Shown piece after piece: positions 1-64,000 of a stretch of DNA of 64,000 bases. The notes beneath the pieces were generated by a model. The model made no database searches. It was not told the origin of the DNA and saw nothing but the letters and a program-made list of their open reading frames with translations. Source of the stretch: a bacterium (GTDB lineage: Bacteria; Patescibacteriota; Microgenomatia; UBA1400; UBA12108); NCBI GenBank assembly GCA_021788365.1, contig JAJYKS010000003.1, positions 6,283 through 70,282 of the forward strand. The letters run 5' to 3'. Every line of letters starts with the position of its first letter. Positions within the stretch are counted from its first letter, which is position 1. Position numbers and translations under genes: made by a program.

Positions 1-405
1 CCATCTCGACCATTGTCTCTAGCATGGAGGCCTCGGCCATGCCCCCACCAACAACGTCACCGTAGAGACAAATTCTCGCTCCGGAAAGTACCTTTCGTAC
101 CGCATCCCCCAAACGAATGGGTGCGGCGACGACAACCCGAACTCCTCCACTTATCAAGCTTTGCAGATAGGGATACCAAGGGGCGAGTGCGGGAGTGGCG
201 CAGGCAACTACGTAATCGATGTCTTTATTTTCTGCAAATTGGGTTAGGCGACTATCTCCTGGCTTGGAGGTGGCCGGATCAAGCACGAGTACCTCTAGGC
301 CATACCGAGCAAATCCGCCGCTAATGGGTGTCGTAAGCGGACCGGGTCCGGCGAGTACAAGTACCCCCTCCTCATGGGAAATGACTTCAAGAGATTGGGC
401 AGACA
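1..405 (-). CDS. Partial CDS (N-terminal part; continues beyond window start), Rossmann-like hypothetical protein
   Basis: Reverse-strand ATG at 403-405; the frame stays open to the window edge. Translation MSAQSLEVISHEEGVLVLAGPGPLTTPISGG... has a Gly-rich nucleotide-binding-like motif. No family recognised. Confidence 0.35.
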
Positions 406-816
406 TACCTATCAGTTTATCAGTTAACCGGCGAGCCGGCGAATCCTTTGGCGGGCTCACGACTATGCCAGTTGCCTATTTTATTGACGTGCCGGTACGC
501 AACACGTAGTTTTTTTGTCCTATATCACGTACTTCCCTATTTATGTTCTTTGTTTGTACGTTTTATTTCGTTTTGTTTGCTCGATATCCGCCTCTTTCTT
601 TTCCCCCCTTTTTTGTATGTACGTTTTTCCACGTTTTTTCTTGGTCTGTAAGTTAACCTTCGTTACAACGTTTTTTGTGAGAATTATATATGGCCGATAG
701 TAGTATTCACCGCGACGGTAGACCAGTTAGTCAGCTAGTCGATGGGTCGGTTTATCGGCAAGTCAGAAAATTTAGGGTTGGTGGGAATTGAGCACGGAGT
801 AGCAGGTCAGATTATA

Positions 817-1260
817 TTAAGTCCGTGAGTCTAGTGCCTCATTCACAAGGCCATCTGCTATTGAGTTGCCGGAGCGATACGTGTGAGAAATGTTCCACTT
901 TGGCAGCTTGGCGAGTAGCCCCCTCACCTCTTGAAATCTCGGGAACAAATCAGGGCTTTTTACCTTGTAGAGGCCTTTTACCTGGTTGACTATGAGGAGT
1001 GAGTCCATTTTGATCTCGAGCTCAGCCTGTGGCTCGTGTTCTAGGACCCACTTTACCCCGGCAATGAGGCCTGCATATTCTGCTTGATTGTTGGTTGTCA
1101 CCCCAAGATAATTACCGCATTTTTCCAGAACGATTGCCGCACCAGGGGTAATTTTCTCCTTTGTCGAAGCTCCGGCGGACAGGTCGTAAATAACATAGCC
1201 GTAGGCGGCTGGGCCTGGATTGCCCCGCGAACCACCATCGGTTTGAAGAAGTAAGCGCAT
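817..1260 (-). CDS. rnhA: Ribonuclease H (RNase HI-like)
   Basis: 147 aa. N-terminal LLLQTDGGSRGNPGPAAYGYVI and downstream acidic residues are typical of the RNase H fold. Confidence 0.7.
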   Translation of the reverse strand: MRLLLQTDGGSRGNPGPAAYGYVIYDLSAGASTKEKITPGAAIVLEKCGNYLGVTTNNQAEYAGLIAGVKWVLEHEPQAELEIKMDSLLIVNQVKGLYKVKSPDLFPRFQEVRGLLAKLPKWNISHTYRSGNSIADGLVNEALDSRT

Positions 1261-1278
1261 AGATTTATGATTCAGGAT

Positions 1279-2484
1279 TTACGATTTATGTGAGCAGTAT
1301 AGCAGACCAAGGAGGATTATCAGCTCGGTGAGGCCGGTGTTTACGGCGGCGGCATAGGCGCCGTAATGGGGGATCGTGAGCAGGTTTGCCATAATATTGA
1401 AAGTTGCGGCAATCATATATGCGCCCAAGACTGACATGTCGCGGCGGGTACCTATCAATTTCCACATGAGTGGAGCGGTGACGTAAAAAAACGGGAGCGA
1501 GACTGCAAGCAGGCGCAAAAGCGTAATACTTTCCCCGAGTCCGGGTCGAATCAAGCTCAAATACGGTGCGCCAACATATGTTGCCAGAGCTGCGAGCACA
1601 CCGAGCACCAGGAGTGAAGTGGTGGTGGCTTTTACTATCTTGGCAGCTGCGGCATTTTCTAGCTTTACTAGCAGTGGATATGCGGCGTTCATGGTAAAGA
1701 CGGGTACTACCAGTATTACCTCAAAAATGCGGTAGACAAATCCATACTGGCCAACCTCAGTGGCGCTTCTCTGCACTCCTAAAATTATTGTGTCTGCTTT
1801 TGCCGCTACAACACTTGCCAGTAGGATCGCGCCAATACCAAGTGAGCGGTGGAGCAGCGAGACAATTCGACGTGGATTTGAGGTGAGCGAAAACGCATCT
1901 TTTCCTAGATATATAGCAACGCCTGCAATTACCAGGTAACCCGCGGTATTTGCATACACCAACCCCCATAGTGATGGTGAGAAAAAAATGCACCAGATGG
2001 TAAGCGCGCTTCCAATCACTGAGCCAACGATTGTCGCCACTGCCGATTTCCAGTACTGTTCGGAAAATTGAAACCAGGCATTTATGGAGGTGTATAGTCC
2101 TTGGAAAATTATGGCGATTGAACCCACAAAGAAGACGCTTTTTACTGCGGGCGTGTAACCACCACCGAGCATTATAACAAAACCATTTAAGATGCTTACG
2201 GCAAGCGCTGACAAAAGAAGGCGTGTGACAACAACGTCGGCAAGGGTTCGTGTCTTATCTCCGCCTCGCCCAAGATGTCGAACGGCTTCGGCGTTTATCC
2301 CAAAATCAATAGCGGTGAAGCCTATTGCCACCAAAACAAGTGTTTTTGTGAGGTCGCCAAAGAGTCCCGGCCCGGCGAGGCGAATAATATATATCGTTGT
2401 TACTAGCGTGAGGCCTGCTCCGACAAATTTTGCCACCAATTGGGCGAGCGTATTATTTACTATGCTTTTGTAGGAGTGGTGCAT
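1279..2484 (-). CDS. Polytopic membrane protein, oligosaccharide flippase (Wzx/MurJ-superfamily)-like
   Basis: 401 aa with about 10-12 hydrophobic helices. A TATACT -10 box lies 6 nt before the ATG. Confidence 0.45.
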   Translation of the reverse strand: MHHSYKSIVNNTLAQLVAKFVGAGLTLVTTIYIIRLAGPGLFGDLTKTLVLVAIGFTAIDFGINAEAVRHLGRGGDKTRTLADVVVTRLLLSALAVSILNGFVIMLGGGYTPAVKSVFFVGSIAIIFQGLYTSINAWFQFSEQYWKSAVATIVGSVIGSALTIWCIFFSPSLWGLVYANTAGYLVIAGVAIYLGKDAFSLTSNPRRIVSLLHRSLGIGAILLASVVAAKADTIILGVQRSATEVGQYGFVYRIFEVILVVPVFTMNAAYPLLVKLENAAAAKIVKATTTSLLVLGVLAALATYVGAPYLSLIRPGLGESITLLRLLAVSLPFFYVTAPLMWKLIGTRRDMSVLGAYMIAATFNIMANLLTIPHYGAYAAAVNTGLTELIILLGLLYCSHKS

Positions 2485-2508
2485 GAGACAAGTATATCGG
2501 TAGATCCG

Positions 2509-3918
2509 CTAGTCGGCGAGCCGGTTAGCCGGTTTGTCGGTTTTCCAGACGATGCGGAAATAGAGAAGCAATACGAATAATCCCTGGGGGGAGGTGAGGA
2601 AATAGTGGTCAAGAAGCAGAAGGGGGAGGAGGGGGAGCGCTTGCACAATTTCCGATTTCCAATTTCCAATTTTTAAAAGCTGGGCTACCGAGACTATTCC
2701 GGCAAAGCCAAACCAGGACAAGAAGAGGGTAAAAGCGTCATGGTCGGGCTGTAGGAGCCGGAGAGTAGGCGTGACGGCGGGGTAGGTAGAGATGCTGGCG
2801 CTTGCACCGGAGCCGAAGATCGGATATGAGCGAATAATTGAAAAGGAAGTATTTTGCAAACGCAGTCTATCAAAAACGGAAAGATCTAGAGATCGGGTGA
2901 GGGTACCAGAAGAGAGAAGAGAGAGTAAAGATACTAGGAGAACAAAGAAATACAGAATCCGAACGCGTAGAGACCGCAATAGACAACAGGGAATAACTAT
3001 TCCAAAGAGGGCGAAAGCGGCGGTGCGGGACTCTGTAAGAAAAACGCCGAGTGCGGCAAGGATAATCGCAAGGGTACCAACAAGGTCCAACCTCGTAGCC
3101 ATAAAGGCTACAAGATCGGACCTTCCGACGCTAGCGGTATTTGCCGACCTTGGTCGTTGCAGTCCGACCAACCTCACCGTTATCAAACTAGCTATTACAA
3201 GCCAACCAGCGAGCACGTTGGGGTGAGAGAACGTTCCATACGCGCGAAGCATCGTGTGACCAAAAAATGAGGCTGTGGCGACGGTAGGTGCCCCCACGGC
3301 AATGGCGCGTTCTCCAAACCAATAGAGAATTCCTTGGAGACTATGGCCGAGGGCCACTTGGATCGCACCAAGGGCTACCTGAAAGAGTGCGGAGGCGACG
3401 AGGATATAGGGAATGGTGGATAGAAAATTGGAGGACAGGGATAATATAAATACTGCGTACAGCAGGAGATGCAGCGACCAAGAAAGGGTGGCGAGTGGGT
3501 TTGCCGAGAAAAGGAGGTTGACAAGGAGAAGGGGTACAATAATTTCCAAGTTCCAATTTTCAATTTTCAGTGAATGTTCAAGTTTCAATTTTATAAAAAG
3601 ATATATGATAATCAGCAAGTCGAGCATGTAGAGCGTGGGGGAGAGGTAGTCGACGCGGATACCATATATCAGCGCCGAGTCCGGCCAAAAATGGCGGCCG
3701 AGTTCGGTAGCCGAGAAAAAGACTATGAGAAAACCCAAGCCTTGTTCAAGTGCGTGGCGCAATGAATACGCGGCGGTCGGGTCCTTCCCCTTGGGAGAAT
3801 GTCGTAAACTTGCCATTATCCTTGAACATAAGATGAATCTCGCGGCGTTCTGAGGCGGACAACGGAGGAAGAGCTCGGGGAGAGCCGGCGGCGGCAACTT
3901 CTCGCTGCACCCTGTCAA
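2509..3918 (-). CDS. Polytopic membrane protein (O-antigen ligase/polymerase-like); carries two in-frame heptamer-repeat insertions
   Basis: 469 aa and highly hydrophobic. The peptides ENWNLEI and GNWKSEI are encoded by AATTTCC/AATTTTC heptamer repeat copies at 2647-2675 and 3541-3594. Confidence 0.4.
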   Translation of the reverse strand: MTGCSEKLPPPALPELFLRCPPQNAARFILCSRIMASLRHSPKGKDPTAAYSLRHALEQGLGFLIVFFSATELGRHFWPDSALIYGIRVDYLSPTLYMLDLLIIIYLFIKLKLEHSLKIENWNLEIIVPLLLVNLLFSANPLATLSWSLHLLLYAVFILSLSSNFLSTIPYILVASALFQVALGAIQVALGHSLQGILYWFGERAIAVGAPTVATASFFGHTMLRAYGTFSHPNVLAGWLVIASLITVRLVGLQRPRSANTASVGRSDLVAFMATRLDLVGTLAIILAALGVFLTESRTAAFALFGIVIPCCLLRSLRVRILYFFVLLVSLLSLLSSGTLTRSLDLSVFDRLRLQNTSFSIIRSYPIFGSGASASISTYPAVTPTLRLLQPDHDAFTLFLSWFGFAGIVSVAQLLKIGNWKSEIVQALPLLPLLLLDHYFLTSPQGLFVLLLYFRIVWKTDKPANRLAD

Positions 3919-4210
3919 CCATACCTTTTAGCGTCTCCAGTCGGCGGCTGCGATATCCAGCAACGTCAACTACTACGTGGCGATGTTCGACTTGATCGCG
4001 ATTTAGCATCATGGACAGTAGCAGTTGCATGGCGTCAAGCGTTGCGGCAAAACGACCAATAAAACGACCCGCCTCGGATTCGGGGACGTCGATCACGACC
4101 GTAATCATCTCTTCTGTTTCAGAGACAATAATCCTGTCTTCAATAAGGCCGAAGAGGCCACAGAATTGTTTTATTACCTTAGTTTCATCGTTTGTAACCA
4201 CGAGCGCCAC
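3746..4210 (-). CDS. jag: Jag/KhpB R3H-domain RNA-binding protein
   Basis: 154 aa with KH-like and R3H-like C-terminal sequence. It sits immediately downstream of yidC in the conserved yidC-jag arrangement and overlaps the yidC 3' end. Confidence 0.65.
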   Translation of the reverse strand: MALVVTNDETKVIKQFCGLFGLIEDRIIVSETEEMITVVIDVPESEAGRFIGRFAATLDAMQLLLSMMLNRDQVEHRHVVVDVAGYRSRRLETLKGMVDRVQREVAAAGSPRALPPLSASERREIHLMFKDNGKFTTFSQGEGPDRRVFIAPRT

Positions 4211-4952
4211 CTTTCTTCATAATTTTGTTCCAATACAACGTGAGGCCACCTGGGCCTGAGACAACGAGCTGTTGCGCTAGTGAAAAGGCGGTTGTTATCA
4301 CCCAATAGACCGCAAGGCCCGAAGGGAATTGCAGTGCAAAGATTACCGTCATTAGAGGCATCATAAAAACCATTTGTTGCTGCATGGATTGCGCCATTTC
4401 GGCTATATCTTCCTTTTGAGCTTTTGTGCCTTCGCGCTTTTCTGGCTCGTTTTCCACTGCTGGCAGAAGCGCAACTGAGGCTAAGAGTTGGAGGACGCCG
4501 GCTAGGATGGGGAGGGAATATGTTGGATCTTTTACTTTTAAATCCCAGATAAGCCAGTGGGTATTGACTGCGACGCCGGCTAGGGCACCTTGGCCGAGCG
4601 AGTCGATAAAAACGCGGTACAGCGCGATCAATACGATAAATTGCACAATCATGGGAAGACAGCCAGAGGCGGGGTTGATGTTGTGATTCTTATAGAACTC
4701 GAGCTGTTTTTGTTGGAGAAGCTTTGTGTCGTGCCCGTGCTTTTTCTTTAGTGCGTCAAGTTCTGGCTTTAGGTCCGCCATTTTTTTGGCAGCCTTTATT
4801 GAGGGTAATACAAAGGGAATTAGGATGGCGCGAATTCCTACTGTGAGCACTATGATCGCAAGGCCAAGGTTGTTCCCAAGAATGTGGTAGAGCCATAACA
4901 AGCTCTGCAGTAGGGGGCTGTAGAAGAGGGCGTTCCAAAGATTTATCATATT
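4185..4952 (-). CDS. yidC: Membrane protein insertase YidC
   Basis: YidC/Oxa1 core (ASGCLPMIVQFIVLIALYRVF..., LPILAGVLQLL...) in the conserved rpmH-rnpA-yidD-yidC order. The ORF track starts at a TTG at 4961; the ATG at 4950-4952 (MINLWN) is the likelier start. Confidence 0.85.
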   Translation of the reverse strand, partial: NMINLWNALFYSPLLQSLLWLYHILGNNLGLAIIVLTVGIRAILIPFVLPSIKAAKKMADLKPELDALKKKHGHDTKLLQQKQLEFYKNHNINPASGCLPMIVQFIVLIALYRVFIDSLGQGALAGVAVNTHWLIWDLKVKDPTYSLPILAGVLQLLASVALLPAVENEPEKREGTKAQKEDIAEMAQSMQQQMVFMMPLMTVIFALQFPSGLAVYWVITTAFSLAQQLVVSGPGGLTLYWNKIMKKGGARGYKR

Positions 4953-4984
4953 AATTTTCAATTTTCAGTTTACAATTTTCAAAT

Positions 4985-5239
4985 TCAGGGGACGGGGTCA
5001 TAGCCCCCGGCACTCCATGGGTGACATTTTAGCAGGCGGAGCACAGATAACCAAGCGCCCTTTATGAGTCCGTGCTTTGTAAGGGCAGTTTTGGCGTAGA
5101 GCGAACACGTGGGGGTATAGCGGCAACTTCCGTGTGCAAGACCAAGATTAGTTGCAACGGCTTTAAGATAGGGGGAGGTTTTCCGCCAAAGGTAATAGGG
5201 GGCGGAAATAATTTTTAATTTATAATTTTTAATTTTCAT
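4985..5239 (-). CDS. yidD: Membrane protein insertion efficiency factor YidD
   Basis: 84 aa with [11 protein letters not shown]...GGYDPVP, the hallmark YidD motifs. Confidence 0.8.
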
Positions 5240-5258
5240 TCAAATCTCAATTCACAAG

Positions 5259-5576
5259 TTACAAACTTTTTAGTTCTAAAATGATTTGAGTGTTGGCTGT
5301 ACGAGATTTTTTGAGAGCAATTGGTTTGTAGACCACAACACAGTCAAGATTTTTATCTTTAATTAGCGGCCAAAGGGTGTCGTAGGTTATGCGCCTTAGC
5401 CAATTGCGGGTCGTTGCCAACTTGGAAAGCTTCCTTGAAACAATCACGGCGAGGCGAGAAGGGTTGGGAGACGGGGCATAGTAAAACGTAAAGTGCGGCG
5501 TCGTCGAGCGCTTGGCTTGAACACGAAAATTGATAAGTTTTGTGCGGAGCGGAAACTTCCTTGACCGAGGGATCAT
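5259..5576 (-). CDS. rnpA: RNase P protein component
   Basis: 105 aa, basic. The RLAVIVSRKLSKLATTRNWLRR motif and its position after rpmH fit rnpA. Confidence 0.8.
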   Translation of the reverse strand: MIPRSRKFPLRTKLINFRVQAKRSTTPHFTFYYAPSPNPSRLAVIVSRKLSKLATTRNWLRRITYDTLWPLIKDKNLDCVVVYKPIALKKSRTANTQIILELKSL

Positions 5577-5585
5577 GAAGCTATT

Positions 5586-5720
5586 TTATACCGTTAGCTT
5601 TTTACGGCCTTCGGCGCGGCGGCGAGATAAGACTTGACGACCTTTATGGGTGCTCATGCGCTTTAAGAAACCGTGGACGTTGCGGCGTTTGGCTTTTTTA
5701 GGCTGATAAGTACGTTTCAT
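5586..5720 (-). CDS. rpmH: 50S ribosomal protein L34 (not in the supplied ORF track; below its size cutoff)
   Basis: The reverse-strand translation [44 protein letters not shown] (44 aa) is canonical L34. Confidence 0.85.
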
Positions 5721-5851
5721 ATAGTGTGAATTTTAACAAATGGGAGAGGATTTGTCACGGAGGGATATACTTCCGTCGTATTGTCCGCTGTGGATAACTT
5801 GTGTATAGTCATCCTATCCTGCCTTGATTTTTTATTGCTGTTTTAGGGGTA
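5721..5851. promoter_or_regulatory. rpmH-dnaA intergenic region with a perfect DnaA box and an AT-rich stretch (oriC part / dnaA promoter)
   Basis: TGTGGATAA (reverse complement of TTATCCACA) lies at about 5779-5787. An AT-rich run (ttgattttttattgctgtttta) and the SD AGGGG precede the dnaA ATG. Confidence 0.5.
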
Positions 5852-7222
5852 ATGCGAATGGATATTATTTCTACATGGAAAGCAGTACAGGCAGACCTCG
5901 AGCTCTCCATTTCCCCCGTCCACTATTCCACGTGGATCCGCCCACTTTCGCTCACCTCCCTTGAGACAATGTCAGACGGCAGTCATCTTGCCTCCGTTCT
6001 CACCCCCTCCGCATACCATCAACAGATTGTTACTCAACGATACCTTGGACAGCTTGAGCGGAGTTTGGGGCGGGTTTTAGGCGGAAAGACAACGTTGTCT
6101 GTACTTGTTGGTCGGGATGCAACGGAGTCCGTTTCCAGTAAACACCTCAAGCAGCAGGCTGCCCCCTCGCTTTTTTCACCCAATACACTTGCGCCACCCA
6201 CTCCAACAGGCTCTCATAATCTAAACCCTAAATATACCTTTGACACCTATATCGTAGGTGCATCTAACAACTTTGCGCATGCTGCGGCAGTGGGTGTGGC
6301 AAAGACTCCTGGTACGCGCTATAACCCGCTTTTTATCTATGGTGGTGTGGGGCTTGGTAAAACCCACCTTATGCATGCCATCGGCCACGCGATTTTTTCT
6401 GACCACCCCGATTGGGACATTATGTATATTTCGGCCGAAACTTTTGGGAGTGATCTTATCGCTAGCTTACAGAACAAGCGAACGGCACAGTTTAAGAAAA
6501 AATATCGCTCACCAAATGTTCTTCTTGTGGATGACGTGCAGTTTATCGCTGGGAAAGAATATATCCAAGAAGAATTTTTCCACACCTTTAATGAACTCTA
6601 TTTGTCCGGGCGACAAATTGTTATGACTAGCGATCGCCCGCCGCAAGAAATTTCGAGGATTGAAGAGCGTCTATCGTCACGATTCATGGGCGGGCTTACT
6701 GTCGACATCCAGCTTCCTGATTTTGAGACACGAGTGGCCATACTCACCCAGAAATGTCAATCTCTGGGCGTACCGGTCCCCGCGGAGGCCCTTTCCCTCA
6801 TCGCCGAACGGTCGCCAACCAATATCCGAGAGCTTGAGGGAGTTCTCCAGACGATCCTTTCCAAGGCTGCTCCAGGCACCGATCTGACTAGCAATGTCGT
6901 TCGCGAGTACTTTGGCACTGAACACGAGCGGCGGAGCCAACGGGTGCGTCCCAATGCCGTCATCGCCAAGACTGCACAATATTTTGACTTTAAACCATCT
7001 GAGCTCACCGGTAGCAGTAGAAAAGCGCCCTTAGTTGCAGCTCGGCATGTCGCCATGTATCTTCTCTACGTTGATTTTGACTTACCCTATGAACAAATAG
7101 GCGATCTTTTTGGGGGGCGCGACCATACAACCGTTATGCATGCCGTCGAGAAGGTGGCGGGGGAGCTCAAAACCCAAGCTGAGATTGCCAAGATAATTGC
7201 CGATATTAAACATGGGCTGTAA
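5852..7222 (+). CDS. dnaA: Chromosomal replication initiator DnaA
   Basis: 456 aa with the AAA+ Walker A GGVGLGKTHL, sensor motifs, and a C-terminal DNA-binding domain (VAMYLLYVDFDLPYEQIGDLFGGRDHTTVMHA). Confidence 0.95.
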   Translation: MRMDIISTWKAVQADLELSISPVHYSTWIRPLSLTSLETMSDGSHLASVLTPSAYHQQIVTQRYLGQLERSLGRVLGGKTTLSVLVGRDATESVSSKHLKQQAAPSLFSPNTLAPPTPTGSHNLNPKYTFDTYIVGASNNFAHAAAVGVAKTPGTRYNPLFIYGGVGLGKTHLMHAIGHAIFSDHPDWDIMYISAETFGSDLIASLQNKRTAQFKKKYRSPNVLLVDDVQFIAGKEYIQEEFFHTFNELYLSGRQIVMTSDRPPQEISRIEERLSSRFMGGLTVDIQLPDFETRVAILTQKCQSLGVPVPAEALSLIAERSPTNIRELEGVLQTILSKAAPGTDLTSNVVREYFGTEHERRSQRVRPNAVIAKTAQYFDFKPSELTGSSRKAPLVAARHVAMYLLYVDFDLPYEQIGDLFGGRDHTTVMHAVEKVAGELKTQAEIAKIIADIKHGL

Positions 7223-7460
7223 TGTGGATAACTATGGGGAAAAGTCTGTGGATAGGTGAGTGGAAAGTGGTAGGAAAACTAACCCATGTTATGGGTAAAA
7301 GTGGAGAAGTTTGGGGTTATACACCACCCGCTAAGTTATCCCCAGTTTTATCCACCGCGTTTTCCCCCACTCCTACTCGACATGTTTTCCGGAAATCCAC
7401 CGCGCCTACTAGTACTACTACCTTAATTATCTATAATAGGGGGATCATAAAGGAGCCATT
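7223..7460. promoter_or_regulatory. dnaA-dnaN intergenic DnaA-box cluster (candidate oriC)
   Basis: The region holds TGTGGATAA (7224-7232), TGTGGATAG, TTATCCCCA and TTATCCACC. A canonical SD AAAGGAG precedes dnaN. Confidence 0.55.
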
Positions 7461-8558
7461 ATGAATATTGAGATTTTACAGGAACAGCTTGCTAGCGGGC
7501 TCACCTCCGTGCTTCGTGCCGTGTCGTCTCGAGCTCAGCTCCCCGTGCTCTCCCATGTACTTCTTGAAGCTACGGCCGATGGGATTACTTTATCGGCAAC
7601 AGATCTAGAACTGGGTATTCGTATAAAGATCCCCGCTAAAGTTAGCGAGCCCGGAACCATTACCGTGCCCGCCAAGATGCTTTTTGAGTTTCTTTCATCG
7701 CTATCCCCGGGGAAGGTGTCGCTGGCTTTTGCGGGGGAGACGCTTACCGTAGCCTCTGGTTCATATTCGGCAAGTTTCCAGACCCTTCCCGTTGAGGAGT
7801 TCCCCACCCTTCCCGTTTTTACCAAAGAAATTATGGTTGCGACTATTAGGCTCTCGGACTTGACGAGGTCAGCAGATCGAGTAACCTTTGCAAGTGCCAA
7901 GGACACTTTGCGGCCGGCACTTACTGGCGTTCTCCTTGAGTCGGGAAAGGAATTGACTTGTGTTGCAACAGATGGGTTTCGCCTGGCCGTACAAAAAATT
8001 CCGGTTACTTCTGGTAGCGGATTCGCAACATCTCTACTCGTTCCTGCTCGAGCAATCGGAGAAGTGGCCCGGACGGCATTCCCCGAAACCATAGATGTTG
8101 GTTATATTGCCGAGTCGCATCAGCTGCTTTTTTCCTCCCCTGAAACGATGGTAGTGACACAGCTTTTAGATGGCAACTTTCCTGATTATGGGAAAATTCT
8201 TCCCAAGGAGTTTACTTCGGAGCTTTTACTTTCCCGAGCTGAGTTGCTGCAAGCTGTTAAGGCTGCCCATATTTTTGCACGCGACAACTCCAATATGATG
8301 CGGTGGAAGGTGGAAAAAAAAGAACTAACCATCTCTGCGCGCAGTCCCGAGCGAGGGGAGTGTGTGGTTCGGGTGCCAATTACCACTACCGGCGAAGATG
8401 GGGAAATAGTATTTAACACAAAATATATTCTGGATTATTTGGGCGTTGCCGAGGCTGACGAGCTATGGTTCGGGATGAAGGGCTCGCTTGCTCCCGGAAT
8501 GTTCCGCGATGGAAAAAGTGACACCGGGATGTATGTTGTTATGCCAATAAATGCGTAG
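7461..8558 (+). CDS. dnaN: DNA polymerase III beta sliding clamp
   Basis: 365 aa with a three-domain clamp pattern (LLEATADGITLSATDLELGI...). It directly follows dnaA. Confidence 0.9.
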   Translation: MNIEILQEQLASGLTSVLRAVSSRAQLPVLSHVLLEATADGITLSATDLELGIRIKIPAKVSEPGTITVPAKMLFEFLSSLSPGKVSLAFAGETLTVASGSYSASFQTLPVEEFPTLPVFTKEIMVATIRLSDLTRSADRVTFASAKDTLRPALTGVLLESGKELTCVATDGFRLAVQKIPVTSGSGFATSLLVPARAIGEVARTAFPETIDVGYIAESHQLLFSSPETMVVTQLLDGNFPDYGKILPKEFTSELLLSRAELLQAVKAAHIFARDNSNMMRWKVEKKELTISARSPERGECVVRVPITTTGEDGEIVFNTKYILDYLGVAEADELWFGMKGSLAPGMFRDGKSDTGMYVVMPINA

Positions 8559-8604
8559 AGGTATTTGGTGCGTCAGTATATCGGCTTGTCGGCAAATCGG
8601 TTTT

Positions 8605-10542
8605 TCAGTTTGTCGGCTGAATCGGAGTGGAAACGGGGTTTGCTTGCGGGCCGGCATTCTGATTCGCTGGCACACTAGCCCGCTGATTTGCTGGTGTGCT
8701 ACCCGGCTGATTGTCCGGAATTTTGGCTGCCATGGCCACGGCTAGTTTTTGCTGCTTTGCCAAAAGTTCTCGAGGGTCGGTGGTGATTAGGCCATGCTCT
8801 TCTGGGGAGGCGACAACTTTTATGGCGACGTGGTTTTGGCCGGCGAAAAAAAGCGCTTCACCAACCTCGGCGGTGAGTAGCAAGTGTCGCTCTCCTTGGG
8901 AGAGATAGAAGACTTTAGCAAGGTTTTCTATCGCGGAAGTCGATTGTTTCATTAAAACCTGGATACTGCTGTTGCTGACGATAGCCTTCCCGTGGTCTGA
9001 TTTAAGAAAATCATCCACATCTTGTGTAATGGTGGTGAGCCCTAGAAAGTATTTGCGGGCTCGCTTGGCAATACTATAGAGAAAGTTGGCGGAGTCTTCG
9101 GATTTCATGAGGTACCAGGCCTCATCAACTACCAGTAAACGCCTCTTCATGTCGCGCTTTACCTTGGTCCAAATATAGTCAAGAATGATAAAGATGGCGG
9201 TTGGGCGCAGCTCGTCTTGAAGATTCTTAATACCAAACACTGTGAGTCTGTTTCCGAAGTTGACGTTTGATTTCTGTGAAAAAATGCCTTGAAAACTTCC
9301 CTTTACGTATTTTTCTAGCCTGTCTGCAAGGCCGCGGGCAACAGACTCTTCCATGCCAACAAGCGCCTTATATAAATCCTCCATGAGCGGTGGTTCTAGG
9401 TTGTGAGTTGCTGGGTCGCGCGTAATTCCCTTCATCTGATAGGTCATAACCAGCGCGCGGTCGAGGAGAGCTTCCTCGGTTGGGTTCATGTCGCCCATCA
9501 TGATTTTTAACAGTGAGTGGAGCGAGATGATTTTCATAGCGAGCTCGTTTTCATCCGGCTCAGCCATTTGTGGCAGCTCAAACGGATTTATACGATTTGG
9601 ACTGCTAAAGCTAAAATCAACATAGGTGCCACCCAGGGTTGTTGCAAGTTTGCGATACTCGTCTTCAGGGTCAATTGCAATAACCTCCGTGTCGAACAAC
9701 ATAGAGCGCAAAACCTCGAGTTTTACCATGTAGCTTTTGCCAGAACCGGATTTGGCAAACACAACCATGTTGGCGTTCTCTAGCGTAAAGCGATCAAAAA
9801 TAACGAGCGAGTCGTTGTGCTCATTGATGCCATACATAATCCCTTCATTTGCGGTCAGCTCACTTGAGGTGAAGGGAAAGGTGGTGGCAAGGCTCGTTGT
9901 GTCCATGTTGCGGTTAATTTTTAATTTGTCGAGGCCGGTGGGGAGCGTCGTCTTGAAGCCATCTTCTATTTGTAGCGTGGCAGTTTTGGCAACAATGAGG
10001 AGCGCGCCCAAAGCACTTTTTACTTGATTGGTCACCCGGTCGAGCATATCCTTTTTGTCGTCCCGGATCGTAACATAGAGTCCGAATTGAAAGAAGCGTT
10101 CGGCGCCCTTGGCGAGTTGTTCTTGTAGGGCGCGAGCATCTTCGAGCTTTACCTGAGTGTCAATGTTGACGATTCGGCCACGCTGGATGTCGCCCGCTAT
10201 TTCAGCCTCCATCTCGGCGATCTTGCGGCGCAAGTCTTCGATAACCCCTTTACCCTCTACTGGGTAAATAAACATAGAGATAGTAAGGCTGTGATTAAAG
10301 TTTATGAGTGGCGAAAGCCAGTTGGCGTTTACAAAGCGTGGGTAGCCGGCGACAAAGAGGGTGCGGTAGTAGGTATCGTTGATTTTAATATCGGAAAAAT
10401 CGACCTCAATGGCTTCTGGGGCGATAATGTCTTTGACGTTGGACGTTCCCTGTGAGAGAACTTGTACCGGCTGAGAGACGGCAGGGCCACTAGTATCGTC
10501 TTTCTTTTTCGGCATGAATGGAAAGGGCAGGTTAAGAGCCAT
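8605..10542 (-). CDS. VirB4/TrbE/CagE-like type IV secretion ATPase
   Basis: 645 aa with Walker A VVFAKSGSGKSYMVKLE, Walker B LLVVDEAW, and the N-terminal DUF87-like region typical of VirB4. The low-complexity C-terminal tail (PANQ repeats) is encoded by the octamer-periodic element. Confidence 0.8.
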   Translation of the reverse strand: MALNLPFPFMPKKKDDTSGPAVSQPVQVLSQGTSNVKDIIAPEAIEVDFSDIKINDTYYRTLFVAGYPRFVNANWLSPLINFNHSLTISMFIYPVEGKGVIEDLRRKIAEMEAEIAGDIQRGRIVNIDTQVKLEDARALQEQLAKGAERFFQFGLYVTIRDDKKDMLDRVTNQVKSALGALLIVAKTATLQIEDGFKTTLPTGLDKLKINRNMDTTSLATTFPFTSSELTANEGIMYGINEHNDSLVIFDRFTLENANMVVFAKSGSGKSYMVKLEVLRSMLFDTEVIAIDPEDEYRKLATTLGGTYVDFSFSSPNRINPFELPQMAEPDENELAMKIISLHSLLKIMMGDMNPTEEALLDRALVMTYQMKGITRDPATHNLEPPLMEDLYKALVGMEESVARGLADRLEKYVKGSFQGIFSQKSNVNFGNRLTVFGIKNLQDELRPTAIFIILDYIWTKVKRDMKRRLLVVDEAWYLMKSEDSANFLYSIAKRARKYFLGLTTITQDVDDFLKSDHGKAIVSNSSIQVLMKQSTSAIENLAKVFYLSQGERHLLLTAEVGEALFFAGQNHVAIKVVASPEEHGLITTDPRELLAKQQKLAVAMAAKIPDNQPGSTPANQRASVPANQNAGPQANPVSTPIQPTN

Positions 10543-10544
10543 AT

Positions 10545-10672
10545 CCTATCAGTATACCAGCTAGTCGGCGAGTCGGCGGGCCGGCATGTCGGCTTGTCAG
10601 CGAGGCCGGAAAACCGATGCACCGATTTAACTGATTGGCTGACTAGCTGATTTGCTGATTTGCCGACTATCT
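10545..10672. repeat. Octamer-periodic (NNGTCGGC)n / (GCTGATTT)n intergenic element, one of at least five copies
   Basis: TAGTCGGC GAGTCGGC GGGCCGGC ATGTCGGC TTGTCAGC ... GCTGATTT GCTGATTT GCCGACTA. It is flanked on the gene side by CAGTATAcc (TATACT -10 on the coding strand) 8 nt before the VirB4 ATG. Confidence 0.5.
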
Positions 10673-11305
10673 GGCCACGTTGGGGGCGACGACGGGCTGC
10701 TCGTAGTCGGCGGCGGTGCCAAATTTTTGCCCCTTTACCGTTGCGTTATAGAAGCTGTGAAAGAGGGACATAAGATTTTGGGTGTTGAGCTGGTTAGCTG
10801 TTAATCCAATGCGCGTTAGTTGCTTAATAATGTGATCGCGCTTTGGCTCGAGGTCGGCCTTCGCTTTGTCGATAAGACTTTGGTCTATTACCACCTTTCC
10901 TGAAAGGGTGATCATCTGATAGGAAATAACCACATAAAATTTTTTATCCAAAACATTCTGTTCGGTGATTGTTGTTTCCACAAACTGGCGGTACTTGTGC
11001 ATGCGGTCTTGCAAAACGGGATCGTGAAGCTTTTTCTCTTGTGTGCTTAGTAACTCGAGGTAGGAGCTAATGTCCTTTTTGTCGGATTTTACGACTATTT
11101 GGATGGGAAAACTAAGCGAATTTAGTAGGCCGGCATACGCGTAGATGGTGGCGTCTTGTTCTTCCTCAGAAAGCAGGCCAAAATTAATGGCGGAAGTAGA
11201 TATTAACATGCTGCAGGTGCCATTTTTTAATATAACGAGGTCATCTTGGATTGTTTCTACGTCGAGATGATCCTGAGTGGTTGCGACAATGACATTGTTG
11301 TCCAT
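10667..11305 (-). CDS. Hypothetical protein of the T4SS-like cluster
   Basis: 212 aa, soluble, no recognised motif. It is preceded by a TATACT leaderless-type promoter and an octamer array. Confidence 0.45.
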   Translation of the reverse strand: MDNNVIVATTQDHLDVETIQDDLVILKNGTCSMLISTSAINFGLLSEEEQDATIYAYAGLLNSLSFPIQIVVKSDKKDISSYLELLSTQEKKLHDPVLQDRMHKYRQFVETTITEQNVLDKKFYVVISYQMITLSGKVVIDQSLIDKAKADLEPKRDHIIKQLTRIGLTANQLNTQNLMSLFHSFYNATVKGQKFGTAADYEQPVVAPNVAR

Positions 11306-11437
11306 ACGGACTCAGTATATCAGTAGGTCGGCAAGTCAGCGAATCGGTTGGTCGGTATGTCGGCTTGCCAGTAATCGCCGAAACCTGGCTTACAGGTTTA
11401 GCTGGTTAGCTGACCCGCCGGTTTGCTGGTGTGCCGA

Positions 11438-12475
11438 TTATTGTGCTCGGAGGAGGATGGGGGGGATGATGTCTCCTTTGGTTGTCAGCGATTGTGGGGC
11501 GAACTTGAGACCATCCTTTTCCACTTCAATGGCATAGGAGCCGTTTCCGAGAGGTGTGGTGGTAAAAAACTGTCCAAGGCCGTTGGTTTTCATGGCGCGG
11601 GCGGGGATCCCGTCTCCCATCACTACCTGAACAATGGCGTTTTCTACTAGGTGCCCCCCTTTGTCGACGACTATTCCCGTTATCACATTGGGGATTTGGG
11701 GCGCGGCGGGCAGCTTAATTGTTGTCAGGGGGGTAGACGCAACTTTTGGCGCGGTAGTGGGGCTTGTGGGGCGGGAGAAAACCACATCAACCGTTGGCGG
11801 AGGGCTTTGTGGGGTTTTTGTGGGTGCTGCTGCAACGGTGGGTGTTGGCGTCACGGGGATCGATATCGTACGTAACGGTGGCGCGGGCGGGGTCGCCGCC
11901 GGAGACGGAGCGTTGTTATCGAATACTATACTTTTTGCTTTTAGTTTGCGGATTGTTACTGCGGGCTTGGCGCTACTGGTTTCGACGATGGTAACTGGTG
12001 GAACGGCGGGGGAGATGTGTACTTTCTGAAATAGCGCGTCGACCTCGTGGACCTGCTTTGCTTCTTCTGTCGAGAGGTCGCTTGTTACCGTTTTTCGTAC
12101 GGGAAGCGTTGGTGCTTTGAGTGTTTTTACCGCCGTAGGAGTATCTACAAAAATGTGGGCGGCGAAGGTAAACATTTCAGGAATGGTATTTGTCTTTTTC
12201 CAAACGAAACGGGTGGGGCCATAGATGGCTTTAACAAAATTAAGTGCCCAGATGTCCAGTGGACGATCTTCGAGTGGAAAGAATGCAAAGGCTATTCCAC
12301 CAAAAAGCGAGATGAGTGCGAGCGGCCACTTGAATATAAAAATCAGATTGCTCGCATAGAAAAGGTAGGCGACGAGCATCCCGGCAGCTAGTTCCAAAAA
12401 TTGTTTGAGCGTCATGTCTCCCACAAGGCGGAACTGATATTGTGTAACGTTCTGAGGAATGGGGTGTTGCTGCAT
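11438..12475 (-). CDS. PrgI/VirB3-like membrane protein with a Pro/Thr-rich linker and a C-terminal beta-sandwich (carboxypeptidase-regulatory-like) domain
   Basis: The N-terminus FRLVGDMTLKQFLELAAGMLVAYLFY plus two TM helices resembles PrgI-family VirB3 analogues. A long PT-rich spacer precedes the GIVVDKGGHLVENAIVQV...GSYAIEVEKDGL fold. The likely start is the ATG at 12473-12475 (MQQHPIP; the ORF-track start at 12499 is a TTG), with a TATACT box 6 nt upstream. Confidence 0.5.
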   Translation of the reverse strand: MQQHPIPQNVTQYQFRLVGDMTLKQFLELAAGMLVAYLFYASNLIFIFKWPLALISLFGGIAFAFFPLEDRPLDIWALNFVKAIYGPTRFVWKKTNTIPEMFTFAAHIFVDTPTAVKTLKAPTLPVRKTVTSDLSTEEAKQVHEVDALFQKVHISPAVPPVTIVETSSAKPAVTIRKLKAKSIVFDNNAPSPAATPPAPPLRTISIPVTPTPTVAAAPTKTPQSPPPTVDVVFSRPTSPTTAPKVASTPLTTIKLPAAPQIPNVITGIVVDKGGHLVENAIVQVVMGDGIPARAMKTNGLGQFFTTTPLGNGSYAIEVEKDGLKFAPQSLTTKGDIIPPILLRAQ

Positions 12476-12508
12476 GGCTCTAGTATACAGGGTTAACAAA
12501 AGAGAACA

Positions 12509-13183
12509 CTATTGTTGTGCTGCCGGCGATTCTGGAGAGGGTGAGGGTAGGGGTGATGGTGTGGGCGTTGGCGAGGGAGCTACAACGGTGTAGGCGTGGG
12601 TTGCCGGGTCTATCCCATGAGACTGTACCCAGGATTTGATCTGTGAAATTGCAGTCGCTTGGTCGAGGGTGTCGCTTTTTAGATCAATTTCGAGCGTGAG
12701 CGGGGCGCTATAAACAACTCGGTAGAGCGCTGTTTCGTATGGCGTGAACTGGGAGAGCGGGTAGTTTTTGTCGAGGTCTGATTGCAAACCTTGAAGATAG
12801 CGTGGGTCGTTTTGTTCATGAGCGGTAGTAAAACTAATGGTTCCGACGATTTGTCCCTTCTCATTAATCGTAACAGTATAATCGCTGGCGACCCTGAGGT
12901 ATAGTTGGTGGTCAAGCTCGATGGTGTTGGCATCCTTTTGTTGAATACTCCATAATTCTTCAGGGACAGAGGTCGCTGTAACATCGCTTGCGACGATTGG
13001 TTGATTGAAGACAATGATAATCGGACCAAAAACACTTGCTTCAGTTGTATGATTCCCCGGGGAGGAAGTGATGATTGCTGGTAGCGATGGGGCGGGCTTG
13101 GTTTTGTTGGATAAGTAGATTAGAGAGACAATAAATGCTACTCCGATTGCAACTGCCAACACGATTTTTATTTTTTGCTTCAT
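12509..13183 (-). CDS. Membrane-anchored/secreted hypothetical protein with a C-terminal Pro/Ser/Thr tail
   Basis: 224 aa with an N-terminal TM/signal anchor (KIVLAVAIGVAFIVSLIYL) and a C-terminal PSPTPTPSPLPSPSP tail. Confidence 0.45.
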   Translation of the reverse strand: MKQKIKIVLAVAIGVAFIVSLIYLSNKTKPAPSLPAIITSSPGNHTTEASVFGPIIIVFNQPIVASDVTATSVPEELWSIQQKDANTIELDHQLYLRVASDYTVTINEKGQIVGTISFTTAHEQNDPRYLQGLQSDLDKNYPLSQFTPYETALYRVVYSAPLTLEIDLKSDTLDQATAISQIKSWVQSHGIDPATHAYTVVAPSPTPTPSPLPSPSPESPAAQQ

Positions 13184-13192
13184 TGTTTTATT

Positions 13193-15973
13193 TTAGTCTT
13201 TTCGTAAATAACCAGTAATTTGTGCCTTTTCGAACTTTCCATTGGTGCGAGCTATTCCTGGGGCAGAGTAATTAGCGTCGCAAGCAGTAATAAGCGCTCC
13301 GGCGTCACCACAATCTACTCCTATGTGTCCCGGCGAGCCGTCACTACAACTACTAGATCCCATAACAAAGAAATCTCCAGGTCGCATGCCTGCTGTTCCT
13401 GAAATGTATTTATATCCGGAAGGGGCGTTGTTGACATATGAGCAAGCATTGATTTGGGGAAAATTTTGATTGTAGGCAAGTCCGGCCGTTGCAGCAACGA
13501 ACCCAACACATTGGAGGTGACCTGTCCCTATGGCGGAGGCCTCCAAGGCGTTTGCGGCCGCTTTTGCTAGGACTGCCACTAATTTTTGCCACCAAGAATT
13601 TCCAACCATGTCTTTAGTGAGGGGATTTAGGTTAAATTGGGTGAGGTAGCTAGCTATACATGCGGCGGCGTTTGCTGCTGGCGAACCAGTGGTTTGCGTT
13701 TGTGTCCCCTGTGTAGCATTACAAACGACAGCAGCAATATATGATGTGCCAGAGTCGAGCGGGGTAGTAACCTTGAGTGAATAGAAAAAGATACTGACTA
13801 CCGCGATTGCCCCCACGGCTATAAGCAATGCAGTATAGAACGTGATGACGAGAAAGTCCCAAACCAGTTTTCCAAGTGCCCTTAGTGTTTCCCAGGCCGC
13901 CATGAGCGGAACGGTAATCCCAGCAAATAATGCAAAAATACTGGCGATAAATAGTGGGACAACACCCCATAGATTGCTGGCGTCGCCATGGAAGATCGTG
14001 CCGAGGAATTTGGAGATCTTTCCGATGACCGACTTTCCAACCTCCCAGAGCACTTGTACTCCAAGGAGGATGAGGCCAATGCCCGCCTCACTTGTTGCCG
14101 CACCAATTATCTTGACAACCTTGTCTCCTAACCCGGCGGCAAACTTATTACCAGCAGAGGCTATTACTTTTGACACCGCCTTCCAGGTGGTTTTTTTGAA
14201 TACTCCCCAAGATTCAAATCCGGCACCCCGTGCGGTCCAGTCGAGAATGTTTCCCCATTTTTTTTCTAGAAAGAAAAAATTAGCCTGACGCCAACTCGCA
14301 TCGTTTTTGTAAAAGAGCTTAGAATATTGAGAGACCTGGCGGAAAAAGCCGGAGTACCATTTGTTTTTCTTCCCCAGGGTGGTGGACCACTTAAAGACTC
14401 TTAAAGCAATCCCTTTTTGCATGTTGATCCAGCCGTCATATATGAACTTCGACGGATTCAAGATGGGATACTTGTCTTGAAGCACAAACCAGGTGCTGGT
14501 GGGCCAGTGAATAACTTTGTCGACCTTTAGATATGCGCTGTATACTTTTGCTCTGAATTTATCTATAGGCTGCGTGGGGCGCCTCGTTGCGTTGAGATTG
14601 CCGGTGAGCTTGTCAAAAAATTCTCGTGCGGCATAGAAGGGGTTTCCGTCGATTTGCGAGTGGTAGAGGCCGTAGCTTTCCTGGGTGTTTATGAGCTGCG
14701 CGAGGTTCCCGAGCTTGCCTAAATCGGCGGCGTCCCCCTTGCCAAGTTCTTGTTGGTAGGCAAGTAAGGGATTATTGGTGTGATATTCGGCAAGTATGCT
14801 CGCGGCGAGAGCGTCTAACGTTGTCTTGTCTGTCCATGGAATTTCTGTACTTACCCCCGCGAGCGCTGCGATCCTGGCGGTAGCCATCTCGCGCTGATTT
14901 CTATCCTGCAACCTGGTTCCTGTGAGCCGCTCCAACGCCGAGGCCTGTATCTCCTCGACATAAGGGGAAAGTATTTCGAGGCGTGTTTCCAAGGTTGGAG
15001 ATCTAAACCCAGCGCTAGCTAGAGCCTCCTGAATAATGTCAGCCCCTGACATAGGATTTGTCGTTCCCGCGGTGACAATGACTTTGCGCAGAGAGCTGAC
15101 GAGCGCCCTTCGTTCGTTCACTGGTGCGTCGGGGAGTACGCTACGGACCATCGTGTCGAGGTCTGCAAGGGTTGGCGCAAAACTGGCGAGCGCACGGAGC
15201 CGGCCCATGTCGGCGAGGTATTCTGACTCGTCGGCATAGATAGCTTTTATGCGCGCGTTAATTGTCGTAGTAATTTGGGCAAGATCCTTTTCCATGGCGT
15301 CTGCGTGGAGACGGTGAGTAAAGGAGTTGATGTCTCCTTGGTTTGCGTGAGGAAGCAGAAGATTGCCGATTTTTGAGGGGAGGTCTTCTAATGCTTGTGG
15401 GGACGTATCGCGAAGATTATATGAATTGGCGGCGAGGATCGCGGCAACAAGGCTGCGATCTCGGGGACTTAGTCCGGCGAGAGCTTTGTTCATTTCAAGC
15501 TCGCTCGTCATTATCCCAAGGAATTTTCTGTTGAGGATTTCTAACGTTTTCCGTCTAAGCTCTAGAGACTTTTGTAGTGCTGCTGAGCGAGCGTCTGGAA
15601 CGTACTTGGTTGCCGGTATCAACGGGTGGGCAGCCTGCTCCTGCATGTAGGGATAGTTGGTGGCGGCTTTGGTACCTCCCGCGACGATGTTTTCGGCTTT
15701 TACTTCAAGATAACGGAGGAGGCTACGTGCACGAGCGTAGCTTGGGCCACGATCGCCAACGGGAAGGCCTATCTCGTCAGACCCCGCCCAAGCGGCGATA
15801 ATACCCCAGGCCGTTTCGGCGTCTAGAACGAGGGTGTCGGAGAACTCAACGCTCTGTCCATTTTTAATTCTGGACAGTAGTTGTTGGAGATACTTGGTAT
15901 CCTCTCCCTTTGCTTTGGTATTTAGGAGGGAAAGGATCAGCTGTCTTTGTGCGGCGGTGACGGTTGTTGCCAT
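13193..15973 (-). CDS. Large multi-domain protein with TM segments and a C-terminal CHAP (NlpC/P60-like) peptidoglycan hydrolase domain; VirB1-like function inferred
   Basis: 926 aa. A central hydrophobic block is followed by a C-terminus with catalytic-Cys/His spacing (LQCVGFVAATAGLAYNQ...GDFFVMG...PGHIGVDCG) characteristic of CHAP amidases. A leaderless-type TGtTAGAAT promoter lies 6 nt before the ATG. Confidence 0.55.
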   Translation of the reverse strand: MATTVTAAQRQLILSLLNTKAKGEDTKYLQQLLSRIKNGQSVEFSDTLVLDAETAWGIIAAWAGSDEIGLPVGDRGPSYARARSLLRYLEVKAENIVAGGTKAATNYPYMQEQAAHPLIPATKYVPDARSAALQKSLELRRKTLEILNRKFLGIMTSELEMNKALAGLSPRDRSLVAAILAANSYNLRDTSPQALEDLPSKIGNLLLPHANQGDINSFTHRLHADAMEKDLAQITTTINARIKAIYADESEYLADMGRLRALASFAPTLADLDTMVRSVLPDAPVNERRALVSSLRKVIVTAGTTNPMSGADIIQEALASAGFRSPTLETRLEILSPYVEEIQASALERLTGTRLQDRNQREMATARIAALAGVSTEIPWTDKTTLDALAASILAEYHTNNPLLAYQQELGKGDAADLGKLGNLAQLINTQESYGLYHSQIDGNPFYAAREFFDKLTGNLNATRRPTQPIDKFRAKVYSAYLKVDKVIHWPTSTWFVLQDKYPILNPSKFIYDGWINMQKGIALRVFKWSTTLGKKNKWYSGFFRQVSQYSKLFYKNDASWRQANFFFLEKKWGNILDWTARGAGFESWGVFKKTTWKAVSKVIASAGNKFAAGLGDKVVKIIGAATSEAGIGLILLGVQVLWEVGKSVIGKISKFLGTIFHGDASNLWGVVPLFIASIFALFAGITVPLMAAWETLRALGKLVWDFLVITFYTALLIAVGAIAVVSIFFYSLKVTTPLDSGTSYIAAVVCNATQGTQTQTTGSPAANAAACIASYLTQFNLNPLTKDMVGNSWWQKLVAVLAKAAANALEASAIGTGHLQCVGFVAATAGLAYNQNFPQINACSYVNNAPSGYKYISGTAGMRPGDFFVMGSSSCSDGSPGHIGVDCGDAGALITACDANYSAPGIARTNGKFEKAQITGYLRKD

Positions 15974-16020
15974 AGCGCTATTCTAACAGTTGCAGGGCAT
16001 AAAATGGTATAATCTGGGGC
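15974..16020. promoter_or_regulatory. Divergent promoter region with two back-to-back leaderless-type extended -10 boxes
   Basis: Plus strand: TGGTATAAT, then 7 nt, then ATG (16021). Minus strand: TGTTAGAAT, then 6 nt, then ATG (15973). Neither has an SD. Confidence 0.5.
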
Positions 16021-19000
16021 ATGGCTATCCAGGAAAAATTGGGAGAAGGGTTCGAGGCTGCACAGCATTCTGGGTTTGGTGAGGCGGGTGCGGATGGCGT
16101 GGTAAAAGAAGCGTTAAAACAGATCAAAAGGGATAAAGGCCCGAGTAAACTAAGCCCTGATCAGACGAGAACATTGTTGCTTCTAGACATATTGCGTACG
16201 CTATCTGCCGACAAAGGACTGACGGGAATAAAGTCGACCCTTGATAGGCTGGAGACACAATTTTCTGTCGCGGCAATGGCCTCTTTTGGCCAGAAAGATA
16301 TTGATGTCATCGCTGAACAGCTGGAAAGACAAGGAAAGAAATTCCAAGCTGATGTTGGAGGTCCGGACAAGGATTTATTGAAAGATGTGGGTTTGCTTGT
16401 TAGGAGTTCGAGGTGGGCGGATGCGTCGGCATTGGTTAGGCGCGCGATTGTTGACGCTAACACGAGGCGTGAAATTGATTCAACACAAAATACTCGATTA
16501 GTGCAGTCTGTTGATGATTTTGATTCTGCAAACCTTGGGCGGATGCGATCTCGTATCGTCGGACTAGAAATGGAACAGGTGGCGAGGAAAGTTCCCGGTA
16601 CTGGTGAGATAGCTAATGAAATGGAACGAGCCGCTCGACTAGAGGTTGGTGTGGCCAGAAGGTATGTGGAAATACTGAGGGGAACTCCACAGCAAGATGA
16701 TATAGACCCCAGCCTAAAGATAGACACGGCTGTTATAGCGGAGGCCGACATTAATTCCTTTGTAAATGACTTACATAGTAGGAGTCCTAAAATAGCAATG
16801 GCAGATGAGCGAAGGCTACGCCATTTTAAACAGGAGGTTACCAGCAATTGGAGCGATTTAAATACGGGGATAGATTTGGATGAATGGTCTCGTGGAAGCG
16901 ATAGCGTTCACCAGGACAGACAGCGCTATATTAGAGAGGCATCTGCTGTGGCGAACCACGTTTTGTTTCTGAAGGCAAGGGGAGAGGTAATACTGTCTAC
17001 GAACGAGGAGGAATACTTGAGGGCGGTGCAAAAGGCCACATCGGCGGTGAAGCGGTCGTGGGTGGAGGAAGCTGTCCATGAGGGGGAAGCAGCTACTCCC
17101 ACAGATGAATTGACCCCAGATGAGGTGCGAGAGTTAAAGAAACAGGCCTCCAACATTGGTTTACTGGCAGAGATGGGTAGTGGACAAGGGTTTGCGGATT
17201 GGGCTAAGCGGCAAAGGACGCGCAACCCGAGAGGGAGTTGGAATTTAGACACAGAAAGTTCTGAGGGGGGGTTTAGCTTTCAGGAAAAAATAATGGAGTT
17301 GCGCGACGCCGGAATGTTGGAGATTGAAGACGGGCAGATAGTGTGGCTAAAGGGTCCGGACGAGTTCTTTGGAGTAATGTCAGAACTAGCGCGTGACGTG
17401 TCGGCGATAGTGCCAGAAGTAAACCAAATACCCTTTTCCAGGTCACCTAAAGCTATGTTGTATCAGGCTTTGATGGAATCGGCGGCGCATCCAGGGAGTC
17501 GGGGGGATCTGGCTTGGGCGAAGGATGCGGTATTCCGTCTATACACAATGGGATATGTAAAGGAGGCGTTGTGGAAAAAGGGTGGAGACGTAGAGTCATT
17601 TGCCGGCGCCGCACTCGCCCTGTTGGGTCAAGGAGAGGATGATACTGTTTATTCATCTTTGTTTAGATTTCACGAGACGGTAAGAGAGAGGGGATCTACG
17701 GGTGAGATAGGGGATGAAATAATAAAAATTGACCTTCGGGATATGCTAGATTTTTCCGAGCGATACTCAAGAGTGAGGGATGGAAAGCGAAGCTGGTTGA
17801 ACGCGATTTCTGCTGGAGAGCTTAATAGCGGCGTGCACGATGCTACAAGTAAGCCACAACGAATGGAATTTTTTTATGATTATATGAAATGGGTGCTGGA
17901 TAGACAGCTGGACATGGGAGAGATAGATGCAAATACACATACAAAGAGAATAGCGGCTATTGGTACGTCTGCTCATGACAGAAAACACGAAAATATCTTT
18001 GATGTATATGGTCAGTATTATACAAATTTAGTAAAGGTGATGCAGTCTATCCAGCTGAGGTATGGCGAGGTGGCCGTAAACCAAGTGATTAGCGGGGGTG
18101 GATTCGAGTTTTGTAATCCCCCTGGGGGTGAGGCTCCCTATAAGTATCATAAAAATACCGTATGGAAGTTTTGTGCGCGGTATGTCCCCAATAATAAATT
18201 TGCTGAGTTTTTGGACGCTTACGACGGTGGAGTAGATATGGCCATGGTATCGTCGATTGCGTATGCACGCAAGGAGACAGTGCCGCATTTTTGCTTAGAG
18301 AGTAGTGAGCCGGGCGCCAATCCGGGCGCCGACAAATATTTCTTTGAAACCGAGGCAAATTTGTCCAATCGAGCTAAGTGGGCTAAGCAGTGGGTCAATT
18401 TTTGGAAGCCGGCTATGTTCGACAGCGATGCACATCGAGATGGAAAGTATCGCGATACTGATGAAATTAGGATGATCGAAGAAACGCAGGAGATTGCTGA
18501 GAGACAATTGAATAGTTGGTCGGCCGCCGACTTAGGATTCATTGACCATGTTGATTATACAAAATTAAGTGAGGCGAGTGGCTACGACTTTGAGCAAATT
18601 TTCCAAAGGAAAAACATTACTGATCCGAAAGAAAAGTTTAAATATGTAATTAAGAATTATGGATATAAGTATTTTGAGTGGAATGGGTTTCGATCTAAGA
18701 GGGTGGGAGATTTTTACACGAAGTACTTGCCGAAGAATTATGCGGGGGTGTACGGGGCAGCTATCAAGTTGAGTATGAATGCAACAAATGACGAATCTGC
18801 GTTTGAAGCGTCGCAAAACATTGACGCGTTTAGTGGCTCGGAGAAATTTATGGAAGATATTGACGTTGTGATGGAAAAGATGAATAAGCGGACCTGGCTC
18901 GGTATAAGAAAACCTAAAACTAAAGGCGGCAAGGGGTGGTTGAACGTTGACCAAAAAGGAGAAAAGGCAAAGATTGATTTGGAGGGCGACTTTGAGTTGT

Positions 19001-19365
19001 CTCTGAAAGGGCTTTTGCCAGGAGCGCTTTCGCGTACTTCTCTGGCTGGCTACTATCTGAGACATCGTGATCCCGACTGGATGCGCCCCGTTTTGTGGGA
19101 GCAAGCTTACGAGAGGGGGCAGATGCGACCAGAAACGTTTGAAAAGAGGATGCGTGATTATAAGGGGGAGATGTATTTTGGCGCGGGAGTTGCTGGTACT
19201 GGATTCCGGTGGGGATATGTTCCGATTTTGACGCCCTTTACTTTGGCAAGGGGCTGGTTTGTTGACAAATTACACCTGGATGTAGACGACTTCTGGTGGA
19301 TTACCAGGAAGGCAAACAAGGATTTTTGGGAAGAATTTAAAAAAGTAATGAATATTAAAGTTTAA
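16021..19365 (+). CDS. Very large (1114 aa) hypothetical soluble protein, divergent from the T4SS-like cluster
   Basis: A long uninterrupted ORF with no TM segment, P-loop or other recognised motif. Confidence 0.55.
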   Translation: MAIQEKLGEGFEAAQHSGFGEAGADGVVKEALKQIKRDKGPSKLSPDQTRTLLLLDILRTLSADKGLTGIKSTLDRLETQFSVAAMASFGQKDIDVIAEQLERQGKKFQADVGGPDKDLLKDVGLLVRSSRWADASALVRRAIVDANTRREIDSTQNTRLVQSVDDFDSANLGRMRSRIVGLEMEQVARKVPGTGEIANEMERAARLEVGVARRYVEILRGTPQQDDIDPSLKIDTAVIAEADINSFVNDLHSRSPKIAMADERRLRHFKQEVTSNWSDLNTGIDLDEWSRGSDSVHQDRQRYIREASAVANHVLFLKARGEVILSTNEEEYLRAVQKATSAVKRSWVEEAVHEGEAATPTDELTPDEVRELKKQASNIGLLAEMGSGQGFADWAKRQRTRNPRGSWNLDTESSEGGFSFQEKIMELRDAGMLEIEDGQIVWLKGPDEFFGVMSELARDVSAIVPEVNQIPFSRSPKAMLYQALMESAAHPGSRGDLAWAKDAVFRLYTMGYVKEALWKKGGDVESFAGAALALLGQGEDDTVYSSLFRFHETVRERGSTGEIGDEIIKIDLRDMLDFSERYSRVRDGKRSWLNAISAGELNSGVHDATSKPQRMEFFYDYMKWVLDRQLDMGEIDANTHTKRIAAIGTSAHDRKHENIFDVYGQYYTNLVKVMQSIQLRYGEVAVNQVISGGGFEFCNPPGGEAPYKYHKNTVWKFCARYVPNNKFAEFLDAYDGGVDMAMVSSIAYARKETVPHFCLESSEPGANPGADKYFFETEANLSNRAKWAKQWVNFWKPAMFDSDAHRDGKYRDTDEIRMIEETQEIAERQLNSWSAADLGFIDHVDYTKLSEASGYDFEQIFQRKNITDPKEKFKYVIKNYGYKYFEWNGFRSKRVGDFYTKYLPKNYAGVYGAAIKLSMNATNDESAFEASQNIDAFSGSEKFMEDIDVVMEKMNKRTWLGIRKPKTKGGKGWLNVDQKGEKAKIDLEGDFELSLKGLLPGALSRTSLAGYYLRHRDPDWMRPVLWEQAYERGQMRPETFEKRMRDYKGEMYFGAGVAGTGFRWGYVPILTPFTLARGWFVDKLHLDVDDFWWITRKANKDFWEEFKKVMNIKV

Positions 19366-20912
19366 GTTTCTTCTTTTTTGATTTGGTTTTGGGCGGTGTT
19401 TTGCTGTGTTTTTGAGAGGTTTCCACCCAATAGCTTTGCTTGGTACTCCATGAGGTGTCGTTGACGGCCCTCTTCTCTGGCGGTGTTGATCCAGCTTGTC
19501 GGGTACTTCATTGCTAATCCATATCCACCGAGAGTGTTGCCGAATGCCTCGGCGGTGTATGGAGACTCCTTTACCTGTAGCCAATCTTGCGCCATCTTGA
19601 CCGCGGCTGGAGTCATCAAAAAGATAAAGAAACCAATGAGCGTCAGAACGTCGGAGTTGTAGAGGTTGGCGTCGGTTAACGTGAATGGCGGTAACCAGAT
19701 TTTATCGCGGTTTTGATAGAGTGCGGCCGATTGGTTAACCCCAAAGGGGTTTGCGTCGCGGGGATCGAGTGAGCCTAGGATTGTTTTGTCGGTGGGGTTG
19801 CCTACGAGGATGGCGCTAAAAATAAACATGGCGGCTGCAACCGGGAAGGGAATGAGGTAGCTGGCGGTTGTCTTTAGCCAAGTACTAAACGATTTGCTAC
19901 CAGGCATGGCGTTCATGAGTAGTTGGAGCGGGGCTGTTATGGTCTGTACGATGAGCATAACGTACGCTTTTACCAGTGCAAACATGAGCTTTAGCATGGC
20001 TATGGCGAAGGCGATCGCGACTATAAGATAACCTATCCCAAAGATACTGACAAACCCAACTACCGAGCCAGCAGCCCCTAGCACACCGGTGCCAAGTCCT
20101 GATAAAACGGCCCTGATAGAGGCGGCAACCGCTGAGATAATACTATTTCTTCCTGCAAAGATTACCGACCAAGCGGAATAGGACATAAAGCGGGTAATGA
20201 GCTTGGTGGGGTCGGAAATGATGCCCGCAGCCGCGACGAGGTACACCAGGAAATAGATAAGAAAATACATGAGGTCGATCATAAAGCCGACGATGGCGTA
20301 GCTAAAGGTGATGAGGATGAGGGTGATCAGAAGATTGGGGAGGGCGCTTTGAATGGTGACGATCGTTTGACCGCTAATCTTTGTTCGCAGCATGATCATA
20401 ATGCCGACAACCACAAACATGATGATATATAGAGAGTAGGCAACGTCACGAAATACTTTCCAGAATGGTAAGAATGGGGACATGGCCGTGTACCCCGTAC
20501 CTTGGGCGAACGCGTGCTGCACGGGGGAAAGGCCGGTGTTGCCTAGTAGGTCGGCGATGTATTCCTTGCTCGAGGGCATCATGGGGTCTGAATAGAGATA
20601 GGCGACAAAATTCCCGCTCTGAGGGACTAGGCCGGTAAGAACCTGATTGCCGCAGCCGTCTTGTAGTCCCACCACTTGTGTTGTAAGCGAAGCAATAATT
20701 GTCCCGGTGAGTCCTGGCCGCGTGGGATCGGATGGGTATGGTGTACTACACTTTGTTGAGGATGATGGCCTTCCCAGCATGTAGGGAACGAGACTGATGG
20801 ATTGCGAATTGAGACTATCTAGCTCGCTTGCCGCGTGAACCGGCTGAGCGACGAAAAATGTTGAAAAGAGTGCTACAAATAGTGGCAGGCAAAAATAAGC
20901 CAAGCGCTTCAT
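19362..20912 (-). CDS. VirB6/TrbL-like polytopic membrane protein with a signal peptide
   Basis: The likely start is MKRLAYFCLPLFVALFSTFFVAQPVHA (signal peptide; the ORF-track TTG start at 20963 is less likely). About 6-7 TM helices with long hydrophobic stretches (YLVYLVAAAGII..., IGYLIVAIAFAIAML). A TGcTAGAAT box lies 7 nt upstream of the ATG. Confidence 0.5.
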   Translation of the reverse strand: MKRLAYFCLPLFVALFSTFFVAQPVHAASELDSLNSQSISLVPYMLGRPSSSTKCSTPYPSDPTRPGLTGTIIASLTTQVVGLQDGCGNQVLTGLVPQSGNFVAYLYSDPMMPSSKEYIADLLGNTGLSPVQHAFAQGTGYTAMSPFLPFWKVFRDVAYSLYIIMFVVVGIMIMLRTKISGQTIVTIQSALPNLLITLILITFSYAIVGFMIDLMYFLIYFLVYLVAAAGIISDPTKLITRFMSYSAWSVIFAGRNSIISAVAASIRAVLSGLGTGVLGAAGSVVGFVSIFGIGYLIVAIAFAIAMLKLMFALVKAYVMLIVQTITAPLQLLMNAMPGSKSFSTWLKTTASYLIPFPVAAAMFIFSAILVGNPTDKTILGSLDPRDANPFGVNQSAALYQNRDKIWLPPFTLTDANLYNSDVLTLIGFFIFLMTPAAVKMAQDWLQVKESPYTAEAFGNTLGGYGLAMKYPTSWINTAREEGRQRHLMEYQAKLLGGNLSKTQQNTAQNQIKKEET

Positions 20913-20932
20913 ATAGTGAATTCTAGCACACC

Positions 20933-21475
20933 CTACGGGTGGAGTCCCAGCTTTTGTACCCAAGCGGAAGTGGTTGTTTGGATATAGGGGATGTCGCTAT
21001 ATATGAACGTGAGCTTGGTGGGGTCGATCCCAGCGTTTTTCATGAGCGTTAACCCCTCGCTGTAGCCATCTTTGAAAGCGCTGACGTTGGGATTTGTAAA
21101 TGGGGAACTGTCGGGGTTGGCGTAGGATAAGCCGTAGATCTCAAAATATACGGTGCTGCCCCCGCTTGTATCGGTGCTAAAAATGTCGATATCTACTTCT
21201 ATATTCGCCGACGTTTTATAGGCGCCAAGATGGATGGGGAGTTTGTCGCTTATCGTCGAAACGTAATCACCTCCTGACGTAGGTGAAGTGGGAAACGAGC
21301 TAGGCGAAACTGTACGCATGCTTGACGTTGTAGACCCGCCCGTATTAGAGGAGCTTGGAGACTTTGGTGAAAAAAATAAAATAAGTACAAAGATACCTAG
21401 CGTGGCACCTATAGCAATCCGGACATATTTATTTTTGAGTAGCTCTTGATACACAATCTTTACTTCGGTATTCAT
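20933..21475 (-). CDS. Single-pass membrane protein with a Ser/Thr-rich extracellular region
   Basis: 180 aa with the TM helix IAIGATLGIFVLILFF followed by an S/T-rich linker. Its start overlaps the stop of the upstream gene (coupled). Confidence 0.45.
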   Translation of the reverse strand: MNTEVKIVYQELLKNKYVRIAIGATLGIFVLILFFSPKSPSSSNTGGSTTSSMRTVSPSSFPTSPTSGGDYVSTISDKLPIHLGAYKTSANIEVDIDIFSTDTSGGSTVYFEIYGLSYANPDSSPFTNPNVSAFKDGYSEGLTLMKNAGIDPTKLTFIYSDIPYIQTTTSAWVQKLGLHP

Positions 21476-21478
21476 AGC

Positions 21479-24286
21479 TTAGAATCCTGGTAGCTTAATA
21501 ATGCTGCCTGCCACTATTCGTAGTAGTACTCCCGCAAAAATAAGGAAGAGAAGACCCGTAACCGCGGCGGTGAAAAGCTCACGACCCTTCTTTATCTTTT
21601 CCTGATCTCCACCCGCAGTCATAATCTGTACTGTGCCCACGAACATGACAATTAAGGCAATCGCGCCCGCAATGCCACCCGCAAAGGTGAGGAGCACTGT
21701 TGTGAGACTACTCCCTATAGGGATGCATCCAAGTGCGGTGTCAATTGCATTCTCGCCACAGCGACCGTGAGGGTTGATGGTCCCCCTTGGTGAAAGTGTG
21801 GGTGTCGGTGCGGCTGACGCGGCTGCGCTCGCGTTTTGACTGGTTGCGAGATTGTAAACGGCGAGTGCGACGGCAAAGGCACCGGGACGATCATTCCCGT
21901 AGGGGGTCGGCTGGCCGGCCGTGAGATCACCATGATAAAGCAAATACATGTCTGTGTGACGAGCGTCTAGCATGTTGGTGGCGTAGGGGTCGTCGTCGCC
22001 AATAAACTGTCGCGGACAGCCACTGAAGGGTATGGGGAAGGGGTATCCCAGCTGGCAGTTGCTGTTCCCCCCACCGTTGAAGTCTGAGATATCGCCAATA
22101 AGTTCTTGGGTGTTGCTATGCGGATGATTCAGGAGTGTTTTCCCTGCGTTTATGGCAGATGTTTCTAATCCGCCATCTCGACTTGCGGCCCCACCATTTT
22201 GTACAGAAACGGTAGTGGGATCCCCGCCGTCGGTGAATGCGGAGCTTCCCTCTTCGAAGTGGATGCCGGCGATTACTTCGCAAGGGATACCCGTTGCTTG
22301 TTCTGCGGCAGCGTACGCTGACTCGAGTTTGGGATTTAGCTTGCCGTCAACAAACATGGCGGAATTTTTGACGACGTTTGTAGCCTCTAGAAGCGGTGCT
22401 TGCCAGGAAGAATCTTTAATAAGCGCTGCAAATTTGGTTCCGTCACAAAGTCCTGCGGTAGTTGTCGCCTGCTGACACCCTATACGCGTACCAAGCGCGT
22501 AAGCCTCTATTGAGGTTGAGAGCGGGGCGGAGTAGTCAGGATCGCTACAGGTAAATAAGCCCACCGCCCGCTGGGAGTTGGCTATGCTCATAGGCTTCCC
22601 GGCATAGGGAAAAACTCCCTGGTCGTTTACCGTATTAGACATGTTGCTGTTGTGCTCTGCTGCTTGTGTGAGGGTCGGCTCTGTGTCGCGGGTGTTATAG
22701 ACCATTTGTTGGAGGTCGGCTAAACTCTGACCCATCAAGTCAGGAATACTAAGATAGTGGAACGTTACCATGTCTACCATGTCGGTGGGGCGGGGATAGA
22801 TGGCGTTTAGGAAGTCCTGGATTATGTTGGATGTTGTGTACGCTCCACCGCTTTCTTTGGTCACATCGGCTGGTTGTATTTTATAACAGTCACTATCCAT
22901 AGAATCTTGATAGTCATAAATAAATCCTAGTTTGTTGAGCGTAAGTGGATTGTAGTTGTCCGCAACATAATGAAACGTTACGGGCTTGGTCGCGTCTCCA
23001 CATTTTACGACGTTGTCGTGGAGTTCGACGTCTAATTTCGCGGTGATTTTTGATGGTATGCCGGCAGGTAGTGTGCTTAAGAAGTATCTTGCGAGCGGGT
23101 TTTTAACAACAATGTCTTGAAAGATCTTCATTGCTTGGTCGAGTGGAAATGTAGTAAAGAGGTCATCCATGGCGGCAGCCCATGCCTGGTGAACCGTGGG
23201 GTCTGTATAGAGCGCTTTTGACTTTGCAAAATAGGGGAATGGACACTTTAATCCTGGGCAGCACCAAGCCCATAGACAAACTGATTTGCGCGTGTATCCA
23301 CGCTCGTTTGATGGGGGATACATGGGTGCTTGGGATAGGTCGACTGCCCAAGTGGCTGTAGGGTTTTCGTAGTAGGTGTTACAAAGGTCTTTTTCCGCCG
23401 CGGATGTGTCGATATTTTCACCCCCGAGGGTTGTTAGAAATTGCTCGTGGGCGTAGGTAATCCCATATGCGTCGCCACCGACGTTGCCCGGTAGTTCGCG
23501 AGCTATTTCGATCAAGGTCTTGCCATTTGGAGTCTGGAAATTCCAATTCACCCAGCCTAGGGGCCACTCCCCCGTGCCGGCGAGTGTGTCCTTTGTAAAC
23601 GCAGCCTGCTTTACCACAATGGCCTGCCGAACGAGGCGGTCACACATTGTCAGGGATAGGTCCAACATGCCGTTTGTGATTACATTGTCAGAACTTGAGT
23701 TGTAATCGTAGCGATATGCCTCGTTTTGTAGTTTGGGGTAGACGAGTACATTTCCCAATGAATCGGTAGGCGTTGTCGACGATGTGGACGATGAGTCGGG
23801 GCCAGTAGGGTTTGAGAAGTCGGTGCTTTGGACGGCGTCGCTACTCGTGGGTATACCTGTGTATTTACATTTTCCTTCGATGCTTGCAGGATCGACAGGG
23901 ATAAGCTTTCCATTGGCGTCGTACTCCTTGGGGATAACTTTTACACATTGCCCATGACGCCCGCCCATGACGTCTGATCTGGCCGTGTTATCGGTATTGT
24001 TGGTACAAAGATCTACCGGTCCGGTACAGTCTGTCTCGCTCTGGCATGTTTTGGCGCGCTGATCGTGGCATATGTGGAGCGGGGGATAGCGTCGATTGCG
24101 ATCCTGATTTTCGAAGACGATGAGGTTTGTTGGTTTAATAAAACGGTAGAGGGGAAAGAAGCTTTTGTAGAACTCATCGGTTGTCGGTTCTGCCGGATCG
24201 ATTGCAAATATCTTGGTGGCGTGGAGAAGGGACACAATGAGAAGGAGTAGTGTTGTAGCTAGGATGCGAAACCGTATCGAGCGCAT
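21479..24286 (-). CDS. Large secreted Cys-rich protein with a C-terminal VirB2-like pilin domain (candidate pilus tip / adhesin subunit)
   Basis: The likely start is the signal peptide MRSIRFRILATTLLLLIVSLLHA. The C-terminal ~75 aa (GIAGAIALIVMFVGTVQIMTAGGDQEKIKKGRELFTAAVTGLLFLIFAGVLLRIVAG) is paralogous to the small pilins and to the C-terminus of the 33339-33941 protein. The start is coupled to the upstream pilin gene through a TGAtATG junction. Confidence 0.55.
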   Translation of the reverse strand: MRSIRFRILATTLLLLIVSLLHATKIFAIDPAEPTTDEFYKSFFPLYRFIKPTNLIVFENQDRNRRYPPLHICHDQRAKTCQSETDCTGPVDLCTNNTDNTARSDVMGGRHGQCVKVIPKEYDANGKLIPVDPASIEGKCKYTGIPTSSDAVQSTDFSNPTGPDSSSTSSTTPTDSLGNVLVYPKLQNEAYRYDYNSSSDNVITNGMLDLSLTMCDRLVRQAIVVKQAAFTKDTLAGTGEWPLGWVNWNFQTPNGKTLIEIARELPGNVGGDAYGITYAHEQFLTTLGGENIDTSAAEKDLCNTYYENPTATWAVDLSQAPMYPPSNERGYTRKSVCLWAWCCPGLKCPFPYFAKSKALYTDPTVHQAWAAAMDDLFTTFPLDQAMKIFQDIVVKNPLARYFLSTLPAGIPSKITAKLDVELHDNVVKCGDATKPVTFHYVADNYNPLTLNKLGFIYDYQDSMDSDCYKIQPADVTKESGGAYTTSNIIQDFLNAIYPRPTDMVDMVTFHYLSIPDLMGQSLADLQQMVYNTRDTEPTLTQAAEHNSNMSNTVNDQGVFPYAGKPMSIANSQRAVGLFTCSDPDYSAPLSTSIEAYALGTRIGCQQATTTAGLCDGTKFAALIKDSSWQAPLLEATNVVKNSAMFVDGKLNPKLESAYAAAEQATGIPCEVIAGIHFEEGSSAFTDGGDPTTVSVQNGGAASRDGGLETSAINAGKTLLNHPHSNTQELIGDISDFNGGGNSNCQLGYPFPIPFSGCPRQFIGDDDPYATNMLDARHTDMYLLYHGDLTAGQPTPYGNDRPGAFAVALAVYNLATSQNASAAASAAPTPTLSPRGTINPHGRCGENAIDTALGCIPIGSSLTTVLLTFAGGIAGAIALIVMFVGTVQIMTAGGDQEKIKKGRELFTAAVTGLLFLIFAGVLLRIVAGSIIKLPGF

Positions 24287-24287
24287 A

Positions 24288-24572
24288 TCAAAAACCAAAC
24301 TTAAACTGGGTAACCTGTACGCCGGTAATTGTTTGAATGGCGAGTAACACCAGCCATGAAATAATGGCAAGCGCAATCCCAACGACAGCGAGCGTGATAA
24401 TCTGTTTTCCCGCTTCGAGATTTTTTGTATCACTGCCGGCAGTTAGGATTTTAAATCCCCCCGAAAGAATCATTAGAAACGCGATGACTCCGATTAGGGG
24501 AATCGCTGCGGACAAGATGTTGCCAAAGTACGTGGGAAGGTCTGATAGTTGTGCTGCATCACCGACTGCCAT
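24288..24572 (-). CDS. VirB2/TrbC-like T4SS pilin paralogue 1
   Basis: 94 aa with two TM helices flanking the TAGSDTKNLEAGKQIITLAVVGIALAI motif. A TGCTATAAT box lies 6 nt before the ATG (leaderless). Confidence 0.65.
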   Translation of the reverse strand: MAVGDAAQLSDLPTYFGNILSAAIPLIGVIAFLMILSGGFKILTAGSDTKNLEAGKQIITLAVVGIALAIISWLVLLAIQTITGVQVTQFKFGF

Positions 24573-24754
24573 ATGGAGAGATTATAGCAGGAAGAAGTGG
24601 TCAATGATGTTTTGTCTCGCCGTGTTCTCAAATGAAAGACCGACCCACCTGGTCGCGTGCGCCACAATTTTGCAGTGCTCACAGCTTACTGGAACAACCA
24701 GTTCGACGCTCCGCGCTGAAAATTGCTCTGCACGCTCCCCTTTTGGCGAGTTAC

Positions 24755-25105
24755 TTAGTAAGCTTTCGGGGGGTTGATGTTGCCATTCAATACTGAAATC
24801 CCGAAGAAGTATTGAATGATAAGCATTACAGCCCATGCGGAGGCAACGACGGCAAGACCAACCAAGGCGGCCGTTATGCGATCGCGTGCTTCTTGTGTCT
24901 TCCCCTTGTCACCACCAGAGGTGATCCACTGAATGCCACCCCAAATAAGGTAGGCAAAAACGAGCAGGGCGGCTATCAAGAGTGCGCCTTGGACGGCACC
25001 CTGAATGAGCGTGCCGATGTTGGTAATCTGGACGTTGTCAGGCTTGTTGACGGATAGGTCGGGGGCTGCTGGTGCTTGAGCTAGAGCTACTGGGATAAGA
25101 TTCAT
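24755..25105 (-). CDS. VirB2/TrbC-like T4SS pilin paralogue 2
   Basis: 116 aa with the GGIQWITSGGDKGKTQEARDRITAALVGLAVVASAW motif. It has its own TTGACA-N17-TAAACT promoter and a canonical SD AAAGGAGG. Confidence 0.7.
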   Translation of the reverse strand: MNLIPVALAQAPAAPDLSVNKPDNVQITNIGTLIQGAVQGALLIAALLVFAYLIWGGIQWITSGGDKGKTQEARDRITAALVGLAVVASAWAVMLIIQYFFGISVLNGNINPPKAY

Positions 25106-25162
25106 ATATTTCCTCCTTTATGTGTGTAGTTTATTTTTTTATACGCCTGTTGTCAATTTATT

Positions 25163-25468
25163 TTATTTTGTGATTCCGATGCCGAAGAAATAGTCGATGA
25201 GACGGAAGATGGCCCAGGATGCCGCTACGATGGCTAGACCCAAGATGGCGTTGGTAATGCGATTTCTTGCCTCTTCTAGCTTTCCCTTTTCGCCGCCCGA
25301 GGTTACCCATTGAACACCGCCGTAGATCATATAGATAAAGGTGGCGAGTCCTGCAACCATGATGACGGCGGAGATGGATTTTGAGACAAATGTGCCGAGC
25401 GAACTGTTAACGGCGACGCGAGACTGGACTTCACTGCCAATGTTTATGTCAAAGCTGCTTGCTGCCAT
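25163..25468 (-). CDS. VirB2/TrbC-like T4SS pilin paralogue 3
   Basis: 101 aa with GGVQWVTSGGEKGKLEEARNRITNAILGLAIVAASW. An SD AAGGA lies 8 nt upstream. Confidence 0.7.
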   Translation of the reverse strand: MAASSFDINIGSEVQSRVAVNSSLGTFVSKSISAVIMVAGLATFIYMIYGGVQWVTSGGEKGKLEEARNRITNAILGLAIVAASWAIFRLIDYFFGIGITK

Positions 25469-25535
25469 ATATTATTCCTTCATTCCCTCGACTGTCGCTC
25501 GGGATTTCGGGCTATTTTTATATTTATTAATGTCC

Positions 25536-25913
25536 TCAACCCGCTGTTGGCCACTTAACGTTTAATAGGTCGATCCCGAGTGCTGCTTGGAGGAATTTGA
25601 TAATGACATATGAGGCAACGAGAATGGCGAGACCAATCAGGCCCTGTGTGATGTGGTTCTTTGCGTCTTCTAATTTACTCTTTTCGCCGCCAGAGAGGAT
25701 CCAGTTTACCGCCCCCCAGAGGAAGTACATCATGAATGCGAGACCACCGACAATAATGATTGTTTGCCATAGGGTACCAACGGTTACGGCAAATTGTTTC
25801 CCCTGATCTCCGCCACCCCCACCCGGAACGGCGACGTTGGTTATTGTGGCATGAGCGACTGTAGGAGATAGGAGGTAGGAGATGGGAGATAGGAAGGCAA
25901 TGAGTTTTTTCAT
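25536..25913 (-). CDS. VirB2/TrbC-like T4SS pilin paralogue 4
   Basis: 125 aa with a signal peptide and GAVNWILSGGEKSKLEDAKNHITQGLIGLAILVASY. A TAAtATG junction couples it to the upstream gene. Confidence 0.7.
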   Translation of the reverse strand: MKKLIAFLSPISYLLSPTVAHATITNVAVPGGGGGDQGKQFAVTVGTLWQTIIIVGGLAFMMYFLWGAVNWILSGGEKSKLEDAKNHITQGLIGLAILVASYVIIKFLQAALGIDLLNVKWPTAG

Positions 25914-25914
25914 A

Positions 25915-26271
25915 TTATTTAAAGGTCATACTTTGGATAAGTGTGCCTGGATTCAGAATGTCGACACCTAGGGCTTTCCCAACGATCCATACAATGGAGT
26001 AAGAAACGGTAATGATGATCATTCCAATGGCGCCATTGGTCATCATGTTTTTGGCGTTTTCGATCTTATCTTTTTTGCCACCGGCTGTAATCCAGTTGAG
26101 TCCACCCATGAGAAACCAGAGAGTAAAGGCAAGCCCGCCTACGATGGTCAGGATGGCAAGAGAGTTGCTGATGATTTTTTCGAGTGGGTTAGTGTAGGCG
26201 GCGACACCAGAGCCACCACCGGGCTGGTATCCGCCGGGAGTTGTGATTTGGCTAAAGTTTATATTTGCCAT
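25915..26271 (-). CDS. VirB2/TrbC-like T4SS pilin paralogue 5
   Basis: 118 aa with GGLNWITAGGKKDKIENAKNMMTNGAIGMIIITVSY. Confidence 0.7.
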   Translation of the reverse strand: MANINFSQITTPGGYQPGGGSGVAAYTNPLEKIISNSLAILTIVGGLAFTLWFLMGGLNWITAGGKKDKIENAKNMMTNGAIGMIIITVSYSIVWIVGKALGVDILNPGTLIQSMTFK

Positions 26272-26272
26272 G

Positions 26273-26614
26273 TTAGTAGCTCCCCGGACCCGTGATACTG
26301 GGCTGCAGAATGGCGGTTGCGGAACCGAAAAGTAGGAAGCTGACGACGCCGGTTATGGCGGCTGCAGCGACCATGACTATGAGGCCAATCAGCGACATAT
26401 TGATGGATGAAATGGCTTGTTCTATCTTCTTTTGGTCGCCATTGCTGGTTATGTAGGTGAAACCGGCGTACATGAGATTGAAAAAGGCAAAAAGGCCAGC
26501 AGCGGCGAAGATAACCTTAACTACGTTGGAGATGAAAAGGGGAAGGCCAGTGTTGACCGAGCCATAACTCGTGGACGGTAAAGGGTTGTTGATGCCACCA
26601 AATACACTTGCCAT
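26273..26614 (-). CDS. VirB2/TrbC-like T4SS pilin paralogue 6
   Basis: 113 aa with AGFTYITSNGDQKKIEQAISSINMSLIGLIVMVAAA. Confidence 0.65.
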   Translation of the reverse strand: MASVFGGINNPLPSTSYGSVNTGLPLFISNVVKVIFAAAGLFAFFNLMYAGFTYITSNGDQKKIEQAISSINMSLIGLIVMVAAAAITGVVSFLLFGSATAILQPSITGPGSY

Positions 26615-26622
26615 AGGCGCTA

Positions 26623-26979
26623 TTATAAACCACTGTTGAGGATCTGCACTCCTGTAACAACTTGAATAATCTGGATGATCCAGTATGATCCGAAAAGTAC
26701 CAATAAACCAACTAACGCAGATGTGATGATTTTACTTCCTTCTTTGGTTTTTTCTGAGTTCCCAGCGTTTGCGACAATGGTAAAGCCGCCGAACACGATC
26801 ATAAAAAAGATAACAAGGCCAGCAGCAACGTAGACGTTGGGGAGGATGGCGTTTATCAGCTTGCTTGCATTGGGGTAGGTAGAGGTGGCAGTGGAATTGC
26901 CCTGGAACAGAAGCTTGTCGCCGAGATTGAAACCAGTAGCGGCCATAGTGAGGAAATTATAGCAGGTTGAGCTGGCCAA
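26623..26979 (-). CDS. VirB2/TrbC-like T4SS pilin paralogue 7 (first gene of the operon)
   Basis: 118 aa with GGFTIVANAGNSEKTKEGSKIITSALVGLLVLFGSY. A TGCTATAAT box lies 9 nt before the ATG. Confidence 0.65.
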   Translation of the reverse strand: MASSTCYNFLTMAATGFNLGDKLLFQGNSTATSTYPNASKLINAILPNVYVAAGLVIFFMIVFGGFTIVANAGNSEKTKEGSKIITSALVGLLVLFGSYWIIQIIQVVTGVQILNSGL

Positions 26980-27028
26980 TCACGATTTTATTGTTGCTCC
27001 TAAAACTTTTCGCTCAATTTATTGCTCG

Positions 27029-27057
27029 CGGAGATCTGGGCAGCGACGCTCGCCCAG
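27029..27057. promoter_or_regulatory. Near-perfect 28-29 bp palindrome in the divergent promoter region between the pilin array and the ECF sigma gene (candidate operator)
   Basis: gatctgggcagcg a cgctcgcccagatc forms 13 bp arms with a single bulged C, centred between the divergent starts. Confidence 0.45.
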
Positions 27058-27155
27058 ATCCATGTTCGCATTTAGAGTAGAATTCGCTCAAAGTTTCTTA
27101 ACGTATGCACAAAAATCGTTCTCGGCCAGTTTATGGGGGGGGTAGAATAGCGGGT

Positions 27156-27689
27156 ATGGAGATAATTGTTGAGGAAGTGTTGCAAGGTAAGCGGGGGGCG
27201 GCAACGCGCTTTTATCTCCGATATGCGCCCGGAGTTCGCCGTTATCTTTTGGCAAAATTGCCAGATGAACATATAGCGGAAAATTTGTTGCAAGATGTTT
27301 TTTTGTCGGCGTTTGATTCACTTGCCTTGTACCGCGGCGATTCGAGTGTTGCAACATGGCTTCTTTCGATTGCGCGACACGAGGTGGCCGATTACTGGCG
27401 GAAGTATTATGTGCGCAAAGCAGTCGAGAAGACGAGCCCACTCTTTGAGACGATTGTGTCGGAGATGCTTTCACCGGAATTTGCCTCATATAAGAGCAGA
27501 TTACGCATGCGGTTTATGCGGGCATATCACACTGTGGGCGTGCAATATCAGGATGTGTTGTCCTACCGCTATGAGCTCGGGATGAGTGTAAAAGAGATTT
27601 CTATAAAAATGAACCTGTCATTTAAGGCGACGGAGTCGCTCTTGTACCGAGCACGGCAGGCATTCGCGGCGGCGTATGAACAAGGATGA
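27156..27689 (+). CDS. ECF-type sigma-70 family RNA polymerase sigma factor
   Basis: The region 2 motif LLQDVFLSAFDSLALYRGDSSVATWLLSIARHEVADYWRK and region 4 motif QYQDVLSYRYELGMSVKEISIKMNLSFKATESLLYRARQAF are both present. A TAGAAT box lies 7 nt before the ATG (MEIIVEEV). Confidence 0.75.
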   Translation: MEIIVEEVLQGKRGAATRFYLRYAPGVRRYLLAKLPDEHIAENLLQDVFLSAFDSLALYRGDSSVATWLLSIARHEVADYWRKYYVRKAVEKTSPLFETIVSEMLSPEFASYKSRLRMRFMRAYHTVGVQYQDVLSYRYELGMSVKEISIKMNLSFKATESLLYRARQAFAAAYEQG

Positions 27690-27912
27690 ACAGGCGTTTC
27701 TTCGAGCTCTTGAGCAGAAAGCACACGAGCAGCGGAAATTGTCGAAAACCGAGATTCTTCCCCGATGGGCTGTGGGGGTAGGTGAGTGGTTGGTGGTAAA
27801 CCCCTGGCGGGTGTTGGTGCCTGCATCTGGAATTTTATATATCGCATTTCGGCTATTGTTGGGGGAGCAGTTTCGGACGCTGATTTTAGGGCTATTTGGA
27901 GGTTTTCGATGA
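27676..27912 (+). CDS. Small single-TM protein overlapping the sigma gene end (candidate anti-sigma factor)
   Basis: 78 aa with a charged N-terminus and a C-terminal TM helix. It overlaps the sigma gene by 14 nt and is coupled to the next gene through ATGA. Confidence 0.4.
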   Translation: MNKDEQAFLRALEQKAHEQRKLSKTEILPRWAVGVGEWLVVNPWRVLVPASGILYIAFRLLLGEQFRTLILGLFGGFR

Positions 27913-28223
27913 GCAGCAACCGTGCGGTGGGAGCATGGATCGCCTATGTGTGGATGACTACGTGGGCGGGGCTTGCCATTCACCCTTACCAGTCGATTAA
28001 GCGAATGGTGCTTGGGGATAGAGTACTCCTACCCGTTACGTTGTCGCCTACGTTATTCTTGCTCGCGTTGTTTGTGGTGGGGCGAGTGGGATCGCATTTT
28101 TTTAATCTTTATGGAATAACACGTGAATTGGTGGCATTTGTCTTGGGGAGTACGCTCATTGGGCTTCTCTTGTGGCAGGGGTTGCTTTTGGCTTTGATCT
28201 ACCGATTCTTCCGCGTGAAATGA
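27909..28223 (+). CDS. Three-TM membrane protein, third gene of the sigma operon
   Basis: 104 aa starting MSSNRAVGAWIAYVWMTTWAGLAI. Confidence 0.4.
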   Translation: MSSNRAVGAWIAYVWMTTWAGLAIHPYQSIKRMVLGDRVLLPVTLSPTLFLLALFVVGRVGSHFFNLYGITRELVAFVLGSTLIGLLLWQGLLLALIYRFFRVK

Positions 28224-28227
28224 TTTT

Positions 28228-28467
28228 TTGCCAATAGGCGACAGTAGTGGTATGCCTGTCGATTCTTGGACGCTGAGATTACATATTACTGGTGCGAGTC
28301 CGCGAAATGTTGAGGCTGAGAGTAGCCCCGCCCTCCCTGATGAGACGGAGTTTGTTTGGTTTGAGGGCACTCAGATGCCGCCAGAGGTTGAAGCGTTGCA
28401 AAATGCTCTTCGATCCGCCTCGCCCGCACTATTAGAAATGATTTTGGGTAAAAAAGATGGGGAATGA
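28228..28467 (+). CDS. Small hypothetical protein
   Basis: 79-aa ORF on the same strand between two operons. No motif recognised. Confidence 0.2.
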   Translation: MPIGDSSGMPVDSWTLRLHITGASPRNVEAESSPALPDETEFVWFEGTQMPPEVEALQNALRSASPALLEMILGKKDGE

Positions 28468-28484
28468 AGAAATAGTGGCAACGC

Positions 28485-29114
28485 TTGCTCCCTCTGGAGA
28501 ATAAAACGTTGTGCGATAATGTCCACATGTATTTACGAAAGACGGTGAAAGAACTCCAGCAGACTCCCTACGCGGCGAGGAAGACTGTTGCCGTTGACGA
28601 ACAAGACAATGAACTCGGTGAGACGCCACTTATTGTTGCACATCGTGATGGAGGTATAAAACATAGAGCTTTTTCGGTAATTTTGTATCGCGAGCGGGGA
28701 GGGAAAAAAGAGCTACTTCTGCAACTACGATCACAAGAAAAGCCGGTTTTTTGTGGGCTGTGGGCAAATACCTGCTGCTACAACATGGTACATGGCGAAG
28801 ACTACCTGGTGCGGGCGGCGACACGAACGAACGAAGAGATGGGAACAGCGGTGCAATCACAAGAGTTGCGAACACTGTATCGGTTTTCATACGAAGCGCA
28901 GGACGTTGAGGGGTGGTGCGAGAATGAGCTCGACACCGTAATTGTGGGGAAGTATGACGGCGTGGTGTATCCTGATCCGGCTGAGGCGGCTGACTATCGA
29001 TGGGTGGAGTGGGGAGAACTAAAAGGGGATATTGCGAAAAATCCAGATATATATGCGCCTTGGTTTAAGATGATTGTTGGGGATTCGCGAACTGAAGTTG
29101 TGTTTGGCGAATGA
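28485..29114 (+). CDS. idi: Isopentenyl-diphosphate delta-isomerase, type 1 (Nudix)
   Basis: The pattern HRAFSVILY...LLLQLRSQEKPVFCGLWANTCCYNMVHGE...CENELDTVIVGKYDG...YRWVEWGEL matches type-1 IDI. The start may be the internal MYLRKTV. Confidence 0.7.
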   Translation: MLPLENKTLCDNVHMYLRKTVKELQQTPYAARKTVAVDEQDNELGETPLIVAHRDGGIKHRAFSVILYRERGGKKELLLQLRSQEKPVFCGLWANTCCYNMVHGEDYLVRAATRTNEEMGTAVQSQELRTLYRFSYEAQDVEGWCENELDTVIVGKYDGVVYPDPAEAADYRWVEWGELKGDIAKNPDIYAPWFKMIVGDSRTEVVFGE

Positions 29115-29169
29115 TTTTCTGGCTTTTAGCGACACCGTTTTTTGCCCATAGAGATGTAAGGAGGGGTTT

Positions 29170-29373
29170 ATGTCTGATGCTAATGCAATTCTCGAAGAAG
29201 TTCTTCGCTTGCAGCAAGAGGGGGGAGTGGAAGCTTTGGATACTATACGGGAATTGCTTGATGGAAATGGTTTATGCATGATTGATGGTCGTTTGGAGCC
29301 CGCAGACGGTTACCATGAAAGCTATTTGTCTATCCATCCGCCTCATCCGGAACAATCAGGATTCGGTGGCTAG
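29170..29373 (+). CDS. Small hypothetical protein translationally coupled to mvk (TAGaATG)
   Basis: 67-aa ORF whose stop lies 1 nt before the mvk ATG. Confidence 0.3.
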   Translation: MSDANAILEEVLRLQQEGGVEALDTIRELLDGNGLCMIDGRLEPADGYHESYLSIHPPHPEQSGFGG

Positions 29374-29374
29374 A

Positions 29375-30214
29375 ATGGTGAGCGTTTTTGGGAAAGTGAT
29401 ACTTTCTGGTGAGCATGCGGTGGTGTATGGGAAGCCGGCCCTGGTCGCGAGCATAGATAAGGGAGTGTACGTACGTGCAAAGCGAGTACGGAGTCCTCAG
29501 CACTACAATAAAATTGTCGAGAAGGCTCGGGAGGTTGCCGGTGGCGACGAATACGTGTCGCTCCTCATTCACGGGGATTTACCGGTTGGTTCGGGGCTCG
29601 GGTCGAGTGCAGTGGTGGGAGCGGCGACGATTATGGCGGTCCGTGATCTCTTGGGTAAGCCCGTTACAGATAAGGACGAGCTGTTTTCGCTGACTATGGA
29701 GTGCGAGAGAGTTGCACACGGTAACCCTTCTGGCGTGGATCCGGCTGCAGTCGTGTATGGTGGGCTCATCCGTTTTATAAAAGGTGAACCGATCAAGCAC
29801 TTACACATCGCGAGACCGCTTTCTTTTCTCCTTGTTAATACGGGAAAGCCGATTGAGACTACGAGGGAGATGGTGGAGCTCGTGGCGGCAAATCCGAAGG
29901 CTCCGGTAGTGATAGAACAAATTGCAGACGTAACAGCGAGTATCCAAGCGGGACTCGAAAAGGGAAGTGACGTTACCACACTTTTTGACGAAAACGGAAA
30001 ACTTCTTGAACTTTTGGGAGTTGTGGGAAAAAAGGCAAAAGATCTGAGCGGAACCCTTCGAGGCATGGGGGCGAGCGTGAAAATAGTGGGTGCGGGCGGG
30101 GTAGGCAAGGGATCGGGGATGATGATGGTGCTTTCGCCGGACGTAGAAAAAATGAAGAATTTTTTGGATAATAGCAAAATCGATTATTTCGAGACGACGG
30201 TAGGGGGGCTATGA
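29375..30214 (+). CDS. mvk: Mevalonate kinase (GHMP kinase)
   Basis: FGKVILSGEHAVVYG is the N-terminal GHMP motif, and LPVGSGLGSSAVVGAATIMAV is the ATP-binding loop. The start is taken at MVSVFGK. Confidence 0.75.
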   Translation: MVSVFGKVILSGEHAVVYGKPALVASIDKGVYVRAKRVRSPQHYNKIVEKAREVAGGDEYVSLLIHGDLPVGSGLGSSAVVGAATIMAVRDLLGKPVTDKDELFSLTMECERVAHGNPSGVDPAAVVYGGLIRFIKGEPIKHLHIARPLSFLLVNTGKPIETTREMVELVAANPKAPVVIEQIADVTASIQAGLEKGSDVTTLFDENGKLLELLGVVGKKAKDLSGTLRGMGASVKIVGAGGVGKGSGMMMVLSPDVEKMKNFLDNSKIDYFETTVGGL

Positions 30215-31179
30215 GACAAGTGATTGCATCGGCACCTGGCAAACTCATGATTATGGGAGAGCACGCTGTCGTGTATGGTGCTCCGTGCATTGTTACCGCA
30301 GTGGACCAGCGAGTACGTGTTGCTGTGGGGCCGAACGGTGAGGGAGAGATACATGTAAAATCCCCCAATGTGGGTCTCGACGAGTACCACAAAAAATTGA
30401 GTCAGCTTGGTGTGGGTGAGGTACCCAAGTCTATGACTTTTGTGGAACATCTTATTAAACGTGTGTACAAGCGATATTCGATTTGTTCGGGGATAACGCT
30501 CACCACCGAGTCGGACTTTTCTTCGCTTTTTGGATTCGGGTCGAGTGCGGCCGTTGCGGTTGCGACAGCAGCCGCACTGTCGGAGTATTTTGGTTTAAAG
30601 ATGAGTAAACGAGACATTTTTGATGAAGCGTATGGAGCGGTCCTTGACGTGCAAGGTGTTGGAAGTGGATTCGACGTGGCTGCGTCTGTTTATGGCAGAA
30701 CGATTTACTATGTGACGCCAGGGAAGGTTATTGAATCAATTTTTACCGGAGAGTTGCCGCTTGTCGTGGGGTATACGGGGATAAAAGCGGACACGCCAAC
30801 TATTGTGCGGCAAGTGGCAGAACTGAAGCGTCGGGAGAAGTGGGTGGATTCGGTTTTTGGTGACATAACTACACTGGTGGAACGGGCAAAAATTGCGTTT
30901 CAAGGTAACAATTTTGTACAGTTGGGAAAACTCATGGATCGTAATCAAGAACTTTTGGGAACGCTCAATGTAAGCTCAGACATGCTCGACCAACTTATCC
31001 GCAGCGTACGTAAAGCGGGAACGTATGGGGCAAAGTTGTCTGGTGCCGGTGGAGGCGATTGCATGATTGCCATGGTTTCACCTGAGTTGCGGGACGCTGC
31101 CGGCGAAGCAATTGAGGAGGCTGGCGGTGCGTGGCTGAAGGTAAAAACGGGAGCCGAGGGAGTAAGATTGGAAGTATGA
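30211..31179 (+). CDS. Phosphomevalonate kinase (GHMP family, ERG8/MvaK2-type)
   Basis: The protein has APGKLMIMGEHAVVYG, GFGSSAAVAVATAAAL, and a C-terminal LSGAGGGDCMIAM that matches PMK SGAGGGDC. It overlaps mvk by 4 nt. Confidence 0.65.
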   Translation: MRQVIASAPGKLMIMGEHAVVYGAPCIVTAVDQRVRVAVGPNGEGEIHVKSPNVGLDEYHKKLSQLGVGEVPKSMTFVEHLIKRVYKRYSICSGITLTTESDFSSLFGFGSSAAVAVATAAALSEYFGLKMSKRDIFDEAYGAVLDVQGVGSGFDVAASVYGRTIYYVTPGKVIESIFTGELPLVVGYTGIKADTPTIVRQVAELKRREKWVDSVFGDITTLVERAKIAFQGNNFVQLGKLMDRNQELLGTLNVSSDMLDQLIRSVRKAGTYGAKLSGAGGGDCMIAMVSPELRDAAGEAIEEAGGAWLKVKTGAEGVRLEV

Positions 31180-32159
31180 AAAAAACTGCTAAGGCACACT
31201 CCAATATCGCGCTTGTGAAGTATTGGGGGAAGGGAGATGAAAAGTTGCGGTTACCGGTGAATTCGTCTGCGGCCATAGCGCTCGACAACCTTACTACAAC
31301 AACAACGGTAGAATTTCAAGAGAATCTTACGGCGGACCAGGTTGATTTAGTGGGAGAAGGGTTTGAGGTGGGGGAAGTAGAAAAAGTGTCGAAGCATCTG
31401 GACAGAGTGCGGTTGCTGGCGGGGATTACCACAAAAGCAAAAGTAGTATCACAAAATAGTTTTCCCAAGGCGGCGGGAATGGCATCGTCGGCGTCGGGTT
31501 TTGCAGCCCTCTCGGCAGCAGCAGCAGCTGCTGCAGGTCTGCAACTGTCGGAGAAGGAGTTGTCAATTTTGGCGCGGCAGGGGTCGGGGTCGGCGAGTAG
31601 GTCGGTTCCGGGAGGTGTTTCTGTATGGCATGCTGGGACAAGTAATGAAACTTCGTATGCAGAACAGATTGAATACCCAAAGGATTGGGATATACGTGTT
31701 CTGCTGGTTATGGCGGAGGACACATCGGCTAAAAAGGTGGGGAGTACGGAGGGGATGGCTCTCGCCACGACGAGTCCGTATTTCCAGATAGCGGTGAGGG
31801 AGGCAGAGGCAAATATAAAAAAATTGCAGGCCTCGATGGGTGCGGGTGATTGGCGGGCATTTGGGAAGGTTGTTGAAGATGAATGTTTCCGCCTACATAC
31901 GCTTTGTATGACAGAGACACCTAATATTTTGTATTGGCGGGGAGTGACGGTAGAGGTTTTTCAGAAACTTTTGTCTTTGCGCGAGAGAGGGGTAATGGCA
32001 TTTTTTACTGTGGACGCAGGTCCCCATGTCCACGTAGTGTGTCAGGGGAAAGACGTGACGAGGGTAAAGGCGGAGCTAGAACAGTTAGGTGGGATAAAAA
32101 CGATTATAGAGTGTGGGATAGGCGAGGGGGCAAGGCTTGTTGAACAACATTTGTTTTAG
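31176..32159 (+). CDS. mvaD: Diphosphomevalonate decarboxylase
   Basis: HSNIALVKYWGKGDEKLRLPVNSSAAIAL...FPKAAGMASSASGFAALSAAAAAAAGL carries the classic MVD motifs. The start is at MKKTAKA; ATGA overlap with the upstream gene. Confidence 0.85.
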   Translation: MKKTAKAHSNIALVKYWGKGDEKLRLPVNSSAAIALDNLTTTTTVEFQENLTADQVDLVGEGFEVGEVEKVSKHLDRVRLLAGITTKAKVVSQNSFPKAAGMASSASGFAALSAAAAAAAGLQLSEKELSILARQGSGSASRSVPGGVSVWHAGTSNETSYAEQIEYPKDWDIRVLLVMAEDTSAKKVGSTEGMALATTSPYFQIAVREAEANIKKLQASMGAGDWRAFGKVVEDECFRLHTLCMTETPNILYWRGVTVEVFQKLLSLRERGVMAFFTVDAGPHVHVVCQGKDVTRVKAELEQLGGIKTIIECGIGEGARLVEQHLF

Positions 32160-32165
32160 GAACAT

Positions 32166-32861
32166 ATGCTAGACAGAAATACCATTCCAAAACATGTGGC
32201 GATCATCATGGATGGGAATCGGCGGTGGGCGAAAAAACAAGGTTTAGCTGCTGTTGCTGGACACCAATATGCGATAGATCACGTTGTTGAAAATTTAATA
32301 GAGCGGGCGGGGGAGATGGGGGTCCAGTACCTGACCCTGTGGGCATTTTCGACGGAGAATTGGGGGAGAGAAAAGACTGAAGTAGATGGAATAATGAATA
32401 TGTTTCGCAATGCACTTGTGACGAAAGTAAAAAAATTTATCGAGCAAGGAGCGAGGTTGCGAATGATCGGGGATATGAGTCGATTTTCCCTCGACATACA
32501 AGAGGGAATGAAGAAGGCGATGGCGGCGAGCGAGAAAAATGACAAAATTATCGTGACATTTGCTCTCAACTATGGGGGGAGAGATGAGATTTTGCGGGCT
32601 ATCCGCAAAATCTCATCAGATTCTAGAAGAGAGATTCTAGAAGAGAGTGAATTTGAGAAGTATCTGGATACGGCGGGAATGCCGGATCCGGACCTTATCA
32701 TTCGTACGGGAGGGGAGCAGCGCATGAGTGGATTCCTTATGTGGCAAGCCGCATACGCAGAGTACTACTTTACCGAGACACTTTTCCCTGAGTTTACGCC
32801 AGAGAAATTTGACGAGGCGATTGCAGAGTACCAGAAGAGACAACGGAGATTTGGGAAGTAG
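32166..32861 (+). CDS. uppS: Undecaprenyl-diphosphate synthase (cis-prenyltransferase)
   Basis: HVAIIMDGNRRWAKKQGL...YLTLWAFSTENWGR are the hallmark UppS motifs. Confidence 0.9.
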   Translation: MLDRNTIPKHVAIIMDGNRRWAKKQGLAAVAGHQYAIDHVVENLIERAGEMGVQYLTLWAFSTENWGREKTEVDGIMNMFRNALVTKVKKFIEQGARLRMIGDMSRFSLDIQEGMKKAMAASEKNDKIIVTFALNYGGRDEILRAIRKISSDSRREILEESEFEKYLDTAGMPDPDLIIRTGGEQRMSGFLMWQAAYAEYYFTETLFPEFTPEKFDEAIAEYQKRQRRFGK

Positions 32862-32885
32862 GCTTATGCTGATCGCACCCCCACT

Positions 32886-32978
32886 CCCAAACGCAAAACT
32901 CGGTCTATCTGCGACTGGTGTCGCAGCGACCTAGAACTCGGGCTACCCGCCACTTGCGCTCCTGTTTTGCAACTTGTG
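32886..32978 (+). ncRNA. Copy 1 of a conserved ~91-93 nt 3'-UTR element (structured RNA / REP-like repeat)
   Basis: Core CCCAAACGCAAAACTCGGTCTATCT-[7 bp hairpin, TGGT loop]-CGACCTAGAACTCGGGCTACCCGCCACT..TTTTGCAACTTGTG. Hairpin arms are ctgcgac/gtcgcag. It starts 24 nt after the uppS stop. Confidence 0.5.
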
Positions 32979-32998
32979 AGCGTGGGCGTGATCAGTTT

Positions 32999-33337
32999 TT
33001 ACGAGACGATGCTGACTTTGAAGATAACCTGGAGAATCTGGGCGATCCAGTAGGCGGCGAAGATAACAATAAAGCCGATCACGGCGTTGGTGATCATGGA
33101 CTTTCCCTTTTCAGCGGCGTCCTTTTCAGCAGCTCCGGTTAGCATGGTAAAACCACCAAAGATAAGCATGCCAAAAAGGATGATACCGGCTAATGTAAGG
33201 AGATAGGGTAAGAAAACGGAAATGATGCTACCAATATTTCCCGAGGCAAGGCTACCTTTAAGACCCAGCGTACTATTGAGGGTTCCGTATTGAGAAGTGC
33301 CGTAATCTATAGCGAAGGCGCGTGGTATTAATTGCAT
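32999..33337 (-). CDS. VirB2/TrbC-like T4SS pilin paralogue 8 (second locus)
   Basis: GGFTMLTGAAEKDAAEKGKSMITNAVIGFIVIFAAYW. The likely start is MQLIPRAF, coupled to the upstream gene through TAAtATG. Confidence 0.65.
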   Translation of the reverse strand: MQLIPRAFAIDYGTSQYGTLNSTLGLKGSLASGNIGSIISVFLPYLLTLAGIILFGMLIFGGFTMLTGAAEKDAAEKGKSMITNAVIGFIVIFAAYWIAQILQVIFKVSIVS

Positions 33338-33338
33338 A

Positions 33339-33941
33339 TTAAAACCCTGGTAATTGAATGATACCACCCGCGACGATTCGAAGGAGTACAACTGCAAAAA
33401 TTATAAAAATAATTCCCATAACTGCGCCACCAAATAGTTCTTTTCCCTTCTTTACCGCCTCTGGGTTTCCGCCTCCCGTCATTATTTGGACTGTCGCCGA
33501 TAACATAACAACCAACGCGATTGCTCCCGCTATGCCTGAAGCGAATGTGAGAAGGTCTGGTGTAAATGTCCCGGGCTTGTACGGAATACATCCTATGGCA
33601 GTGTCAATCTTGCCATCGCCACACGTTCCTTGTGGATCTGTTTGGACGTGAGGTGTTCCAGTAAGCGCACCGGACGGTTGTGTTTGAGCCGTTTGCATGA
33701 GCTGATTGCAGTCTGCGGCGCCTGCGCAACAGTATCGACTTACGCTACCCGTTCCCGAACGAGAGATAGAGCAAAAAAAGGACTGAGAAGAGCTAGGGTC
33801 GCACGAGCTAGCAGCAATATTGGAGCAGGCCGCGTAAGCCTTGGGTGCGACGATCGTGCAGGTAATCGCGAGCGCAACGAAGATGCTTGGGATATATGAT
33901 AGGATGGATCTATGTTTCCGCGCCCGGTAAAGTTGCTGCAT
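33339..33941 (-). CDS. Secreted Cys-rich protein with a C-terminal pilin domain (short paralogue of the 984-aa protein)
   Basis: 200 aa with a signal peptide, a Cys-rich segment, and a C-terminus (GIAGAIALVVMLSATVQIMTGGGNPEAVKKGKELFGGAVMGIIFIIFAVVLLRIVAGGIIQLPGF) nearly identical in pattern to the 21479-24286 C-terminus. Confidence 0.55.
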   Translation of the reverse strand: MQQLYRARKHRSILSYIPSIFVALAITCTIVAPKAYAACSNIAASSCDPSSSQSFFCSISRSGTGSVSRYCCAGAADCNQLMQTAQTQPSGALTGTPHVQTDPQGTCGDGKIDTAIGCIPYKPGTFTPDLLTFASGIAGAIALVVMLSATVQIMTGGGNPEAVKKGKELFGGAVMGIIFIIFAVVLLRIVAGGIIQLPGF

Positions 33942-35711
33942 ATTGCTGTCGCTATTTTAGTCGGATTGTCTCTAGTTATTCTAGCACACGGCCCAGCTGT
34001 GGCAGACAACTGTGATAACTACGACCAGAGGAGTCAAGCATACTATGACTGTTTGGGACGCAGCATTGACGACCTCAATAGCCAGTTACAAGCATCAGTC
34101 AATGCAACAAAGCCACTTCAGAGCCAAGTAGATAACCTTTCAAAACAACTTGAAAGTTTGCAAGGACAGATAACGGCAGCAGAAGGTAAGATCCGGAACC
34201 TTTCTGACAGCATTACTCTGCGCGAGCACTCCATCGCTAATCAGTACGTCATATTAGCTATCAAAGTGCGCGATTATTACAAAAAAATGCAGCTTTATAA
34301 CCCGTTTATGGTCTTCCTATCTTCGGGGCGGGCGAGCGACGTGGTGCGTGGACTTGCATATAGAGCCATTTCTGTGGACGATGACAAGAACCTCATTGTA
34401 AACATTACCAACGACATTATTCAGCTCGAAGCGGACAAAAAGCAGGTAGAGGCAGGGAAACAACAACTCGCAGCGCTTCAGGCTAAGCTTGATACACAGA
34501 AGGCGTTTTTTGATAAACAGATCGCAAGTGCACAGTCATGGCAAGCACAACTCTCAAACCAAATAGCGTCGCTGTCGGCCAAACAACAGGCGTTTTTAGC
34601 GGCTAAATTGGCAGGGCTCAATATTCCCCTATATGCCCTCTCTGGTGGTGGGTGTTCTAGCGATCTGACCAATGGTAAGGATCCGGGATTTTCTGGTGGC
34701 TTCGGATTTTTTACTTTTGGTGTGCCAAATCGAGTGGGCCTTAACCAATATGGCGCTTGGGGGAGGGCGAAGGCGGGGGAGAACGACGAACAAATCCTTC
34801 ATGCGTATTATAACTTTGATTCGATCTCGGGTGTGGATACGGGAACGACTATACGCGTGAACAACGGCAATGGGATAAATCAGGGCAGCGTCATTTGGAG
34901 CGGTAGCATAGAGGACTATGTGAAACGGGTGTATGAGGTCCCGGATAGTTGGACGGATAATGGAAATGCAGCGCTTAAAGCACAAGCGATCGCGGTACGG
35001 TCTTATGTACTTGCTGCAACCGATAATGGTGCAAACTCTATTTGTGCAAATCAATATTGTCAGGTATTTAAGACCGACCCTAAGGGTGGTAACTGGGACA
35101 GCGCGGTTTCTGGGACTTCTGGACAGGTAATGCTTCAGGGTGGCAAACCGATTAAGGCTTATTTTTCCTCTACACATGGTGGCTATGTGTATGCGACGGC
35201 AGACTTATCGGGATGGAGCTCGACATCGTTCACCAAGCGGGCCATTGATACCCCGTCTGGATCGGTATCGTCAATTTCTGATTTGCGAAGTAATGCGTAC
35301 GACCGAGATAGTCCCTGGTTTTACTGCGACTGGGGTGGGAGGAGTCAGTATGGGGGTACGGCGTGGCTGAAGCCGTCGGAAATGGCCGACATTGTAAACG
35401 TCATCCTCCTTGCCAAACAGGATAGCTCGGCGCAGTCACACCTTTCTCAACCGGATAAACCAAACCCAGAGGGTGTAGATACATGGGATGCCGGAACCGT
35501 TGCCGGTAAATTGGGTGGGTCCGCGTACTCCACGGTGGATAGTGTTAGTATGAATTTTGATTTTGGCAGTGGGAAGACTACTTCAGTGACTGTTTCTGGG
35601 AGTGGACATACAAATACTTTTGACGCTAATACGTTTAAGGATTATTTTAATTTGCGGGCGCCCTCGAATATCCAGATCGTGGGGCCACTCTATAATGTAG
35701 AACGAAGGTGA
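33912..35711 (+). CDS. Secreted coiled-coil protein with a C-terminal SpoIID/LytB-like domain (cell-wall remodelling)
   Basis: 599 aa with a signal peptide and a long heptad-like N-terminal half. The C-terminal half carries SpoIID-type motifs (AQAIAVRSYVLAA...NQYCQVFK...GKPIKAYFSSTHGGYVYA). The annotated 5' end overlaps the divergent gene by 30 bp, so the true start is uncertain. Confidence 0.6.
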   Translation: MFPRPVKLLHIAVAILVGLSLVILAHGPAVADNCDNYDQRSQAYYDCLGRSIDDLNSQLQASVNATKPLQSQVDNLSKQLESLQGQITAAEGKIRNLSDSITLREHSIANQYVILAIKVRDYYKKMQLYNPFMVFLSSGRASDVVRGLAYRAISVDDDKNLIVNITNDIIQLEADKKQVEAGKQQLAALQAKLDTQKAFFDKQIASAQSWQAQLSNQIASLSAKQQAFLAAKLAGLNIPLYALSGGGCSSDLTNGKDPGFSGGFGFFTFGVPNRVGLNQYGAWGRAKAGENDEQILHAYYNFDSISGVDTGTTIRVNNGNGINQGSVIWSGSIEDYVKRVYEVPDSWTDNGNAALKAQAIAVRSYVLAATDNGANSICANQYCQVFKTDPKGGNWDSAVSGTSGQVMLQGGKPIKAYFSSTHGGYVYATADLSGWSSTSFTKRAIDTPSGSVSSISDLRSNAYDRDSPWFYCDWGGRSQYGGTAWLKPSEMADIVNVILLAKQDSSAQSHLSQPDKPNPEGVDTWDAGTVAGKLGGSAYSTVDSVSMNFDFGSGKTTSVTVSGSGHTNTFDANTFKDYFNLRAPSNIQIVGPLYNVERR

Positions 35712-35866
35712 CCGGCCCTCCTTGCTATTTTTTGCTAACGACTCCGCTCCTTCCAGGAAAAATCAGTTTACTTGTGCCTCGCTGCACAGATTTTTCTTGG
35801 GCGGTGCTCATATATCGCAAAAAATACAAGAGAGTGCCTGATTGTGATCTGTGTTACCATATACGT

Positions 35867-36529
35867 ATGGCAGACGTGTACTCCGCAGGTCAGGGACAGG
35901 CAACGCCGCAACCCAAGGCGTCCTCACCTATGGCACATATCCACGACATTGTGAATGCCCATGGCGTGGAATCACTCTTGTCTAGTTTTTCTTCGTTTCC
36001 ACAGAAAGTGTGCTTTGAGACACAGGATGATAATGAACAGGTAGTCCTTTTTATGCGACAGCACCCAATTGTGAACGTGCCTTGGATAACTCTTACCATC
36101 CTCATGCTTGTTGTCCCCTCCGTGTTTTCATTTTTTCCTCCATATATGATGATGCCGGGTACGTATCAGTTTGTCGTAACGTCGGGTTGGTATTTGTTTG
36201 TTTTCGGGTACGTGCTCGCTAAATTCATGGGTTGGTTTTTTAATATCTATATCGTTACTAACGAGCGGGTGGTGGATGTTGATTTCTCCAACATTTTTTA
36301 TCGTAGGATCTCTACGGCACGCCTTGAGGAAATACAAGATGTAAATGTCACTAGTGCGGGCGCGTTTGAGACATTCTTTGGCTATGGGCAAATCACCATA
36401 CAGACGGCGGCGGAGGTGCCGGAATTCGAGTTCGAGTCGGTTCCGCACCCAGATGTTGTAGGGAAGGTATTGAATGAACTCGTTGATATCGAACATGGTG
36501 AGGGAGAGAAGGGGGCACCGAACGTATGA
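35867..36529 (+). CDS. Membrane protein with a bacterial PH (bPH_2/YdbT-like) domain
   Basis: Two TM helices are followed by FNIYIVTNERVVDVDFSNIFYRRISTARLEEIQDV...GQITIQTA, typical of bPH_2. The start is taken at MADVYSAG. Confidence 0.5.
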   Translation: MADVYSAGQGQATPQPKASSPMAHIHDIVNAHGVESLLSSFSSFPQKVCFETQDDNEQVVLFMRQHPIVNVPWITLTILMLVVPSVFSFFPPYMMMPGTYQFVVTSGWYLFVFGYVLAKFMGWFFNIYIVTNERVVDVDFSNIFYRRISTARLEEIQDVNVTSAGAFETFFGYGQITIQTAAEVPEFEFESVPHPDVVGKVLNELVDIEHGEGEKGAPNV

Positions 36530-36756
36530 ACACTCTCGTTTTTTTTCTCGAAAATATTACACTTTTGTCGATTGTGAAGTTCCTCATTTTGACGCTACTT
36601 TCCGTATATGCCGTTTTTGCTCTTCTTATGATGCGGCAGATCGGATCTATGACAAAAGCTGTCACGATAAAGGATGATGTGGTTATTCGAGCGCTAGGCC
36701 TTGTACATTTTGTATGTGCGGTGCTTGTACTTTTGGCAGCATTTATGCTCTTGTAA
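36526..36756 (+). CDS. Small two-TM membrane protein (ATGA-coupled)
   Basis: 76 aa, hydrophobic. Confidence 0.35.
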   Translation: MNTLVFFLENITLLSIVKFLILTLLSVYAVFALLMMRQIGSMTKAVTIKDDVVIRALGLVHFVCAVLVLLAAFMLL

Positions 36757-36764
36757 GGGGCAAC

Positions 36765-38504
36765 ATGGATACAACAACAGCAACGCTTTCCGGTACCCCA
36801 AACACACGTTGCTGGAGCCAAGCGGCTACGAGGGTTTTAGGGGGTGTTACTAGCGTTGTTGTTCTAACACTTACTTGTGAGGCAGATGGTGATCTCCTCG
36901 ACCTTTCTCAGGTAGGAGGAGAGCTTTTGGAGAGTGTGCTTTCTGCCATAGGTGGCATTCGCGAAGGACAAACTTTGCAGCCAACACTCGAACCTCTCCT
37001 ATCCAGCTTGGGTGACGGCGTTTGTGTGTCAATTCTCGTTATTGGTATTTTTGATCAGCGACTCATTCTTTGGGGGAAGGGTGAGGTGGGGTGTTACCTA
37101 TTGCGGGATGGACACTTCCTCCATCTTGCTGATTCTGCAGCGGCGGCGCGCTCTGTATCTGGAAACGTTATTTCTCATGACACTCTTCTTGCATATACAA
37201 CATCACTTACACATGCCTGTAGTCTTGCCGACATACGAAAGGCACTGGGAGAAGGTACAAAGGGTTTGGAGCTGTTGACTCCAAGCATCTTAGCCGCTCC
37301 GGACTCTGGGAGTATCGCAGCAGCAATGGTTGCGGTTGAGGGGACACCCCCAATAAAACCTGCGATAAACATACCACTATTTGTACGACGTGAGATTACC
37401 GGACAAGAGCGACGAATGCAGACCTATATTGGTATGGGACTTGTAGCGCTACTTGTTGTTCTTATTTCTGTGGGTTACGTACAACGATTAAAGACGCTTC
37501 GCGTCCAAACATATTCGACTTTGTCGCAGCGTGTAGGAGGGCTCATAACTGATTCGCGGCAAGTGGCTGTCTCTGACCCCGCGCGAGCGCGCACCGATCT
37601 CTCGGATGCCCGTACTGCTGTAGAGCAGTACCTCTCAGGAAAGCCTGGTGCACCTTATACGCTCCAAGCGCAGCAGCTCACTCAAAATATCACCTCAGCG
37701 GAGCAGTCAGTTTTCCAGGTGTATCCCGTGACACTGTCGCCATTTATTCCACTTTCGGTTGTTGCGCCACAACTGTCTGCCCCTCGCATGGCGACAGACG
37801 GGAAGGGCGACCTTCTTTTTGCTGACACAATGGGGAATATCATCGGTATTAGTACCAAAGATAAGTCTAAATTTAGTTATAGTACTCAAACGTATGGACC
37901 CGATATCTCTGTTGTAGGGGGAGACACCGGCACGTTTGGATTTACCGCAAAGGGAGTGGTCGTCATACCACCAAAGAAAACGGAAGCTACGGTTGCGATA
38001 CAGCCAGATGAGTTGTGGGGTGATATCACTATGATTGATACGTTCGCCGGGAACGTTTATCTTCTTGATCAGGGGAATGGTGAAATATGGAAGTATCCGG
38101 TCTTGGATACTGGGTTTGGTACGCGTAAACGGTGGTTTGCTGCCGGAATTACTCCCGATCTATCCAAAGTTGTGGATATGCGAGTGACGGGCGATGTGTG
38201 GCTACTTACTTCGACTGGGAAAATTCTCAAATATACTCGTGGTGCCCCCCAGAAATTTCCCATGACAGGGTTTCCATTTACGAGTACAGACGGGAGCCTT
38301 GCTAATCCACAAGCACTCGATGTTAATGGGAGCAGCGTTTATGTTCTCGAGTCCGGCGCGTCACGGGTAGACGTATTCCAGGATGATGGAACATACGTGA
38401 AACAATACACGGCGGATGACTTTGCAAAGGCAACGGATATCGCGATTGCAGATGGGAAAATGTACGTACTGGTGCCAAGCGGAGTGGAGTGGTTTGGGTT
38501 GTGA
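36765..38504 (+). CDS. Single-pass membrane protein: cytoplasmic N-terminal domain (PP2C-like?), TM helix, extracellular beta-propeller-like repeats
   Basis: TM helix MGLVALLVVLISVGYV. The C-terminal half repeats blade-like YVL(D/E)xG...(W/V)(K/F)Y motifs about 6 times. Confidence 0.5.
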   Translation: MDTTTATLSGTPNTRCWSQAATRVLGGVTSVVVLTLTCEADGDLLDLSQVGGELLESVLSAIGGIREGQTLQPTLEPLLSSLGDGVCVSILVIGIFDQRLILWGKGEVGCYLLRDGHFLHLADSAAAARSVSGNVISHDTLLAYTTSLTHACSLADIRKALGEGTKGLELLTPSILAAPDSGSIAAAMVAVEGTPPIKPAINIPLFVRREITGQERRMQTYIGMGLVALLVVLISVGYVQRLKTLRVQTYSTLSQRVGGLITDSRQVAVSDPARARTDLSDARTAVEQYLSGKPGAPYTLQAQQLTQNITSAEQSVFQVYPVTLSPFIPLSVVAPQLSAPRMATDGKGDLLFADTMGNIIGISTKDKSKFSYSTQTYGPDISVVGGDTGTFGFTAKGVVVIPPKKTEATVAIQPDELWGDITMIDTFAGNVYLLDQGNGEIWKYPVLDTGFGTRKRWFAAGITPDLSKVVDMRVTGDVWLLTSTGKILKYTRGAPQKFPMTGFPFTSTDGSLANPQALDVNGSSVYVLESGASRVDVFQDDGTYVKQYTADDFAKATDIAIADGKMYVLVPSGVEWFGL

Positions 38505-38527
38505 GGACGTGGCGTTCGTCTGGATTT

Positions 38528-38618
38528 CCCAAACGCAAAACTCGGTCTATCTGCGCCTGGTGGCGCAGCGACCTAGAACTCGCGCTACCCGCCACTGCGT
38601 TGTGTTTTGCAACTTGTG
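38528..38618 (+). ncRNA. Copy 2 of the conserved ~91-93 nt 3'-UTR element
   Basis: Same core as copy 1. Hairpin arms are ctgcgcc/ggcgcag (compensatory change). It starts 24 nt after the upstream stop. Confidence 0.5.
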
Positions 38619-38659
38619 AAATCCCGACTGCACGCCCTAATTTTTTCTTGAGGTAGAAT

Positions 38660-39100
38660 ATGGGTATGATTTTGAATAAAAATGCCAAGCGGGAGTACAG
38701 TATATCCGACACATTGGTGGCGGGGGTGGTGCTCACGGGCGCGGAGGTGAAGACGCTGCGCGAGGGGCGGGGAAGTCTGCGTGACGCCTACGCGCGATTC
38801 TTAAACGGTGAGCTGTACCTGGTGGGCGCCGACATACCGCAGTACAGCCACTATTCGGGGAAGGAATACGACGCGAAGCGGAGCCGGAAACTCCTTTTAA
38901 ACAGCCGCGAAATACTAAAATTGCAGCAACAATTGGAAGGCAAGAATCTGACACTCGTGCCTTTGAAATTGTTTTTCCAGGGACGATGGGTGAAGTGCGA
39001 GCTGGGGGTAGGACGGGGAAAGCGGGAATATGAGAAGCGGGAAGACTTGAAAAAGCGAGACGTAGAACGAGAGATTGCGAAGGCTATGCGGACCAACTAA
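38660..39100 (+). CDS. smpB: SsrA-binding protein SmpB
   Basis: LVAGVVLTGAEVKTLREGRGSLRDAYARFLNGELYLVGADIPQYS and the basic C-terminal tail are SmpB hallmarks. Confidence 0.9.
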   Translation: MGMILNKNAKREYSISDTLVAGVVLTGAEVKTLREGRGSLRDAYARFLNGELYLVGADIPQYSHYSGKEYDAKRSRKLLLNSREILKLQQQLEGKNLTLVPLKLFFQGRWVKCELGVGRGKREYEKREDLKKRDVEREIAKAMRTN

Positions 39101-39101
39101 A

Positions 39102-39127
39102 AATCCCGCAAAAGCGGGATTTTGCTG
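39102..39127. terminator. Bidirectional rho-independent terminator shared by smpB and the convergent candidate tmRNA
   Basis: AAAATCCCGC-AAAA-GCGGGATTTT is a perfect 10-bp-stem hairpin with T-runs on both strands. Confidence 0.7.
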
Positions 39128-39529
39128 TGGAGACGGAGGGCAGTGAGCCCTCGTCCGCGTGCTGCTACTAACATCATCTACATACGTAGTTCATTTTATT
39201 TTTAACCTCATGCTGTCCCGGGAATGAACGAACCAAAATAGCAAGAGGGTTGTCGATTGATTTGGGCCAGAGTGACAAGACCTGGCTTACGGCCTGTGTC
39301 TGTTTCCACCCAACTACCGCGCCACAAGCGACTTGGTAGTGAATGCCGTTAGGCAAATGCCGGTACGAAACCAGCGTTGTCTGCGGGAGTAAAGAGACCT
39401 ACAAAGAAGTCTTTTACTGCAGTCAAAGGATTTTTGACAGTTATTTTTTGGCTCTTTTTTACGACTTCCTTAGCCAAAGTCGGTATGCAGATGTTAATGA
39501 GCGAGTACACGTCAATACAAGACGTCCCC
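39128..39529 (-). ncRNA. ssrA: Candidate tmRNA (SsrA), about 402 nt, CCA not encoded
   Basis: Minus-strand 5' GGGGACG pairs with 3' CGUCUCC, including G3:U70 (the Ala identity element), followed by discriminator A. The 3' tRNA-like domain GGAC-GAGGG-CUCACUG-CCCUC-CGUCUCCA parallels E. coli GGAC-GCGGG-UUCAACU-CCCGC-CAGCUCCA. An internal frame GCA GAC AAC GCT GGT TTC GTA CCG GCA TTT GCC TAA encodes the tag ADNAGFVPAFA* (39349-39384). The upstream promoter is TGGTACCAT. Confidence 0.55.
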
Positions 39530-39597
39530 AATGCACGAATGGTACCATACATCAGGCAATTTGTCCAGTTCCTACGATCTGTACTATGCTATAGACA

Positions 39598-40286
39598 TGA
39601 GCTTTGTTGATTGGATATATCCGAAGGTATGCGCGGGATGTGAAAAGGAGGGGGAGTATATATGCGATGAATGTCGGGGGAAACTAAACCCACCAGTGTC
39701 GATTTGTCCGGAGTGCAACCGACCGAGTATAGACGGATGGGTACATGCACGTTGTCAAAGGCGGTATGGAATAGACAGGCTTATCGTGGGATTACCGTAC
39801 CACGGGGCGGTGCAGAAGTGCCTCAAAAACGTCAAATATAAGAGCAGCTGGGAAGTGATCAACTTTTTGCATGAAGTTTGGGAACAAAAAGCCGAATTCA
39901 TGATTCATGATTTACGATCCATGAATATAAATGCCTTGGTTACGGCGGTACCGATGTGGGGAATGAAAGAACGGAAACGGGGATTCAATCAAGCCGAGCG
40001 ACTGGGGAAATTAATAGCGAGCGAGATGGGGCTTCCGTATTTGGACGTTTTGGAAAGGGTGAGAGATACCAGGGCGATGTGGGGACTCGACCACAAACAA
40101 AGGATACAGAATGTGGTAGGGGCGTTTTCGCTTAATTCTCAGTTTTCAGTTCTCAATTTCCAAAAAATAAAACTGGTTTTGTTGGTGGATGATGTGTGGA
40201 CGACGGGGGCTACAATGCGGATGTGCGCGGGTGTTTTGATACGGGGTGGTGCTAAAAAAGTTTGGGGAATCGCATTATCGCGGTAA
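39598..40286 (+). CDS. comFC: ComF-like competence protein (phosphoribosyltransferase domain); contains an in-frame heptamer-repeat insertion
   Basis: N-terminal CAGC...CDEC...CPEC zinc-finger-like Cys pairs and a C-terminal PRTase motif LVDDVWTTGAT. The peptide NSQFSVLNFQK (40134-40168) is encoded by the heptamer element. Confidence 0.65.
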
Positions 40287-40295
40287 AATGGTTTT

Positions 40296-41822
40296 ATGAA
40301 AATTTTGTTTCTCGCGGCTGAAGTGGGCCCGTATCTGTCGGTGGGAGGGCTTTCCCAGGTGTCATATTTTCTTCCACGAGCGCTGTCACAACTAGGGGAC
40401 GAGGTGCGAGTTTTTACCCCGAAGTTTGGAACGATGGACAGCACGGCACCGACTAAGCGTGGATGGAATCTCAAGAATGAGCTTAGTGGTTTGTCTGTCC
40501 CGCTTGGGTTTGACGGTGATACTCGGGGGGCGATCATTTGTAATGTAAAGAGTTATCAACGGCTAGGGAGTGCGGTTAAAACCTATTTCCTTGAAAACAG
40601 GGAGTATTACGAGCTGCGCGCCAATGTTTACGGCTATAAAGATGATCACATACGATTTGCCCTTATGTGTAAGGGATGTTTGGAATGGCTTCTTATACAA
40701 AAGTCGAAAAAAGGTGCGTGGTTTCCCGACGCCATCCATTGTAATGATTGGCACGCGGCGTACTTTATCAACATGGCGCGTACCAATCCAAGGTATAAAG
40801 AACTTCTTCGGAAAACGCCGCTGCTTCTCACTGTTCACAACTTCACTTTTCAAGGAAATTATGACTTTAAGTATTGTGCTGACCATGATCGTGATGATGG
40901 TACGACACCCCTTCTCCCTCTCCTTGACCCTGAGATGCAAAAACAGAACGCACTTCTTCGAGGTATTCTTTCTGCCGACGCCATTACTACCGTATCTCCC
41001 ACTCACGCTCGCGAAGTGTTGACTGAGGAATATGGAGAGGGGCTACATACGGCACTTCTTAAGGTACGTTCAAGGGTTTCAGGCATACTTAACGGTCTCG
41101 ACACTCGGGAGTTTGATCCTTCGGATGATCCTTTGGTTTATATCAACTTTTCGCCGAAAAACTTTGTTAAGCCGCGACTTAAGAACAAACAACATCTCCA
41201 GGAGCTTTTTGATTTGCCACGAAACCCCCATGCGTTTCTTGTGGCTTACAGTGGCAGACTCGCGAATCAAAAAGGCCTCAACCTTCTTATGGAGGCCATG
41301 CGGCACCTCCTTCCAGAACGACAGGATTTGCAATTTATAGTACTGGGCGGCGGCGACGAATCTTATCGCCAACAGCTCACCTCTCTTGCGCGCGAGTATC
41401 CGAAGCAAGTAGGTCTCCACCTTCTTCCTGATTTTCGACTGCCACGGAAAATTTTTTCTGGTGCGGACGCACTCCTTATTCCCAGTTTGTTCGAACCAGG
41501 CGGCATTGTGGCGCTTGAGGCGCTTCGATACGGGGCGGTCCCCATTGTACGAAGAACGGGTGGCCTTAATGACATTGTGACGGAGTTTGATCCGACTACG
41601 CGTCGGGGGAATGGTTTTTCCTTCGCGACAAAGGATGGTTGGGCACTCTACGGAGCAGTTGTGACTGCGATGACGACGTATCACAATACTGTCTTGTGGG
41701 AGCGTGTTGTGTCCAATGCCTTGGCTTCAGATTTTTCGTGGGAGCATGCGGCGAGGGAATACCATTTATGGTATAAGCGCGCGCTCTATGATCGCAAGCG
41801 GCATATACGGTCAGTAAGATAG
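40296..41822 (+). CDS. glgA: Glycogen/starch synthase (GT5)
   Basis: MKILFLAAEVGPYLSVGGLSQVSYFLPRAL is the GlgA N-terminal motif, and the C-terminal GT-B region has GGLNDIV. Confidence 0.8.
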   Translation: MKILFLAAEVGPYLSVGGLSQVSYFLPRALSQLGDEVRVFTPKFGTMDSTAPTKRGWNLKNELSGLSVPLGFDGDTRGAIICNVKSYQRLGSAVKTYFLENREYYELRANVYGYKDDHIRFALMCKGCLEWLLIQKSKKGAWFPDAIHCNDWHAAYFINMARTNPRYKELLRKTPLLLTVHNFTFQGNYDFKYCADHDRDDGTTPLLPLLDPEMQKQNALLRGILSADAITTVSPTHAREVLTEEYGEGLHTALLKVRSRVSGILNGLDTREFDPSDDPLVYINFSPKNFVKPRLKNKQHLQELFDLPRNPHAFLVAYSGRLANQKGLNLLMEAMRHLLPERQDLQFIVLGGGDESYRQQLTSLAREYPKQVGLHLLPDFRLPRKIFSGADALLIPSLFEPGGIVALEALRYGAVPIVRRTGGLNDIVTEFDPTTRRGNGFSFATKDGWALYGAVVTAMTTYHNTVLWERVVSNALASDFSWEHAAREYHLWYKRALYDRKRHIRSVR

Positions 41823-41831
41823 GACAGAGCG

Positions 41832-43538
41832 ATGCAAGACGATACTCTACGATGGTTTGACACTTTTCACAAAAGCGATGCTTATGCACGACTTTTGGAG
41901 CGACCGATCGCCTACTTCTGTGCCGAGTATGCGCTTGCGTCTGATCTTCCCATTTATGCTGGTGGACTTGGAATACTGGCAGGTGACTATGTACGCGAAG
42001 CTGCAGTACAGCAAGTACCAGTTGTTGCGGTTGGCCTGTACTATAGTGAAGGGTTTACGCGTCGTGAGTTGTCTCCGGAGGGGCGCGTGGTTGATTTTCA
42101 TGTTTCGCGGACTCCGGAGGAGGCAGGTCTCGCGCCGGTTATTGATGCGGCGGGGAAAGCAGTCATCGTTCGTATCCCCGTGCAAGAGGGGGTAGTTGCC
42201 GCTCGTGCGTGGGCGTGGCAGCCGTCAAGCCTTCCCGGTGCTAAATCTAACGTGACCGTTTACCTTTTGGACTCACACGTTCCTGAGAACAGTGAAATTG
42301 ACCAGCATATTACCGACTCACTTTACGATACCAACAAGGAGACCAGACTCAAACAGGAGATGTTGCTTGGAATCGGTGGGCTGCGACTCCTGGAGATAAT
42401 CGGCGTTCACCCTTCTGTGTATCATCTTAACGAAGGGCATTCTGCATTTCTTGTGTACGAGCTCATTCATCATGAGATGACTGAGCACAACCTCACCTTT
42501 ATTGAGGCAAAGGATCGGGCAAAGGAGCATATTTTATTTACCAATCACACGCTTGTGGCCGCGGGCAATGACGTGTTTAGCAATGATCTTGTTTCGCTTT
42601 TTCTTGAGAAATACGCGGAGGAAATAAACGTGCCGGCCTCGGCGCTTGTGGAGCTCGGACTTGTGCAGCAATCATCAACATTTTCTATGACGATGCTTGC
42701 CCTCAGATCTGCGGGAAGGATTAATGCAGTGTCAAAGCTGCATGCCACAAAAGCGAAGGAAATATGGAAGGATCACCCCATGTTTCCTATCACAAATGGT
42801 ATACACGCACCTCTGTGGGACGCCATAGGCGACGTTTACCACCTGTGGGAACTACACCAGGCACGCAAGCGAGAGCTCCTCGAGACTATTTTTCAACAGA
42901 CAGGAACTCAGTGGGACGAGCGAACGATTCTTTTAGGATGGGCACGTCGCATCGTACGGTACAAGCGACCCCTCGCTATGGTGGAGCGACTAAAACGGTT
43001 TCATGAGATGGCAGAGCGATTAGATCGACCGATACGGGTGGTGTTTGCGGGGCAGTCGCATCCGTCGGATGAGGATGGGGAAGAGATGCTTGAAGAACTA
43101 CAGTATCGGCTTAGATCCGACCTTAAGGGTATGGCAGTATATTTACCACACTACGACATGACATTGTCAAAGCAGATGGTTGCGGGATGTGATGTGTGGG
43201 TAAATACTCCGGTTGTGGGATTCGAGGCGTGTGGAACGAGTGGTATGAAGGCAGCCCTCAACGGTGTATTACCTCTTACTACGCGTGACGGGTGGGTAGA
43301 CGAGATAAATCTCTTTGGCATAGGTTGGCTTTTGAACGATGCCAATGTGACCGACGATATTCTCGATAAGCTCGAGCAAGAAATCCTTCCCTTGTATTAT
43401 GACAAAAACGATAGCGGAATACCTGAGGGATGGGTGCAGATGATGCAGAACGCTCGAGGACTCGTATGGAACGAGTTTTCTATGACCAGAGCACTTCGGC
43501 AGTACCTTGAAGAGGGGATGGGGATAACGGTCGGATAA
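41832..43538 (+). CDS. glgP: Alpha-glucan (glycogen/maltodextrin) phosphorylase, GT35 short form
   Basis: IAYFCAEYALASDLPIYAGGLGILAGDYV is the GT35 N-terminal signature. 568 aa. Confidence 0.75.
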   Translation: MQDDTLRWFDTFHKSDAYARLLERPIAYFCAEYALASDLPIYAGGLGILAGDYVREAAVQQVPVVAVGLYYSEGFTRRELSPEGRVVDFHVSRTPEEAGLAPVIDAAGKAVIVRIPVQEGVVAARAWAWQPSSLPGAKSNVTVYLLDSHVPENSEIDQHITDSLYDTNKETRLKQEMLLGIGGLRLLEIIGVHPSVYHLNEGHSAFLVYELIHHEMTEHNLTFIEAKDRAKEHILFTNHTLVAAGNDVFSNDLVSLFLEKYAEEINVPASALVELGLVQQSSTFSMTMLALRSAGRINAVSKLHATKAKEIWKDHPMFPITNGIHAPLWDAIGDVYHLWELHQARKRELLETIFQQTGTQWDERTILLGWARRIVRYKRPLAMVERLKRFHEMAERLDRPIRVVFAGQSHPSDEDGEEMLEELQYRLRSDLKGMAVYLPHYDMTLSKQMVAGCDVWVNTPVVGFEACGTSGMKAALNGVLPLTTRDGWVDEINLFGIGWLLNDANVTDDILDKLEQEILPLYYDKNDSGIPEGWVQMMQNARGLVWNEFSMTRALRQYLEEGMGITVG

Positions 43539-43573
43539 TCAGAATATTCGGAAGACTCGGAAAACTCAGAGGA

Positions 43574-44182
43574 TTAGTTCGCTAGTGATTCGGAAATAAG
43601 TTTTTCGACGACCGGAAGGACGGCCTTGAAGATTTTTTCATGGCCTACAGTGTTCGGATGAAGGCCATCGTAGAGATCAGATTTGGAGAGCACGTCGTGA
43701 AGAGGAAGGTATGTAGTTTGGTTTCGCTCACAGACAGCCTCAATAATTTTGGAATATTCGAGACCGCGCTTGTCGGTATATGTTTTGTCGGGATCTTCGG
43801 GGTAGGGGTTAGTTTTGGTGTCATCCATAATTGCGAGCCCTGTGAAGACAACGGAGCTGGTATATTTGTGAGCAATATTGGAAATATCTTGAATATTCGA
43901 AGCGAACTTTTCATGGGGTACCCAAAGACCGCCAAGTTTTTTAGATACGGCGGAATCATTGTTCCCAATTGAGACAATTATTATGGTTGGCTTTCGGGCA
44001 GATGTTTCGTTATCGATACGACGTAGCAGATCTTCGGTAGTGTTTCCGGAGATACCAAGGTTGTATATAGTGATGTCGTATCCGCTTGCGTATAGATGTT
44101 TTTGTAATAGACTCGACCAACCACCATTTTCTGGATCGTATTCGCCGTGAGTGATGCTGGCGCCGAAAATACAGATGTTCAT
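43574..44182 (-). CDS. SGNH/GDSL-family hydrolase
   Basis: Block I ICIFGASITHG, block II YNLGISGNTT, block III IIIVSIGNNDS, plus the catalytic DxxH (DGLHPN). Confidence 0.7.
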   Translation of the reverse strand: MNICIFGASITHGEYDPENGGWSSLLQKHLYASGYDITIYNLGISGNTTEDLLRRIDNETSARKPTIIIVSIGNNDSAVSKKLGGLWVPHEKFASNIQDISNIAHKYTSSVVFTGLAIMDDTKTNPYPEDPDKTYTDKRGLEYSKIIEAVCERNQTTYLPLHDVLSKSDLYDGLHPNTVGHEKIFKAVLPVVEKLISESLAN

Positions 44183-44424
44183 GGGGAGATTATCTCATGT
44201 TTCTTGAGAAAGGCACGGCCAGAACCGGATTTGAGATATTGCTCGAAACTTCTCGCAGTAGATTCATTTGAAAATGCGAAATAACTCTGCAAATTTAGTG
44301 GGAGACGTTTTACGGTGGCGGGAATGTATCCAGATTGGTGTCTATGGATACGATCTTTTAAGTCGTTTGTTGAGCCAATATAAGACTTATGATCGTTGCA
44401 GATAAGGATATAGACGTAGTGCAT
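44179..44424 (-). CDS. GIY-YIG nuclease-domain protein
   Basis: HYVYILICNDHKSYIGSTNDLKDRIHRH is a GIY-YIG motif. Confidence 0.65.
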   Translation of the reverse strand: MHYVYILICNDHKSYIGSTNDLKDRIHRHQSGYIPATVKRLPLNLQSYFAFSNESTARSFEQYLKSGSGRAFLKKHEIISP

Positions 44425-44586
44425 GGATTTAGTATAGACAATTCTGATGGTCGCCTACATCAGGATTACGGCGAACTAAAGCGGATTTATCTCGCTGAAA
44501 CCTCGCCCTAGGGGATATGAAGAAATATATTCGTGGGAAATCTAAGTTGTAAGCCCGCCTTCGCTAAAGCTACGGCGAGGTGAAAG

Positions 44587-44670
44587 CGGAGACGGTGGGA
44601 GTCGAACCCACAGGACCCTTTTGGGGCCACGGTTTAGCGAACCGTCCGAGTACCGTTGTCGCACGTCTCC
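44587..44670 (-). tRNA. Class II tRNA with a long variable arm, anticodon GCU (tRNA-Ser)
   Basis: Minus-strand read GGAGACG..ACGGT-UCGCUAA-ACCGU-[16-nt variable arm]-GUGGGUUCGACUCCCAC-CGUCUCC-G. T-loop GTTCGAC. CCA is not encoded. Loop position 33 is C, which is unusual. Confidence 0.65.
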
Positions 44671-44694
44671 AACGAAGAAATTATATCAGGGAGG

Positions 44695-44777
44695 CGGAGG
44701 AGGCGGGACTCGAACCCACGAGTGCTTTCGCACGGAGGTTTAGTAAACCTCTGCCGTAGCCGCTGGGCCACTCCTCC
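44695..44777 (-). tRNA. Class II tRNA (long variable arm); anticodon loop UUACUAA, identity unresolved
   Basis: Acceptor GGAGGAG/CTCCTCC, T-arm GTGGGTTCGAGTCCCGC, 3-bp D-stem, 16-nt variable arm. By hand the anticodon reads ACU, which is atypical. Confidence 0.55.
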
Positions 44778-44807
44778 ACGGTATCACGCATTATACCGTA
44801 TTACGGC

Positions 44808-45101
44808 TTATTCGAGACTGGAGATGTGGTTAATCACGGATTCAATTAGGAATCCGATGAAGGCATAAACGACTAGGGCAAAGAGCGCGGAAATCTCTAT
44901 ATCGGCGCCACGACTCAGCGAAGAGCTTGGGAACATATTGTTGAAGGGGGCGAGCAAGGGATTGGTGGTTTCATAAACCCACCTGACGAACGGGGCTGCC
45001 GTGAGAGCGCCCAAGAACTTGAGGAGAATGCGAACGCCGAGGAGAAACTCTACTAGGCTAACGATTACTTCGGTCAAGACCAAAACATAGTTTTTAAACA
45101 T
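44808..45101 (-). CDS. YggT/Ycf19-family membrane protein
   Basis: 97 aa with LVEFLLGVRILLKFL...TNPLLAPFNNMFP... and two TM helices. Confidence 0.6.
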   Translation of the reverse strand: MFKNYVLVLTEVIVSLVEFLLGVRILLKFLGALTAAPFVRWVYETTNPLLAPFNNMFPSSSLSRGADIEISALFALVVYAFIGFLIESVINHISSLE

Positions 45102-45143
45102 AGATCTTCACGTATATAGTGTTATCTCGGTTACAATATCCTT

Positions 45144-45809
45144 GTGCAAACCGCAAAAGTTGGTGATTTTGTTGTGTACTATGAAAACGCGGATGAATTT
45201 CGTGAACTGAAAAGGGAGATTTGGACCGACGGAGCTTATTATTTCGAGACCGATACTGCTCAGCCGAGAATTATTGATCTTGGTGCGTATTTGGGGCTAG
45301 CAACACTGTATTGGAAGCGATTGTATCCAGCATCTCATATAGATGCATACGAGCCGAACCCGTCTAGCTATGCACTTTTACGCCGAACGATAGATGAGAA
45401 TCAAATACAGGGCGTGAGTACTTTCCCCGTGGCGGTTGCAGCAAAAGGGGCGAATATAACGCTTTATGAGGACAAACAATGGCAATCTACCATGGGGATA
45501 ATCCCTGGAGGGTGGCGTAAAATTCAGAAAACTACTCCTGTGGTGGTGCCAACGGTTTTAATTTCACAATTATTATCCGGGCCCATTGATTTACTCAAGA
45601 TGGATGTTGAAGGAATGGAGTACGAGCTACTTCGAGCTGCCGATTTGACCCGAGTAGCAAATTTGATTGTGGAAGTACACCCTCGCGAAGGACGGCGACG
45701 AGACGAGTTGGTAGCTCTCCTTGCAAAGCAAGGGTACCACATAGAGCAGCGGGAGGATACAAACAGACACGGAGTGGGGCTCGTGCTGTTTGTTGCTAGC
45801 CGAACGTGA
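45144..45809 (+). CDS. FkbM-family SAM-dependent methyltransferase
   Basis: IIDLGAYLGLATLYW...AYEPNPSSYALLRRTI..LLKMDVEGMEYELL is the FkbM pattern. Confidence 0.65.
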   Translation: MQTAKVGDFVVYYENADEFRELKREIWTDGAYYFETDTAQPRIIDLGAYLGLATLYWKRLYPASHIDAYEPNPSSYALLRRTIDENQIQGVSTFPVAVAAKGANITLYEDKQWQSTMGIIPGGWRKIQKTTPVVVPTVLISQLLSGPIDLLKMDVEGMEYELLRAADLTRVANLIVEVHPREGRRRDELVALLAKQGYHIEQREDTNRHGVGLVLFVASRT

Positions 45810-47418
45810 AGGCGTAGACTTGCACATTTCCGTCGGGGAAGGTAATAGTCACCGTGTGATCCTCGGCGCTTGCGAATGTTGCTAAGTTGTAGAGTTGGTC
45901 TTTGTCGATAGAAACGGTGTTCACGACTTTGCCGTCGATCGCAATAACGGCTTTTTTCCCCGACTTGGTTGGTGCCATGACAAGGTTGACCGATTTGGCT
46001 AAGAAGTGAAAGGAGAGTGTGGCTCCTGAGTCCGCCTCTCGGTACTCTGGAGTATCGCTCCACGTGCCGGTAAAGGCAAAACCGTTGAGGGGGAGGGAGG
46101 AGGGGTCGGAGAAGACCATAGAATCGTCGCGGCGGGCGGAGCCGAGGTAGGTTTCCGGTGACTGGGTGTTTACGATATACGACGGGACGCTCACGGTAGA
46201 TGTGTCTACTGCTTGACCGGTTTCCTTGAGGAGGATTTGAATGGCGTGTTCTTCTTCTGCATAGCTGCCTTCGCCAAAATGAACGTAGCGAATGTGACCG
46301 TTTTTGTCTACCAAGTATTTGGCGGGCCAGTACTGGTTGTGGTATGCGTTCCAGATACTAAAATTGTTGTCGAGTACTACGGGGTAAGTAACGCTGAAAT
46401 CTTTTACCGCTTGAGAGACGTTATTTAGATCATGCTCAAACGCAAACTCGGGGGAATGGACACCAATAATGACCAGCCCCTCATCCTTGTATTTGGTGTA
46501 CCAAGCTTTTAGGTAGGGAAGCGTGCGGATACAGTTGACGCACGAGTAGGTCCAGAAGTCGACGAGGACAACTTTGCCACGGAGCGTTTGAAGTGTGAGG
46601 GGTGGGGAGTTTAGCCAGTTTGTTCCACCGGTAAGCTCCGGTGCCGAACCTTGGTCGCGAAGCGAGAGCGCGTCGGAGATTGTCTGCAACATATTTGGAC
46701 CTCCGGTCATTGCTGATAAATTTTGCCTGACGATCGGGGCGGTTTCGAGGCTAGTGAGGTTGGTACTCCACGCCGGGAGATGTGACAAAAGAAATCCTTG
46801 GAAGCGGTTATAGCCATTCCCGGCAACGAGAATGGCGGTTGCAATTGTGAGTGTGCCAAATCCTTGTTGGATGATCCGGCCATGTTTTTTAAACCAGGTG
46901 AGTTCTACCCCGCGGCGGACCAGGAAGAGTACGGCAGAGAGACTGAGGGCGGTCCCTGCCGCGTAGGCGGCGGTCACCAGAAAACCGGTAGCAGTAGTAT
47001 GTCCAGTTGCCGCGGCGGCGATAACGGCGGCGAGGATGGGGCCGACGCAGGGGGTCCAGACTAACCCGAGGGTGGCACCAACGAGAAAGCTGTTTCCGGA
47101 GAGGTGCAGGGAGCCGGTGCCGGAAGTCGCCCTTTCCCATATTGCGTAGAGCCGGGGGATGAGTAGAACGAAGCCAAAGGCCACGATGAACGCGGCGGCG
47201 AGATAGCGGACCAGGTTGGAGTCGAGATGTAGTGAAGCGACGAGGGTGCCGAGGAAAAGAGTGGCGATCGTGAAGCTTACAACAAAGCCAAATAGGAGTG
47301 CAAACGGGCGGGAACGGGAGATACCGGCGCCAAAAATGACGGGCGCCAATGGGAGAATGCAGGGTGAGAGGACGGTAACTACCCCGGCGAGGAAGGCAAA
47401 CACGGCCAAGATAAGCAT
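45796..47418 (-). CDS. Fusion of a CcdA/DsbD-like thiol-disulfide transporter and a TlpA/ResA-like thioredoxin domain
   Basis: The N-terminal TM core has LSPCILPLAPVIFG (CcdA Cys). The C-terminal thioredoxin fold has VDFWTYSCVNCIRTLP (CxxC). Confidence 0.7.
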   Translation of the reverse strand: MLILAVFAFLAGVVTVLSPCILPLAPVIFGAGISRSRPFALLFGFVVSFTIATLFLGTLVASLHLDSNLVRYLAAAFIVAFGFVLLIPRLYAIWERATSGTGSLHLSGNSFLVGATLGLVWTPCVGPILAAVIAAAATGHTTATGFLVTAAYAAGTALSLSAVLFLVRRGVELTWFKKHGRIIQQGFGTLTIATAILVAGNGYNRFQGFLLSHLPAWSTNLTSLETAPIVRQNLSAMTGGPNMLQTISDALSLRDQGSAPELTGGTNWLNSPPLTLQTLRGKVVLVDFWTYSCVNCIRTLPYLKAWYTKYKDEGLVIIGVHSPEFAFEHDLNNVSQAVKDFSVTYPVVLDNNFSIWNAYHNQYWPAKYLVDKNGHIRYVHFGEGSYAEEEHAIQILLKETGQAVDTSTVSVPSYIVNTQSPETYLGSARRDDSMVFSDPSSLPLNGFAFTGTWSDTPEYREADSGATLSFHFLAKSVNLVMAPTKSGKKAVIAIDGKVVNTVSIDKDQLYNLATFASAEDHTVTITFPDGNVQVYAFTFG

Positions 47419-47471
47419 GAGCCAACTCTACCATAAAATACTCTGAGTTTAATGTGTTATAGTAGGTGTAG

Positions 47472-47780
47472 ATGCGCGTTGCGTTTTCGTTTGACGATAT
47501 TGCCGATAACCAAGATCTCAAGGAAAAGCTCTCGGGTAAGTTTTCTTCGCTTGATAAATTTCTTACTCATGTACCGCCCGATCTCCAGCAGGTGAACGTT
47601 CGGGTGACGAAGGGGAGCCGGTGGGGGTATGCGGTTGCCGCTTCGATGCCACTTCCTAAACGAGAGGTTGTCGCGGAAGCAGAAGATAAAGATCTCCTTA
47701 CCGCGGTCGACCTGATAGTGAACAAACTTTCGGCAGAGCTACGCAAGCGGTGGGAAAAACTTAGAGCGAGGCGGGGGTAA
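47472..47780 (+). CDS. hpf: Ribosome hibernation factor (HPF/RaiA/YfiA family)
   Basis: 102 aa with LKEKLSGKFSSLDKF...VNVRVTKGSRWGYAVAASMPLP...AVDLIVNKLSAELRKRWEKLR, typical of short HPF. Confidence 0.65.
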   Translation: MRVAFSFDDIADNQDLKEKLSGKFSSLDKFLTHVPPDLQQVNVRVTKGSRWGYAVAASMPLPKREVVAEAEDKDLLTAVDLIVNKLSAELRKRWEKLRARRG

Positions 47781-50313
47781 GGCGGTAGAAGAGCCTTTTT
47801 CCGAGCTCGGCGGCGGCGAAGTATCCAAAAACAACAAATATCAGTGTCGTGAGAATAGGAGTACCGAGACGGACGAAACCAAGGTCCGGATCGAGGCTTG
47901 TGAAGGGAAGTAGCCAGCCAAAGATGACAACCAGTGCGGTGCTCCACCAGAGCCATGGGTGGGGGCGTGACTGTAAAAATGGAATCCTCCTAGTGCGGAT
48001 AATGTGTATGACAAGTGTTTGCGTGGCCAGTGATTCCAGGAACCAGCCTGTTTGGAAGGCGGCAGGAGACACCTTGAAAACCGCGTACAGCAGGTAAAAG
48101 GTGGCAAAGTCGAAGGCAGAGCTAATTGGTCCCATGATGAGCATGAAGTTTCTGATAAAGCGGATATCCCACCGCTTGGGGTGGTCGATGTACTCTCGGT
48201 CGACATTGTCCAGGGGAATCGTTAGCTGCGAAAGGTCGTAAAGGAAATTGTTTAAGAGAATTTGAATTGGGAGCATGGGGAGGAAGGGGAGCAAGAGTAC
48301 GGCTCCTAAAACGCTAAACATGTTGCCAAAGTTACTGGACAATCCCATCATGATGTATTTCATGGTATTGCCGAAGGTTTTCCGGCCTTCGGTGACACCC
48401 TCCTTTAAGATTTCCAGACTCTTGTGAGTCAAGATAAAGTCAGCCGATTCTTTGGCAATGTCAACGGCGTTGTCTACCGAGAGACCAACGTCGGCGGCTT
48501 TTAGCGACAGCGCGTCGTTGACCCCATCGCCCATGTAGCCGACGACTGATTTATCTGCTCGCATAGCTCGGATAACGCGCGCCTTTTGCTCGGGAGAGAA
48601 ACGAGCAAAAACGGTCACATCACGTGCACGTTGACCGAGTTCGGTGTCGCTCATTTTCTCTATATCTTGGCCTAGTAGCATGCCTTTTATTGGTAGACCA
48701 ACGTCCGCACAAATCTTTGCAGTCACGAGCTCATTGTCGCCGGTTACTATCTTTACCTCGATGCCCAGTCGCTCTAATTCTTTTATGACTGGTAGTACGC
48801 CGTCTTTAGCGGGATCTAAGAAGGCTGTAAAGCCATAAAAGGTGAGTCCATCTTCGTCGTTTTTAGTATACGAGATTTTGGTGGGAACAGTCTTGCCGGC
48901 AATGGCCAAGACGCGGAACCCTGACTGGCTAAGCGAGGTAAAAAGTTCCATGATTTGTTTTTGTTTTTTGGGGGTAAGGGGGGTGACCACTTCTTTTTCG
49001 ACGGTTGTTGTGCAACGCTTCATAACCATTTCCGGAGCCCCCTTGCAGATGAGCTCGCGCTTCCCACTTTTTTTGACGACGATACTCATCAGACGACGGT
49101 GGAAGTCAAAGGGAATCTCGTCTAGTTTTATGTATCCCTTCGTCGACACACCGCGATGTTCAAGCACGGCGGCATCGAGGGGATTGGTGAGCCCAGTCTG
49201 CAACTTTGCGTTTACGTATGCACGTTCCAATACTTCTACTGAATCATGACCTTGCCAGTCGACGTAGCGAACAAGTCGGACGTGATCCTCCGTTAGCGTT
49301 CCCGTTTTGTCAGTTGCTAGTACGTTCATGCTGCCCAAGGTAGGAATAGCCGTTAACCGTTTTACCACGACACCTTTCCTAGCCATGCGGACAGATCCGC
49401 GACTCATAGTGACCGTCATGATCATGGGGAGAAACTCCGGTGTGAGTCCTACGGCCACGGCAACGGCAAAGGTGAGAGACGATAAAACATCGTGTTTTAG
49501 TAGTGTGTTTAGGATAAAGATGACAACAACAAATACAACTACCGTGCGAAGAATAAACGTACCGAAGGTAGCTATCCCACGTGTGAAATCATTTTCATTG
49601 TCACCTTCTATAACACCATGGGCAATGGCGCCTACCTCAGTGTGTTTACCTGTTGCATAGACAACAGCTTCTGCAGTACCGGAGACAACGCTTGTTCCCG
49701 CGAATACCATGTTTTTAGCCTCTGCGGGGCCGGTGAATACAAGACTGTCAATGGCATGTTTTTCGACAGGAAAAGACTCGCCGGTCACGGCGCTTTCGCT
49801 TATGTATAAGTCTTTTTCGGTGAGCAAGCGTGCGTCTGCCGGAACGAGGTCGCCAGCGTTTAACACTATAATGTCACCCACAACTACTTCGCGGGCAGGA
49901 ATTTCCATAACCCGTGCCTCGCGTTTCACCGAGCACTGTACTGCTAGTTTTGCTTTTAATTTTTCTGCTGCGGCAGAAGCGCGATGTTCTTGAAAGAAAT
50001 TTAGGGTGGTACTTAGAAACACCATTGACAGGATAATGCCGGCGTTAACCATTTCTCCGAGGAAGAAAGAGACAACACTCACCACTATGAGGATGAGGAC
50101 AAGCGGATTCTTGAAATTTAACAGATACTCTATAACGACGTGTATCTTTTTTGCCGTCTCGGTTGTGTTGTCGCCGAACGAGCGACGGCGAATGGTCGCT
50201 TCTTTATTGCTTATTCCGTGGCCGGGATTGACACCTAACGTTTTTTCCAGTGCTTCTGGAGTGAGACTTGCCGCTTCCGCGGGTGGGACGAATATTGGTG
50301 GGGTCATAGACAC
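47761..50313 (-). CDS. P-type cation-transporting ATPase (MgtA/PIIIB-like)
   Basis: Phosphorylation motif DKTGTLTED, hinge GDGVNDALSLKAADVGLSV, TGES (TGESFPV), and about 10 TM helices. Confidence 0.85.
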   Translation of the reverse strand: MSMTPPIFVPPAEAASLTPEALEKTLGVNPGHGISNKEATIRRRSFGDNTTETAKKIHVVIEYLLNFKNPLVLILIVVSVVSFFLGEMVNAGIILSMVFLSTTLNFFQEHRASAAAEKLKAKLAVQCSVKREARVMEIPAREVVVGDIIVLNAGDLVPADARLLTEKDLYISESAVTGESFPVEKHAIDSLVFTGPAEAKNMVFAGTSVVSGTAEAVVYATGKHTEVGAIAHGVIEGDNENDFTRGIATFGTFILRTVVVFVVVIFILNTLLKHDVLSSLTFAVAVAVGLTPEFLPMIMTVTMSRGSVRMARKGVVVKRLTAIPTLGSMNVLATDKTGTLTEDHVRLVRYVDWQGHDSVEVLERAYVNAKLQTGLTNPLDAAVLEHRGVSTKGYIKLDEIPFDFHRRLMSIVVKKSGKRELICKGAPEMVMKRCTTTVEKEVVTPLTPKKQKQIMELFTSLSQSGFRVLAIAGKTVPTKISYTKNDEDGLTFYGFTAFLDPAKDGVLPVIKELERLGIEVKIVTGDNELVTAKICADVGLPIKGMLLGQDIEKMSDTELGQRARDVTVFARFSPEQKARVIRAMRADKSVVGYMGDGVNDALSLKAADVGLSVDNAVDIAKESADFILTHKSLEILKEGVTEGRKTFGNTMKYIMMGLSSNFGNMFSVLGAVLLLPFLPMLPIQILLNNFLYDLSQLTIPLDNVDREYIDHPKRWDIRFIRNFMLIMGPISSAFDFATFYLLYAVFKVSPAAFQTGWFLESLATQTLVIHIIRTRRIPFLQSRPHPWLWWSTALVVIFGWLLPFTSLDPDLGFVRLGTPILTTLIFVVFGYFAAAELGKRLFYRLTPASL

Positions 50314-50520
50314 TACTATAGAGCATGTTTTTGTCTTTTGTTATCTGGTCGGGTATAGTGGAGTGGTATGGATCAGGGAAGAGCCTTGTTGCCGAAAGCG
50401 TTGTTTGGTGGGGTTGACGAGCGAGTTGCGGGATTTGCCTCGCTTCGCGCGCTTGCTGCAACACAGCATATTCGCCTTGCGTCTATTCATGAACTCTATG
50501 TAGCCCGGGGGAAGGGAGCT

Positions 50521-51606
50521 ATGCCTTTTACCTTTACCGTGCCGGCTATTAATCTGCGTGGGTTTACCTACCGCTCGGCACGAGCGATTTTGCGGGCGGC
50601 CAAAGAAATTGATGGGTTTGTCATATTTGAACTTGCCAGATCTGAGATGCAATATACGGCTCAGCCGTCTGCGGAATATGCGAGTGAAGTACTCGCGGCG
50701 GCCATTGACGAAGAGTGGGAGGGGCCGCTCTTTTTGCAAGCAGACCACACGCAATTTAAGGCCGTCTCCCCCGGCGTGCCGGCAGATGGGGAGATGGAGT
50801 CTATCTGCGAGCTTATTGTGCAGGATATGGCAGCGGGGTTCTATAACATAGACATTGATGGATCAACCCTAGTCGATCTTTCGCAGCCAATGGTTTCTGC
50901 ACAGCAGAAAACCAATATTGCGGTGACCGGTGAGCTACTGGCCTTTATCCGCGAACGGCAACCGGAGGAGGTCATTGTCTCTGTTGGTGGCGAGATTGGG
51001 CATATTGGTGACACCAACTCCACCCCAGAAGATATGCAGGTTTTTATGGAAGGAATAGCGCCTGTGTATGCTAACAAATTTCCCGGTTTGAGCAAGGTAA
51101 GTGTGCAAACGGGGACACGACACGGTGGGGTTATCGATGCGGCGGGCAAGACCGAAGCGATGAACGTTGATTTTGACGTTATCGACCGCCTTGGTGCAAT
51201 CGCACGGAAGTATGGGGCTGGTGGAGTCGTACAGCACGGGGCCTCGACCCTCGCCGACTCGCAGCTGTCACAGTTCCCGGCGCACCAAACACTCGAAATA
51301 CACCTGGCAACGGGGTGGCAGAATCTCATTATGGATCACCCGGCATTTCCTGCTGACCTTATGCATAGAGTTGACGAGTGGGTGGATGCACAGTACCTGA
51401 ATGAGCGAAAGCCAGATCAGACTGAGGCGCAGTTCCACTATCGGATGCGGAAGTATGCGTGGGGGCAGATCAGGCGCGAGGTGTGGGAGTTGCCTAACGA
51501 GGTGCAGGATACGTTGGCGACGACGGTGTATGAGCGGGCAAAGGTAATTCTTCGAGAGCTGGGAATGCACGAAACAAGAAAATATTTGGAATTGTGTGAA
51601 GGTTGA
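50521..51606 (+). CDS. Class II ketose-bisphosphate (fructose-1,6-bisphosphate) aldolase-like protein
   Basis: LQADHTQF, NIDIDGS and VSVGGEIGHIGD fit the class II aldolase metal/substrate motifs. The start is taken at MPFTFTV (the ORF opens at 50368). Family assignment is moderate. Confidence 0.55.
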   Translation: MPFTFTVPAINLRGFTYRSARAILRAAKEIDGFVIFELARSEMQYTAQPSAEYASEVLAAAIDEEWEGPLFLQADHTQFKAVSPGVPADGEMESICELIVQDMAAGFYNIDIDGSTLVDLSQPMVSAQQKTNIAVTGELLAFIRERQPEEVIVSVGGEIGHIGDTNSTPEDMQVFMEGIAPVYANKFPGLSKVSVQTGTRHGGVIDAAGKTEAMNVDFDVIDRLGAIARKYGAGGVVQHGASTLADSQLSQFPAHQTLEIHLATGWQNLIMDHPAFPADLMHRVDEWVDAQYLNERKPDQTEAQFHYRMRKYAWGQIRREVWELPNEVQDTLATTVYERAKVILRELGMHETRKYLELCEG

Positions 51607-52631
51607 TAATGAGAATACTTGAACAACTCGATGTTGCCGGGAAGCGAGTAGTGGTGCGTGTGGACTGGAATGTGACTTTGGGTAGGACACTCGAAATCGT
51701 CGATGACATGCGGATAGGGAAGACGCTTCCCACAACCCGGTATCTTCTGGAACACGGGGCAACACAAGTAATACTACTGGCACATTTGGGGAAGCCGGGA
51801 GGGAAGGCGGTGACGGAGCTGTCGCTCGCGCCTGTGGCTAAATACGCCGAAACGTTATTGGGAGAGGAAATAAAATTTTGGAGTAGTGTTGCGGAGTGCC
51901 AAAGTGACACAGTATCACGGGTAAAAATGCTGGAGAATCTGAGGTTTTGGCCGGGAGAGGAGGCGAATGATCTGGAATTTGCTAAGCAACTGGCAAATCT
52001 AGGAGATGTGTATGTGGACGAGGCGTTTGGGGAGGCGCACCGGCAAGCCGCTTCAATTGTGGGAATACCGAAACTACTGCCGTCTGCGGCGGGACTGTGG
52101 TTTGCCACGGAGGTAGAGAAAATAACTAAAGCGGTAGCTAGGCCTGAGCGGCCATTCGTGGTCGTCATGGGCGGGGCAAAAGTAGATGACAAGATTAAAC
52201 TCCTTGAGGCGTTGTCACAGAAGGCGGATGTTATCCTCCTGGGTGGAAAATTGGCAAACGAATTTGTGAGCCGGGGCATGAAACTCGCCGGCACGGCGCG
52301 AGTGATTACACCGGTAGAGGGTAGCAACCTACTGGATATCGGCGAGGAGACACAAAGGCTCTTTACTGCCGAGATTATGCAAGCCGGAACGGTGGTGTGG
52401 AACGGGCCGATGGGGAAGGTAGAGGATATGGCGTACCAGGCCGGGACGGATGCGATGTTTGTGGCGGTCGCTGAGACGCCGGCATATACCCTGGTGGGCG
52501 GTGGGGATACTTTGGCGGCACTCCACGACGAAGGCCACTTTGAACGAATTGACCATATATCGACGGGCGGCGGGGCGATGCTCGCTTTGATTGAGAAGGG
52601 AACGCTGCCGGGAATAGAAGCGCTGAGGTAG
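51603..52631 (+). CDS. pgk: Phosphoglycerate kinase (compact, 342 aa)
   Basis: KRVVVRVDWNVTL and VILLAHLGKPGGK are PGK N-domain motifs. The C-domain has GGGDT-like and GGGA. Confidence 0.7.
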   Translation: MIMRILEQLDVAGKRVVVRVDWNVTLGRTLEIVDDMRIGKTLPTTRYLLEHGATQVILLAHLGKPGGKAVTELSLAPVAKYAETLLGEEIKFWSSVAECQSDTVSRVKMLENLRFWPGEEANDLEFAKQLANLGDVYVDEAFGEAHRQAASIVGIPKLLPSAAGLWFATEVEKITKAVARPERPFVVVMGGAKVDDKIKLLEALSQKADVILLGGKLANEFVSRGMKLAGTARVITPVEGSNLLDIGEETQRLFTAEIMQAGTVVWNGPMGKVEDMAYQAGTDAMFVAVAETPAYTLVGGGDTLAALHDEGHFERIDHISTGGGAMLALIEKGTLPGIEALR

Positions 52632-52633
52632 GT

Positions 52634-53218
52634 ATGAAACTCGTGGTTTTTGACGTAGAGACCAAGAAAGCATTTGATGAGGTGGGGGGATACTACCCGG
52701 AGAAGCTGGGTGTGTCTATCTCTGGTGTGTACTATCGGGACGATGAAGCGCATGTTGAGTGGTTGAGGGGGTTCCGGGAAGAGTCGTTTCCTGAAATGTT
52801 TAAGCTTTTTGAGACGGCTGATCGGGTGGTTGGGTTTAATACCATTAGCTTTGATCTGCCCGCCTTGTCACCCTACTATGTCGGTGACCTACAGAAACTA
52901 CCCAACTTGGATATTATGGTAGAGCTTGAAAAGAAGATTGGACATAGGGTGGCGCTTGATGCTGTGGCCAAAGAAACTTTGGGTGAGCAGAAGATTGGAC
53001 ATGGCCTAGACGCCATACGCTATTATCATGACGGTGATTGGGAATCACTCGAAAAATACTGTTTGCAGGATGTTGTTGTCACTCGTAAGTTGTATGACGT
53101 CGGCGCTTTAGGGAAGCCCATGAAGTTTAAGAATAAGTGGAACCGCATTATTGAAGTCCCCGTCGATTTTTCATATCATCCAACTGATCGCGCGACCGTA
53201 CAAACTACTTTGTTTTAA
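52634..53218 (+). CDS. DEDD-family 3'-5' exonuclease (DnaQ/RNase T-like fold)
   Basis: VVFDVETKK (Exo I) and VGFNTISFDLPAL (Exo II) are present, with YxxxD further downstream. Confidence 0.55.
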   Translation: MKLVVFDVETKKAFDEVGGYYPEKLGVSISGVYYRDDEAHVEWLRGFREESFPEMFKLFETADRVVGFNTISFDLPALSPYYVGDLQKLPNLDIMVELEKKIGHRVALDAVAKETLGEQKIGHGLDAIRYYHDGDWESLEKYCLQDVVVTRKLYDVGALGKPMKFKNKWNRIIEVPVDFSYHPTDRATVQTTLF

Positions 53219-53297
53219 GCTTTTTTACAGTTGCAAAATGTTAATCTTGGATTAAAATCTAGATAGTTGTTACTCACATTATAAAAGGAGGGTTCGT

Positions 53298-53714
53298 ATG
53301 AGTGCATTTCGATTCCGCAAAAAGACTGAGTATGGTCTTATTATGATGTCGCTTCTAGCAGGTGGCGAGAAGGACGCGCTTGTCTCTGTACACCAGATGC
53401 AAGAGTACGGACTCCCTCGCTCATTTCTCGTAAAAATCGCACGAGACCTCATCAAAGCTGGGCTTATCATGGCAAAAGAAGGAAGGGGTGGCGGCTACTA
53501 CCTACGTAAGCCCGCAACTTCCGTGACCTTACGTGATGTTGTTGAAGCTCTTGAGGGGCCAGTTGCTACGTCGGCGTGTATAGTTCACGGTGTAAAGTGT
53601 CCACTCCACGAAAAGTGTCCGCACCGTCGCGTGATGCAGAGTGTGACCGAAGAAATTACACAGATTCTCGGCAAATATAGGCTGTCCGATTTTGACCTCA
53701 AAAAGGTGACATGA
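53298..53714 (+). CDS. Rrf2-family transcriptional regulator (IscR/SufR-like, three-Cys cluster)
   Basis: N-terminal wHTH (KTEYGLIMMSLLA...) and CIVHGVKCPLHEKCPHR Cys ligands. It sits directly upstream of sufCB and has a canonical SD AAAGGAGG. Confidence 0.8.
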   Translation: MSAFRFRKKTEYGLIMMSLLAGGEKDALVSVHQMQEYGLPRSFLVKIARDLIKAGLIMAKEGRGGGYYLRKPATSVTLRDVVEALEGPVATSACIVHGVKCPLHEKCPHRRVMQSVTEEITQILGKYRLSDFDLKKVT

Positions 53715-54421
53715 ACGGGGCTAGCGGGGCGGCAATACTGTCCGTTTCCCACCTGACTGTCGCTGTTGCTGACCGAGAGGCGTTTCGCGATATCTCGTTC
53801 ACCCTTGATCGGGGTGGTGTGTATGCCCTCATGGGTCCGAATGGTGGGGGGAAAACAAGCTTAGCAATGTTTTTAATGGGGAGCACGCAGTACTTAGTGC
53901 ACCCTAAGCGTGGGACAGAGGTACTTTTTGACGGGAAAGATTTACTTGCAATGAAACCAAACGAGCGTGCAAAGGTGGGACTCTATGTCTCTTGGCAGCA
54001 GCCGATTGCTATACCTGGCGTGTCAGTTTTTTCGCTTGCTAAGGCTAGTTATGAGAATGTTGTGGGGGCCATTGATAGCGTGGTGGCCTTTAAAACGAGG
54101 GTGGAGGAACTCCTAACACGTGTCGGACTACCTGCGACGTATGTATCCCGGAGTGTAAATGATGGATTCTCGGGTGGAGAACGCAAGCGACTCGAGCTTT
54201 TTCAGCTTCTTCTCTTGCAGCCAAAGCTTGCTATTCTTGATGAGCTCGATTCTGGGCTTGACCAGGCAGGGCGCGCACTCCTTACGAGCGTTGTTGCGGA
54301 GCTCTCCCGAGCTGGGACTACATTTCTCATAATAAGCCACTACAACGAGCTGCTTCGCAATCTATCAATTAGCAACACCTGGGAACTCGAAGATGGACAG
54401 TTACACGCTCGGCTTTCATAG
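53711..54421 (+). CDS. sufC: Fe-S cluster assembly ATPase SufC
   Basis: Walker A GPNGGGKTSL, the ABC signature FSGGERKRLE, and Walker B ILDELDSGLD. Confidence 0.85.
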   Translation: MNGASGAAILSVSHLTVAVADREAFRDISFTLDRGGVYALMGPNGGGKTSLAMFLMGSTQYLVHPKRGTEVLFDGKDLLAMKPNERAKVGLYVSWQQPIAIPGVSVFSLAKASYENVVGAIDSVVAFKTRVEELLTRVGLPATYVSRSVNDGFSGGERKRLELFQLLLLQPKLAILDELDSGLDQAGRALLTSVVAELSRAGTTFLIISHYNELLRNLSISNTWELEDGQLHARLS

Positions 54422-55772
54422 CGATACGGGGGATTATCGATATCGCGCACCGAAGGGTTTGTCGGAATCTCTAGTTCGCGAGCTGTCCCGCCAAAAGAAC
54501 GAGCCACCATGGATGCTTGATATACGACTTGCGGCGCTTGCCCAGTTTTACGAGATGGCGATACCTACTTGGGGAGCTAACCTCTCCGACATACGTTGGG
54601 ACGATATCCACTATTACCTGAAACCTGTCGAGCGGCCCTATAAAAATTGGAAAGAAGTGCCCGACGAGGTACGCAAAGTATTTGATGCGATCGGCGTGCC
54701 GGAAGCAGAGCGAGAACAGCTCGCAGGCGTGGGAGGACAATACGATAGCGAGGTTATCTATCATAGTTTACATAAAACCCTTTCTAAGAAGGGTGTTGTG
54801 TTTCTATCTATGGATGAGGGACTGAAGCAGTATCCCGAGATCGTGCGGAAGTACTTTGGTACGATCGTGCCATACGGCGACAATAAACTGGCAGCCCTCA
54901 ATACGGCAGTATGGAGCGGCGGCAGCTTTGTGTACGTGCCAAGTGGTGTGGATGTACAGCTGCCCTTGCAAGCATATTTTCGTATAAACTCGGAGAACGC
55001 GGGGCAGTTTGAGCGAACACTCATTGTTGCTGAAAAGGGGGCACGCGTACACTACGTGGAAGGGTGCTCCGCCCCCGCTTTTAGCAGTGCGAGCTTGCAC
55101 GCGGCTGTTGTGGAAGTGATTGTCGAAAATGGTGCGAAGGTGCGCTACACCACTGTGCAGAATTGGTACAAGAACGTTTATAACCTTGTTACCAAACGGG
55201 CGACGGTTGCTGCGGACGGGGTGATGGAATGGGTGGATTGCAATCTAGGGAGCAAAATAACCATGAAGTATCCGTCGTGCATCCTCCGGGGAGAGCGGGC
55301 ACGTGGGGAGATGCTGTCTATTGCTGTTGCTGGGGAGGGACAGCACCAGGACGCAGGGGCAAAGATGCATCACCTAGCACCTCACACTACCAGTAGAATC
55401 ATCTCGAAATCTATTTCTAAGGGTGGGGGGCGTAGCTCATATAGAGGAATGGTAACAATGGCTCCAACGGCGATAGGCGCCAAGAGCAAGGTGGTGTGTG
55501 ACGCACTTATTCTTGACCCTGCAAGCCGTAGCGATACGTATCCCACGAATCGGATACTGACGGGTGCGGCAACCGTGGAACACGAAGCGACGGTGTCGAA
55601 GATTGGCGAGGAACAGCTTCTCTACCTTATGTCACGAGGCATGACACAAGTGGAAGCGGAGGGGATGATCGTCCGCGGGTTTCTGGAGCCGGTCGTGGCC
55701 GAGCTGCCCTTAGAATATGCAGTGGAACTTAACCGGCTCGTGAATATGGAAATGGAAGGGAGTGTGGGATGA
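54393..55772 (+). CDS. sufB: Fe-S cluster assembly scaffold SufB
   Basis: The C-terminus EEQLLYLMSRGMTQVEAEGMIVRGFLEPVVAELPLEYAVELNRLVNMEMEGSVG closely matches the canonical SufB end. Confidence 0.8.
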   Translation: MDSYTLGFHSDTGDYRYRAPKGLSESLVRELSRQKNEPPWMLDIRLAALAQFYEMAIPTWGANLSDIRWDDIHYYLKPVERPYKNWKEVPDEVRKVFDAIGVPEAEREQLAGVGGQYDSEVIYHSLHKTLSKKGVVFLSMDEGLKQYPEIVRKYFGTIVPYGDNKLAALNTAVWSGGSFVYVPSGVDVQLPLQAYFRINSENAGQFERTLIVAEKGARVHYVEGCSAPAFSSASLHAAVVEVIVENGAKVRYTTVQNWYKNVYNLVTKRATVAADGVMEWVDCNLGSKITMKYPSCILRGERARGEMLSIAVAGEGQHQDAGAKMHHLAPHTTSRIISKSISKGGGRSSYRGMVTMAPTAIGAKSKVVCDALILDPASRSDTYPTNRILTGAATVEHEATVSKIGEEQLLYLMSRGMTQVEAEGMIVRGFLEPVVAELPLEYAVELNRLVNMEMEGSVG

Positions 55773-55792
55773 CTTCACAACCATTGCACGCC

Positions 55793-55883
55793 CCCAAACG
55801 CAAAACTCGGTCTATCTCCGCCTGGTGGCGGAGCGACCTAGAACTCGGGCTACCCGCCACTGCGTTGTGTTTTGCAACTTGTG
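55793..55883 (+). ncRNA. Copy 3 of the conserved ~91-93 nt 3'-UTR element
   Basis: Hairpin arms are ctccgcc/ggcggag, a second compensatory variant. It starts 21 nt after the sufB stop. Confidence 0.5.
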
Positions 55884-55961
55884 GGCTTTGCAATGATTGT
55901 TTACTGTTTGATTTTGTTTTTTGTAGCGTAAAAACAGGACAACCCAACCGAGGTCACGTGT

Positions 55962-56432
55962 ATGAATAGAGCTGTTATAAGGTATGACCAGCCAGGGGAG
56001 TGGGAAGTGAAGATCCCGTTTGCAAAAATGGGAGAGGAAAAGGAATGGGTGGGGGTGGTGAAAGCAATGACACCAGGTACCTACAACCTGTCCGTCACGG
56101 CGGAGCATAGTGCGCGGGGCACGCGGGGAAGGATTACGGTAAAAGCTGTGGCTGCGAAGGGTGCAACGGTGAACATTCAAGGGATGATAAAGATATACAA
56201 AGCGGCGCAGCAGACTGATGATTTTTTAGAACTACGTGTCCTAACGCTTGATCCTTCAGCGCGGGCGACGGCAGAGCCAAAACTCGAGATAGAAGCGGAT
56301 GATGTGAGGGCGTCGCATGCCGCGTCGGTCGGGCCGGTTGATCCCGAACAACTCCTGTACCTTATGTCGCGCGGTTTGGGTGAGGAGCAGGCAAAAGAGA
56401 GCATTGTAGACGGGTTCCTACAGATAACGTAG
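55962..56432 (+). CDS. Short SufD-like protein (C-terminal beta-helix region only)
   Basis: 156 aa ending DPEQLLYLMSRGLGEEQAKESIVDGFL, the SufB/SufD C-terminal signature. The N-terminal two-thirds of a normal SufD are absent. Confidence 0.45.
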   Translation: MNRAVIRYDQPGEWEVKIPFAKMGEEKEWVGVVKAMTPGTYNLSVTAEHSARGTRGRITVKAVAAKGATVNIQGMIKIYKAAQQTDDFLELRVLTLDPSARATAEPKLEIEADDVRASHAASVGPVDPEQLLYLMSRGLGEEQAKESIVDGFLQIT

Positions 56433-56454
56433 CCCCTGGTGATAAAATTAGGAC

Positions 56455-57681
56455 ATGTTTGATCCACAGTTAATTCGTAAAGATTTTCCCATTCTCTCGC
56501 GGGAGGTGAATGGCAAGCCACTCGTGTACTTGGATAGTGCGGCGACCTCACAGAAACCACGGCAAGTGCTGGACGCGGAGCGAGAGTATTACGAACACCA
56601 AAATGCGAACGTGCACCGCGGGGCACACACACTTGGAGACGAATCGACTCATTTGTTGGACGTAGCGAGGGAGAAAGTACAGCTCTTTATCGTCGCTCCT
56701 AGAAAAGAAGAGATCATTTTTGTTCGTAATACTACGGAGGCAATTAACCTGGTCGCGTACTCGTGGGGGAGCGGGTATTTAGCGAAAGATGATGTGGTCG
56801 TCACTACCGTGATGGAGCACCACTCCAACATGGTCCCGTGGCAGAGTGCAGCGGAGCGGAGGGGAGCAAAAGTAGAAGTTGTCGGTCTTACGGAAAGCGG
56901 GCAGATAGACATGAAAGATTACCGGAAAAAACTAGAGCTAAAACCGAAGCTGGTAGCATTTGCCCACGTGTCCAATACATTGGGGACGGTAAACCCCGTT
57001 GCCGAGATGACAAAGCTCGCACATAAGGCTGGAGCATTGGTGCTTGTGGACGGGGCGCAGGCCGTGCCGCATATGCCGGTTAATGTTGCGGCGTTGGGAT
57101 GTGACTTTTACGTGTTTTCTGGCCACAAAATGCTGGGGCCGATGGGTGTCGGTGTTTTGTGGGGTAGGAAAGAGCTCTTAGAAGCAATGCCACCGTTTCT
57201 CACTGGCGGGGGCATGATAGACGAGGTGTATCCTGACCACGCGACGTGGGCGGCGTTACCTGACAAATTTGAGGCAGGGACACCAAACGTTGCCGGGGCC
57301 GTTGGTTTCACGAGCGCGATCGATTACCTGGAGAAACTGAGTATGAAGGATGTATGGGAGCATGACCGGGAGCTCGTTGCCTATGCTTTGCAGCGGCTAT
57401 CCACTGTCCCAGAAGTCAAAATACTCGGAATACGGGATAGCGAGATGCGAAGTGGGAGCGTAGCGTTTGTTTATAGCGGTGTGCATGCACACGACGTTGC
57501 AACAATTTTGGACTCTGAAGGGATAGCGGTCCGTTCTGGTCATCATTGTACGATGCCGCTCCATTCCTCCATGGGTGTGGCGGCCTCAGTACGAGCCAGT
57601 TTTAGCGTGTATACGACAAAAGATGATATCGATGCTTTAATTACCGCGCTTGAGAAAGTAAAAAAAGTATTTAATACATAA
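56455..57681 (+). CDS. sufS: Cysteine desulfurase SufS
   Basis: VYLDSAATSQKP, the PLP-Lys region FSGHKMLGPMGVGVLWG, and the C-terminal Cys loop RSGHHCTMP. Confidence 0.9.
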   Translation: MFDPQLIRKDFPILSREVNGKPLVYLDSAATSQKPRQVLDAEREYYEHQNANVHRGAHTLGDESTHLLDVAREKVQLFIVAPRKEEIIFVRNTTEAINLVAYSWGSGYLAKDDVVVTTVMEHHSNMVPWQSAAERRGAKVEVVGLTESGQIDMKDYRKKLELKPKLVAFAHVSNTLGTVNPVAEMTKLAHKAGALVLVDGAQAVPHMPVNVAALGCDFYVFSGHKMLGPMGVGVLWGRKELLEAMPPFLTGGGMIDEVYPDHATWAALPDKFEAGTPNVAGAVGFTSAIDYLEKLSMKDVWEHDRELVAYALQRLSTVPEVKILGIRDSEMRSGSVAFVYSGVHAHDVATILDSEGIAVRSGHHCTMPLHSSMGVAASVRASFSVYTTKDDIDALITALEKVKKVFNT

Positions 57682-57684
57682 TAT

Positions 57685-58050
57685 ATGGATATCTACCGCG
57701 AAGAAGTACTCGACCACTACAAAACTCCGCGAAATCAGGGGAAGCTTGTGGGGGATGATGTGCTCACTGCGAGTGGGGCAAATTCATCTTGTGGGGATAG
57801 CATTAAAGTTTACTTAAGAGTGACAGAGGGAAAAATAGACGAGGTGCGGTGGGAGGGGAGTGGGTGCGCGATAAGTACCGCGGCAGCGTCAAAGCTGTCG
57901 CAGTATTTGCAGGGAAAAACAGTGAAAGCGCTCACGAAAATGAGCGAAGACGAGCTGACGAGAGAGGCAATCGGCCTGAAAGTAAACCCAGGAAGGCTCA
58001 AGTGTTTGATGCTACCGGCGACGGTTGTACGGAAGCTTTTGGGAAATTGA
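57685..58050 (+). CDS. sufU: SufU/IscU-like sulfur acceptor
   Basis: YKTPRNQGKL...SCGDSIKVYL...GSGCAISTAAAS carries the three conserved Cys. Confidence 0.8.
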   Translation: MDIYREEVLDHYKTPRNQGKLVGDDVLTASGANSSCGDSIKVYLRVTEGKIDEVRWEGSGCAISTAAASKLSQYLQGKTVKALTKMSEDELTREAIGLKVNPGRLKCLMLPATVVRKLLGN

Positions 58051-59104
58051 GGTTGGGAAGGCGATCGATGGTGGCGGGGTTGGCAAAATCACCGCGGAGA
58101 TATTGATGGTAGGCTGCGACACCAATCATGGCAGCGTTGTCGGTGAAGAGTTTTTTGGTATAGGGGATGAATGTCGGTATCCCACATTCTTTGGCGACCG
58201 CGCGAGTGAGGGTGCGGAGCGCAACGTTGCTGACGACACCACCGCCTAGGAGAATCATTTCGGGTGAGTAGAGGTCTATCGCTCGGCGGAAGCGCTTCAT
58301 AAGATGTTTGAATACAGCTACCTGGAAGCTCGCTGCGAAGTCGGCGACGAACTCCTTAGTTAACTCTGGCTTTTCCCGTTCTAGGAAGTAGCGCACTTGG
58401 GTTTTTAAGCCGGAGAAACTAAAGTTTAGATCTTTCCGCGTCGTCATGGGTTCGGGGAGGTGATATTTTGGCGTGCCGACTTTGGCGAGCTCTGCCACGA
58501 TGGGGCCACCGGGATAGCCAAGCTGCAGCATGCGCCCGACTTTGTCATAGGCCTCACCGGCGGCGTCGTCCAGCGTCTCACCTATAAGTTCGTAATCACC
58601 GATACCTCGCATTAAAACGAGCTCTGTGTGACCGCCGGAAATGAGAAATCCTAAAGCAGGATAGGTTGCATACCTGGTACGTGATCTGGTGATTTTGGTG
58701 TTAGGAGTTGCAAAACTACTTAACAGATGGCCCTCCATGTGGTTGGCGGCGATAAGGGGGAGCGACCATTTCTCTGCCAATTCTTTAGCATACGCGATAC
58801 CCTGCTCTAGAGAGGGGGCGAGGCCGGGACCAACCGTTACTGCTATCGCAGTAACGCAATTTTCATTTTTCAGTTTACAATTTTCAAATTTGAACCCTGC
58901 TTTTCGCATGGCGAGGTCGACAACTTTTGGCAACCACTCGTGGTGCAAACGACGTGCGATGTCGGGGACGGTGCCACCCCACTCGGCATGATAGCGGGTT
59001 TGGGAGGAGACGACACTGCTTATGACGCGCGTGCCACGGGTGACGGCGGCGCACGTGTCGTCGAGACTCGTCTCGATAGATAAAATAGTTGGTTCTTTCG
59101 TCAT
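57998..59104 (-). CDS. tsaD: tRNA N6-adenosine threonylcarbamoyltransferase TsaD (Kae1/YgjD), with a 12-aa in-frame heptamer-repeat insertion
   Basis: ILSIETSLDDTCAAV, HMEGHLLSS, LISGGHTEL and GVVSNVALR motifs. The peptide KFENCKLKNENC (58858-58896) is encoded by the AATTTTC repeat and is absent from E. coli TsaD at that point. Confidence 0.85.
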   Translation of the reverse strand: MTKEPTILSIETSLDDTCAAVTRGTRVISSVVSSQTRYHAEWGGTVPDIARRLHHEWLPKVVDLAMRKAGFKFENCKLKNENCVTAIAVTVGPGLAPSLEQGIAYAKELAEKWSLPLIAANHMEGHLLSSFATPNTKITRSRTRYATYPALGFLISGGHTELVLMRGIGDYELIGETLDDAAGEAYDKVGRMLQLGYPGGPIVAELAKVGTPKYHLPEPMTTRKDLNFSFSGLKTQVRYFLEREKPELTKEFVADFAASFQVAVFKHLMKRFRRAIDLYSPEMILLGGGVVSNVALRTLTRAVAKECGIPTFIPYTKKLFTDNAAMIGVAAYHQYLRGDFANPATIDRLPNLNFPKASVQPSPVASNT

Positions 59105-59388
59105 AATCGCATATTATATCTGGATTTTTATTTTTAGTGCGGTCTCGGCCTCACTTGCCGAGTCCATTTTCTTGATTCTCGTCAAGAAAATGAACCAAAA
59201 GAAACGAGCTCGCAGGCTCGCTAAAATTATCAGGTTCATGGGTATGGACAAGATTTTCTGGTGACCGTCTCGCTCCACTCGACTTCGTCACCAGACGCAT
59301 TTGTCCATATTTAAAGTTGTATTCACCTGACAATTTTCTGACGCTCACGCTGCGAGATTGTATGGACGGCAGCTGGTACAATGTGCTC

Positions 59389-59763
59389 ATGACTGATTGT
59401 ATTTTCTGCAAAATAGTGGCGGGGGAGATACCCAGCTATAAAATATATGAAGATGAGAAATATCTGGCTTTTTTGGATATTATGCCGTGGTGTGAGGGAC
59501 ACACGCTTGTAATCCCCAAGCAACATGTGCAGTGGGTGTGGGACTATGAAAATGTTGGCGAGTACTTTGAGGTGGTACGGAAAATTGCAAAACATTTAGG
59601 TAGAGTAAGTGGGGAGGAAGTGGTTAGGTCCAATATCGATGGCTGGGAAGTGCCCCATGCACATATTCACGTCAAACCGGGAAAGAATAACGGAATGAAG
59701 GGTGAGCAAATTGCTCCCGAAGAAATGGAGAAAATCCGCGCGAAGTTTACGATGCTGTCATGA
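59389..59763 (+). CDS. HIT-family hydrolase
   Basis: CIFCKIVAGEIPSYKIYEDEKYLAFLDI and HxHxH (HAHIHV). Confidence 0.75.
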   Translation: MTDCIFCKIVAGEIPSYKIYEDEKYLAFLDIMPWCEGHTLVIPKQHVQWVWDYENVGEYFEVVRKIAKHLGRVSGEEVVRSNIDGWEVPHAHIHVKPGKNNGMKGEQIAPEEMEKIRAKFTMLS

Positions 59764-60852
59764 CCACTCAGGTGTGGAGAAGCTGTAGGTAATTTTTCTG
59801 GTTTGGTCGTCTAATTCTTTGATATCGATCAAAAGAATGGGATAATCGTTTTTGTACTGCTCGAGTGTGCTCTTGGCTTTACCAGCCCATTCCATGGCGA
59901 TAATGTTTCCCGGCGCAAGAAGCGAGGAAAAGTGGAGGGTAGACTCCAGCTCGTCCATGTCTCCCAGTCGCCAAGTATCGATGTGATAGAAGACGCCGGC
60001 GTATTTGGGTAGTGTGTACGGATATTCATGAAGAAGTGTATACGTAGGAGAGGCAACGGTTTCGCTCACGCCGAGCGCTGTGGCTATCCCTTTACTAAAT
60101 TGGGTTTTACCGGCACCGAGCTCTCCTTGTAGGGCAATGATGAGTGGATACTTGTGAAGGAGATTTAAGTATTTGCGGGTGAGCTGACTGGCAAAGGCGA
60201 TGGTCTCTTTGGCAGAGTGGGTGGAGAGGCTGGGGGAGGACAGGGGAAGCGTAATTTCACCTTGGCGTAGCACCTCCGGAGAATTCAGGGTAGTGTCTAC
60301 CACGGTGCTGGTGGGACGCTCTACGAGTTTGCCCCCGTCGAGAAAAAGGCTGACCAGACCTTGCTTCTCCCCCGTCGTATATTTTTGCCAGTCGTCCAAA
60401 CTGTATGGCTCTTTTTTGCCGCTGGTGTTGGCGCTGGTTGCCGTCACGGGTTTGCCATAGACGCGAACGAGTTCGAGGGCAAACAAGTAATCGGGAATCC
60501 GAACTCCAAGCGTACCCTCCGCAGATTCTAGCCGTGCGTCGAGCTTGTGAAGGCTTTGGGAAATTACCGTCATCGGGCCGGGGAGGAAATTTTGGTATAG
60601 GTTGTCGGCCATGGCGTTTATCTCGACGTATTCTTTGGCCATCGTGCGGCTCTCGACAGCTATTGAAACCTGGCGGTGGCGGTCGCCTTTATACGCGAGG
60701 AGCCTAGTGACTGCTTCCGCGTTTGTTGCATCGGCGGCAATGCCATAGCACGTCTCCGTGGGGAAAATGACCAATTCTCCACGCCCTAGGACTTGGCAGG
60801 CAAGATGGATAGCATTTGAGTCTTTGGTATTTACAATCTGCATACGTGACAC
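59758..60852 (-). CDS. Fused TsaC (YrdC/Sua5, threonylcarbamoyl-AMP synthase) and TsaE (YjeE P-loop) protein
   Basis: The N-terminal half has the YrdC fold (ELVIFPTETCYGIAADA). The C-terminal half has the TsaE motifs LQGELGAGKTQFSKGIA, SPTYTLL and HIDTWRL. Confidence 0.65.
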   Translation of the reverse strand: MSRMQIVNTKDSNAIHLACQVLGRGELVIFPTETCYGIAADATNAEAVTRLLAYKGDRHRQVSIAVESRTMAKEYVEINAMADNLYQNFLPGPMTVISQSLHKLDARLESAEGTLGVRIPDYLFALELVRVYGKPVTATSANTSGKKEPYSLDDWQKYTTGEKQGLVSLFLDGGKLVERPTSTVVDTTLNSPEVLRQGEITLPLSSPSLSTHSAKETIAFASQLTRKYLNLLHKYPLIIALQGELGAGKTQFSKGIATALGVSETVASPTYTLLHEYPYTLPKYAGVFYHIDTWRLGDMDELESTLHFSSLLAPGNIIAMEWAGKAKSTLEQYKNDYPILLIDIKELDDQTRKITYSFSTPEWS

Positions 60853-60881
60853 AGATATTCTAACAGGGTAGGATCAAAGCT

Positions 60882-62114
60882 ATGTGGAGACGTTGGTTTG
60901 CACGTGTGGATCAAGTCTGGCTTGAGGTAACGGCGTTTTTATCTATCTTGTTTTTTGTTTTTCTTGCTGATGCTGTTTTTTCGGATTTTGTTCCGGCGTT
61001 TATGCAGCGAGTTCTTGGCAGCCCTCTCGTTATGGGAATCGTTATGTCTACCTCGTCTGCTGCTGGGCTTGTTTTAGATCTTCTTTTTGCAAAACTGTTG
61101 CGGGGAACTAGTTTGCGCCGCATGGTACTGTATGCGATAGCGGGGTGTATGGCGTTTGGCACTTTGCTCATGTTTGCAACTGTGCGTCCCTGGCTCATCA
61201 TACTCATCCCGGCAATGATGGTGTGGGGGCTCTACTATGAATTTTTTGGATTTTCCGGGCAGAAGTTTGTCGTAGATACTGTTGTACGAGATAAACGATC
61301 GATGGTATGGGGAGTGATGTTTACCATACAGAGTTTGGCGTATGCTTTAGGACCACTCTTGTCCGAATGGCTTTTACAGTTTGGAGATCGCGTGGTCATC
61401 GGTGTTGCGTTGGTTATGATATTTTTAGGTGTTTTTTTGTTTTTACTCTTGCACTTACCGACGCGAGAGCCAACAATCGATATTGTTGACGTTACCCTTC
61501 GGTCCGAATTGTCTCATTGGCGTGTGCTGTTTTTGCATATGTGGCCAATCCTTGTACTGTCAGTTCTTTTAGGATTGGTGGATGCAACATTTTGGACGAC
61601 GGGAACTGTTGTAACTGACGAACTTGCAAAACAGAGTGCTGCAGGGTCGTTTTTCCTTACGACATATATGATTCCTTCGCTACTCGTTGGTTTTGTGTTG
61701 GCACGGTGGCATATTGTGGTGGGAAAGAAGAAGCGGGCCGAGTGGCTGGTTCTCCTAAATGGCCTTATCTTGGCGGGTATGTTCCTTTTCCATTCTGTGT
61801 GGTGGTACCTGATAGTCGTTTTTGTTTCATCGTTTCTCAATGGGATCGCATGGCCGCTTGTCAACGCTGTTTATACTGACCTTCTCGCACGTGCGGGGCG
61901 GGAGCGTAAGCATATGATGGGCCTCCAGAATTCTACGTCTGACATTGCGTATGTCGTGGGGCCAATTCTTGCCGGATGGTTGGCACAAGTATTTGGCGAA
62001 CTTGGGTCATTTATTGCCTTGGGATGGATTGTTGCAGCGGTGTCACTATTCCTCCTTTTTGTAACGCCAAAGAAGCTGAAATTACCACAAACGGAGATCG
62101 CTTCCTGGGAATAA
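60882..62114 (+). CDS. MFS transporter
   Basis: 410 aa with 12 predicted TM helices. Confidence 0.65.
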   Translation: MWRRWFARVDQVWLEVTAFLSILFFVFLADAVFSDFVPAFMQRVLGSPLVMGIVMSTSSAAGLVLDLLFAKLLRGTSLRRMVLYAIAGCMAFGTLLMFATVRPWLIILIPAMMVWGLYYEFFGFSGQKFVVDTVVRDKRSMVWGVMFTIQSLAYALGPLLSEWLLQFGDRVVIGVALVMIFLGVFLFLLLHLPTREPTIDIVDVTLRSELSHWRVLFLHMWPILVLSVLLGLVDATFWTTGTVVTDELAKQSAAGSFFLTTYMIPSLLVGFVLARWHIVVGKKKRAEWLVLLNGLILAGMFLFHSVWWYLIVVFVSSFLNGIAWPLVNAVYTDLLARAGRERKHMMGLQNSTSDIAYVVGPILAGWLAQVFGELGSFIALGWIVAAVSLFLLFVTPKKLKLPQTEIASWE

Positions 62115-62129
62115 GTTATAATCGCAAGC

Positions 62130-62867
62130 ATGGAATTTCCTAAACCACAAAAATATACAGCAAGAGTCTCCGATAGCTACTACGTGACCGACAATAGGCA
62201 CTTCCTCCTTGTAAAGTTTGAGCTAACGTCGCCTGATAGATTCGAGTTTTCTGCTGGACAATACGTGTCTATTCGCATCGACGAGGCGGGCAATCGCCGT
62301 AGCTACTCTATTGCCAGTTCTCCAGATGACACCCATGGTTTTACCATACTTGCTGAGATGATACCCGCTGGCGTGGGGAGTTCATTTTTAGCCGCCCTTG
62401 TCCCTGGAGATGGGGTGGAAGTACTTGCCCCACTTGGGAGATTTGTTGTTGATTCTACACAGCTTTTGCCAGACAGTAAACTTCTTTTTGTGGCGACTGG
62501 GAGTGGTATTGCTCCAGCCTATTCCATGATTAACGACCTCCTTGTTAATAAACATGAGACGCGTCCAATGCGACTCCATTGGGGGATGCGTGGCGAGGAA
62601 AATCTTTTTTGGTTCGATAACTTTATGCGTCTTGCCGAAGAACATGCTAACTTTGTCTTTGATCCCGTTCTCTCCCATCCCTCTGAGGACTGGGATCTAT
62701 GTACGGGACATGTCCAGGACTGCCTATCGCGCGACTTTGCAGAGGAACGACTTGTTGGTTGGCATGCTTATATTTGTGGTAATCCGAACATGGTAGAGGA
62801 GGTGTCTGCTCTCGTTCTCTCGCTTGGCGTGCAACAGGATGCAATACATACGGAGAAGTTCTCATGA
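62130..62867 (+). CDS. Ferredoxin-NADP+ reductase-family FAD/NAD(P)-binding oxidoreductase
   Basis: RRSYSIASSP (RxYS FAD motif), GSGIAP (NAD(P) motif), and a C-terminal aromatic residue. Confidence 0.7.
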   Translation: MEFPKPQKYTARVSDSYYVTDNRHFLLVKFELTSPDRFEFSAGQYVSIRIDEAGNRRSYSIASSPDDTHGFTILAEMIPAGVGSSFLAALVPGDGVEVLAPLGRFVVDSTQLLPDSKLLFVATGSGIAPAYSMINDLLVNKHETRPMRLHWGMRGEENLFWFDNFMRLAEEHANFVFDPVLSHPSEDWDLCTGHVQDCLSRDFAEERLVGWHAYICGNPNMVEEVSALVLSLGVQQDAIHTEKFS

Positions 62868-63037
62868 GCTATAGAACTATACGCTGTGAGCATTGTCATA
62901 ACGACTTTGTATGGAGCAGGGAGGAGCAGGAACTTTACGCGAAACGGGGACTACCCGACCCAAAGTACTGCCCCATTTGTCGTGGTATTATGGAGGCTCG
63001 TGAGCGGGACAGTGCAAGGAAGAAATATGAGCGATGA
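62864..63037 (+). CDS. Small Cys4 zinc-ribbon protein (not in the ORF track; 57 aa), ATGA-coupled to the upstream gene
   Basis: MSYRTIRCEHCHNDFVWSREEQELYAKRGLPDPKYCPICRGIMEARERDSARKKYER has CxxC...CxxC. Its stop overlaps the ferredoxin ATG. Confidence 0.35.
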   Translation: MSYRTIRCEHCHNDFVWSREEQELYAKRGLPDPKYCPICRGIMEARERDSARKKYER

Positions 63038-63281
63038 CCCAAAACTTATTCGGCAAATCGGTAAATACCGAGTAGTGCTGGTGCAGTCGAAGTGTATTGC
63101 GGCTGCCTCGTGCGTGGCTATTTCTCCAGCTGTTTATAAGCTTAATGAGCAAAACTTGGTTGAGTTTCTCGATAACCCGCAGGACGAAGAGGACAATATA
63201 CTCCTTGCAGCGCAGAGCTGTCCGACTGGTGCGATCGAGATATATGAGGGTGAAACACGAGTTTGGCCACCCGAATCGTAA
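63026..63281 (+). CDS. Small ferredoxin-like Fe-S protein
   Basis: VVLVQSKCIAAASCVAISPAVYK...AAQSCPTGAIEI has a Cys spacing typical of single-cluster ferredoxins. The start is taken at MSDDPK. Confidence 0.5.
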
Positions 63282-63293
63282 CGAAGGGGTATA

Positions 63294-63926
63294 GTGGGAT
63301 ATATGAATACCAAATCAGTCATCGTTTTCGTCGTTGCTACCATTGTTGTGTTGGTTGGGGTCGTTGGTCTTTTGTGGCAATTTGGCGGTACGACGGCGAG
63401 TACTACAAAACCGATCGCGGATGTCGCCGGCCAGATGCTCCACAAACAGGGGGATGGGCCGGTTGTTGTCACCGAGTTTTCTGACTTTCAGTGTCCAGCG
63501 TGCCAGGCCGTACATGAGCCATTGAAGCAGCTTCTTGCCAAGTATTCCGGCAAGGTTACGTTTGTGTATCGATACTTCCCTTTGACTAATATTCATAAGA
63601 ACGCCATGCTTTCCGCACAAGCAGCGGAAGCGGCTGGGCGGCAAGGCAAATTCTGGGAGATGGGCGACCTCCTCTTTTCCAAGCAAACAGAGTGGGAGGG
63701 GATAGCCGATCCGCACGCAACCTTTATCCAATATGCCGCAAGCCTTGGCCTTGACCAGGCAAAGTTTGCCGCGGATTTGGACTCTTCTAATGTAAAGGAC
63801 GCAGTAACGACGGATTTGACTGCGGCAACAAAATACAATCTGCAGGGGACGCCGACTATTTTTGTGAATGGTGTGCAGACGGACTTTGCTAACCTCGACG
63901 CAGCTATAACTCAAGCAGCTAAGTGA
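63294..63926 (+). CDS. DsbA-like thiol:disulfide oxidoreductase (membrane-anchored)
   Basis: An N-terminal TM helix and VVTEFSDFQCPACQA (CPAC active site), thioredoxin fold. Confidence 0.75.
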   Translation: MGYMNTKSVIVFVVATIVVLVGVVGLLWQFGGTTASTTKPIADVAGQMLHKQGDGPVVVTEFSDFQCPACQAVHEPLKQLLAKYSGKVTFVYRYFPLTNIHKNAMLSAQAAEAAGRQGKFWEMGDLLFSKQTEWEGIADPHATFIQYAASLGLDQAKFAADLDSSNVKDAVTTDLTAATKYNLQGTPTIFVNGVQTDFANLDAAITQAAK

Positions 63927-63971
63927 TCCGGTTTGTGGTAGAGCGCAGTATTTTTCCAGATTAGAGGTCTA

Positions 63972-64000
63972 TTGACACTAGGGTTCCACCAGGGTATAAC
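63972..64000 (+). promoter_or_regulatory. Canonical sigma-70 promoter at the window end (TTGACA-N17-TATAAC)
   Basis: ttgaca at 63972-63977, a 17-nt spacer, and tataac at 63995-64000, reading into the sequence beyond the window. Confidence 0.45.

What the first reader, a model, noticed from the sequence alone, without database searches (positions are those of the whole stretch)
8605..26979. Type IV secretion / conjugative-pilus-like gene cluster next to the replication origin
About 18 kb of almost purely minus-strand genes encode, in order:
- a VirB4-like ATPase with Walker A/B motifs;
- a PrgI/VirB3-like two-TM protein;
- a 926-aa protein ending in a CHAP (Cys/His) peptidoglycan-hydrolase domain, plausibly VirB1-like;
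- a VirB6-like polytopic protein with a signal peptide;
- a 984-aa secreted Cys-rich protein;
- seven tandem small pilin-like genes.
A 1114-aa motif-less protein is transcribed divergently from the middle of the cluster. No VirD4 coupling ATPase or relaxase is visible, which argues for a pilus or adhesion/host-interaction apparatus rather than a DNA-transfer system. The hydrolase and PrgI resemble Gram-positive conjugation systems, the pilins resemble VirB2/TrbC, and the whole sits in what looks like an ultra-small (CPR-like) genome. The composition is therefore unusual and largely uncharacterised.
Basis: partly seen in the sequence, partly recalled or inferred. Interest (0 to 1): 0.8.

Follow-up and report, generated by a model that had tools for sequence, protein, structure and literature searches.

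The report
Patescibacterial type IV secretion gene cluster
This is the chromosomal type IV secretion and pilus gene cluster that ultra-small, host-dependent Patescibacteria (here a Collierbacteria-like Microgenomate) carry next to dnaA; the system is already described in the literature, but this copy shows two details I did not find there: a pilin fused to a lysozyme-like domain, and an embedded giant gene that is swapped between close relatives.

Summary
Window 8605-26979 encodes:
- a VirB4 ATPase of the Gram-positive (CD1110/MPF-FATA) type, with its N-terminal domain on a separate TrsD-like gene
- a PrgI/VirB3 protein
- a membrane protein ending in a CHAP domain
- a polytopic VirB6 candidate, supported by topology and position only
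- seven VirB2-like pilin paralogues
- a 935-aa secreted protein ending in an eighth pilin domain

No relaxase or coupling ATPase lies in the 64 kb window, and the neighbours are housekeeping genes. The source is a public Microgenomates MAG (GCA_027372535.1).

This architecture is already published for Patescibacteria: MPF-FATA-like VirB4, TrsD, PrgI, pilin arrays, no relaxase, next to dnaA/dnaN (PMC12102498). Its Saccharibacteria version is essential for epibiotic growth (PMC10633639). I therefore call it a new member of a known kind.

Three points I did not find in those papers:
2. The antisense 1114-aa gene sits in a positionally conserved slot. At least two sequence-unrelated families of large cytoplasmic proteins occupy that slot, and the occupant differs even in a relative with 96% identical VirB4.
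3. Three probably leaderless extended -10 promoters head the transcription units.

The cargo of the machine remains unknown.

The parts
8605..10542 (-). VirB4-type ATPase (645 aa) that lacks the usual N-terminal domain. Walker A is GSGKS and Walker B is LLVVDEAW.
   Evidence: NCBIfam NF045971 conju_CD1110 scores 404.9 bits (cut-off 325), over profile positions 180-734 of 752. Pfam P-loop_TraG gives 6.7e-29. PDB 4ag5 gives 5.6e-45. More than 8000 homologues were found, up to 94% identical. dN/dS is 0.018.
10667..11305 (-). TrsD-like protein (212 aa): the VirB4 N-terminal domain encoded as a separate gene.
   Evidence: It matches positions 8-171 of conju_CD1110 (3.2e-8), VirB4_plasma (1.4e-8) and TrsD NF041427 (2.2e-5, below that model's cut-off). 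A separate 211-213 aa ORF is present in the relatives at 77-97% identity.
11438..12499 (-). PrgI/VirB3-like two-helix membrane protein, with a Pro-rich linker and a C-terminal CarboxypepD_reg-like beta-sandwich (353 aa ORF; annotated as 345 aa).
   Evidence: Pfam PrgI scores 27.7 bits (cut-off 27) and CarboxypepD_reg gives 1.7e-5. Hydrophobic helices lie at 37-70.
12509..13183 (-). Bitopic exported protein with a Big_5 Ig-like domain (224 aa).
   Evidence: Pfam Big_5 scores 25.1 bits (cut-off 23.6). There is an N-terminal hydrophobic anchor at 7-25. It is syntenic in the relatives.
13193..15973 (-). 926-aa protein made of a ~620-aa N-terminal region without signal peptide or TM helix, about 3 TM helices, and a C-terminal CHAP peptidoglycan amidase/peptidase domain. 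This is the VirB1-like function.
   Evidence: Pfam CHAP hits 4 of 8 orthologues (best 1.8e-6). The QCVGF and GH(I/V)G motifs are conserved. TM segments lie at 619-726. The 5' 2.3 kb is 95% identical at nucleotide level to relative L019, against ~76-84% for the flanks.
15974..16020 (.). 47-bp divergent control region holding two back-to-back extended -10 boxes. TGGTATAAT ends 7 nt before the 1114-aa gene's ATG. TGTTAGAAT, on the other strand, ends 6 nt before the 926-aa gene's ATG. Both transcripts are probably leaderless.
   Evidence: Read directly from the sequence. TGnTAnAAT close upstream of the called start of the slot gene (7-9 nt in seven loci, flush with it in L011 and L014) recurs in nine loci spanning the slot families. 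This is an inference; no transcript data exist.
16021..19365 (+). 1114-aa soluble, highly charged, mostly alpha-helical protein of unknown fold. It is encoded antisense inside the cluster, in the 'slot'.
19362..20963 (-). Polytopic membrane protein and VirB6 candidate (533-aa ORF; the likely start is 20912, giving 516 aa). It has a signal peptide, a ~130-aa exported region and at least 6 TM helices.
   Evidence: Topology. It is 54-67% identical across 11 relatives, always at this position. No VirB6/TrbL/PrgH match by Pfam, NCBIfam, a PDB profile search, hhalign or tblastn on plasmids. The VirB6 assignment is therefore an inference.
20933..21475 (-). 180-aa bitopic protein (N-terminal anchor plus a ~110-aa exported domain). 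It is a positional candidate for a VirB8-like role, untested.
   Evidence: TM helix at 18-36. Present in 8 relatives at 34-44% identity. No similarity to pCF10 PrgL or to PDB sequences.
21479..24286 (-). 935-aa secreted protein made of a signal peptide, a Cys-rich region, a lysozyme/lytic-transglycosylase-like domain (~residues 610-820) and a C-terminal T4SS pilin domain. The longest ORF runs on to 24433 (984 aa).
24288..24572 (-). Pilin paralogue 0 (94 aa), a VirB2-like helix-loop-helix.
   Evidence: PF18895 gives 7.2e-7, 29.6 bits (cut-off 26.6). NF045849 mycoplasma ICE pilin-like gives 1.6e-4.
24755..25105 (-). Pilin paralogue 1 (116 aa).
   Evidence: PF18895 gives 6.4e-10. NF045849 gives 2.5e-6. 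Orthologues are 77-87% identical.
25163..25468 (-). Pilin paralogue 2 (101 aa).
   Evidence: PF18895 gives 3.2e-8. NF045849 gives 1.2e-6.
25536..25913 (-). Pilin paralogue 3 (125 aa). It is the only one with a classical N-terminal signal peptide.
   Evidence: PF18895 gives 5.1e-6, 26.9 bits.
25915..26271 (-). Pilin paralogue 4 (118 aa).
   Evidence: PF18895 gives 1.8e-6.
26273..26614 (-). Pilin paralogue 5 (113 aa).
   Evidence: PF18895 gives 7e-10. NF045849 gives 5.7e-6.
26623..26979 (-). Pilin paralogue 6. The likely start is the ATG at 26946 (107 aa), preceded by the extended -10 box TGCTATAAT, which ends 9 nt upstream.
   Evidence: PF18895 gives 2.6e-5, 24.6 bits (just below the cut-off). 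The annotated product is 107 aa.
27105..27689 (+). ECF-type sigma-70 factor, divergent from the pilin array. It is a conserved neighbour and a candidate regulator.
   Evidence: Pfam Sigma70_r2 gives 9.9e-13 and r4_2 gives 3.3e-7. It occupies the same position in the seven relatives whose contig extends beyond the pilin array.

Best explanation

Shown here by homology:
- A cytoplasmic VirB4 motor of the monoderm CD1110/MPF-FATA type, split into a TrsD-like N-domain protein and a 645-aa ATPase.
- A PrgI/VirB3 membrane partner.
- A membrane protein ending in an exported CHAP peptidoglycan peptidase.
- Seven VirB2-like pilin paralogues.
- An eighth pilin domain carried at the C-terminus of a 935-aa secreted protein whose body contains a lysozyme/lytic-transglycosylase-like fold.

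Inferred:
- The conserved polytopic 516/533-aa protein is the VirB6-type channel subunit.
- The small bitopic proteins (180 aa and 224 aa) are envelope-spanning accessory parts.
- VirB4, with PrgI and the channel protein, extracts pilins from the membrane and polymerises them into a tube or pilus.
- The CHAP domain opens the cell's own wall.
- The pilin-anchored lysozyme-like head is carried on the filament and cuts the wall of the cell it touches.
- The machine therefore builds a contact or conduit to a host cell. It is not a conjugation apparatus, because no relaxase or coupling ATPase accompanies it and it is a fixed, syntenic part of the chromosome.

What passes through it, and in which direction, is not known. 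I lean towards macromolecule traffic with the host: export of proteins such as the variable 'slot' protein, or import of host material.

The cluster is organised as three units: pilins to channel protein, the antisense slot gene, and CHAP protein to VirB4. Each unit is headed by an extended -10 box 6-9 nt before its ATG.
For: Component identities:
- VirB4, with the split N-domain.
- PrgI.
- CHAP.
- Pilins.
- Pilin fusion with a lysozyme-like fold.

Chromosomal and vertical inheritance:
- The source is a 580-kb MAG contig.
- The neighbours are dnaA, dnaN, yidC, and mevalonate, SUF and TsaD genes.
- GC content is uniform at 0.47-0.54.
- The same gene order occurs in 13 species-level genomes of the Microgenomates group.
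- Strong purifying selection acts on the core: dN/dS is 0.009-0.05 for TrsD, VirB4 and the channel protein.
- No relaxase or T4CP lies in the 64 kb window.

Pilin paralogues:
- They are 18-45% identical to one another.
- Each of pil1-pil6 has a best match of about 55-87% identity (pil0 60-73% where found) in the same order in other genomes.
- The paralogues are therefore old and individually maintained, as expected for distinct structural roles.

Literature:
- The same architecture, its proximity to dnaA and its lack of a relaxase are described across Patescibacteria (PMC12102498).
- The Saccharibacteria cluster, including its pilin array, is essential for epibiotic growth (PMC10633639; supplementary tables read).
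- Tubular structures suggested to be T4SS pili were seen at a parasite-host interface (bioRxiv 10.64898/2026.06.21.733656).
Against: - No sequence method recognises the channel candidate as VirB6 or the 180-aa protein as VirB8.
- The lysozyme-like assignment rests on a medium-confidence model (mean pLDDT 56, about 70-89 in that domain) and on a non-significant sequence profile match (E about 1).
- Nothing here shows that a pilus is made, that the genes are expressed, or what the substrate is.
- Only 64 kb of a genome of at least 580 kb was examined. A VirD4-like gene could lie elsewhere: the survey paper finds such genes far from virB4 in many Patescibacteria.
- The promoter and leaderless-transcript calls are consensus matches only. 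The generic promoter scan was not enriched over shuffled sequence.
Confidence: 0.8

Rival explanations
1. It is a working conjugative DNA-transfer system, on an integrated element or mobilising the chromosome, whose relaxase and coupling protein are encoded elsewhere in the genome.
For: The VirB4 passes the cut-off of an NCBIfam 'conjugal transfer ATPase' equivalog. All recognisable parts descend from monoderm conjugation machinery. T4CP genes far from virB4 are reported in many Patescibacteria (PMC12102498).
Against: There is no relaxase, T4CP, integrase or oriT-like context in 64 kb. The cluster sits at the same chromosomal place, between dnaN and a sigma factor, in 13 genomes. Base composition is uniform. 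Relaxases were found in only 103 Patescibacteria genomes in the survey, and the T4CP homologue was not essential in S. epibionticum while the T4SS genes were (PMC12102498).
Confidence: 0.06
2. It is an import machine: a T4CP-less T4SS, working like Helicobacter ComB or archaeal Ced, that takes up host nucleic acids to feed a cell that cannot make nucleotides.
For: The absence of VirD4 and relaxase alongside a pilin-bearing VirB4 system parallels ComB. VirB4 also gives a weak match to the CedB DNA-import model (1.8e-14, far below its cut-off). The uptake idea is raised in PMC11665869 and in the 2026 preprint on feeding on host RNA.
Against: No DNA- or RNA-binding or nuclease component is recognisable in the cluster. 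ComB's other defining parts (VirB7, VirB9, VirB10) are absent. Nothing in the sequence speaks to the direction of transport. This rival differs from the best explanation only in cargo and direction.
Confidence: 0.25
3. It makes only an adhesive filament: a pilus used for attachment, with no channel function.
For: There are eight pilin domains, one of which carries a large Cys-rich exported head. Exported Ig-like and beta-sandwich domains are present. No coupling ATPase is present.
Against: Two cell-wall-cutting activities and a strongly conserved polytopic channel-like protein are more than adhesion needs. In Saccharibacteria, adhesion and motility are attributed to separate type IV pili (PMC10633639, PMC12857230).
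Confidence: 0.15

Closest known systems
T4SS of Candidatus Southlakia epibionticum ML1 (Saccharimonadia), SEML1_0005-0019 (Wang et al. 2023, PMC10633639)
   Same: - It lies beside dnaA and dnaN.
- It has VirB4, an adjacent TrsD-like gene and PrgI.
- It has large proteins of about 1000 aa.
- It has cell-wall hydrolases.
- It has an array of sequence-divergent VirB2-like pilins (six there, seven plus one fused here).
- It has no relaxase or T4CP in the cluster.

   Different: - Gene order and strand layout differ. There the pilins are divergent from the rest; here they are co-directional, and a single giant gene is antisense.
- The Se hydrolases are a separate 643-aa lysozyme/Cys-proteinase protein and a 1113-aa protein with a DD-peptidase end. 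Here the lysozyme-like fold is fused to a pilin and the CHAP domain to a membrane protein.
- The Se VirB6-like protein is 1088 aa and is recognisable by structure. Here the candidate is 516 aa and unrecognised.
- An NTF2/VirB8-like protein is seen there and not shown here.
- Essentiality has been tested only there.
Patescibacteria-clade T4SS as catalogued by Quinonero-Coronel et al. 2025 (PMC12102498)
   Same: The window matches every general feature reported:
- VirB4 related to MPF-FATA
- TrsD as a frequent partner
- PrgI
- VirB2 arrays of 2-11 genes, abundant in Microgenomatia, with ~25% mean identity (18-45% here)
- scarce VirB6 detection in Microgenomatia
- no relaxase
- dnaA and dnaN nearby
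   Different: The paper's text, as searched, does not mention pilin-domain fusions, a lysozyme-like pilin-anchored protein, or a variable antisense gene slot. It interprets pilin arrays as possible variation for host range. Here each of pil1-pil6 has a best match of about 55-87% identity, in the same order, in other genomes.
Monoderm conjugative T4SS of the MPF-FATA class (pCF10 PrgF-PrgL/PcfC; CTn2 CD1110 family)
   Same: VirB4 of the CD1110 family scores above the curated cut-off. A PrgI-type VirB3 is present. The wall hydrolase chemistry, SLT-like plus CHAP, is the same as in PrgK.
   Different: - pCF10 has its VirB4 in one piece.
- pCF10 has SLT and CHAP in one protein.
- pCF10 has PrgH and PrgL, to which no similarity was detected here.
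- pCF10 has a VirD4-like PcfC, a relaxase and LPXTG adhesins, and no pilin array.
Mycoplasma ICE T4SS (Mbov_0395 pilin-like protein, Mbov_0397 VirB4)
   Same: All seven small pilins give their only NCBIfam match to the Mbov_0395 pilin-like family over nearly its full length (E 1e-6 to 1e-2). The VirB4 and TrsD-like proteins match the Mbov_0397 model.
   Different: All these matches are below the curated cut-offs, so the proteins are relatives, not members. Mycoplasma ICEs are mobile elements in wall-less cells and have a single pilin-like gene.
VirB2/VirB5 pili of diderm T4SS (Agrobacterium VirB, R388 Trw, F)
   Same: The pilins are small helix-loop-helix proteins with a basic loop. There is a VirB4-dependent assembly machine with VirB3 and a VirB6-like partner. 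A larger specialised subunit could sit at the filament end as VirB5 does.
   Different: There are no outer-membrane core proteins (VirB7, VirB9, VirB10), and no VirB11 or VirB5 homologue. The pilins match PF18895, not PF04956. The candidate tip subunit is a pilin fusion, not a VirB5 fold.

Membership tests
Type IV secretion system (VirB4-based) | VirB4-family ATPase with Walker A and B motifs | tested here: met
   NF045971 scores 404.9 bits (cut-off 325). PF19044 gives 6.7e-29. PDB 4ag5 gives 5.6e-45. Both motifs are in the sequence.
Type IV secretion system (VirB4-based) | VirB3/PrgI small membrane partner adjacent to VirB4 | tested here: met
   PF12666 scores 27.7 bits against a cut-off of 27. 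It has two TM helices and lies two genes from VirB4.
Type IV secretion system (VirB4-based) | VirB6/TrbL/PrgH polytopic channel subunit | tested here: inconclusive
   A conserved polytopic protein is present. It has no Pfam or NCBIfam hit in 11 orthologues even at E <= 1, no PDB profile hit, no hhalign similarity to PrgH, and no tblastn hit on plasmids.
Type IV secretion system (VirB4-based) | VirB8-like bitopic NTF2-fold protein | tested here: inconclusive
   The 180-aa bitopic candidate shows no similarity to PrgL or to PDB sequences. Its fold was not modelled.
Type IV secretion system (VirB4-based) | VirB1-like peptidoglycan hydrolase | tested here: met
Type IV secretion system (VirB4-based) | VirB2-like pilin | tested here: met
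   PF18895 scores above the gathering score for 6 of the 7 small ORFs. The seventh ORF and the fusion protein score just below it.
Conjugative element (plasmid or ICE) | Relaxase and type IV coupling protein (VirD4/TcpA) | tested here: not met
   No such Pfam domain occurs in any ORF of 250 aa or more in the 64 kb window. The rest of the genome was not searched.
Conjugative element (plasmid or ICE) | Mobile context: integrase, variable insertion site, atypical composition | tested here: not met
   The neighbours are housekeeping genes, the location is the same in 13 genomes, and GC is uniform.
Patescibacteria-clade T4SS (PMC12102498) | Host genome is a Patescibacterium | tested here: met
   The source is MAG GCA_027372535.1. 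The nearest named relatives are Collierbacteria and the Microgenomates group.
Patescibacteria-clade T4SS (PMC12102498) | VirB4 falls in the monophyletic Patescibacteria clade, sister to MPF-FATA | not tested
   No phylogeny was built. Indirect support: the best curated model is the MPF-FATA CD1110 family, and the few homologues that carry an organism name (4 of the 120 listed) are Collierbacteria, Microgenomates group or unclassified MAGs.
Patescibacteria-clade T4SS (PMC12102498) | TrsD-like gene next to virB4, a pilin array, and proximity to dnaA and dnaN | tested here: met
ComB-type DNA-uptake T4SS | VirB7, VirB9 and VirB10 envelope core together with VirB2-4, 6 and 8 | tested here: not met
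   No VirB7, VirB9 or VirB10 family hit in the cluster. A functional analogy is not excluded.
Type IV pilus (T4P) | PilB/PilT ATPases and prepilins with an N-methylation motif | tested here: not met
   No such Pfam families were hit. The pilin N-termini lack the G/FTLxE motif.

The most novel reading that the evidence does not exclude
The antisense 'slot' gene (16021-19365) is a polymorphic, horizontally exchanged cassette. The large, soluble, charged proteins it encodes would be the translocated substrates, or the host-specificity determinants, of the Patescibacteria T4SS.

Supporting observations:
- At least two families without detectable homology occupy the same 3-4 kb antisense position, under a conserved, probably leaderless promoter.
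- The allele differs completely between genomes whose VirB4 is 96% identical.
- The adjacent 2.3 kb is 95% identical at nucleotide level, which points to recent recombination at this spot.

A companion reading is that the pilin-anchored lysozyme-like protein is the piercing tip of the filament.
Probability: 0.2. Interest if true: 0.7.

Novelty: new member of a known kind. Interest (0 to 1): 0.4.

Why it matters
The Patescibacteria T4SS is thought to be central to how a very large group of ultra-small bacteria live on other microbes. It is essential in the one species tested, yet its cargo and mechanism are unknown.

This locus does not change that picture. It does give a cleanly resolved Microgenomates example with testable leads:
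- A pilin fused to a wall-cutting domain suggests how a monoderm pilus could breach a host wall.
- A recombining, multi-allelic cytoplasmic protein embedded in the operon is a concrete candidate for a secreted effector or specificity factor.
- Pilin paralogues conserved one-to-one argue for a heteromeric filament rather than antigenic variation.

Tried and rejected
- **PDB sequence searches.** The 926-, 935/984- and 1114-aa proteins, and profiles of the VirB6-candidate and 180-aa families, gave nothing meaningful. A designer-PPR hit and a designed TM protein were discarded as compositional.
- **hhalign against pCF10 proteins.** Family alignments compared with single pCF10 sequences (PrgH, PrgL, PrgK) gave no signal. 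Even CHAP against CHAP gave none, so this test is insensitive rather than negative.
- **VirB6 candidate.** Pfam over all 11 orthologues at E <= 1, and tblastn against 72,556 plasmids, found nothing.
- **926-aa against 1114-aa family profiles.** No paralogy was detected.
- **Metagenome scan.** A scan of JGI metagenome contigs for relatives of the 1114-aa protein found none. The wider alignment was too divergent to seed a scan.
- **Generic promoter and terminator scan.** Counts were not above the shuffled controls.
- **GC skew.** No switch at dnaA within the window, so the origin call rests on DnaA boxes.
- **'VirB4 split is a frameshift artefact'.** Rejected: the separate TrsD-like ORF is conserved in the relatives.
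- **'Plasmid or ICE segment'.** Rejected on context and synteny.

Full report
**What is there**

The window comes from a public metagenome-assembled genome: GCA_027372535.1, contig DAHXIW010000001.1, 579,774 bp. The few homologues that carry an organism name are labelled Candidatus Collierbacteria or Microgenomates group, inside the Patescibacteria.

From 8605 to 26979, almost all coding is on the minus strand. In order of transcription:
- Seven small genes run from 26979 down to 24288.
- A 935-aa gene lies at 24286-21479. Its longest ORF, 984 aa, overlaps the last small gene. The annotated and orthologue-supported start is the downstream ATG.
- A 180-aa gene follows.
- A 516/533-aa polytopic gene ends at 19362.
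- A 1114-aa gene on the plus strand (16021-19365) comes next. Its stop overlaps the previous gene's stop by 4 nt.
- Then, on the minus strand again, come a 926-aa gene, a 224-aa gene, a 353-aa gene, a 212-aa gene and a 645-aa gene that ends at 8605.
- dnaN and dnaA follow immediately.

**Identity of the parts**

*VirB4 and its split N-domain.*
- The 645-aa protein is a VirB4 ATPase. It passes the curated cut-off of NCBIfam's 'VirB4-like conjugal transfer ATPase, CD1110 family' (404.9 against 325 bits). It hits Pfam P-loop_TraG (6.7e-29) and the solved VirB4-like domain 4ag5 (5.6e-45).
- The match covers only positions 180-734 of the 752-position model. The missing N-terminal part is supplied by the neighbouring 212-aa ORF, which matches positions 8-171 of the same model and the TrsD family.
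- The split is not an assembly artefact. The separate ORF is conserved at 77-97% identity in relatives.

*PrgI and the Ig-like protein.* The 353-aa protein passes Pfam's PrgI threshold. It has a two-helix hairpin, followed by a proline-rich linker and a CarboxypepD_reg-like domain. The 224-aa protein is a membrane-anchored Big_5 Ig-like protein.

*The 926-aa protein.* It has about 620 residues with no signal peptide or TM helix, then about three TM helices, then a domain that is CHAP. Four of eight orthologues hit Pfam CHAP (best 1.8e-6), and the Cys (QCVGF) and His (GHIG) motifs are conserved.

*The pilins.*
- The seven small proteins all match PF18895 'T4SS pilin', six of them above the gathering score.
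- They share a helix, basic loop, helix design.
- Their only NCBIfam match is the mycoplasma ICE 'Mbov_0395 pilin-like' family. The matches are sub-threshold but near full-length.

*The VirB6 candidate.* The 516/533-aa protein has a signal peptide and at least six TM helices, and it is well conserved (54-67%). It is the obvious VirB6 candidate. But nothing I could run recognises it: Pfam or NCBIfam on the window copy and Pfam on 11 orthologues, a profile search of PDB sequences, hhalign against pCF10 PrgH, and tblastn on plasmids. This agrees with the published remark that VirB6 is scarcely detectable in Microgenomatia.

**The 935-aa protein**

- Pfam sees only a C-terminal T4SS pilin domain, in the window copy and in 5 of 10 orthologues. 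This makes it an eighth pilin carrying a large N-terminal extension.
- An AlphaFold2 model from 20 homologues is poor overall (pLDDT 56) but confident over residues 205-330, 370-430 and 610-820.
- Independently, a sequence profile of residues 600-830 picks MltC, FlgJ and SltB as its top four among 177,635 PDB sequences. These sit only at E about 1. The family's invariant Glu aligns on the MltC 'QTES' motif.
- Two divergent orthologues carry GAMQI and GPYQF motifs typical of this fold.
- I therefore regard a lysozyme/lytic-transglycosylase-like domain as likely, though not proven.
- In pCF10, the SLT and CHAP domains sit together in PrgK (and established knowledge of that system). Here they are divided between a pilin-anchored protein and a membrane protein.

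**The 1114-aa protein and its slot**

*The protein itself.*
- It has no family, no TM helix, no signal peptide and no Walker motif.
- It is rich in both acidic and basic residues.
- It is predicted to be mostly helical (pLDDT 66), with only generic helix-bundle structural matches.
- It is extremely rare in databases: 3 hits among 5.8 billion proteins, and 11 in an exhaustive HMMER profile search of 1.84 billion cluster representatives.

*The slot in relatives.*
- All the related genomes examined whose contig reaches this position have a large (889-1306 aa), soluble, similarly charged ORF there, on the opposite strand and tightly packed between the VirB6 candidate and the 926-aa homologue.
- These ORFs fall into at least two groups, plus one singleton. 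Neither profile-profile comparison nor an iterated HMM search connects the groups.
- None of the 16 tested carries a Pfam domain.

*Allele replacement and recombination.*
- The distribution does not follow genome relatedness. In contig L019, dnaA is 93%, VirB4 95.6% and TrsD 96.7% identical in protein to the window. Even so, its slot gene cannot be aligned at nucleotide level and belongs weakly to the other group.
- The adjacent 2.3 kb (the 5' part of the 926-aa gene) is 95% identical in DNA, against 76-84% elsewhere. Identity breaks about 28 nt upstream of the slot gene's ATG. That pattern indicates recombination at this point.

*Promoters.*
- An extended -10 box (TGnTAnAAT) ends 7-8 nt before the ATG and is conserved across slot families.
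- A mirror-image box (TGTTAGAAT) ends 6 nt before the 926-aa gene's ATG.
- A third box (TGCTATAAT) ends 9 nt before the first pilin's ATG.
- I infer three transcription units with leaderless or near-leaderless messages. This is a reading of the sequence, not a measurement.

**Conservation gradient**

Across the relatives, identity falls steadily from the cytoplasmic machinery to the exposed or variable parts:

| Component | Identity to relatives |
|---|---|
| VirB4 | 72-94% |
| TrsD | 77-80% |
| VirB6 candidate | 54-67% |
| Individual pilins | about 55-87% |
| PrgI | 48-53% |
| 935-aa protein | 24-49% |
| 926-aa protein | 24-33% |
| Slot protein | 23-48%, or none |

The pilin paralogues are only 18-45% identical to each other. 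Yet each of pil1-pil6 has a best match at roughly 55-87% identity, in the same order, in other genomes (pil0 60-73% where detected). The array is therefore an old set of distinct subunits, not a recent amplification.

**Context**

- No relaxase, coupling ATPase or integrase domain occurs in any ORF of 250 aa or more in the 64 kb window.
- The neighbours are yidC, dnaA, dnaN, an ECF-type sigma factor, mevalonate-pathway genes, SUF genes and tRNA-modification genes.
- Perfect DnaA boxes lie at 5789 and 7223, and four boxes cluster at 7223-7356 between dnaA and dnaN. GC skew shows no sign change in the window. 'Beside dnaA and a DnaA-box cluster' is therefore shown, while 'beside the origin' is inferred.

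**Comparison with what is known**

- The system is published. Wang et al. 2023 (PMC10633639) found an apparent T4SS next to dnaA in the Saccharibacterium S. epibionticum. It includes an essential pilin array and no coupling protein or relaxase, and it is required for epibiotic growth.
- Quinonero-Coronel et al. 2025 (PMC12102498) catalogued it across Patescibacteria. They report a distinct VirB4 clade related to MPF-FATA, TrsD as the commonest partner, PrgI, VirB2 arrays of 2-11 genes especially in Microgenomatia and Saccharimonadia, rare relaxases, and proximity to dnaA and dnaN.
- A 2025 review lists it as a new T4SS type with potential pili in monoderms (PMC12857230).
- Its function is described as completely unknown (PMC11665869).
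- A 2026 preprint shows tubular structures at a parasite-host interface and suggests they are T4SS pili.
- The window is thus a new member of a known kind. I did not find the pilin-lysozyme fusion, the multi-allelic antisense slot or the one-to-one conservation of pilin paralogues in those texts. They are modest additions, and they rest on bioinformatic inference.

**Mechanism and confidence**

I am confident (about 0.8 overall) that this is a chromosomal, non-conjugative Patescibacteria T4SS that builds a pilin-based surface structure and remodels cell wall.

Steps shown by homology:
- the motor
- its VirB3 partner
- the CHAP hydrolase
- the pilins
- the pilin fusion

Steps inferred:
- the channel subunit
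- polymerisation of the pilins into a filament
- placement of the lysozyme-like head on the filament
- contact with a host
- any cargo

Import of host material, export of proteins (including the slot protein), and pure adhesion all remain open.

Noticed in passing
window 7222-7464: The 80-aa ORF between dnaA and dnaN (annotated as a 76-aa CDS in the MAG) coincides with a cluster of four DnaA boxes at 7223-7356, one of them perfect. The stretch may be oriC rather than a gene.
   Followed up: partly
window 15974-16020, 26947-26970; loci L001, L006, L009, L011, L014, L017, L019, L021: Extended -10 boxes (TGnTAnAAT) end 6-9 nt before the ATG of the first gene of each of three units, with no Shine-Dalgarno sequence. 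This suggests leaderless transcripts, and the pattern is conserved in relatives.
   Followed up: partly
window 13720-16035 vs L019 1689-4004: A 2.3-kb segment (the 5' part of the 926-aa gene) is 95% identical in DNA to a relative whose other genes are 76-84% identical. dS is 0.34 there against 1.2-2.2 elsewhere. This is a recent recombination tract ending at the slot gene.
   Followed up: partly
window 27105-27689: An ECF-type sigma-70 factor lies divergent from the pilin array in the seven relatives whose contig extends beyond the array. It is a possible dedicated regulator of the cluster.
   Followed up: no
L006 6731-9678: One relative carries three extra ORFs (212, 283 and 474 aa) inserted between the 180-aa gene and the VirB6 candidate. 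They have no similarity to window proteins.
   Followed up: no
L009 6561-10177: In this relative the slot protein is split into two ORFs of 981 and 224 aa. Both align to single longer proteins elsewhere, so this is a frameshift or a genuine split.
   Followed up: no
loci L005, L012-L016 (record titles): Several GTDB/ENA records holding this CPR-type cluster are titled 'uncultured Pseudomonadales bacterium'. This is evidently a mislabelled taxonomy.
   Followed up: no
window 39125-39529 and 44695-44777: A tmRNA gene (97 bits) and one tRNA gene, both on the minus strand.
   Followed up: no
window 29282-32159: Three consecutive GHMP-kinase / diphosphomevalonate decarboxylase genes, that is, mevalonate-pathway enzymes, in a reduced genome.
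   Followed up: no
window 36714-38504 and 51494-52753: Two further sizeable ORFs (596 and 419 aa) have no Pfam family.
   Followed up: no
window 24288-26979 vs NCBIfam NF045849: All seven pilins are distantly similar to the pilin-like protein of mycoplasma ICEs. A monoderm precedent for T4SS pilin-like proteins therefore exists, and the pilins need not have been borrowed from diderm systems.
   Followed up: partly

Follow-up and report, generated by a model that had tools for sequence, protein, structure and literature searches.

The 8-bp met-boxes of MetJ and the 7-bp heptads of omega (pSM19035) overlap promoters and bind one ribbon-helix-helix dimer per unit, and at omega sites, which are found upstream of several promoters, direct units are mixed with inverted ones. 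The Correia elements of Neisseria are palindromic, intergenic sequences of 100 to 150 bp that occur in some strains and not in others, whose ends provide the neighboring gene with a -10 box and which can enter coding ends; they have 26-bp terminal inverted repeats and a TA target duplication, and they exist in hundreds of near-identical copies. Horizontal regulatory switching, as described for E. coli, substitutes a non-homologous allele for a promoter region, so that strains differ there. ParG binds degenerate ACTC boxes, invariably with 4-bp spacers and in both direct and inverted orientation, and it coats the operator as well as the centromere (PMC3413123). The class 1 predicted global regulator sites of Geobacter metallireducens are opposite-strand pairs of four tandem GTTGCTYN octanucleotides each, set at variable distance; these sites are multicopy and intergenic, and their function is not known (PMC2700814).

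A 64,000-nucleotide stretch of DNA of an uncultured CPR bacterium (Microgenomates group), which we refer to as the window, contains a cluster of six octamer arrays, designated Z and A to E, that share features with each of these systems. Like OF/parH, the ParG sites of plasmid TP228, the arrays have a degenerate 4-bp box at an invariant 8-bp spacing, occur in both orientations, lie at or over a promoter, and could be coated cooperatively by dimers (PMC3413123). Unlike the ParG sites, the box is YCRG instead of ACTC, the spacers are not AT-rich, and there is no adjacent ParG-like or ParF-like gene; moreover, these arrays, for which binding is predicted, are chromosomal, have 4 to 8 units per arm, and cover the -10 of several unrelated genes together with the sequence upstream of it. 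Each met-box is a palindrome in its own right (AGACGTCT) and is present in 2 to 5 copies, and omega units are 7 bp, whereas the arrays described here are longer, more degenerate, and organized as one direct and one inverted block. Unlike Correia elements, they lack a target duplication, their arms are built from phased octamers, and they exist as a small, clustered set of diverged copies. As in horizontal regulatory switching, strains at 97.6% identity carry unrelated sequence between conserved genes, with sharp borders, but that process accounts for the exchange of cassettes and not for the function of the arrays. The Geobacter sites resemble them in being paired opposite-strand octanucleotide arrays but differ in motif and phylum, in their 48 dispersed copies, and in their association with IS insertion, with no tie to a -10 described (PMC2700814). 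The best-supported reading of the arrays is that of putative binding arrays on promoter cassettes, akin to phased short-repeat operator arrays.

Octamer arrays and promoter boxes around dnaA and dnaN

The gene order on the minus strand, as assigned by Pfam, is DUF4012, RNase H-like, Wzx flippase, Wzy-like, Jag, YidC, and rnpA, and the plus strand carries dnaA (5852-7222) and dnaN (7461-8558). A minus-strand type IV secretion cluster encodes a VirB4-like ATPase (8605-10542), a TraC-like protein of 212 aa (10667-11305), a PrgI-like protein (11438-12475), and large proteins, and many type IV secretion system (T4SS) pilins plus an ECF sigma factor occur farther right in the window. The spacer between dnaA and dnaN, which contains inverted DnaA-box-like repeats (7224-7367), is probably oriC. 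The names Microgenomates or Woesebacteria are attached to homologues of the 212-aa protein, and the window is 100% identical to contig DAHXIW010000001.1 of assembly GCA_027372535.1 (L142).

The original prediction listed five arrays of 8-bp-periodic GTCGGC units, all in one orientation, and both their positions and their common orientation were borne out by period-8, degenerate-pattern, and YCRG scans set against shuffled sequences. The period-8 scan for GTCGGC on the plus strand of the window returned exactly five loci (scores of 22 to 28 out of 30; maximum of 21 in 20 shuffles). A degenerate five-unit pattern, which matches both arms on opposite strands, had 6 matches in the window versus 0 in 100 shuffles, and a scan for YCRG runs found 7 arms versus 0 in 30 shuffles. 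The arrays are a real and statistically solid feature. In total, 74 kb of the genome was scanned for arrays; a sixth, short array (Z) is located at 405-445, directly after the CAT (minus-strand ATG) at 404-406, and the remaining 52 kb of the window and the 9 kb beyond its left end are without further arrays. All six constitute one cluster within 11 kb, with each array no more than about 7 kb from the dnaA-dnaN spacer, and they neighbor promoters of secretion-system and cell-envelope genes close to the probable replication origin. The copies are about 65 to 70% alike, as judged by eye from an alignment. The elements and their parts are as follows.

405-445, plus strand: array Z, 4 to 5 octamer units (ATCAGT TT ATCAGT TA ACCGGC GA GCCGGC GA ATC); TRF row at 410-425
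414-419, minus strand: -10 box of array Z, TAAACT, 7 nt before the minus-strand ATG at 404-406
700-770, plus strand: array A, 5 to 6 octamer units, proximal arm only, with a box-like AGTAGTATT at 700-708 that is off consensus; downstream of the RNase H-like gene (817-1260, minus strand) and upstream of a T-rich DUF4012 leader; distance to the ATG, about 290 nt
2488-2548, plus strand: array B, 6 to 7 octamer units without a distal arm; from 2512 on, the units code for the C-terminal end of the Wzy-like protein, which has its stop codon at 2509-2511
2491-2496, minus strand: -10 box of array B, TATACT, 6 nt before the flippase ATG at 2484
8572-8625, plus strand: element C, proximal arm, 6 to 7 units with a box at 8575-8580, 14 nt past the stop codon of dnaN (8558); unit TTTTCAGT contains the stop codon of VirB4 (8605-8607, minus strand)
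8626-8720, plus strand: element C, apex and distal inverted arm of GCTGATTT/GCTGGTGT units, whose minus-strand translation is the PANQ-rich C-terminal tail of the VirB4-like protein
10545-10609, plus strand: element D, proximal arm, 7 to 8 units
10551-10556, minus strand: box of element D, TGGTATACT, an extended -10, 8 nt before the VirB4 ATG at 10542
10610-10678, plus strand: element D, distal inverted arm, 7 units (ACCGAT ... GCTGATTT GCTGATTT GCCGACTA), which overlaps the end of the 212-aa TraC-like gene (its final 3 codons and the stop codon at 10667-10669)
11309-11372, plus strand: element E, proximal arm, 8 units with a box at 11314-11319 (TGATATACT), 8 nt before the ATG (11305) of the 212-aa gene
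11373-11440, plus strand: element E, apex (CGCCGAAACCTGGC) and distal inverted arm, 5 to 6 units, ending at the stop codon of the PrgI-like gene (11438-11440)

In C, D, and E, the change to GCTGATTT/GCTGGTNN octamers described in the original prediction is real, although the palindromic architecture that it creates was overlooked. The second half of each of these elements (GCTGATTT, GCTGGTGT, and GCCGACTA) is the array unit inverted and is complementary to the first half when wobble (G·U) pairs are allowed, which makes each a palindrome of 120 to 150 nt. About 15 octamers, a direct block and then an inverted one, fill the whole intergenic space of each of these elements between the -10 box and the upstream stop codon. 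Arrays were also expected to run into the 3' ends of upstream genes, as is the case for the Wzy tail in B and the VirB4 tail (...TPANQRASVPANQNAGPQANP...) in C, the latter being encoded by the distal arm, the apex, and part of the proximal arm.

Arrays B, C, D, and E start with RTCAGT-AT-ATCRGY, and the complement of the AGT-AT-A within this sequence is TATACT, a -10 hexamer that is built from two array units and is in phase with the array. The element start proposed earlier, (C)AGTATAYC, applies to these four and not to A (AGTAGTATT) or Z (CAGTTTATC). In all arrays that border a downstream gene (Z, B, D, and E), the -10 box adjoins the array in the same orientation; B, C, D, E, and Z all share one orientation and one phase with respect to the box, and an extended -10 (TGn) is present in D, E, and Z. 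The spacing of 6 to 8 nt between the box and a minus-strand ATG, also part of the original prediction, was recovered for the flippase (6 nt, B) and for the VirB4-like and 212-aa TraC-like genes (8 nt, D and E), and the ATG at 404-406 is likely the true start of the DUF4012 gene. Element C has, as described previously, a box with no gene behind it that faces the dnaN stop at 8558; this may be an orphan or antisense promoter.

In related genomes, the orthologous genes have a TATACT(A) box 5 to 10 nt before the ATG, even when the gap is 19 to 22 nt and contains no array (L004/L005 and L134), indicating that the box is a native promoter element and not peculiar to the arrays, a point missed in the first reading. 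Across the window, a TANNNT ending 5 to 9 nt before the ATG occurs in 20 of the 44 ATG-start genes versus 6.4% of random positions. Shine-Dalgarno sequences are rare (upstream regions were judged by eye), and a scan of the window detected canonical -35/-10 pairs and intrinsic terminators at chance level only. The conserved boxes of the relatives and the 20 of 44 genes with TANNNT lend good sequence support to the promoter reading, and the organism appears to use leaderless-type promoters widely. An ECF-sigma promoter, with CGAC as the -10, was set aside; a single fortuitous AAC-N16-CGAC, in E, is its only occurrence.

Unit constraint and an operator-like reading

Each unit is 8 nt long and has the form NNRTCRGY, that is, two bases followed by RTCRGY, or equivalently a YCRG box (usually TCGG or TCAG) plus a 4-nt spacer. 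The period of 8 is maintained throughout, with 4 to 8 units per arm. The spacer can be written Y-N-N-R: the two central bases are A, T, or G and almost never C, the flanking bases are often G or C, and overall the spacers are not AT-rich. Units are degenerate according to TRF (73 to 84% matches), the degeneracy is position specific, and the number of units differs among strains and species. Tandem repeats of 7 nt are also numerous at gene boundaries within the window.

Substitutions are unevenly distributed within the unit. Among 56 in-phase units, position 3 is C in 51 and position 5 is G in 48, and positions 1, 2, 4, and 6 switch freely by transition. Transitions account for 4 of 103 bases at C3 and G5 versus 83 of 202 at positions 1, 2, 4, and 6 (P = 1.4e-13, Fisher exact test), a contrast that is somewhat inflated because the register of the units was set partly via YCRG. 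The near-invariance of C3 and G5 points to sequence-specific recognition. Furthermore, a change of C3 to T would preserve pairing (as G·U) and is favored by the T excess of this strand, yet it is almost absent, such that recognition of specific bases fits better than pairing.

The constraint on C3 and G5, the 8-bp phase, the fixed relationship to the -10, and the sufficiency of the proximal arm are together best accommodated by an operator-like array. We therefore regard the arrays as putative operator-like sites for an oligomerizing DNA-binding protein, with a geometry like that of ParG or MetJ sites and carried on swappable promoter cassettes, and assign this reading a probability of roughly 45%. 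It builds on features that are observed directly, namely, the layout of the sequences, the constraint on particular positions, the promoter setting, and the polymorphism among strains. Under the operator-like reading, the arrays would be cis-regulatory DNA in which rows of YCRG boxes, 8 bp apart center to center, extend from the -10 hexamer to 35 to 60 bp upstream. Small ribbon-helix-helix-like dimers would dock one per box and polymerize cooperatively as a left-handed spiral, with about 274 degrees per step, or roughly 4 boxes for every 3 helical turns. As the -10 is overlapped by the last two boxes, such a protein coat would govern the access of RNA polymerase, most simply as a repressor, and could co-regulate type IV secretion genes (VirB4-like and TraC-like) and envelope genes (the flippase and DUF4012). 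In C, D, and E, the second, inverted array would extend the site as far as the upstream stop codon. During evolution, an array and its own -10 box would behave as an intergenic cassette, with units gained or lost and whole cassettes exchanged between strains.

That the arrays bind a protein had been proposed in the original prediction, and this is consistent with the C3/G5 constraint and the fixed 8-bp phase, although no binding protein was found. A Pfam scan of about 30 window proteins revealed no ribbon-helix-helix or other small regulator beside the arrays, and the small ORFs in the gaps look spurious by eye, none being a convincing regulator. Operator function is favored by the occurrence of the proximal arm alone in A and B, both of which are kept in a relative (L128) at about 70 to 80% nucleotide identity, and by the array of like design at a T4SS gene of another relative (L133). 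It is disfavored by the orthologous promoters of other relatives, which keep the -10 without an array (L004/L005 and L134) or with unrelated hairpins, and by arrays situated in convergent gaps with no downstream gene (C and the arrays of L006 and L078) or, as for A, about 290 nt from the ATG. The lack of a candidate regulator among the window proteins scanned, and spacers unlike those of ParG, also count against it.

Strain turnover and alternative explanations

A second explanation is that the arrays are a non-adaptive or selfish repeat. They could be products of replication slippage and template-switch inverted duplication in the scarce intergenic space of a compact genome, or foldback/MITE-like (Correia-like) elements that carry or land on a -10, and in either case would persist through being harmless and quickly turned over. 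We consider this unlikely, though a serious contender. In a strain with 97.6% identity to the window (L141), the A and B arrays are identical, the distal arm of C is 36 nt shorter, and the whole 134-nt cassette at D is replaced by an unrelated hairpin of 169 nt. This replacement has sharp borders, as the two alleles part 2 nt after the ATG of VirB4, which takes in the -10 box, and come together again 3 codons short of the upstream stop. Another relative (L128, about 70 to 95% nucleotide identity across the locus) has the same alternative allele at D, and it retains A, with two fewer units, and B, at equal length and about 78% identity (by eye), with changes at the level of units. Despite conserved synteny, arrays are absent from L004, and from L128 at D and E. 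At the gaps that correspond to arrays, more distant relatives either lack an insert or carry different long hairpins (-47 to -71 kcal/mol) or different periodic repeats of 7 to 8 nt.

Such variation in unit number, including the 36-nt indel in C and the shorter A array, and the within-species presence or absence of the entire D cassette are what a selfish repeat would produce, as are unrelated palindromes and 7- to 8-nt repeats in the same gaps of relatives, the many 7-nt tandem repeats at gene boundaries of the window, and the intrusion of arrays into coding tails. Contigs of relatives break off at array gaps, as repeats would cause. Neutral decay, however, should strike each of the six positions of the core, but C3 and G5 hardly vary. 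Nor does the D locus resemble an insertion: no target-site duplication is seen at its borders (CATAT on one side and GTTGGGG on the other), where one allele substitutes for the other instead of interrupting it. The copies are only about 65 to 70% alike and clustered within 11 kb instead of dispersed, and no transposase or integrase occurs near the arrays among the window proteins scanned by Pfam. The fixed orientation and phase to the -10 in B, C, D, E, and Z and the conservation of A and B in L128 at about 70 to 80% nucleotide identity likewise argue against a selfish repeat. The same observations divide the earlier suggestion of a mobile promoter cassette: the non-homologous D allele of L141, which takes in the -10 box as well as the final three codons of the upstream gene, agrees with it, whereas the absence of target-site duplication, the limited likeness of the copies, and replacement in place of insertion do not. 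As regards the terminal inverted repeats of such elements, the arms of C, D, and E are inverted arrays, but in D and E the end with the -10 box lacks a complement at the opposite end, and A, B, and Z are single-armed.

Arrays occur elsewhere in the clade. In one relative (L133), a YCRGA array adjoins the box of a PrgI-like T4SS gene; in another, at 75% identity (L006), an array without a -10 box lies downstream of dnaN; and in a Blackburnbacteria genome (L078), a YCRG array follows a type IV pilin cluster in a convergent gap with no downstream gene. Arrays of this type are a recurrent and rapidly turning-over feature of promoter-proximal DNA in the clade. A scan of GTDB genomes employed a pattern that was too degenerate, such that the matches listed were mostly generic 8-nt or 24-nt repeats in high-GC phyla; one of those listed, in L078, was from the CPR. 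Two Anaerolineales sequences among the listed matches (L055 and L062) have (GAGTCRGC)n directly upstream of start codons. A metagenome scan with a specific two-arm pattern gave 5 matches and no close family members: four were chance occurrences in high-GC coding DNA, and the fifth (L139), on a contig with 71% GC, is an analogous hairpin of RTCAGC octamers. Any relatedness of the repeats in L055, L062, and L139 to the window arrays would be hypothetical.

A third explanation, which we view as improbable, is that C, D, and E function as hairpins in RNA or single-stranded DNA, whether as a plus-strand antisense RNA, as a 3' stabilizer or terminator of dnaN (C) and the minus-strand genes, or as a processing site by which genes of the T4SS operon are uncoupled. 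In its favor, the plus-strand RNAs of C, D, and E fold very stably (-63, -66, and -65 kcal/mol; z scores of -3.7 to -7.2; 10 to 14 G·U pairs), more so than the minus strands (-37, -51, and -43 kcal/mol), and the genome has no excess of canonical terminators. This stability does not depend on the order of the units: after permutation of the octamers in the 3' arm or in both arms, the minimum free energy was equal, with a fraction of 0.09 to 0.21 at least as stable, indicating that complementarity comes from the repeated unit and not from specific pairings. Covariation is negligible (RNAalifold term of only -0.98, for 3 sequences). The asymmetry between strands mirrors base composition, in that G fills 62% of R sites and T fills 66% of Y sites on the plus strand of the arrays, and 4-fold codon sites of the surrounding genes have a G/(G+A) of 0.67 and a T/(T+C) of 0.58 (binomial P = 0.33 and P = 0.09, respectively, versus the arrays). 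The same G+T skew at 4-fold sites means that the G·U excess reflects the background of the strand. Unit permutation, RNAalifold, and this skew speak against a selected, structured plus-strand RNA, which is rejected as the main reading.

Other properties of the elements are similarly at odds with a selected hairpin. A, B, and Z have one arm only, changes of C3 to T are avoided although a G·U pair would remain, and in D and E it is the antisense strand of the flanking genes that folds better. No Rfam family matched at the gathering threshold, and at E ≤ 5 the only match was a chance one to mir-341 (E = 1.6). Intrinsic terminators are rejected because neither strand has a U-tract or T-run after the hairpin and the terminator scan lists none at the elements. 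The hairpin is most likely a consequence of the inverted arrays, which are the source of the hairpin potential in C, D, and E. What mainly keeps this explanation alive is that the alternative alleles of relatives are long hairpins as well (-47 to -71 kcal/mol), and hence the hairpin itself may be kept.

It is very improbable that the arrays are origin-proximal chromosome-organizing sites, that is, centromere-like or nucleoid-protein loading sites comparable to the repeat arrays of ParR, ParG, or omega. Known ribbon-helix-helix centromeres are arrays of 7- to 11-bp repeats, and none of the six arrays is more than about 7 kb away from the dnaA-dnaN spacer and its DnaA-box repeats. The remaining 52 kb contains no array, and the L006 array is likewise located after dnaN. 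But their orientation tracks the direction of genes on both sides of oriC and not that of replication, they are tied to -10 boxes, and they are missing from close syntenic relatives (L004, and L128 at D and E). The L078 array sits beside a type IV pilin cluster, with no replication-related protein among the 10 flanking proteins scanned, and there are no par genes among the window proteins scanned by Pfam. Single-stranded DNA hairpins of the integron attC, IS200/IS605, or REP-like type were considered and rejected: every relative has core T4SS genes in synteny on the flanks, the arrays keep one orientation on either side of the putative oriC, and the window proteins scanned include neither a transposase nor an integrase; a Chi-like octamer has no support beyond the identity of GCTGGTGT to E. 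coli Chi at 7 of 8 positions.

Implications for regulation in Patescibacteria

To our knowledge, almost no transcription control has been experimentally established in CPR/Patescibacteria, few of which are cultured. The type IV secretion and pilus systems and the envelope of these bacteria are thought to mediate their episymbiotic lifestyle. A broader proposal, which is bolder and at present doubtful, is that the arrays belong to a system specific to CPR/Microgenomates, in which a predicted small protein on phased YCRG boxes over a leaderless -10 would switch T4SS/pilus and envelope polysaccharide genes together. Its portable cassettes, swapped for non-homologous ones, would rewire host-interaction genes within a species.

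If the arrays prove to be products of slippage only, they would still serve as a useful caution, because ORFs are lengthened by low-complexity tails, as in VirB4 and Wzy, and contigs of relatives end at such sites. The leaderless-type promoters, and the cassettes that differ between strains sharing 97.6% identity, matter for gene calling and for the way in which regulation evolves in reduced genomes. If the operator-like reading is true, the shared cis-element would provide a concrete handle on regulation in these bacteria, offering a motif with which to find the regulator and to predict its regulon from metagenomes.

Octamer arrays in other phyla and likeness to Chi

Scanning GTDB genomes with a degenerate octamer pattern recovered comparable arrays outside the phylum. 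Among the matches listed, (GAGTCRGC)n lies immediately 5' of start codons in one Anaerolineales metagenome-assembled genome (MAG) (L055, 1513-1549; L062, 5587-5654), and an Anaerolineae MAG (L008, 3634-3670) has (GGATCRGC)n 5' of an SD-ATG. A scan of metagenomes with a specific two-arm pattern yielded a contig of 71% G+C with a hairpin built from RTCAGC octamers (L139, 8087-8193). These arrays resemble those of the window in their core sequence, and the search pattern itself biases which of them were found. The distal-arm unit GCTGGTGT (8690-8697 and 11425-11432), which is located on the G-rich strand, agrees with GCTGGTGG, the Chi octamer of E. coli, in 7 of its 8 bases, a likeness that is probably coincidental.

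Alternative hairpins in the T4SS gaps

The T4SS intergenic gaps that house arrays in the window are occupied in relatives by a second family of hairpin elements, 150 to 220 nt long and unrelated to the octamer arrays. Its members, which are also present in L141, a strain of the same species (97.6% identity), have motifs in common, such as CTGCGC(A/T)AAATTTTTCTT(A/T)GTGAAA. Within the species, such a hairpin constitutes an alternative allele to the array of element D.

Second-family hairpins in L141 and relatives
L141, at the position of element D
L128, 6328-6477 and 7115-7285
L006, 9856-10001 and 10639-10862
L133, 10675-10866

In three relatives (L131, L133, and L134), the contigs stop inside the intergenic element, 50 to 190 nt past the TraC-like gene, a pattern suggesting that each of these genomes carries repeated copies of the elements, at which its assembly breaks. 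The T4SS region of the window is adjoined by an ECF sigma factor and a possible anti-sigma partner (27105-28223), and eight small T4SS-pilin paralogues form two clusters (24755-26979 and 32999-33941).

The dnaA-dnaN spacer and structured RNAs

Inverted DnaA-box-like repeats (GTGGATAA, TGTGGATA / TTATCCCCAG, TTATCCAC) occur in the dnaA-dnaN spacer (7222-7464), which is probably oriC; GC skew has no sign change at this spacer. The 80-aa ORF called within it, for which public assemblies call a 76-aa gene, is probably spurious. Two RNA genes lie elsewhere in the window.

39125-39529, tmRNA, adjoining smpB
44695-44777, tRNA

Gene starts and their upstream regions

Across the whole window, 20 of 44 genes have a TANNNT box ending 5 to 9 nt 5' of the ATG, compared with 6.4% of random positions. 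TGn often accompanies the box, and a Shine-Dalgarno sequence is present in few genes; judged by sequence, leaderless-type promoters appear to be the norm. Tandem repeats of 7 nt (GATTTAC, CAATTTC, AATTTTC, TAATTTT, TAGGAGA, and CAATTTT), in 4 to 5 copies, also lie at or near gene boundaries (1262-1288, 2646-2672, 3541-3569, 4953-4982, 5209-5236, 25862-25894, and 58857-58891), and in relatives other 7- to 8-nt periodic repeats occur 5' of -10 boxes (L145, 8820-8870; L133, 9910-10001).

Public assemblies call the DUF4012 gene from a start at 460 (404-460). Because an in-frame ATG at 404-406 is preceded by TAAACT-N7 and array Z (405-445), this ATG, 18 codons downstream of the called start, is suggested to be the true one. 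A T-rich stretch (515-700; A-rich on the gene strand) containing repeated ACGTTTTT(T) motifs separates array A from the start of the DUF4012 gene. Similar ACGTTTTTT repeats occupy the matching position in four relatives (L002, L004, L006, and L128), and the stretch is possibly a leader or a regulatory sequence that has been conserved.

Follow-up and report, generated by a model that had tools for sequence, protein, structure and literature searches.

The analyzed window is a stretch of 64,000 nucleotides from a CPR/Patescibacteria genome of the Microgenomates group. Its GC content is about 49%, i.e., mid-GC, and it was read with genetic code 11; TGA functions as a stop codon in its ORF calls. 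The region of interest is the short spacer between two divergently oriented genes, which encode large proteins without a Pfam match and are each preceded by an extended -10 box (Table 1). The one relative of the 926-aa protein, at locus L001, shows TGCTAGAAT-6-ATG. All eleven instances of the original prediction (10 protein genes and the tmRNA) were present in the sequence, but the number was an undercount, the arrangement being present at 30 or more window starts. Three instances needed correction in detail. The box assigned to position 26979 on the reverse strand is real, but 26979 is the TTG opening the longest ORF, and the start preceded by TGCTATAAT at a gap of 9 nt is the in-frame ATG at 26946. 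The box of 24572(-) was found with a spacer of 8 nt, not 6, and that of 12475 is present in a noncanonical TGn register, with the TG abutting the hexamer (CTG-TATACT).

Table 1. Start-proximal boxes, contrasting Shine-Dalgarno (SD)-led or leadered genes, and putative RNA gene promoters in the window (number between box and start codon, gap in nt)
Feature	Position	Strand	Arrangement and remarks
ORF running off window end	404..422	-	TGATAAACT-7-ATG; box ends period-8 array
Polysaccharide flippase-like gene	2482..2499	-	CGATATACT-6-ATG
rnpA	5574..5591	-	GTATAAAAT-6-ATG; rpmH stop TAA is hexamer bases 1-3
rpmH (ribosomal protein L34)	5718..5738	-	TGTTAAAAT-9-ATG
dnaN, SD-led contrast	7451..7463	+	AGGAG-5-ATG
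VirB4/TraG-like ATPase	10540..10559	-	TGGTATACT-8-ATG
212-aa T4SS-cluster protein (g11305)	11303..11322	-	TGATATACT-8-ATG
PrgI-like gene	12473..12490	-	CTGTATACT-6-ATG; independent gene call picks same ATG (345 aa)
Big_5-domain protein	13181..13198	-	GACTAAAAT-6-ATG; upstream gene's stop inside hexamer
926-aa protein, no Pfam match	15971..15988	-	TGTTAGAAT-6-ATG
Spacer between divergent ATGs 15973(-) and 16021(+)	15974..16020	.	47 bp; two back-to-back extended -10 boxes 22 bp apart, no other promoter-like element
1114-aa protein, no Pfam match	16005..16023	+	TGGTATAAT-7-ATG
516-aa protein	20910..20928	-	TGCTAGAAT-7-ATG
T4SS pilin	24570..24589	-	TGCTATAAT-8-ATG
Pilin gene at 25105, leadered contrast	25103..25156	-	TTGACA-17-TAAACT promoter, ~16-nt leader with AGGAGG, then ATG
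T4SS pilin	26612..26630	-	GTTTATAAT-7-ATG; TAA stop of upstream pilin gene inside hexamer
T4SS pilin (ATG 26946)	26944..26964	-	TGCTATAAT-9-ATG
ECF-type sigma factor	27140..27158	+	GGGTAGAAT-7-ATG
SpoIID-domain protein	33897..33914	+	TGATAGGAT-6-ATG
smpB	38651..38668	+	AGGTAGAAT-6-ATG
tmRNA promoter	39539..39567	-	TGGACA-17-(TGG)TACCAT, 9 nt before tmRNA G1
Double zinc-ribbon protein	39582..39599	+	TATGCT-6-ATG or TACTAT-9-ATG
Glycogen/starch synthase (glgA)	40281..40298	+	CGGTAAAAT-6-ATG
GIY-YIG protein	44422..44439	-	GTCTATACT-6-ATG; Pfam match begins at residue 1
tRNA-Ser(GCT) box	44680..44688	-	TGATATAAT, 9 nt before G1
Second tRNA-Ser box	44790..44798	-	CGGTATAAT, 12 nt before G1
FkbM methyltransferase	45129..45146	+	GGTTACAAT-6-GTG; sole non-ATG case
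DsbD/thioredoxin fusion	47416..47433	-	TGGTAGAGT-6-ATG; divergent from 47472 across 53 bp
Ribosome hibernation factor (HPF)	47455..47474	+	TGTTATAGT-8-ATG
P-type ATPase	50305..50323	-	CTCTATAGT-7-ATG; divergent from 50368 across 60 bp
Class II FBP aldolase	50351..50370	+	GGGTATAGT-8-ATG
sufS	56440..56457	+	TGATAAAAT-6-ATG; within Rrf2-sufCBD-sufS-sufU cluster
tsaD	59102..59121	-	AGATATAAT-8-ATG
HIT protein	59374..59391	+	TGGTACAAT-6-ATG
Sua5/TsaE gene box	60857-60862	-	TAGAAT; opposes MFS transporter box, just 6 bp apart
MFS transporter	60866..60884	+	GGGTAGGAT-7-ATG
FAD/NAD oxidoreductase	62114..62132	+	AGTTATAAT-7-ATG
DsbA-like thioredoxin	63287..63305	+	GGGTATAGT-7-ATG

The position of the box was compared between gene starts and other ATGs. 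The gene set consisted of mechanically called ORFs under a first-ATG rule and includes a few spurious ORFs, such as 51494-52753(-) opposite pgk. TANNNT was found 6 to 8 nt upstream of 26 of the 64 first ATGs of long ORFs (41%), against 80 of 1,869 other ATGs (4.3%; odds ratio, 15; P = 8.5e-18). With the stricter pattern TA.A[ACG]T, the shares were 31% and 0.5%, and odds ratios against other ATGs ranged from 15 to 85. The gap profile peaked sharply at 6, 7, and 8 nt (12, 9, and 6 sites, respectively; n = 64 starts), with about 1 to 2 sites at other gaps; the peak held even inside the upstream 40 nt and was also seen in related loci. Compared with dinucleotide-preserving shuffles, GnTA.A[ACG]T-N6-8-ATG occurred 20 times in the window (3.6 ± 1.8 in 200 shuffles) and TGnTANNNT-N6-9-ATG 21 times (7.0 ± 2.7), the excess reaching a z score of 8.9. 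For smpB, glgA, the GIY-YIG gene, and the DsbD-like gene, the start codons are backed by Pfam domain matches beginning at residues 1 to 4; an independent gene call also agreed on the starts of proteins of 345, 212, and 645 aa. A Logan contig also encodes the VirB4-like protein, and the genes next to it have the same starts there. SmpB translated from the ATG at 38666 had no record in an exact-protein look-up.

The 30 sites yielded the consensus (T/G)GnTAtAaT, which matches the sigma-70 -10 element. T-12, A-11, and T-7 were invariant among the sites, and A was present at -9 in 26 of 30, although the search pattern did not demand A there. G occupied -14 in 22 sites (73%), and in related-locus sets it was found in 21 of 30 and 35 of 62 boxes. 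Position -15 was less conserved, with T in 43% of the 30 sites and G in another 33%. The complete TGn was carried by 12 of 30 sites, compared with a background of 6.5% (P = 1.7e-7). Judged by this composition, the motif is a predicted -10 element and not merely A/T-rich. No -35 element accompanied it: at least 4 of 6 matches to TTGACA were found in 10% of sites, against 12% in the background, and no positional consensus was visible around -35. A two-hexamer promoter scan of the window found 26 promoters against 22.7 expected, which is not an enrichment, and missed the box sites; this outcome is consistent with promoters lacking a -35 element and is not counterevidence. Among E. coli and Gram-positive promoters, the extended -10 class uses contact with the TG in place of -35 recognition. 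The window element resembles that class in its TGnTAtAaT sequence and in not requiring a -35 hexamer. However, it is placed so that +1 would coincide with the start codon, and its G at -14 is better conserved than its T at -15.

RNA genes provided a control. The tmRNA gene at 39125-39529(-) was confirmed by Rfam, and TGnTAnnnT lay exactly 9 nt before tmRNA G1 in 15 of 15 related loci (16 genomes with the window). Unlike the protein-gene boxes, the tmRNA -10 element is accompanied by a -35 element at 17 nt. Boxes also precede two tRNA-Ser genes. The use of the motif before untranslated RNA genes supports its assignment as a putative promoter.

Short divergent spacers were rich in boxes. Among divergent pairs with spacers of 16 to 60 bp, 8 of 10 starts carried a box, and pairs 38 to 60 bp apart showed back-to-back boxes and no space for leaders.

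SD-led genes were found alongside the box genes. By type, the 64 first-ATG starts comprised 27 with a box, 14 with an SD, and 23 with neither, and both signals occurred together at only 2 of 56 starts in a 56-ORF count. SD-like 4-mers peaked 5 to 8 nt upstream of window starts; no such peak was visible in related loci L001-L015 or L081-L096. The 16S rRNA 3' end, which would give the anti-SD, was absent from the window and from all related loci examined. Genes with a GGAGG-like SD, or translated by coupling, include dnaN, the pilin genes at 25105, 25468, and 26271, the Rrf2 gene, sufD, and genes in overlapping operons. Among them, those that the original prediction had named as SD led were verified for dnaN (AGGAG), Rrf2 (GGAGG), and the pilins at 25105 and 25468. 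Its further claim that leaderless starts are concentrated in the T4SS-like cluster was not supported: 9 of 15 starts inside the cluster had a box, compared with 18 of 49 outside (P = 0.14), and most cases are housekeeping genes. A T4SS-specific promoter class was rejected on the same counts. Box genes outside the cluster include rpmH, rnpA, smpB, glgA, the HPF gene, the FBP-aldolase gene, sufS, tsaD, the dsbA-like gene, and the P-type ATPase gene, among others.

Next, we examined the box in related genomes. In eight gene families (VirB4-like gene, g11305, prgI-like gene, rnpA, flippase-like gene, smpB, glgA, and zinc-ribbon gene), a box 5 to 9 nt before the conserved ATG was kept in 70 of 79 distinct relatives, while the remaining upstream DNA was unalignable. 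The control families dnaN, dnaA, and yidC had a box in 4 of 38 relatives; for dnaN relatives, an SD-like motif was present in 17 of 25 and a box in just 3 of 25. The box was found at gap 6 in all 9 relatives of the flippase-like gene and, with G at -14, in all 10 distinct relatives of smpB. It was likewise present in all relatives of glgA (4/4) and the zinc-ribbon gene (7/7), in 7 of 8 for the prgI-like gene, in 11 of 13 for the VirB4-like gene and for rnpA (TATAAT in the latter), and in 11 of 15 for g11305, including 11 of 11 close ones.

Initiation by bacterial RNA polymerase takes place about 7 nt downstream of the -10 hexamer, with a preference for purines. Because the hexamers end 6 to 9 nt before the ATG, transcription would be expected at the A of the AUG or 1 to 3 nt before it. 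With a gap of 6 to 7 nt, the A of the AUG would be the first transcribed base, and with a gap of 8 to 9 nt, transcription would start 1 to 3 nt earlier. Such mRNAs would have no space for an SD, and translation would proceed by direct ribosome recognition of the 5'-terminal AUG. At a probability of roughly 80%, we consider that about 40% of the window genes are preceded by a housekeeping-sigma extended -10 promoter without a -35 element, with the hexamer ending 6 to 8 (occasionally 9) nt before the ATG, giving leaderless mRNAs or mRNAs with 1- to 3-nt leaders, mixed with SD-led genes. Gaps of 8 to 9 nt imply leaders of 1 to 3 nt, not strictly zero. The core of the original prediction, namely -10 boxes set for a start at or within about 2 to 3 nt of the AUG, no SD, and coexisting SD-led genes, agreed with every sequence-level test, including the 6- to 8-nt peak, the sigma-70 consensus, the G-14/TGn enrichment, the motif before noncoding RNA genes, orthologue conservation, and the short divergent spacers. 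We infer the actual transcription start and translation mode of the box genes, the leaderless state included, from the -10-to-ATG geometry.

We weighed three other explanations for the pattern. TANNNT is a loose pattern with 1,628 occurrences in the window, and 4 to 6% of arbitrary ATGs carry it at 6 to 8 nt, so the boxes might be an artefact, arising from random matches within A/T-rich intergenic sequence or from misplaced start codons. This explanation is effectively refuted by the comparison with other ATGs, the shuffles, and orthologue conservation: the 15- to 85-fold odds ratios with a sharp gap peak, the excess over shuffle controls, the gene-specific conservation (70/79 versus 4/38), and the starts backed by domain alignments and the independent gene call leave it with a negligible probability. 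It is also improbable, if less extremely so, that the TA-rich box is a non-SD ribosome- or S1-binding element in the mRNA, similar to GeneMarkS-2 group B as in Bacteroidota, with the true promoters further upstream. The box does sit at a distance typical of a ribosome-binding site, and it precedes some operon-internal genes, which is the criterion for group B (PMC6028130). However, the G-14/TGn, the invariant T-12, A-11, and T-7, and the A at -9 are promoter-specific features that would be pointless for ribosome binding, and the same motif, conserved in 15 relatives, stands 9 to 12 nt before tmRNA and tRNA genes, which are untranslated. In addition, divergent spacers of 38 to 60 bp cannot fit a further promoter and a leader, and SD-led and coupled genes lack the box, as reflected in the 2 of 56 starts with both signals. 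The group B trait, in which nearly every gene, whether first or internal, has one non-SD motif in its leader, was not found in the window.

The remaining explanation accepts the boxes as real promoters but regards many as secondary. Most expression of the genes, above all where they adjoin closely within clusters, would then come from longer polycistronic transcripts, with translation by coupling or termination-reinitiation, and only a minor part from mRNAs that are truly leaderless. Among 18 genes lying at most 15 nt behind a same-strand upstream gene, five carry a box (13183, 26614, 40296, 62130, and 31176), of which at least the one at 31176 looks like chance. At 13183, 26614, 40296, and rnpA (5576, at the rpmH/rnpA junction), the TAA stop of the preceding gene overlaps the hexamer, and junction boxes, these included, seldom show G at -14. 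The match at junctions may be partly due to stop codons and A-rich spacers, and these genes could be translated by coupling. In the same direction, sufS lies midway in the suf cluster, and a terminator scan of the window showed no clear enrichment (29 sites versus 21.4 ± 4.8) and did not delimit transcription units. On the other hand, junction boxes are conserved even where the relatives' stop falls outside the hexamer (glgA, TACAAT-6-ATG; rnpA, TATAAT in 11/13), and an SD is absent from all junction-box genes. Moreover, the strongest cases are first genes in divergent spacers of 38 to 60 bp, which an upstream transcript could reach only by read-through of the opposite gene. We therefore regard predominantly secondary promoters as unlikely, while giving them more weight than the other two explanations. 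Under the preferred reading of start-proximal promoters yielding leaderless mRNAs, promoters would be expected even at tight junctions because each leaderless gene needs its own 5' end.

The architecture is of a known kind, that of TA-led genes and GeneMarkS-2 group C, and the advance lies in its distribution and degree, not in its kind. TA-led genes have a Pribnow box 6 to 8 nt from the start and make up more than 20% of genes, with an average above 30% in Deinococcus-Thermus (Zheng et al. 2011, PMC3160421), and group C genomes have leaderless transcription in 25 to 50% of operons (Lomsadze et al. 2018, PMC6028130). Like the TA-led genes of Actinobacteria and Deinococcus-Thermus, the window genes combine TANNNT at 6 to 8 nt, box genes without an SD next to SD-led genes, a weak or absent -35 element, and a large gene share (about 40% of window starts). 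The window differs from them in lineage (CPR/Patescibacteria, Microgenomates), is known here from sequence alone, and has frequent boxes at tight gene junctions too. In contrast to the degenerate TANNNT of high-GC genomes, its hexamer is an informative TAtAaT with frequent G-14/TGn, the informative hexamer being attributable to the mid-GC composition. For Mycoplasma with genetic code 4, 30 to 60% leaderless transcripts have been predicted (MetaGeneMark-2 preprint, 10.1101/2022.07.25.500264); these genomes are likewise small, reduced, and not high in GC and share the promoter-at-start signal, but the window differs in phylum and genetic code. Archaeal group D also places the transcription start at the start codon, mixed with SD inside operons, but relies on a TATA box/BRE lying about 26 nt upstream and not on a bacterial -10 element at 6 to 8 nt (PMC6028130). 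No substantive paper on leaderless initiation in CPR, Patescibacteria, Saccharibacteria, Microgenomates, or TM7x emerged from a literature search; the GeneMarkS-2 group C genome lists may already include CPR.

If the proposed architecture is true, the CPR would join Actinobacteria, Deinococcus-Thermus, and archaea, the groups in which abundant leaderless initiation is best known. CPR ribosomes are reduced, with a short bS1 and missing ribosomal proteins (PMC9297842), and a link between ribosome reduction and leaderless translation would become testable. Should TSS mapping confirm the starts, a promoter-at-start model, not an SD model, would be the appropriate one for predicting gene starts in Microgenomates and related CPR. 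In the window, this model would decide between the alternative starts 12475/12499, 26946/26979, 38666/38660, 50307/50313, and 63303/63294. Stop-overlapping promoters and back-to-back promoters 6 to 33 bp apart would pack regulation into tiny intergenic spacers, and back-to-back placement would imply competition between divergent promoters.

A bolder proposal, for which we consider the odds slightly unfavorable, is that this Microgenomates clade is among the most leaderless-dependent bacteria known. In it, about 45% of genes, the core genes rpmH, rnpA, smpB, and tsaD among them, would each be served by a promoter of their own that lacks a -35 element and fires on the AUG, SD would be nearly absent in some close relatives, and initiation at a 5'-terminal AUG would be tied to the reduced CPR ribosome. 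The proposal further includes TATACT-type promoters that end period-8 CYGRnnnn arrays, possibly an undescribed upstream regulatory or promoter-generating element. Within the window, at positions 400 to 11,450, a subset of promoters of the TATACT type forms the last unit of such period-8 CYGRnnnn repeat arrays.

The hexamer TANNNT stood within a narrow range of distances before start codons in the window far more often than chance allows, which bears out the recurrent architecture of the original prediction. From mechanically called, non-overlapping ORFs we counted, for each long ORF, only its first ATG, which avoids circularity. A hexamer ending 6 to 8 nt upstream was found at 26 of 64 first ATGs (41%) versus 80 of 1869 other ATGs of the window (4.3%; odds ratio 15, p 8.5e-18), and the stricter form TA.A[ACG]T at 31% versus 0.5%. 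In the 40 nt upstream of first ATGs, the box counts were 12, 9, and 6 at gaps of 6, 7, and 8 nt between hexamer and start codon, and approximately 1 to 2 at other gaps. GnTA.A[ACG]T-N6-8-ATG was observed 20 times versus 3.6 +/- 1.8 in 200 dinucleotide-preserving shuffles, and TGnTANNNT-N6-9-ATG 21 times versus 7.0 +/- 2.7.

All eleven instances listed originally, ten at protein genes and one at the tmRNA, were present in the sequence, with some details revised. The motif TGCTATAAT-9-ATG assigned to 26979(-) is real, but at 26979 the longest ORF opens with a TTG, and the right ATG is the in-frame 26946; the spacer at 24572 is 8 nt rather than 6; and at 12475 the box is present, but its TG abuts the hexamer, out of the TGn register. 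The eleven instances also under-count the arrangement, which is found at at least 30 starts. Genes named as SD-led (dnaA, dnaN, the Rrf2 regulator, and pilins 2 and 3) proved to be correct examples. The supposed concentration of box-type starts in the T4SS-like cluster was not borne out (9/15 starts inside versus 18/49 elsewhere, p = 0.14). Outside the cluster, such starts belong to rnpA, smpB, glgA, sufS, tsaD, and rpmH (TGTTAAAAT-9-ATG), and to genes for a ribosome hibernation factor, FBP aldolase, a DsbA-like protein, a DsbD/thioredoxin fusion, a P-type ATPase, an MFS transporter, and a HIT protein, among others.

We aligned 30 sites on the hexamer, in which the search pattern dictates T-12, A-11, and T-7. 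Among the unimposed hexamer bases, A-9 occurred in 26, A-8 in 19, and T-10 in 16 sites. G-14 was present in 22/30, and position -15 was T in 13 and G in 10. TGn preceded 12/30 boxes, compared with 6.5% of TANNNT occurrences across the whole window (p 1.7e-7). The alignment showed no consensus around -35, TTGACA matches of at least 4/6 at 16 to 18 nt were found at 10% of sites versus 12% of the background, and a generic two-hexamer promoter scan was unenriched (26 versus 22.7 +/- 4.4) and missed the box sites. The G-14/TGn enrichment together with the missing -35 consensus therefore indicates extended -10 promoters without a -35 element. The start codon was ATG at all listed sites but one, largely because the screen looked for ATG starts only. 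AATAGCG, comprising the end of the -10 box and the discriminator, recurred at four starts (TAGAATagcgct, TATAATagcgcct, TAGAATagcgggt, and TAAAATagcgac) and may reflect a discriminator preference.

Conservation was examined in VirB4-like surroundings from 80 genomes and smpB surroundings from 16 metagenomic contigs; at each locus the orthologous ATG was located and the preceding DNA inspected for TANNNT 5 to 9 nt before it. Distinct relatives kept the box in 11/13 cases for VirB4-like, 11/15 for g11305 (the gene starting at 11305), 7/8 for PrgI-like, 11/13 for rnpA, 9/9 for flippase-like, 10/10 for smpB, 4/4 for glgA, and 7/7 for the zinc-ribbon protein. Together, these eight families had the box in 70/79 relatives, mostly at gap 6, with no similarity visible in the remaining upstream DNA. 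The families lacking a box in the window (dnaN, dnaA, and yidC) had one in only 4/38, and dnaN relatives kept an SD-like motif in 17/25. Thus, the predicted initiation mode is a conserved, gene-specific character. Extended to entire loci, the first-ATG test gave 62/136 (46%) in close relatives (L001-L015) and 30/65 (46%) in the smpB locus set, both with almost no SD peak, and 151/710 (21%) over a baseline of ~10% in remoter Microgenomates (L016-L080), with a clear SD peak. The trait is lineage-wide and most pronounced in the window's clade. In addition, close relatives (L001-L011) have a TGTGGATAA box 5 to 6 nt upstream of the dnaA ATG, pointing to autoregulation immediately at the dnaA start; the window itself has a perfect DnaA box (TTATCCACA) between rpmH and dnaA.

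What was observed directly is the motif with its geometry, statistics, and conservation; a TSS at or near the AUG and leaderless translation would be the predicted consequence. In the best-supported mechanism, the housekeeping holoenzyme would read the -10 hexamer and G-14/TG with no -35 required, open the DNA, and initiate on a purine ~7 nt downstream. At gaps of 6 to 7, that purine would be the A of AUG. At gap 8, a purine stood at -2 from the ATG (the seventh base past the hexamer) in 5/6 sites read, which suggests 2-nt leaders, and at gap 9 a leader of ~3 nt would be expected. Such mRNAs would be unable to pair with the anti-SD and would initiate on the 5'-terminal AUG, so that genes without an SD would need their own promoter.

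The box could instead act in the mRNA as a non-SD ribosome-binding site, which we regard as quite improbable given the G-14/TGn in the motif and the genes of stable RNAs. Upstream of the tmRNA gene stands TGGACA-17-(TGG)TACCAT, which ends 9 nt from G1. The corresponding element of 15 related metagenomic loci is TGATATATT, TGCTATAAT, TGGTACTAT, or TGATATAGT, always exactly 9 nt before G1, with a TTGACA-like -35 hexamer at ~17 nt in several. The two tRNA-Ser genes carry TGATATAAT 9 nt and CGGTATAAT 12 nt before the first base. Since the same element stands at a similar distance before RNAs that are never translated, it is argued to be a promoter; the offset would reflect the 2- to 5-nt precursor leader kept by stable RNAs, with protein genes placing the A of ATG at the expected +1. 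As expected, the leadered, SD-dependent pilin gene 25105 has TTGACA-17-TAAACT followed by ~16 nt including AGGAGG before its ATG. Divergent spacers also speak against a ribosome-binding site. Ten starts face a divergent neighbour across 16 to 60 bp and 8/10 have the box, with hexamers 22 bp apart in the 15973/16021 spacer on which the original prediction was anchored and 6 bp apart at 60857-60874. Such spacers cannot hold two promoters and two leaders, and back-to-back boxes imply that two polymerases compete for the same DNA.

At four junctions, the TAA stop of the upstream gene lies inside the next gene's -10 hexamer (TAAAAT or TATAAT), and the overlapped bases would be used doubly, as stop codon and promoter part. 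The need of SD-less genes for their own promoter would account for promoters at such tight junctions. These boxes might alternatively be secondary promoters, or partly by-products of the stop codon, with coupling doing the work; this is unlikely, as the box is conserved in relatives whose stop falls outside the hexamer. Chance or mis-annotation is hardly credible and is excluded by the first-ATG and shuffle statistics, the orthologue conservation, and the support for the start codons: Pfam matches of SmpB, GlgA, the GIY-YIG protein, and the DsbD-like protein start at residues 1 to 4, tblastn alignments to relatives begin at or a few residues from the ATG, and independently called genes on a public contig with an identical VirB4-like protein have the same starts (345, 212, and 645 aa). 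The architecture is real, conserved, and genome-wide.

Coordinates of features in the window
Feature	Position	Strand	Detail
Divergent pair	15973 / 16021		spacer 47 bp
Divergent pair	47418 / 47472		spacer 53 bp
Divergent pair	50307 / 50368		spacer 60 bp
Divergent pair	45101 / 45144		spacer 42 bp
Divergent pair	60843 / 60882		spacer 38 bp
Stop in hexamer	5583-5588		rpmH TAA, rnpA hexamer
Stop in hexamer	13190-13195		926-aa gene's TAA, hexamer of 13183
Stop in hexamer	26622-26627		pilin gene's TAA, hexamer of 26614
Stop in hexamer	40284-40289		zinc-ribbon gene's TAA, hexamer of 40296
AATAGCG	15979-15985
AATAGCG	26615-26621
AATAGCG	27149-27155
AATAGCG	33929-33935
DnaA box	5787-5795	minus	rpmH-dnaA spacer
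tmRNA	39125-39529	minus	Rfam match
tRNA-Ser	44693-44777	minus	anticodon ACT
tRNA-Ser	44586-44670	minus
Period-8 array	408-439	minus
Period-8 array	743-766	minus
Period-8 array	2509-2548	minus
Period-8 array	8569-8616	minus
Period-8 array	10545-10600	minus
Period-8 array	11308-11371	minus
Period-8 array	8651-8674	plus
Period-8 array	10606-10678	plus
Period-8 array	11402-11441	plus
Period-7 array	1262-1288		spans junction of genes 817-1260/1279-2484
Period-7 array	2646-2672		within ORF
Period-7 array	3541-3569		within ORF
Period-7 array	4953-4982		immediately upstream of yidC start 4949
Period-7 array	5208-5236		within ORF
Period-7 array	58857-58891		within ORF

The arrangement matches, on sequence grounds, the 'TA-led' genes with TANNNT ~10 nt before the start, which make up >20% of genes in Actinobacteria and Deinococcus-Thermus and take the form TAtaaT in mid-GC phyla (Zheng et al. 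2011, PMC3160421), and the 'group C' genomes of GeneMarkS-2, with a Pribnow box 6 to 8 nt from first-gene starts and SD elsewhere (PMC6028130). A leaderless share of 30-60% is likewise predicted for Mycoplasma genomes with genetic code 4 (10.1101/2022.07.25.500264). In the searched full-text literature on CPR, Patescibacteria, Saccharibacteria, Microgenomates, and TM7x, we found no description of leaderless initiation for CPR; an earlier GeneMarkS-2 listing is possible. According to a study of CPR ribosomes, some of the Parcubacteria have lost the anti-SD, and bS1 is short across CPR (PMC9297842). This kind of initiation is already well known, and the interest lies in the lineage and the very high frequency.

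The nearest relatives of the VirB4-like protein (83-89% identity) are in MAGs labelled Woesebacteria or Microgenomates, and remoter ones in Shapiro-, Chisholm-, Beckwith-, Curtiss-, Gottesman-, Collier-, and Pacebacteria; the window therefore belongs to a CPR/Patescibacteria genome of the Microgenomates group. Its GC content is ~49%. The rpmH-rnpA-yidC, dnaA, and dnaN genes adjoin the T4SS-like cluster, which contains a VirB4/TraG-like ATPase, a PrgI-like protein, and several PF18895 T4SS pilins; an ECF sigma factor, mevalonate-pathway genes, smpB with tmRNA, glycogen metabolism, a suf cluster, and tsaD/tsaE are also present. GC skew was positive in nearly all 2-kb bins of the whole window (1-64000; mean ~+0.15), independent of gene orientation and on either side of dnaA. 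Complete genomes of Microgenomates of the order UBA1400, e.g., Beckwithbacteria and Collierbacteria, have been reported to show a similarly large and continuous strand disparity of G and C (PMC7143001).

Several further observations concern individual loci. The opposing boxes at 60857-60874 are TAGAAT of the Sua5/TsaE gene (minus strand) and TAGGAT of the MFS gene (plus strand); two RNA polymerases cannot fit on both, and the pair should therefore be mutually exclusive. Of the possible starts of the minus-strand gene, a GTG lies 4 nt and the first ATG 13 nt from the box. In the suf cluster (53298-58050; Rrf2-sufC-sufB-sufD-sufS-sufU), the Rrf2 gene and sufD have an SD, sufC and sufB each overlap the gene before them, and a box is present only at sufS (56455), where it may be an internal promoter uncoupling sufSU. 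Each of the two neighbouring tRNA-Ser genes has a -10 box of its own. The first (ACT per ARAGORN; anticodon loop TTACTAA) is the sole one of the two matched by Rfam at gathering score, and a serine tRNA with A34 is unusual among bacteria.

Tandem arrays of period 8 (confirmed by TRF), with 3 to 8 units of CYGRnnnn such as CCGACTCG CCGACTAG CTGGTATA CT, numbered 10 versus 0.66 expected from shuffles, all within the first 11.5 kb. In four cases (10542, 11305, 2484, and 406), the last units make up the -10 box (TATACT or TAAACT) of a leaderless-type start, and in each T4SS intergenic spacer two arrays diverge from the centre. Similar arrays occupy the same places in some relatives (loci L001, L006, L012, L013, L015, L037, and L051). 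The arrays might bind a regulator, or might be a side effect of promoter birth via tandem duplication. One array ends in a CCGATATACT box at 8569-8585(-), just past the VirB4-like stop and antisense into the dnaN 3' end, with no ATG 6 to 9 nt after it; this box may be a promoter for an antisense RNA or sRNA, or a mere property of the repeat unit. A/T-rich period-7 arrays of (G)AAAATT-like units also occur, those within ORFs lying in flippase-like/Wzy-like genes, the 4985-5239 ORF, and tsaD. In distant Microgenomates (L018, L029, L037, L065, and L080), short-period arrays were likewise seen directly 5' of the starts of the VirB4-like gene, g11305, and the PrgI-like gene, and these genomes may generally carry short-period repeats close to their gene starts.
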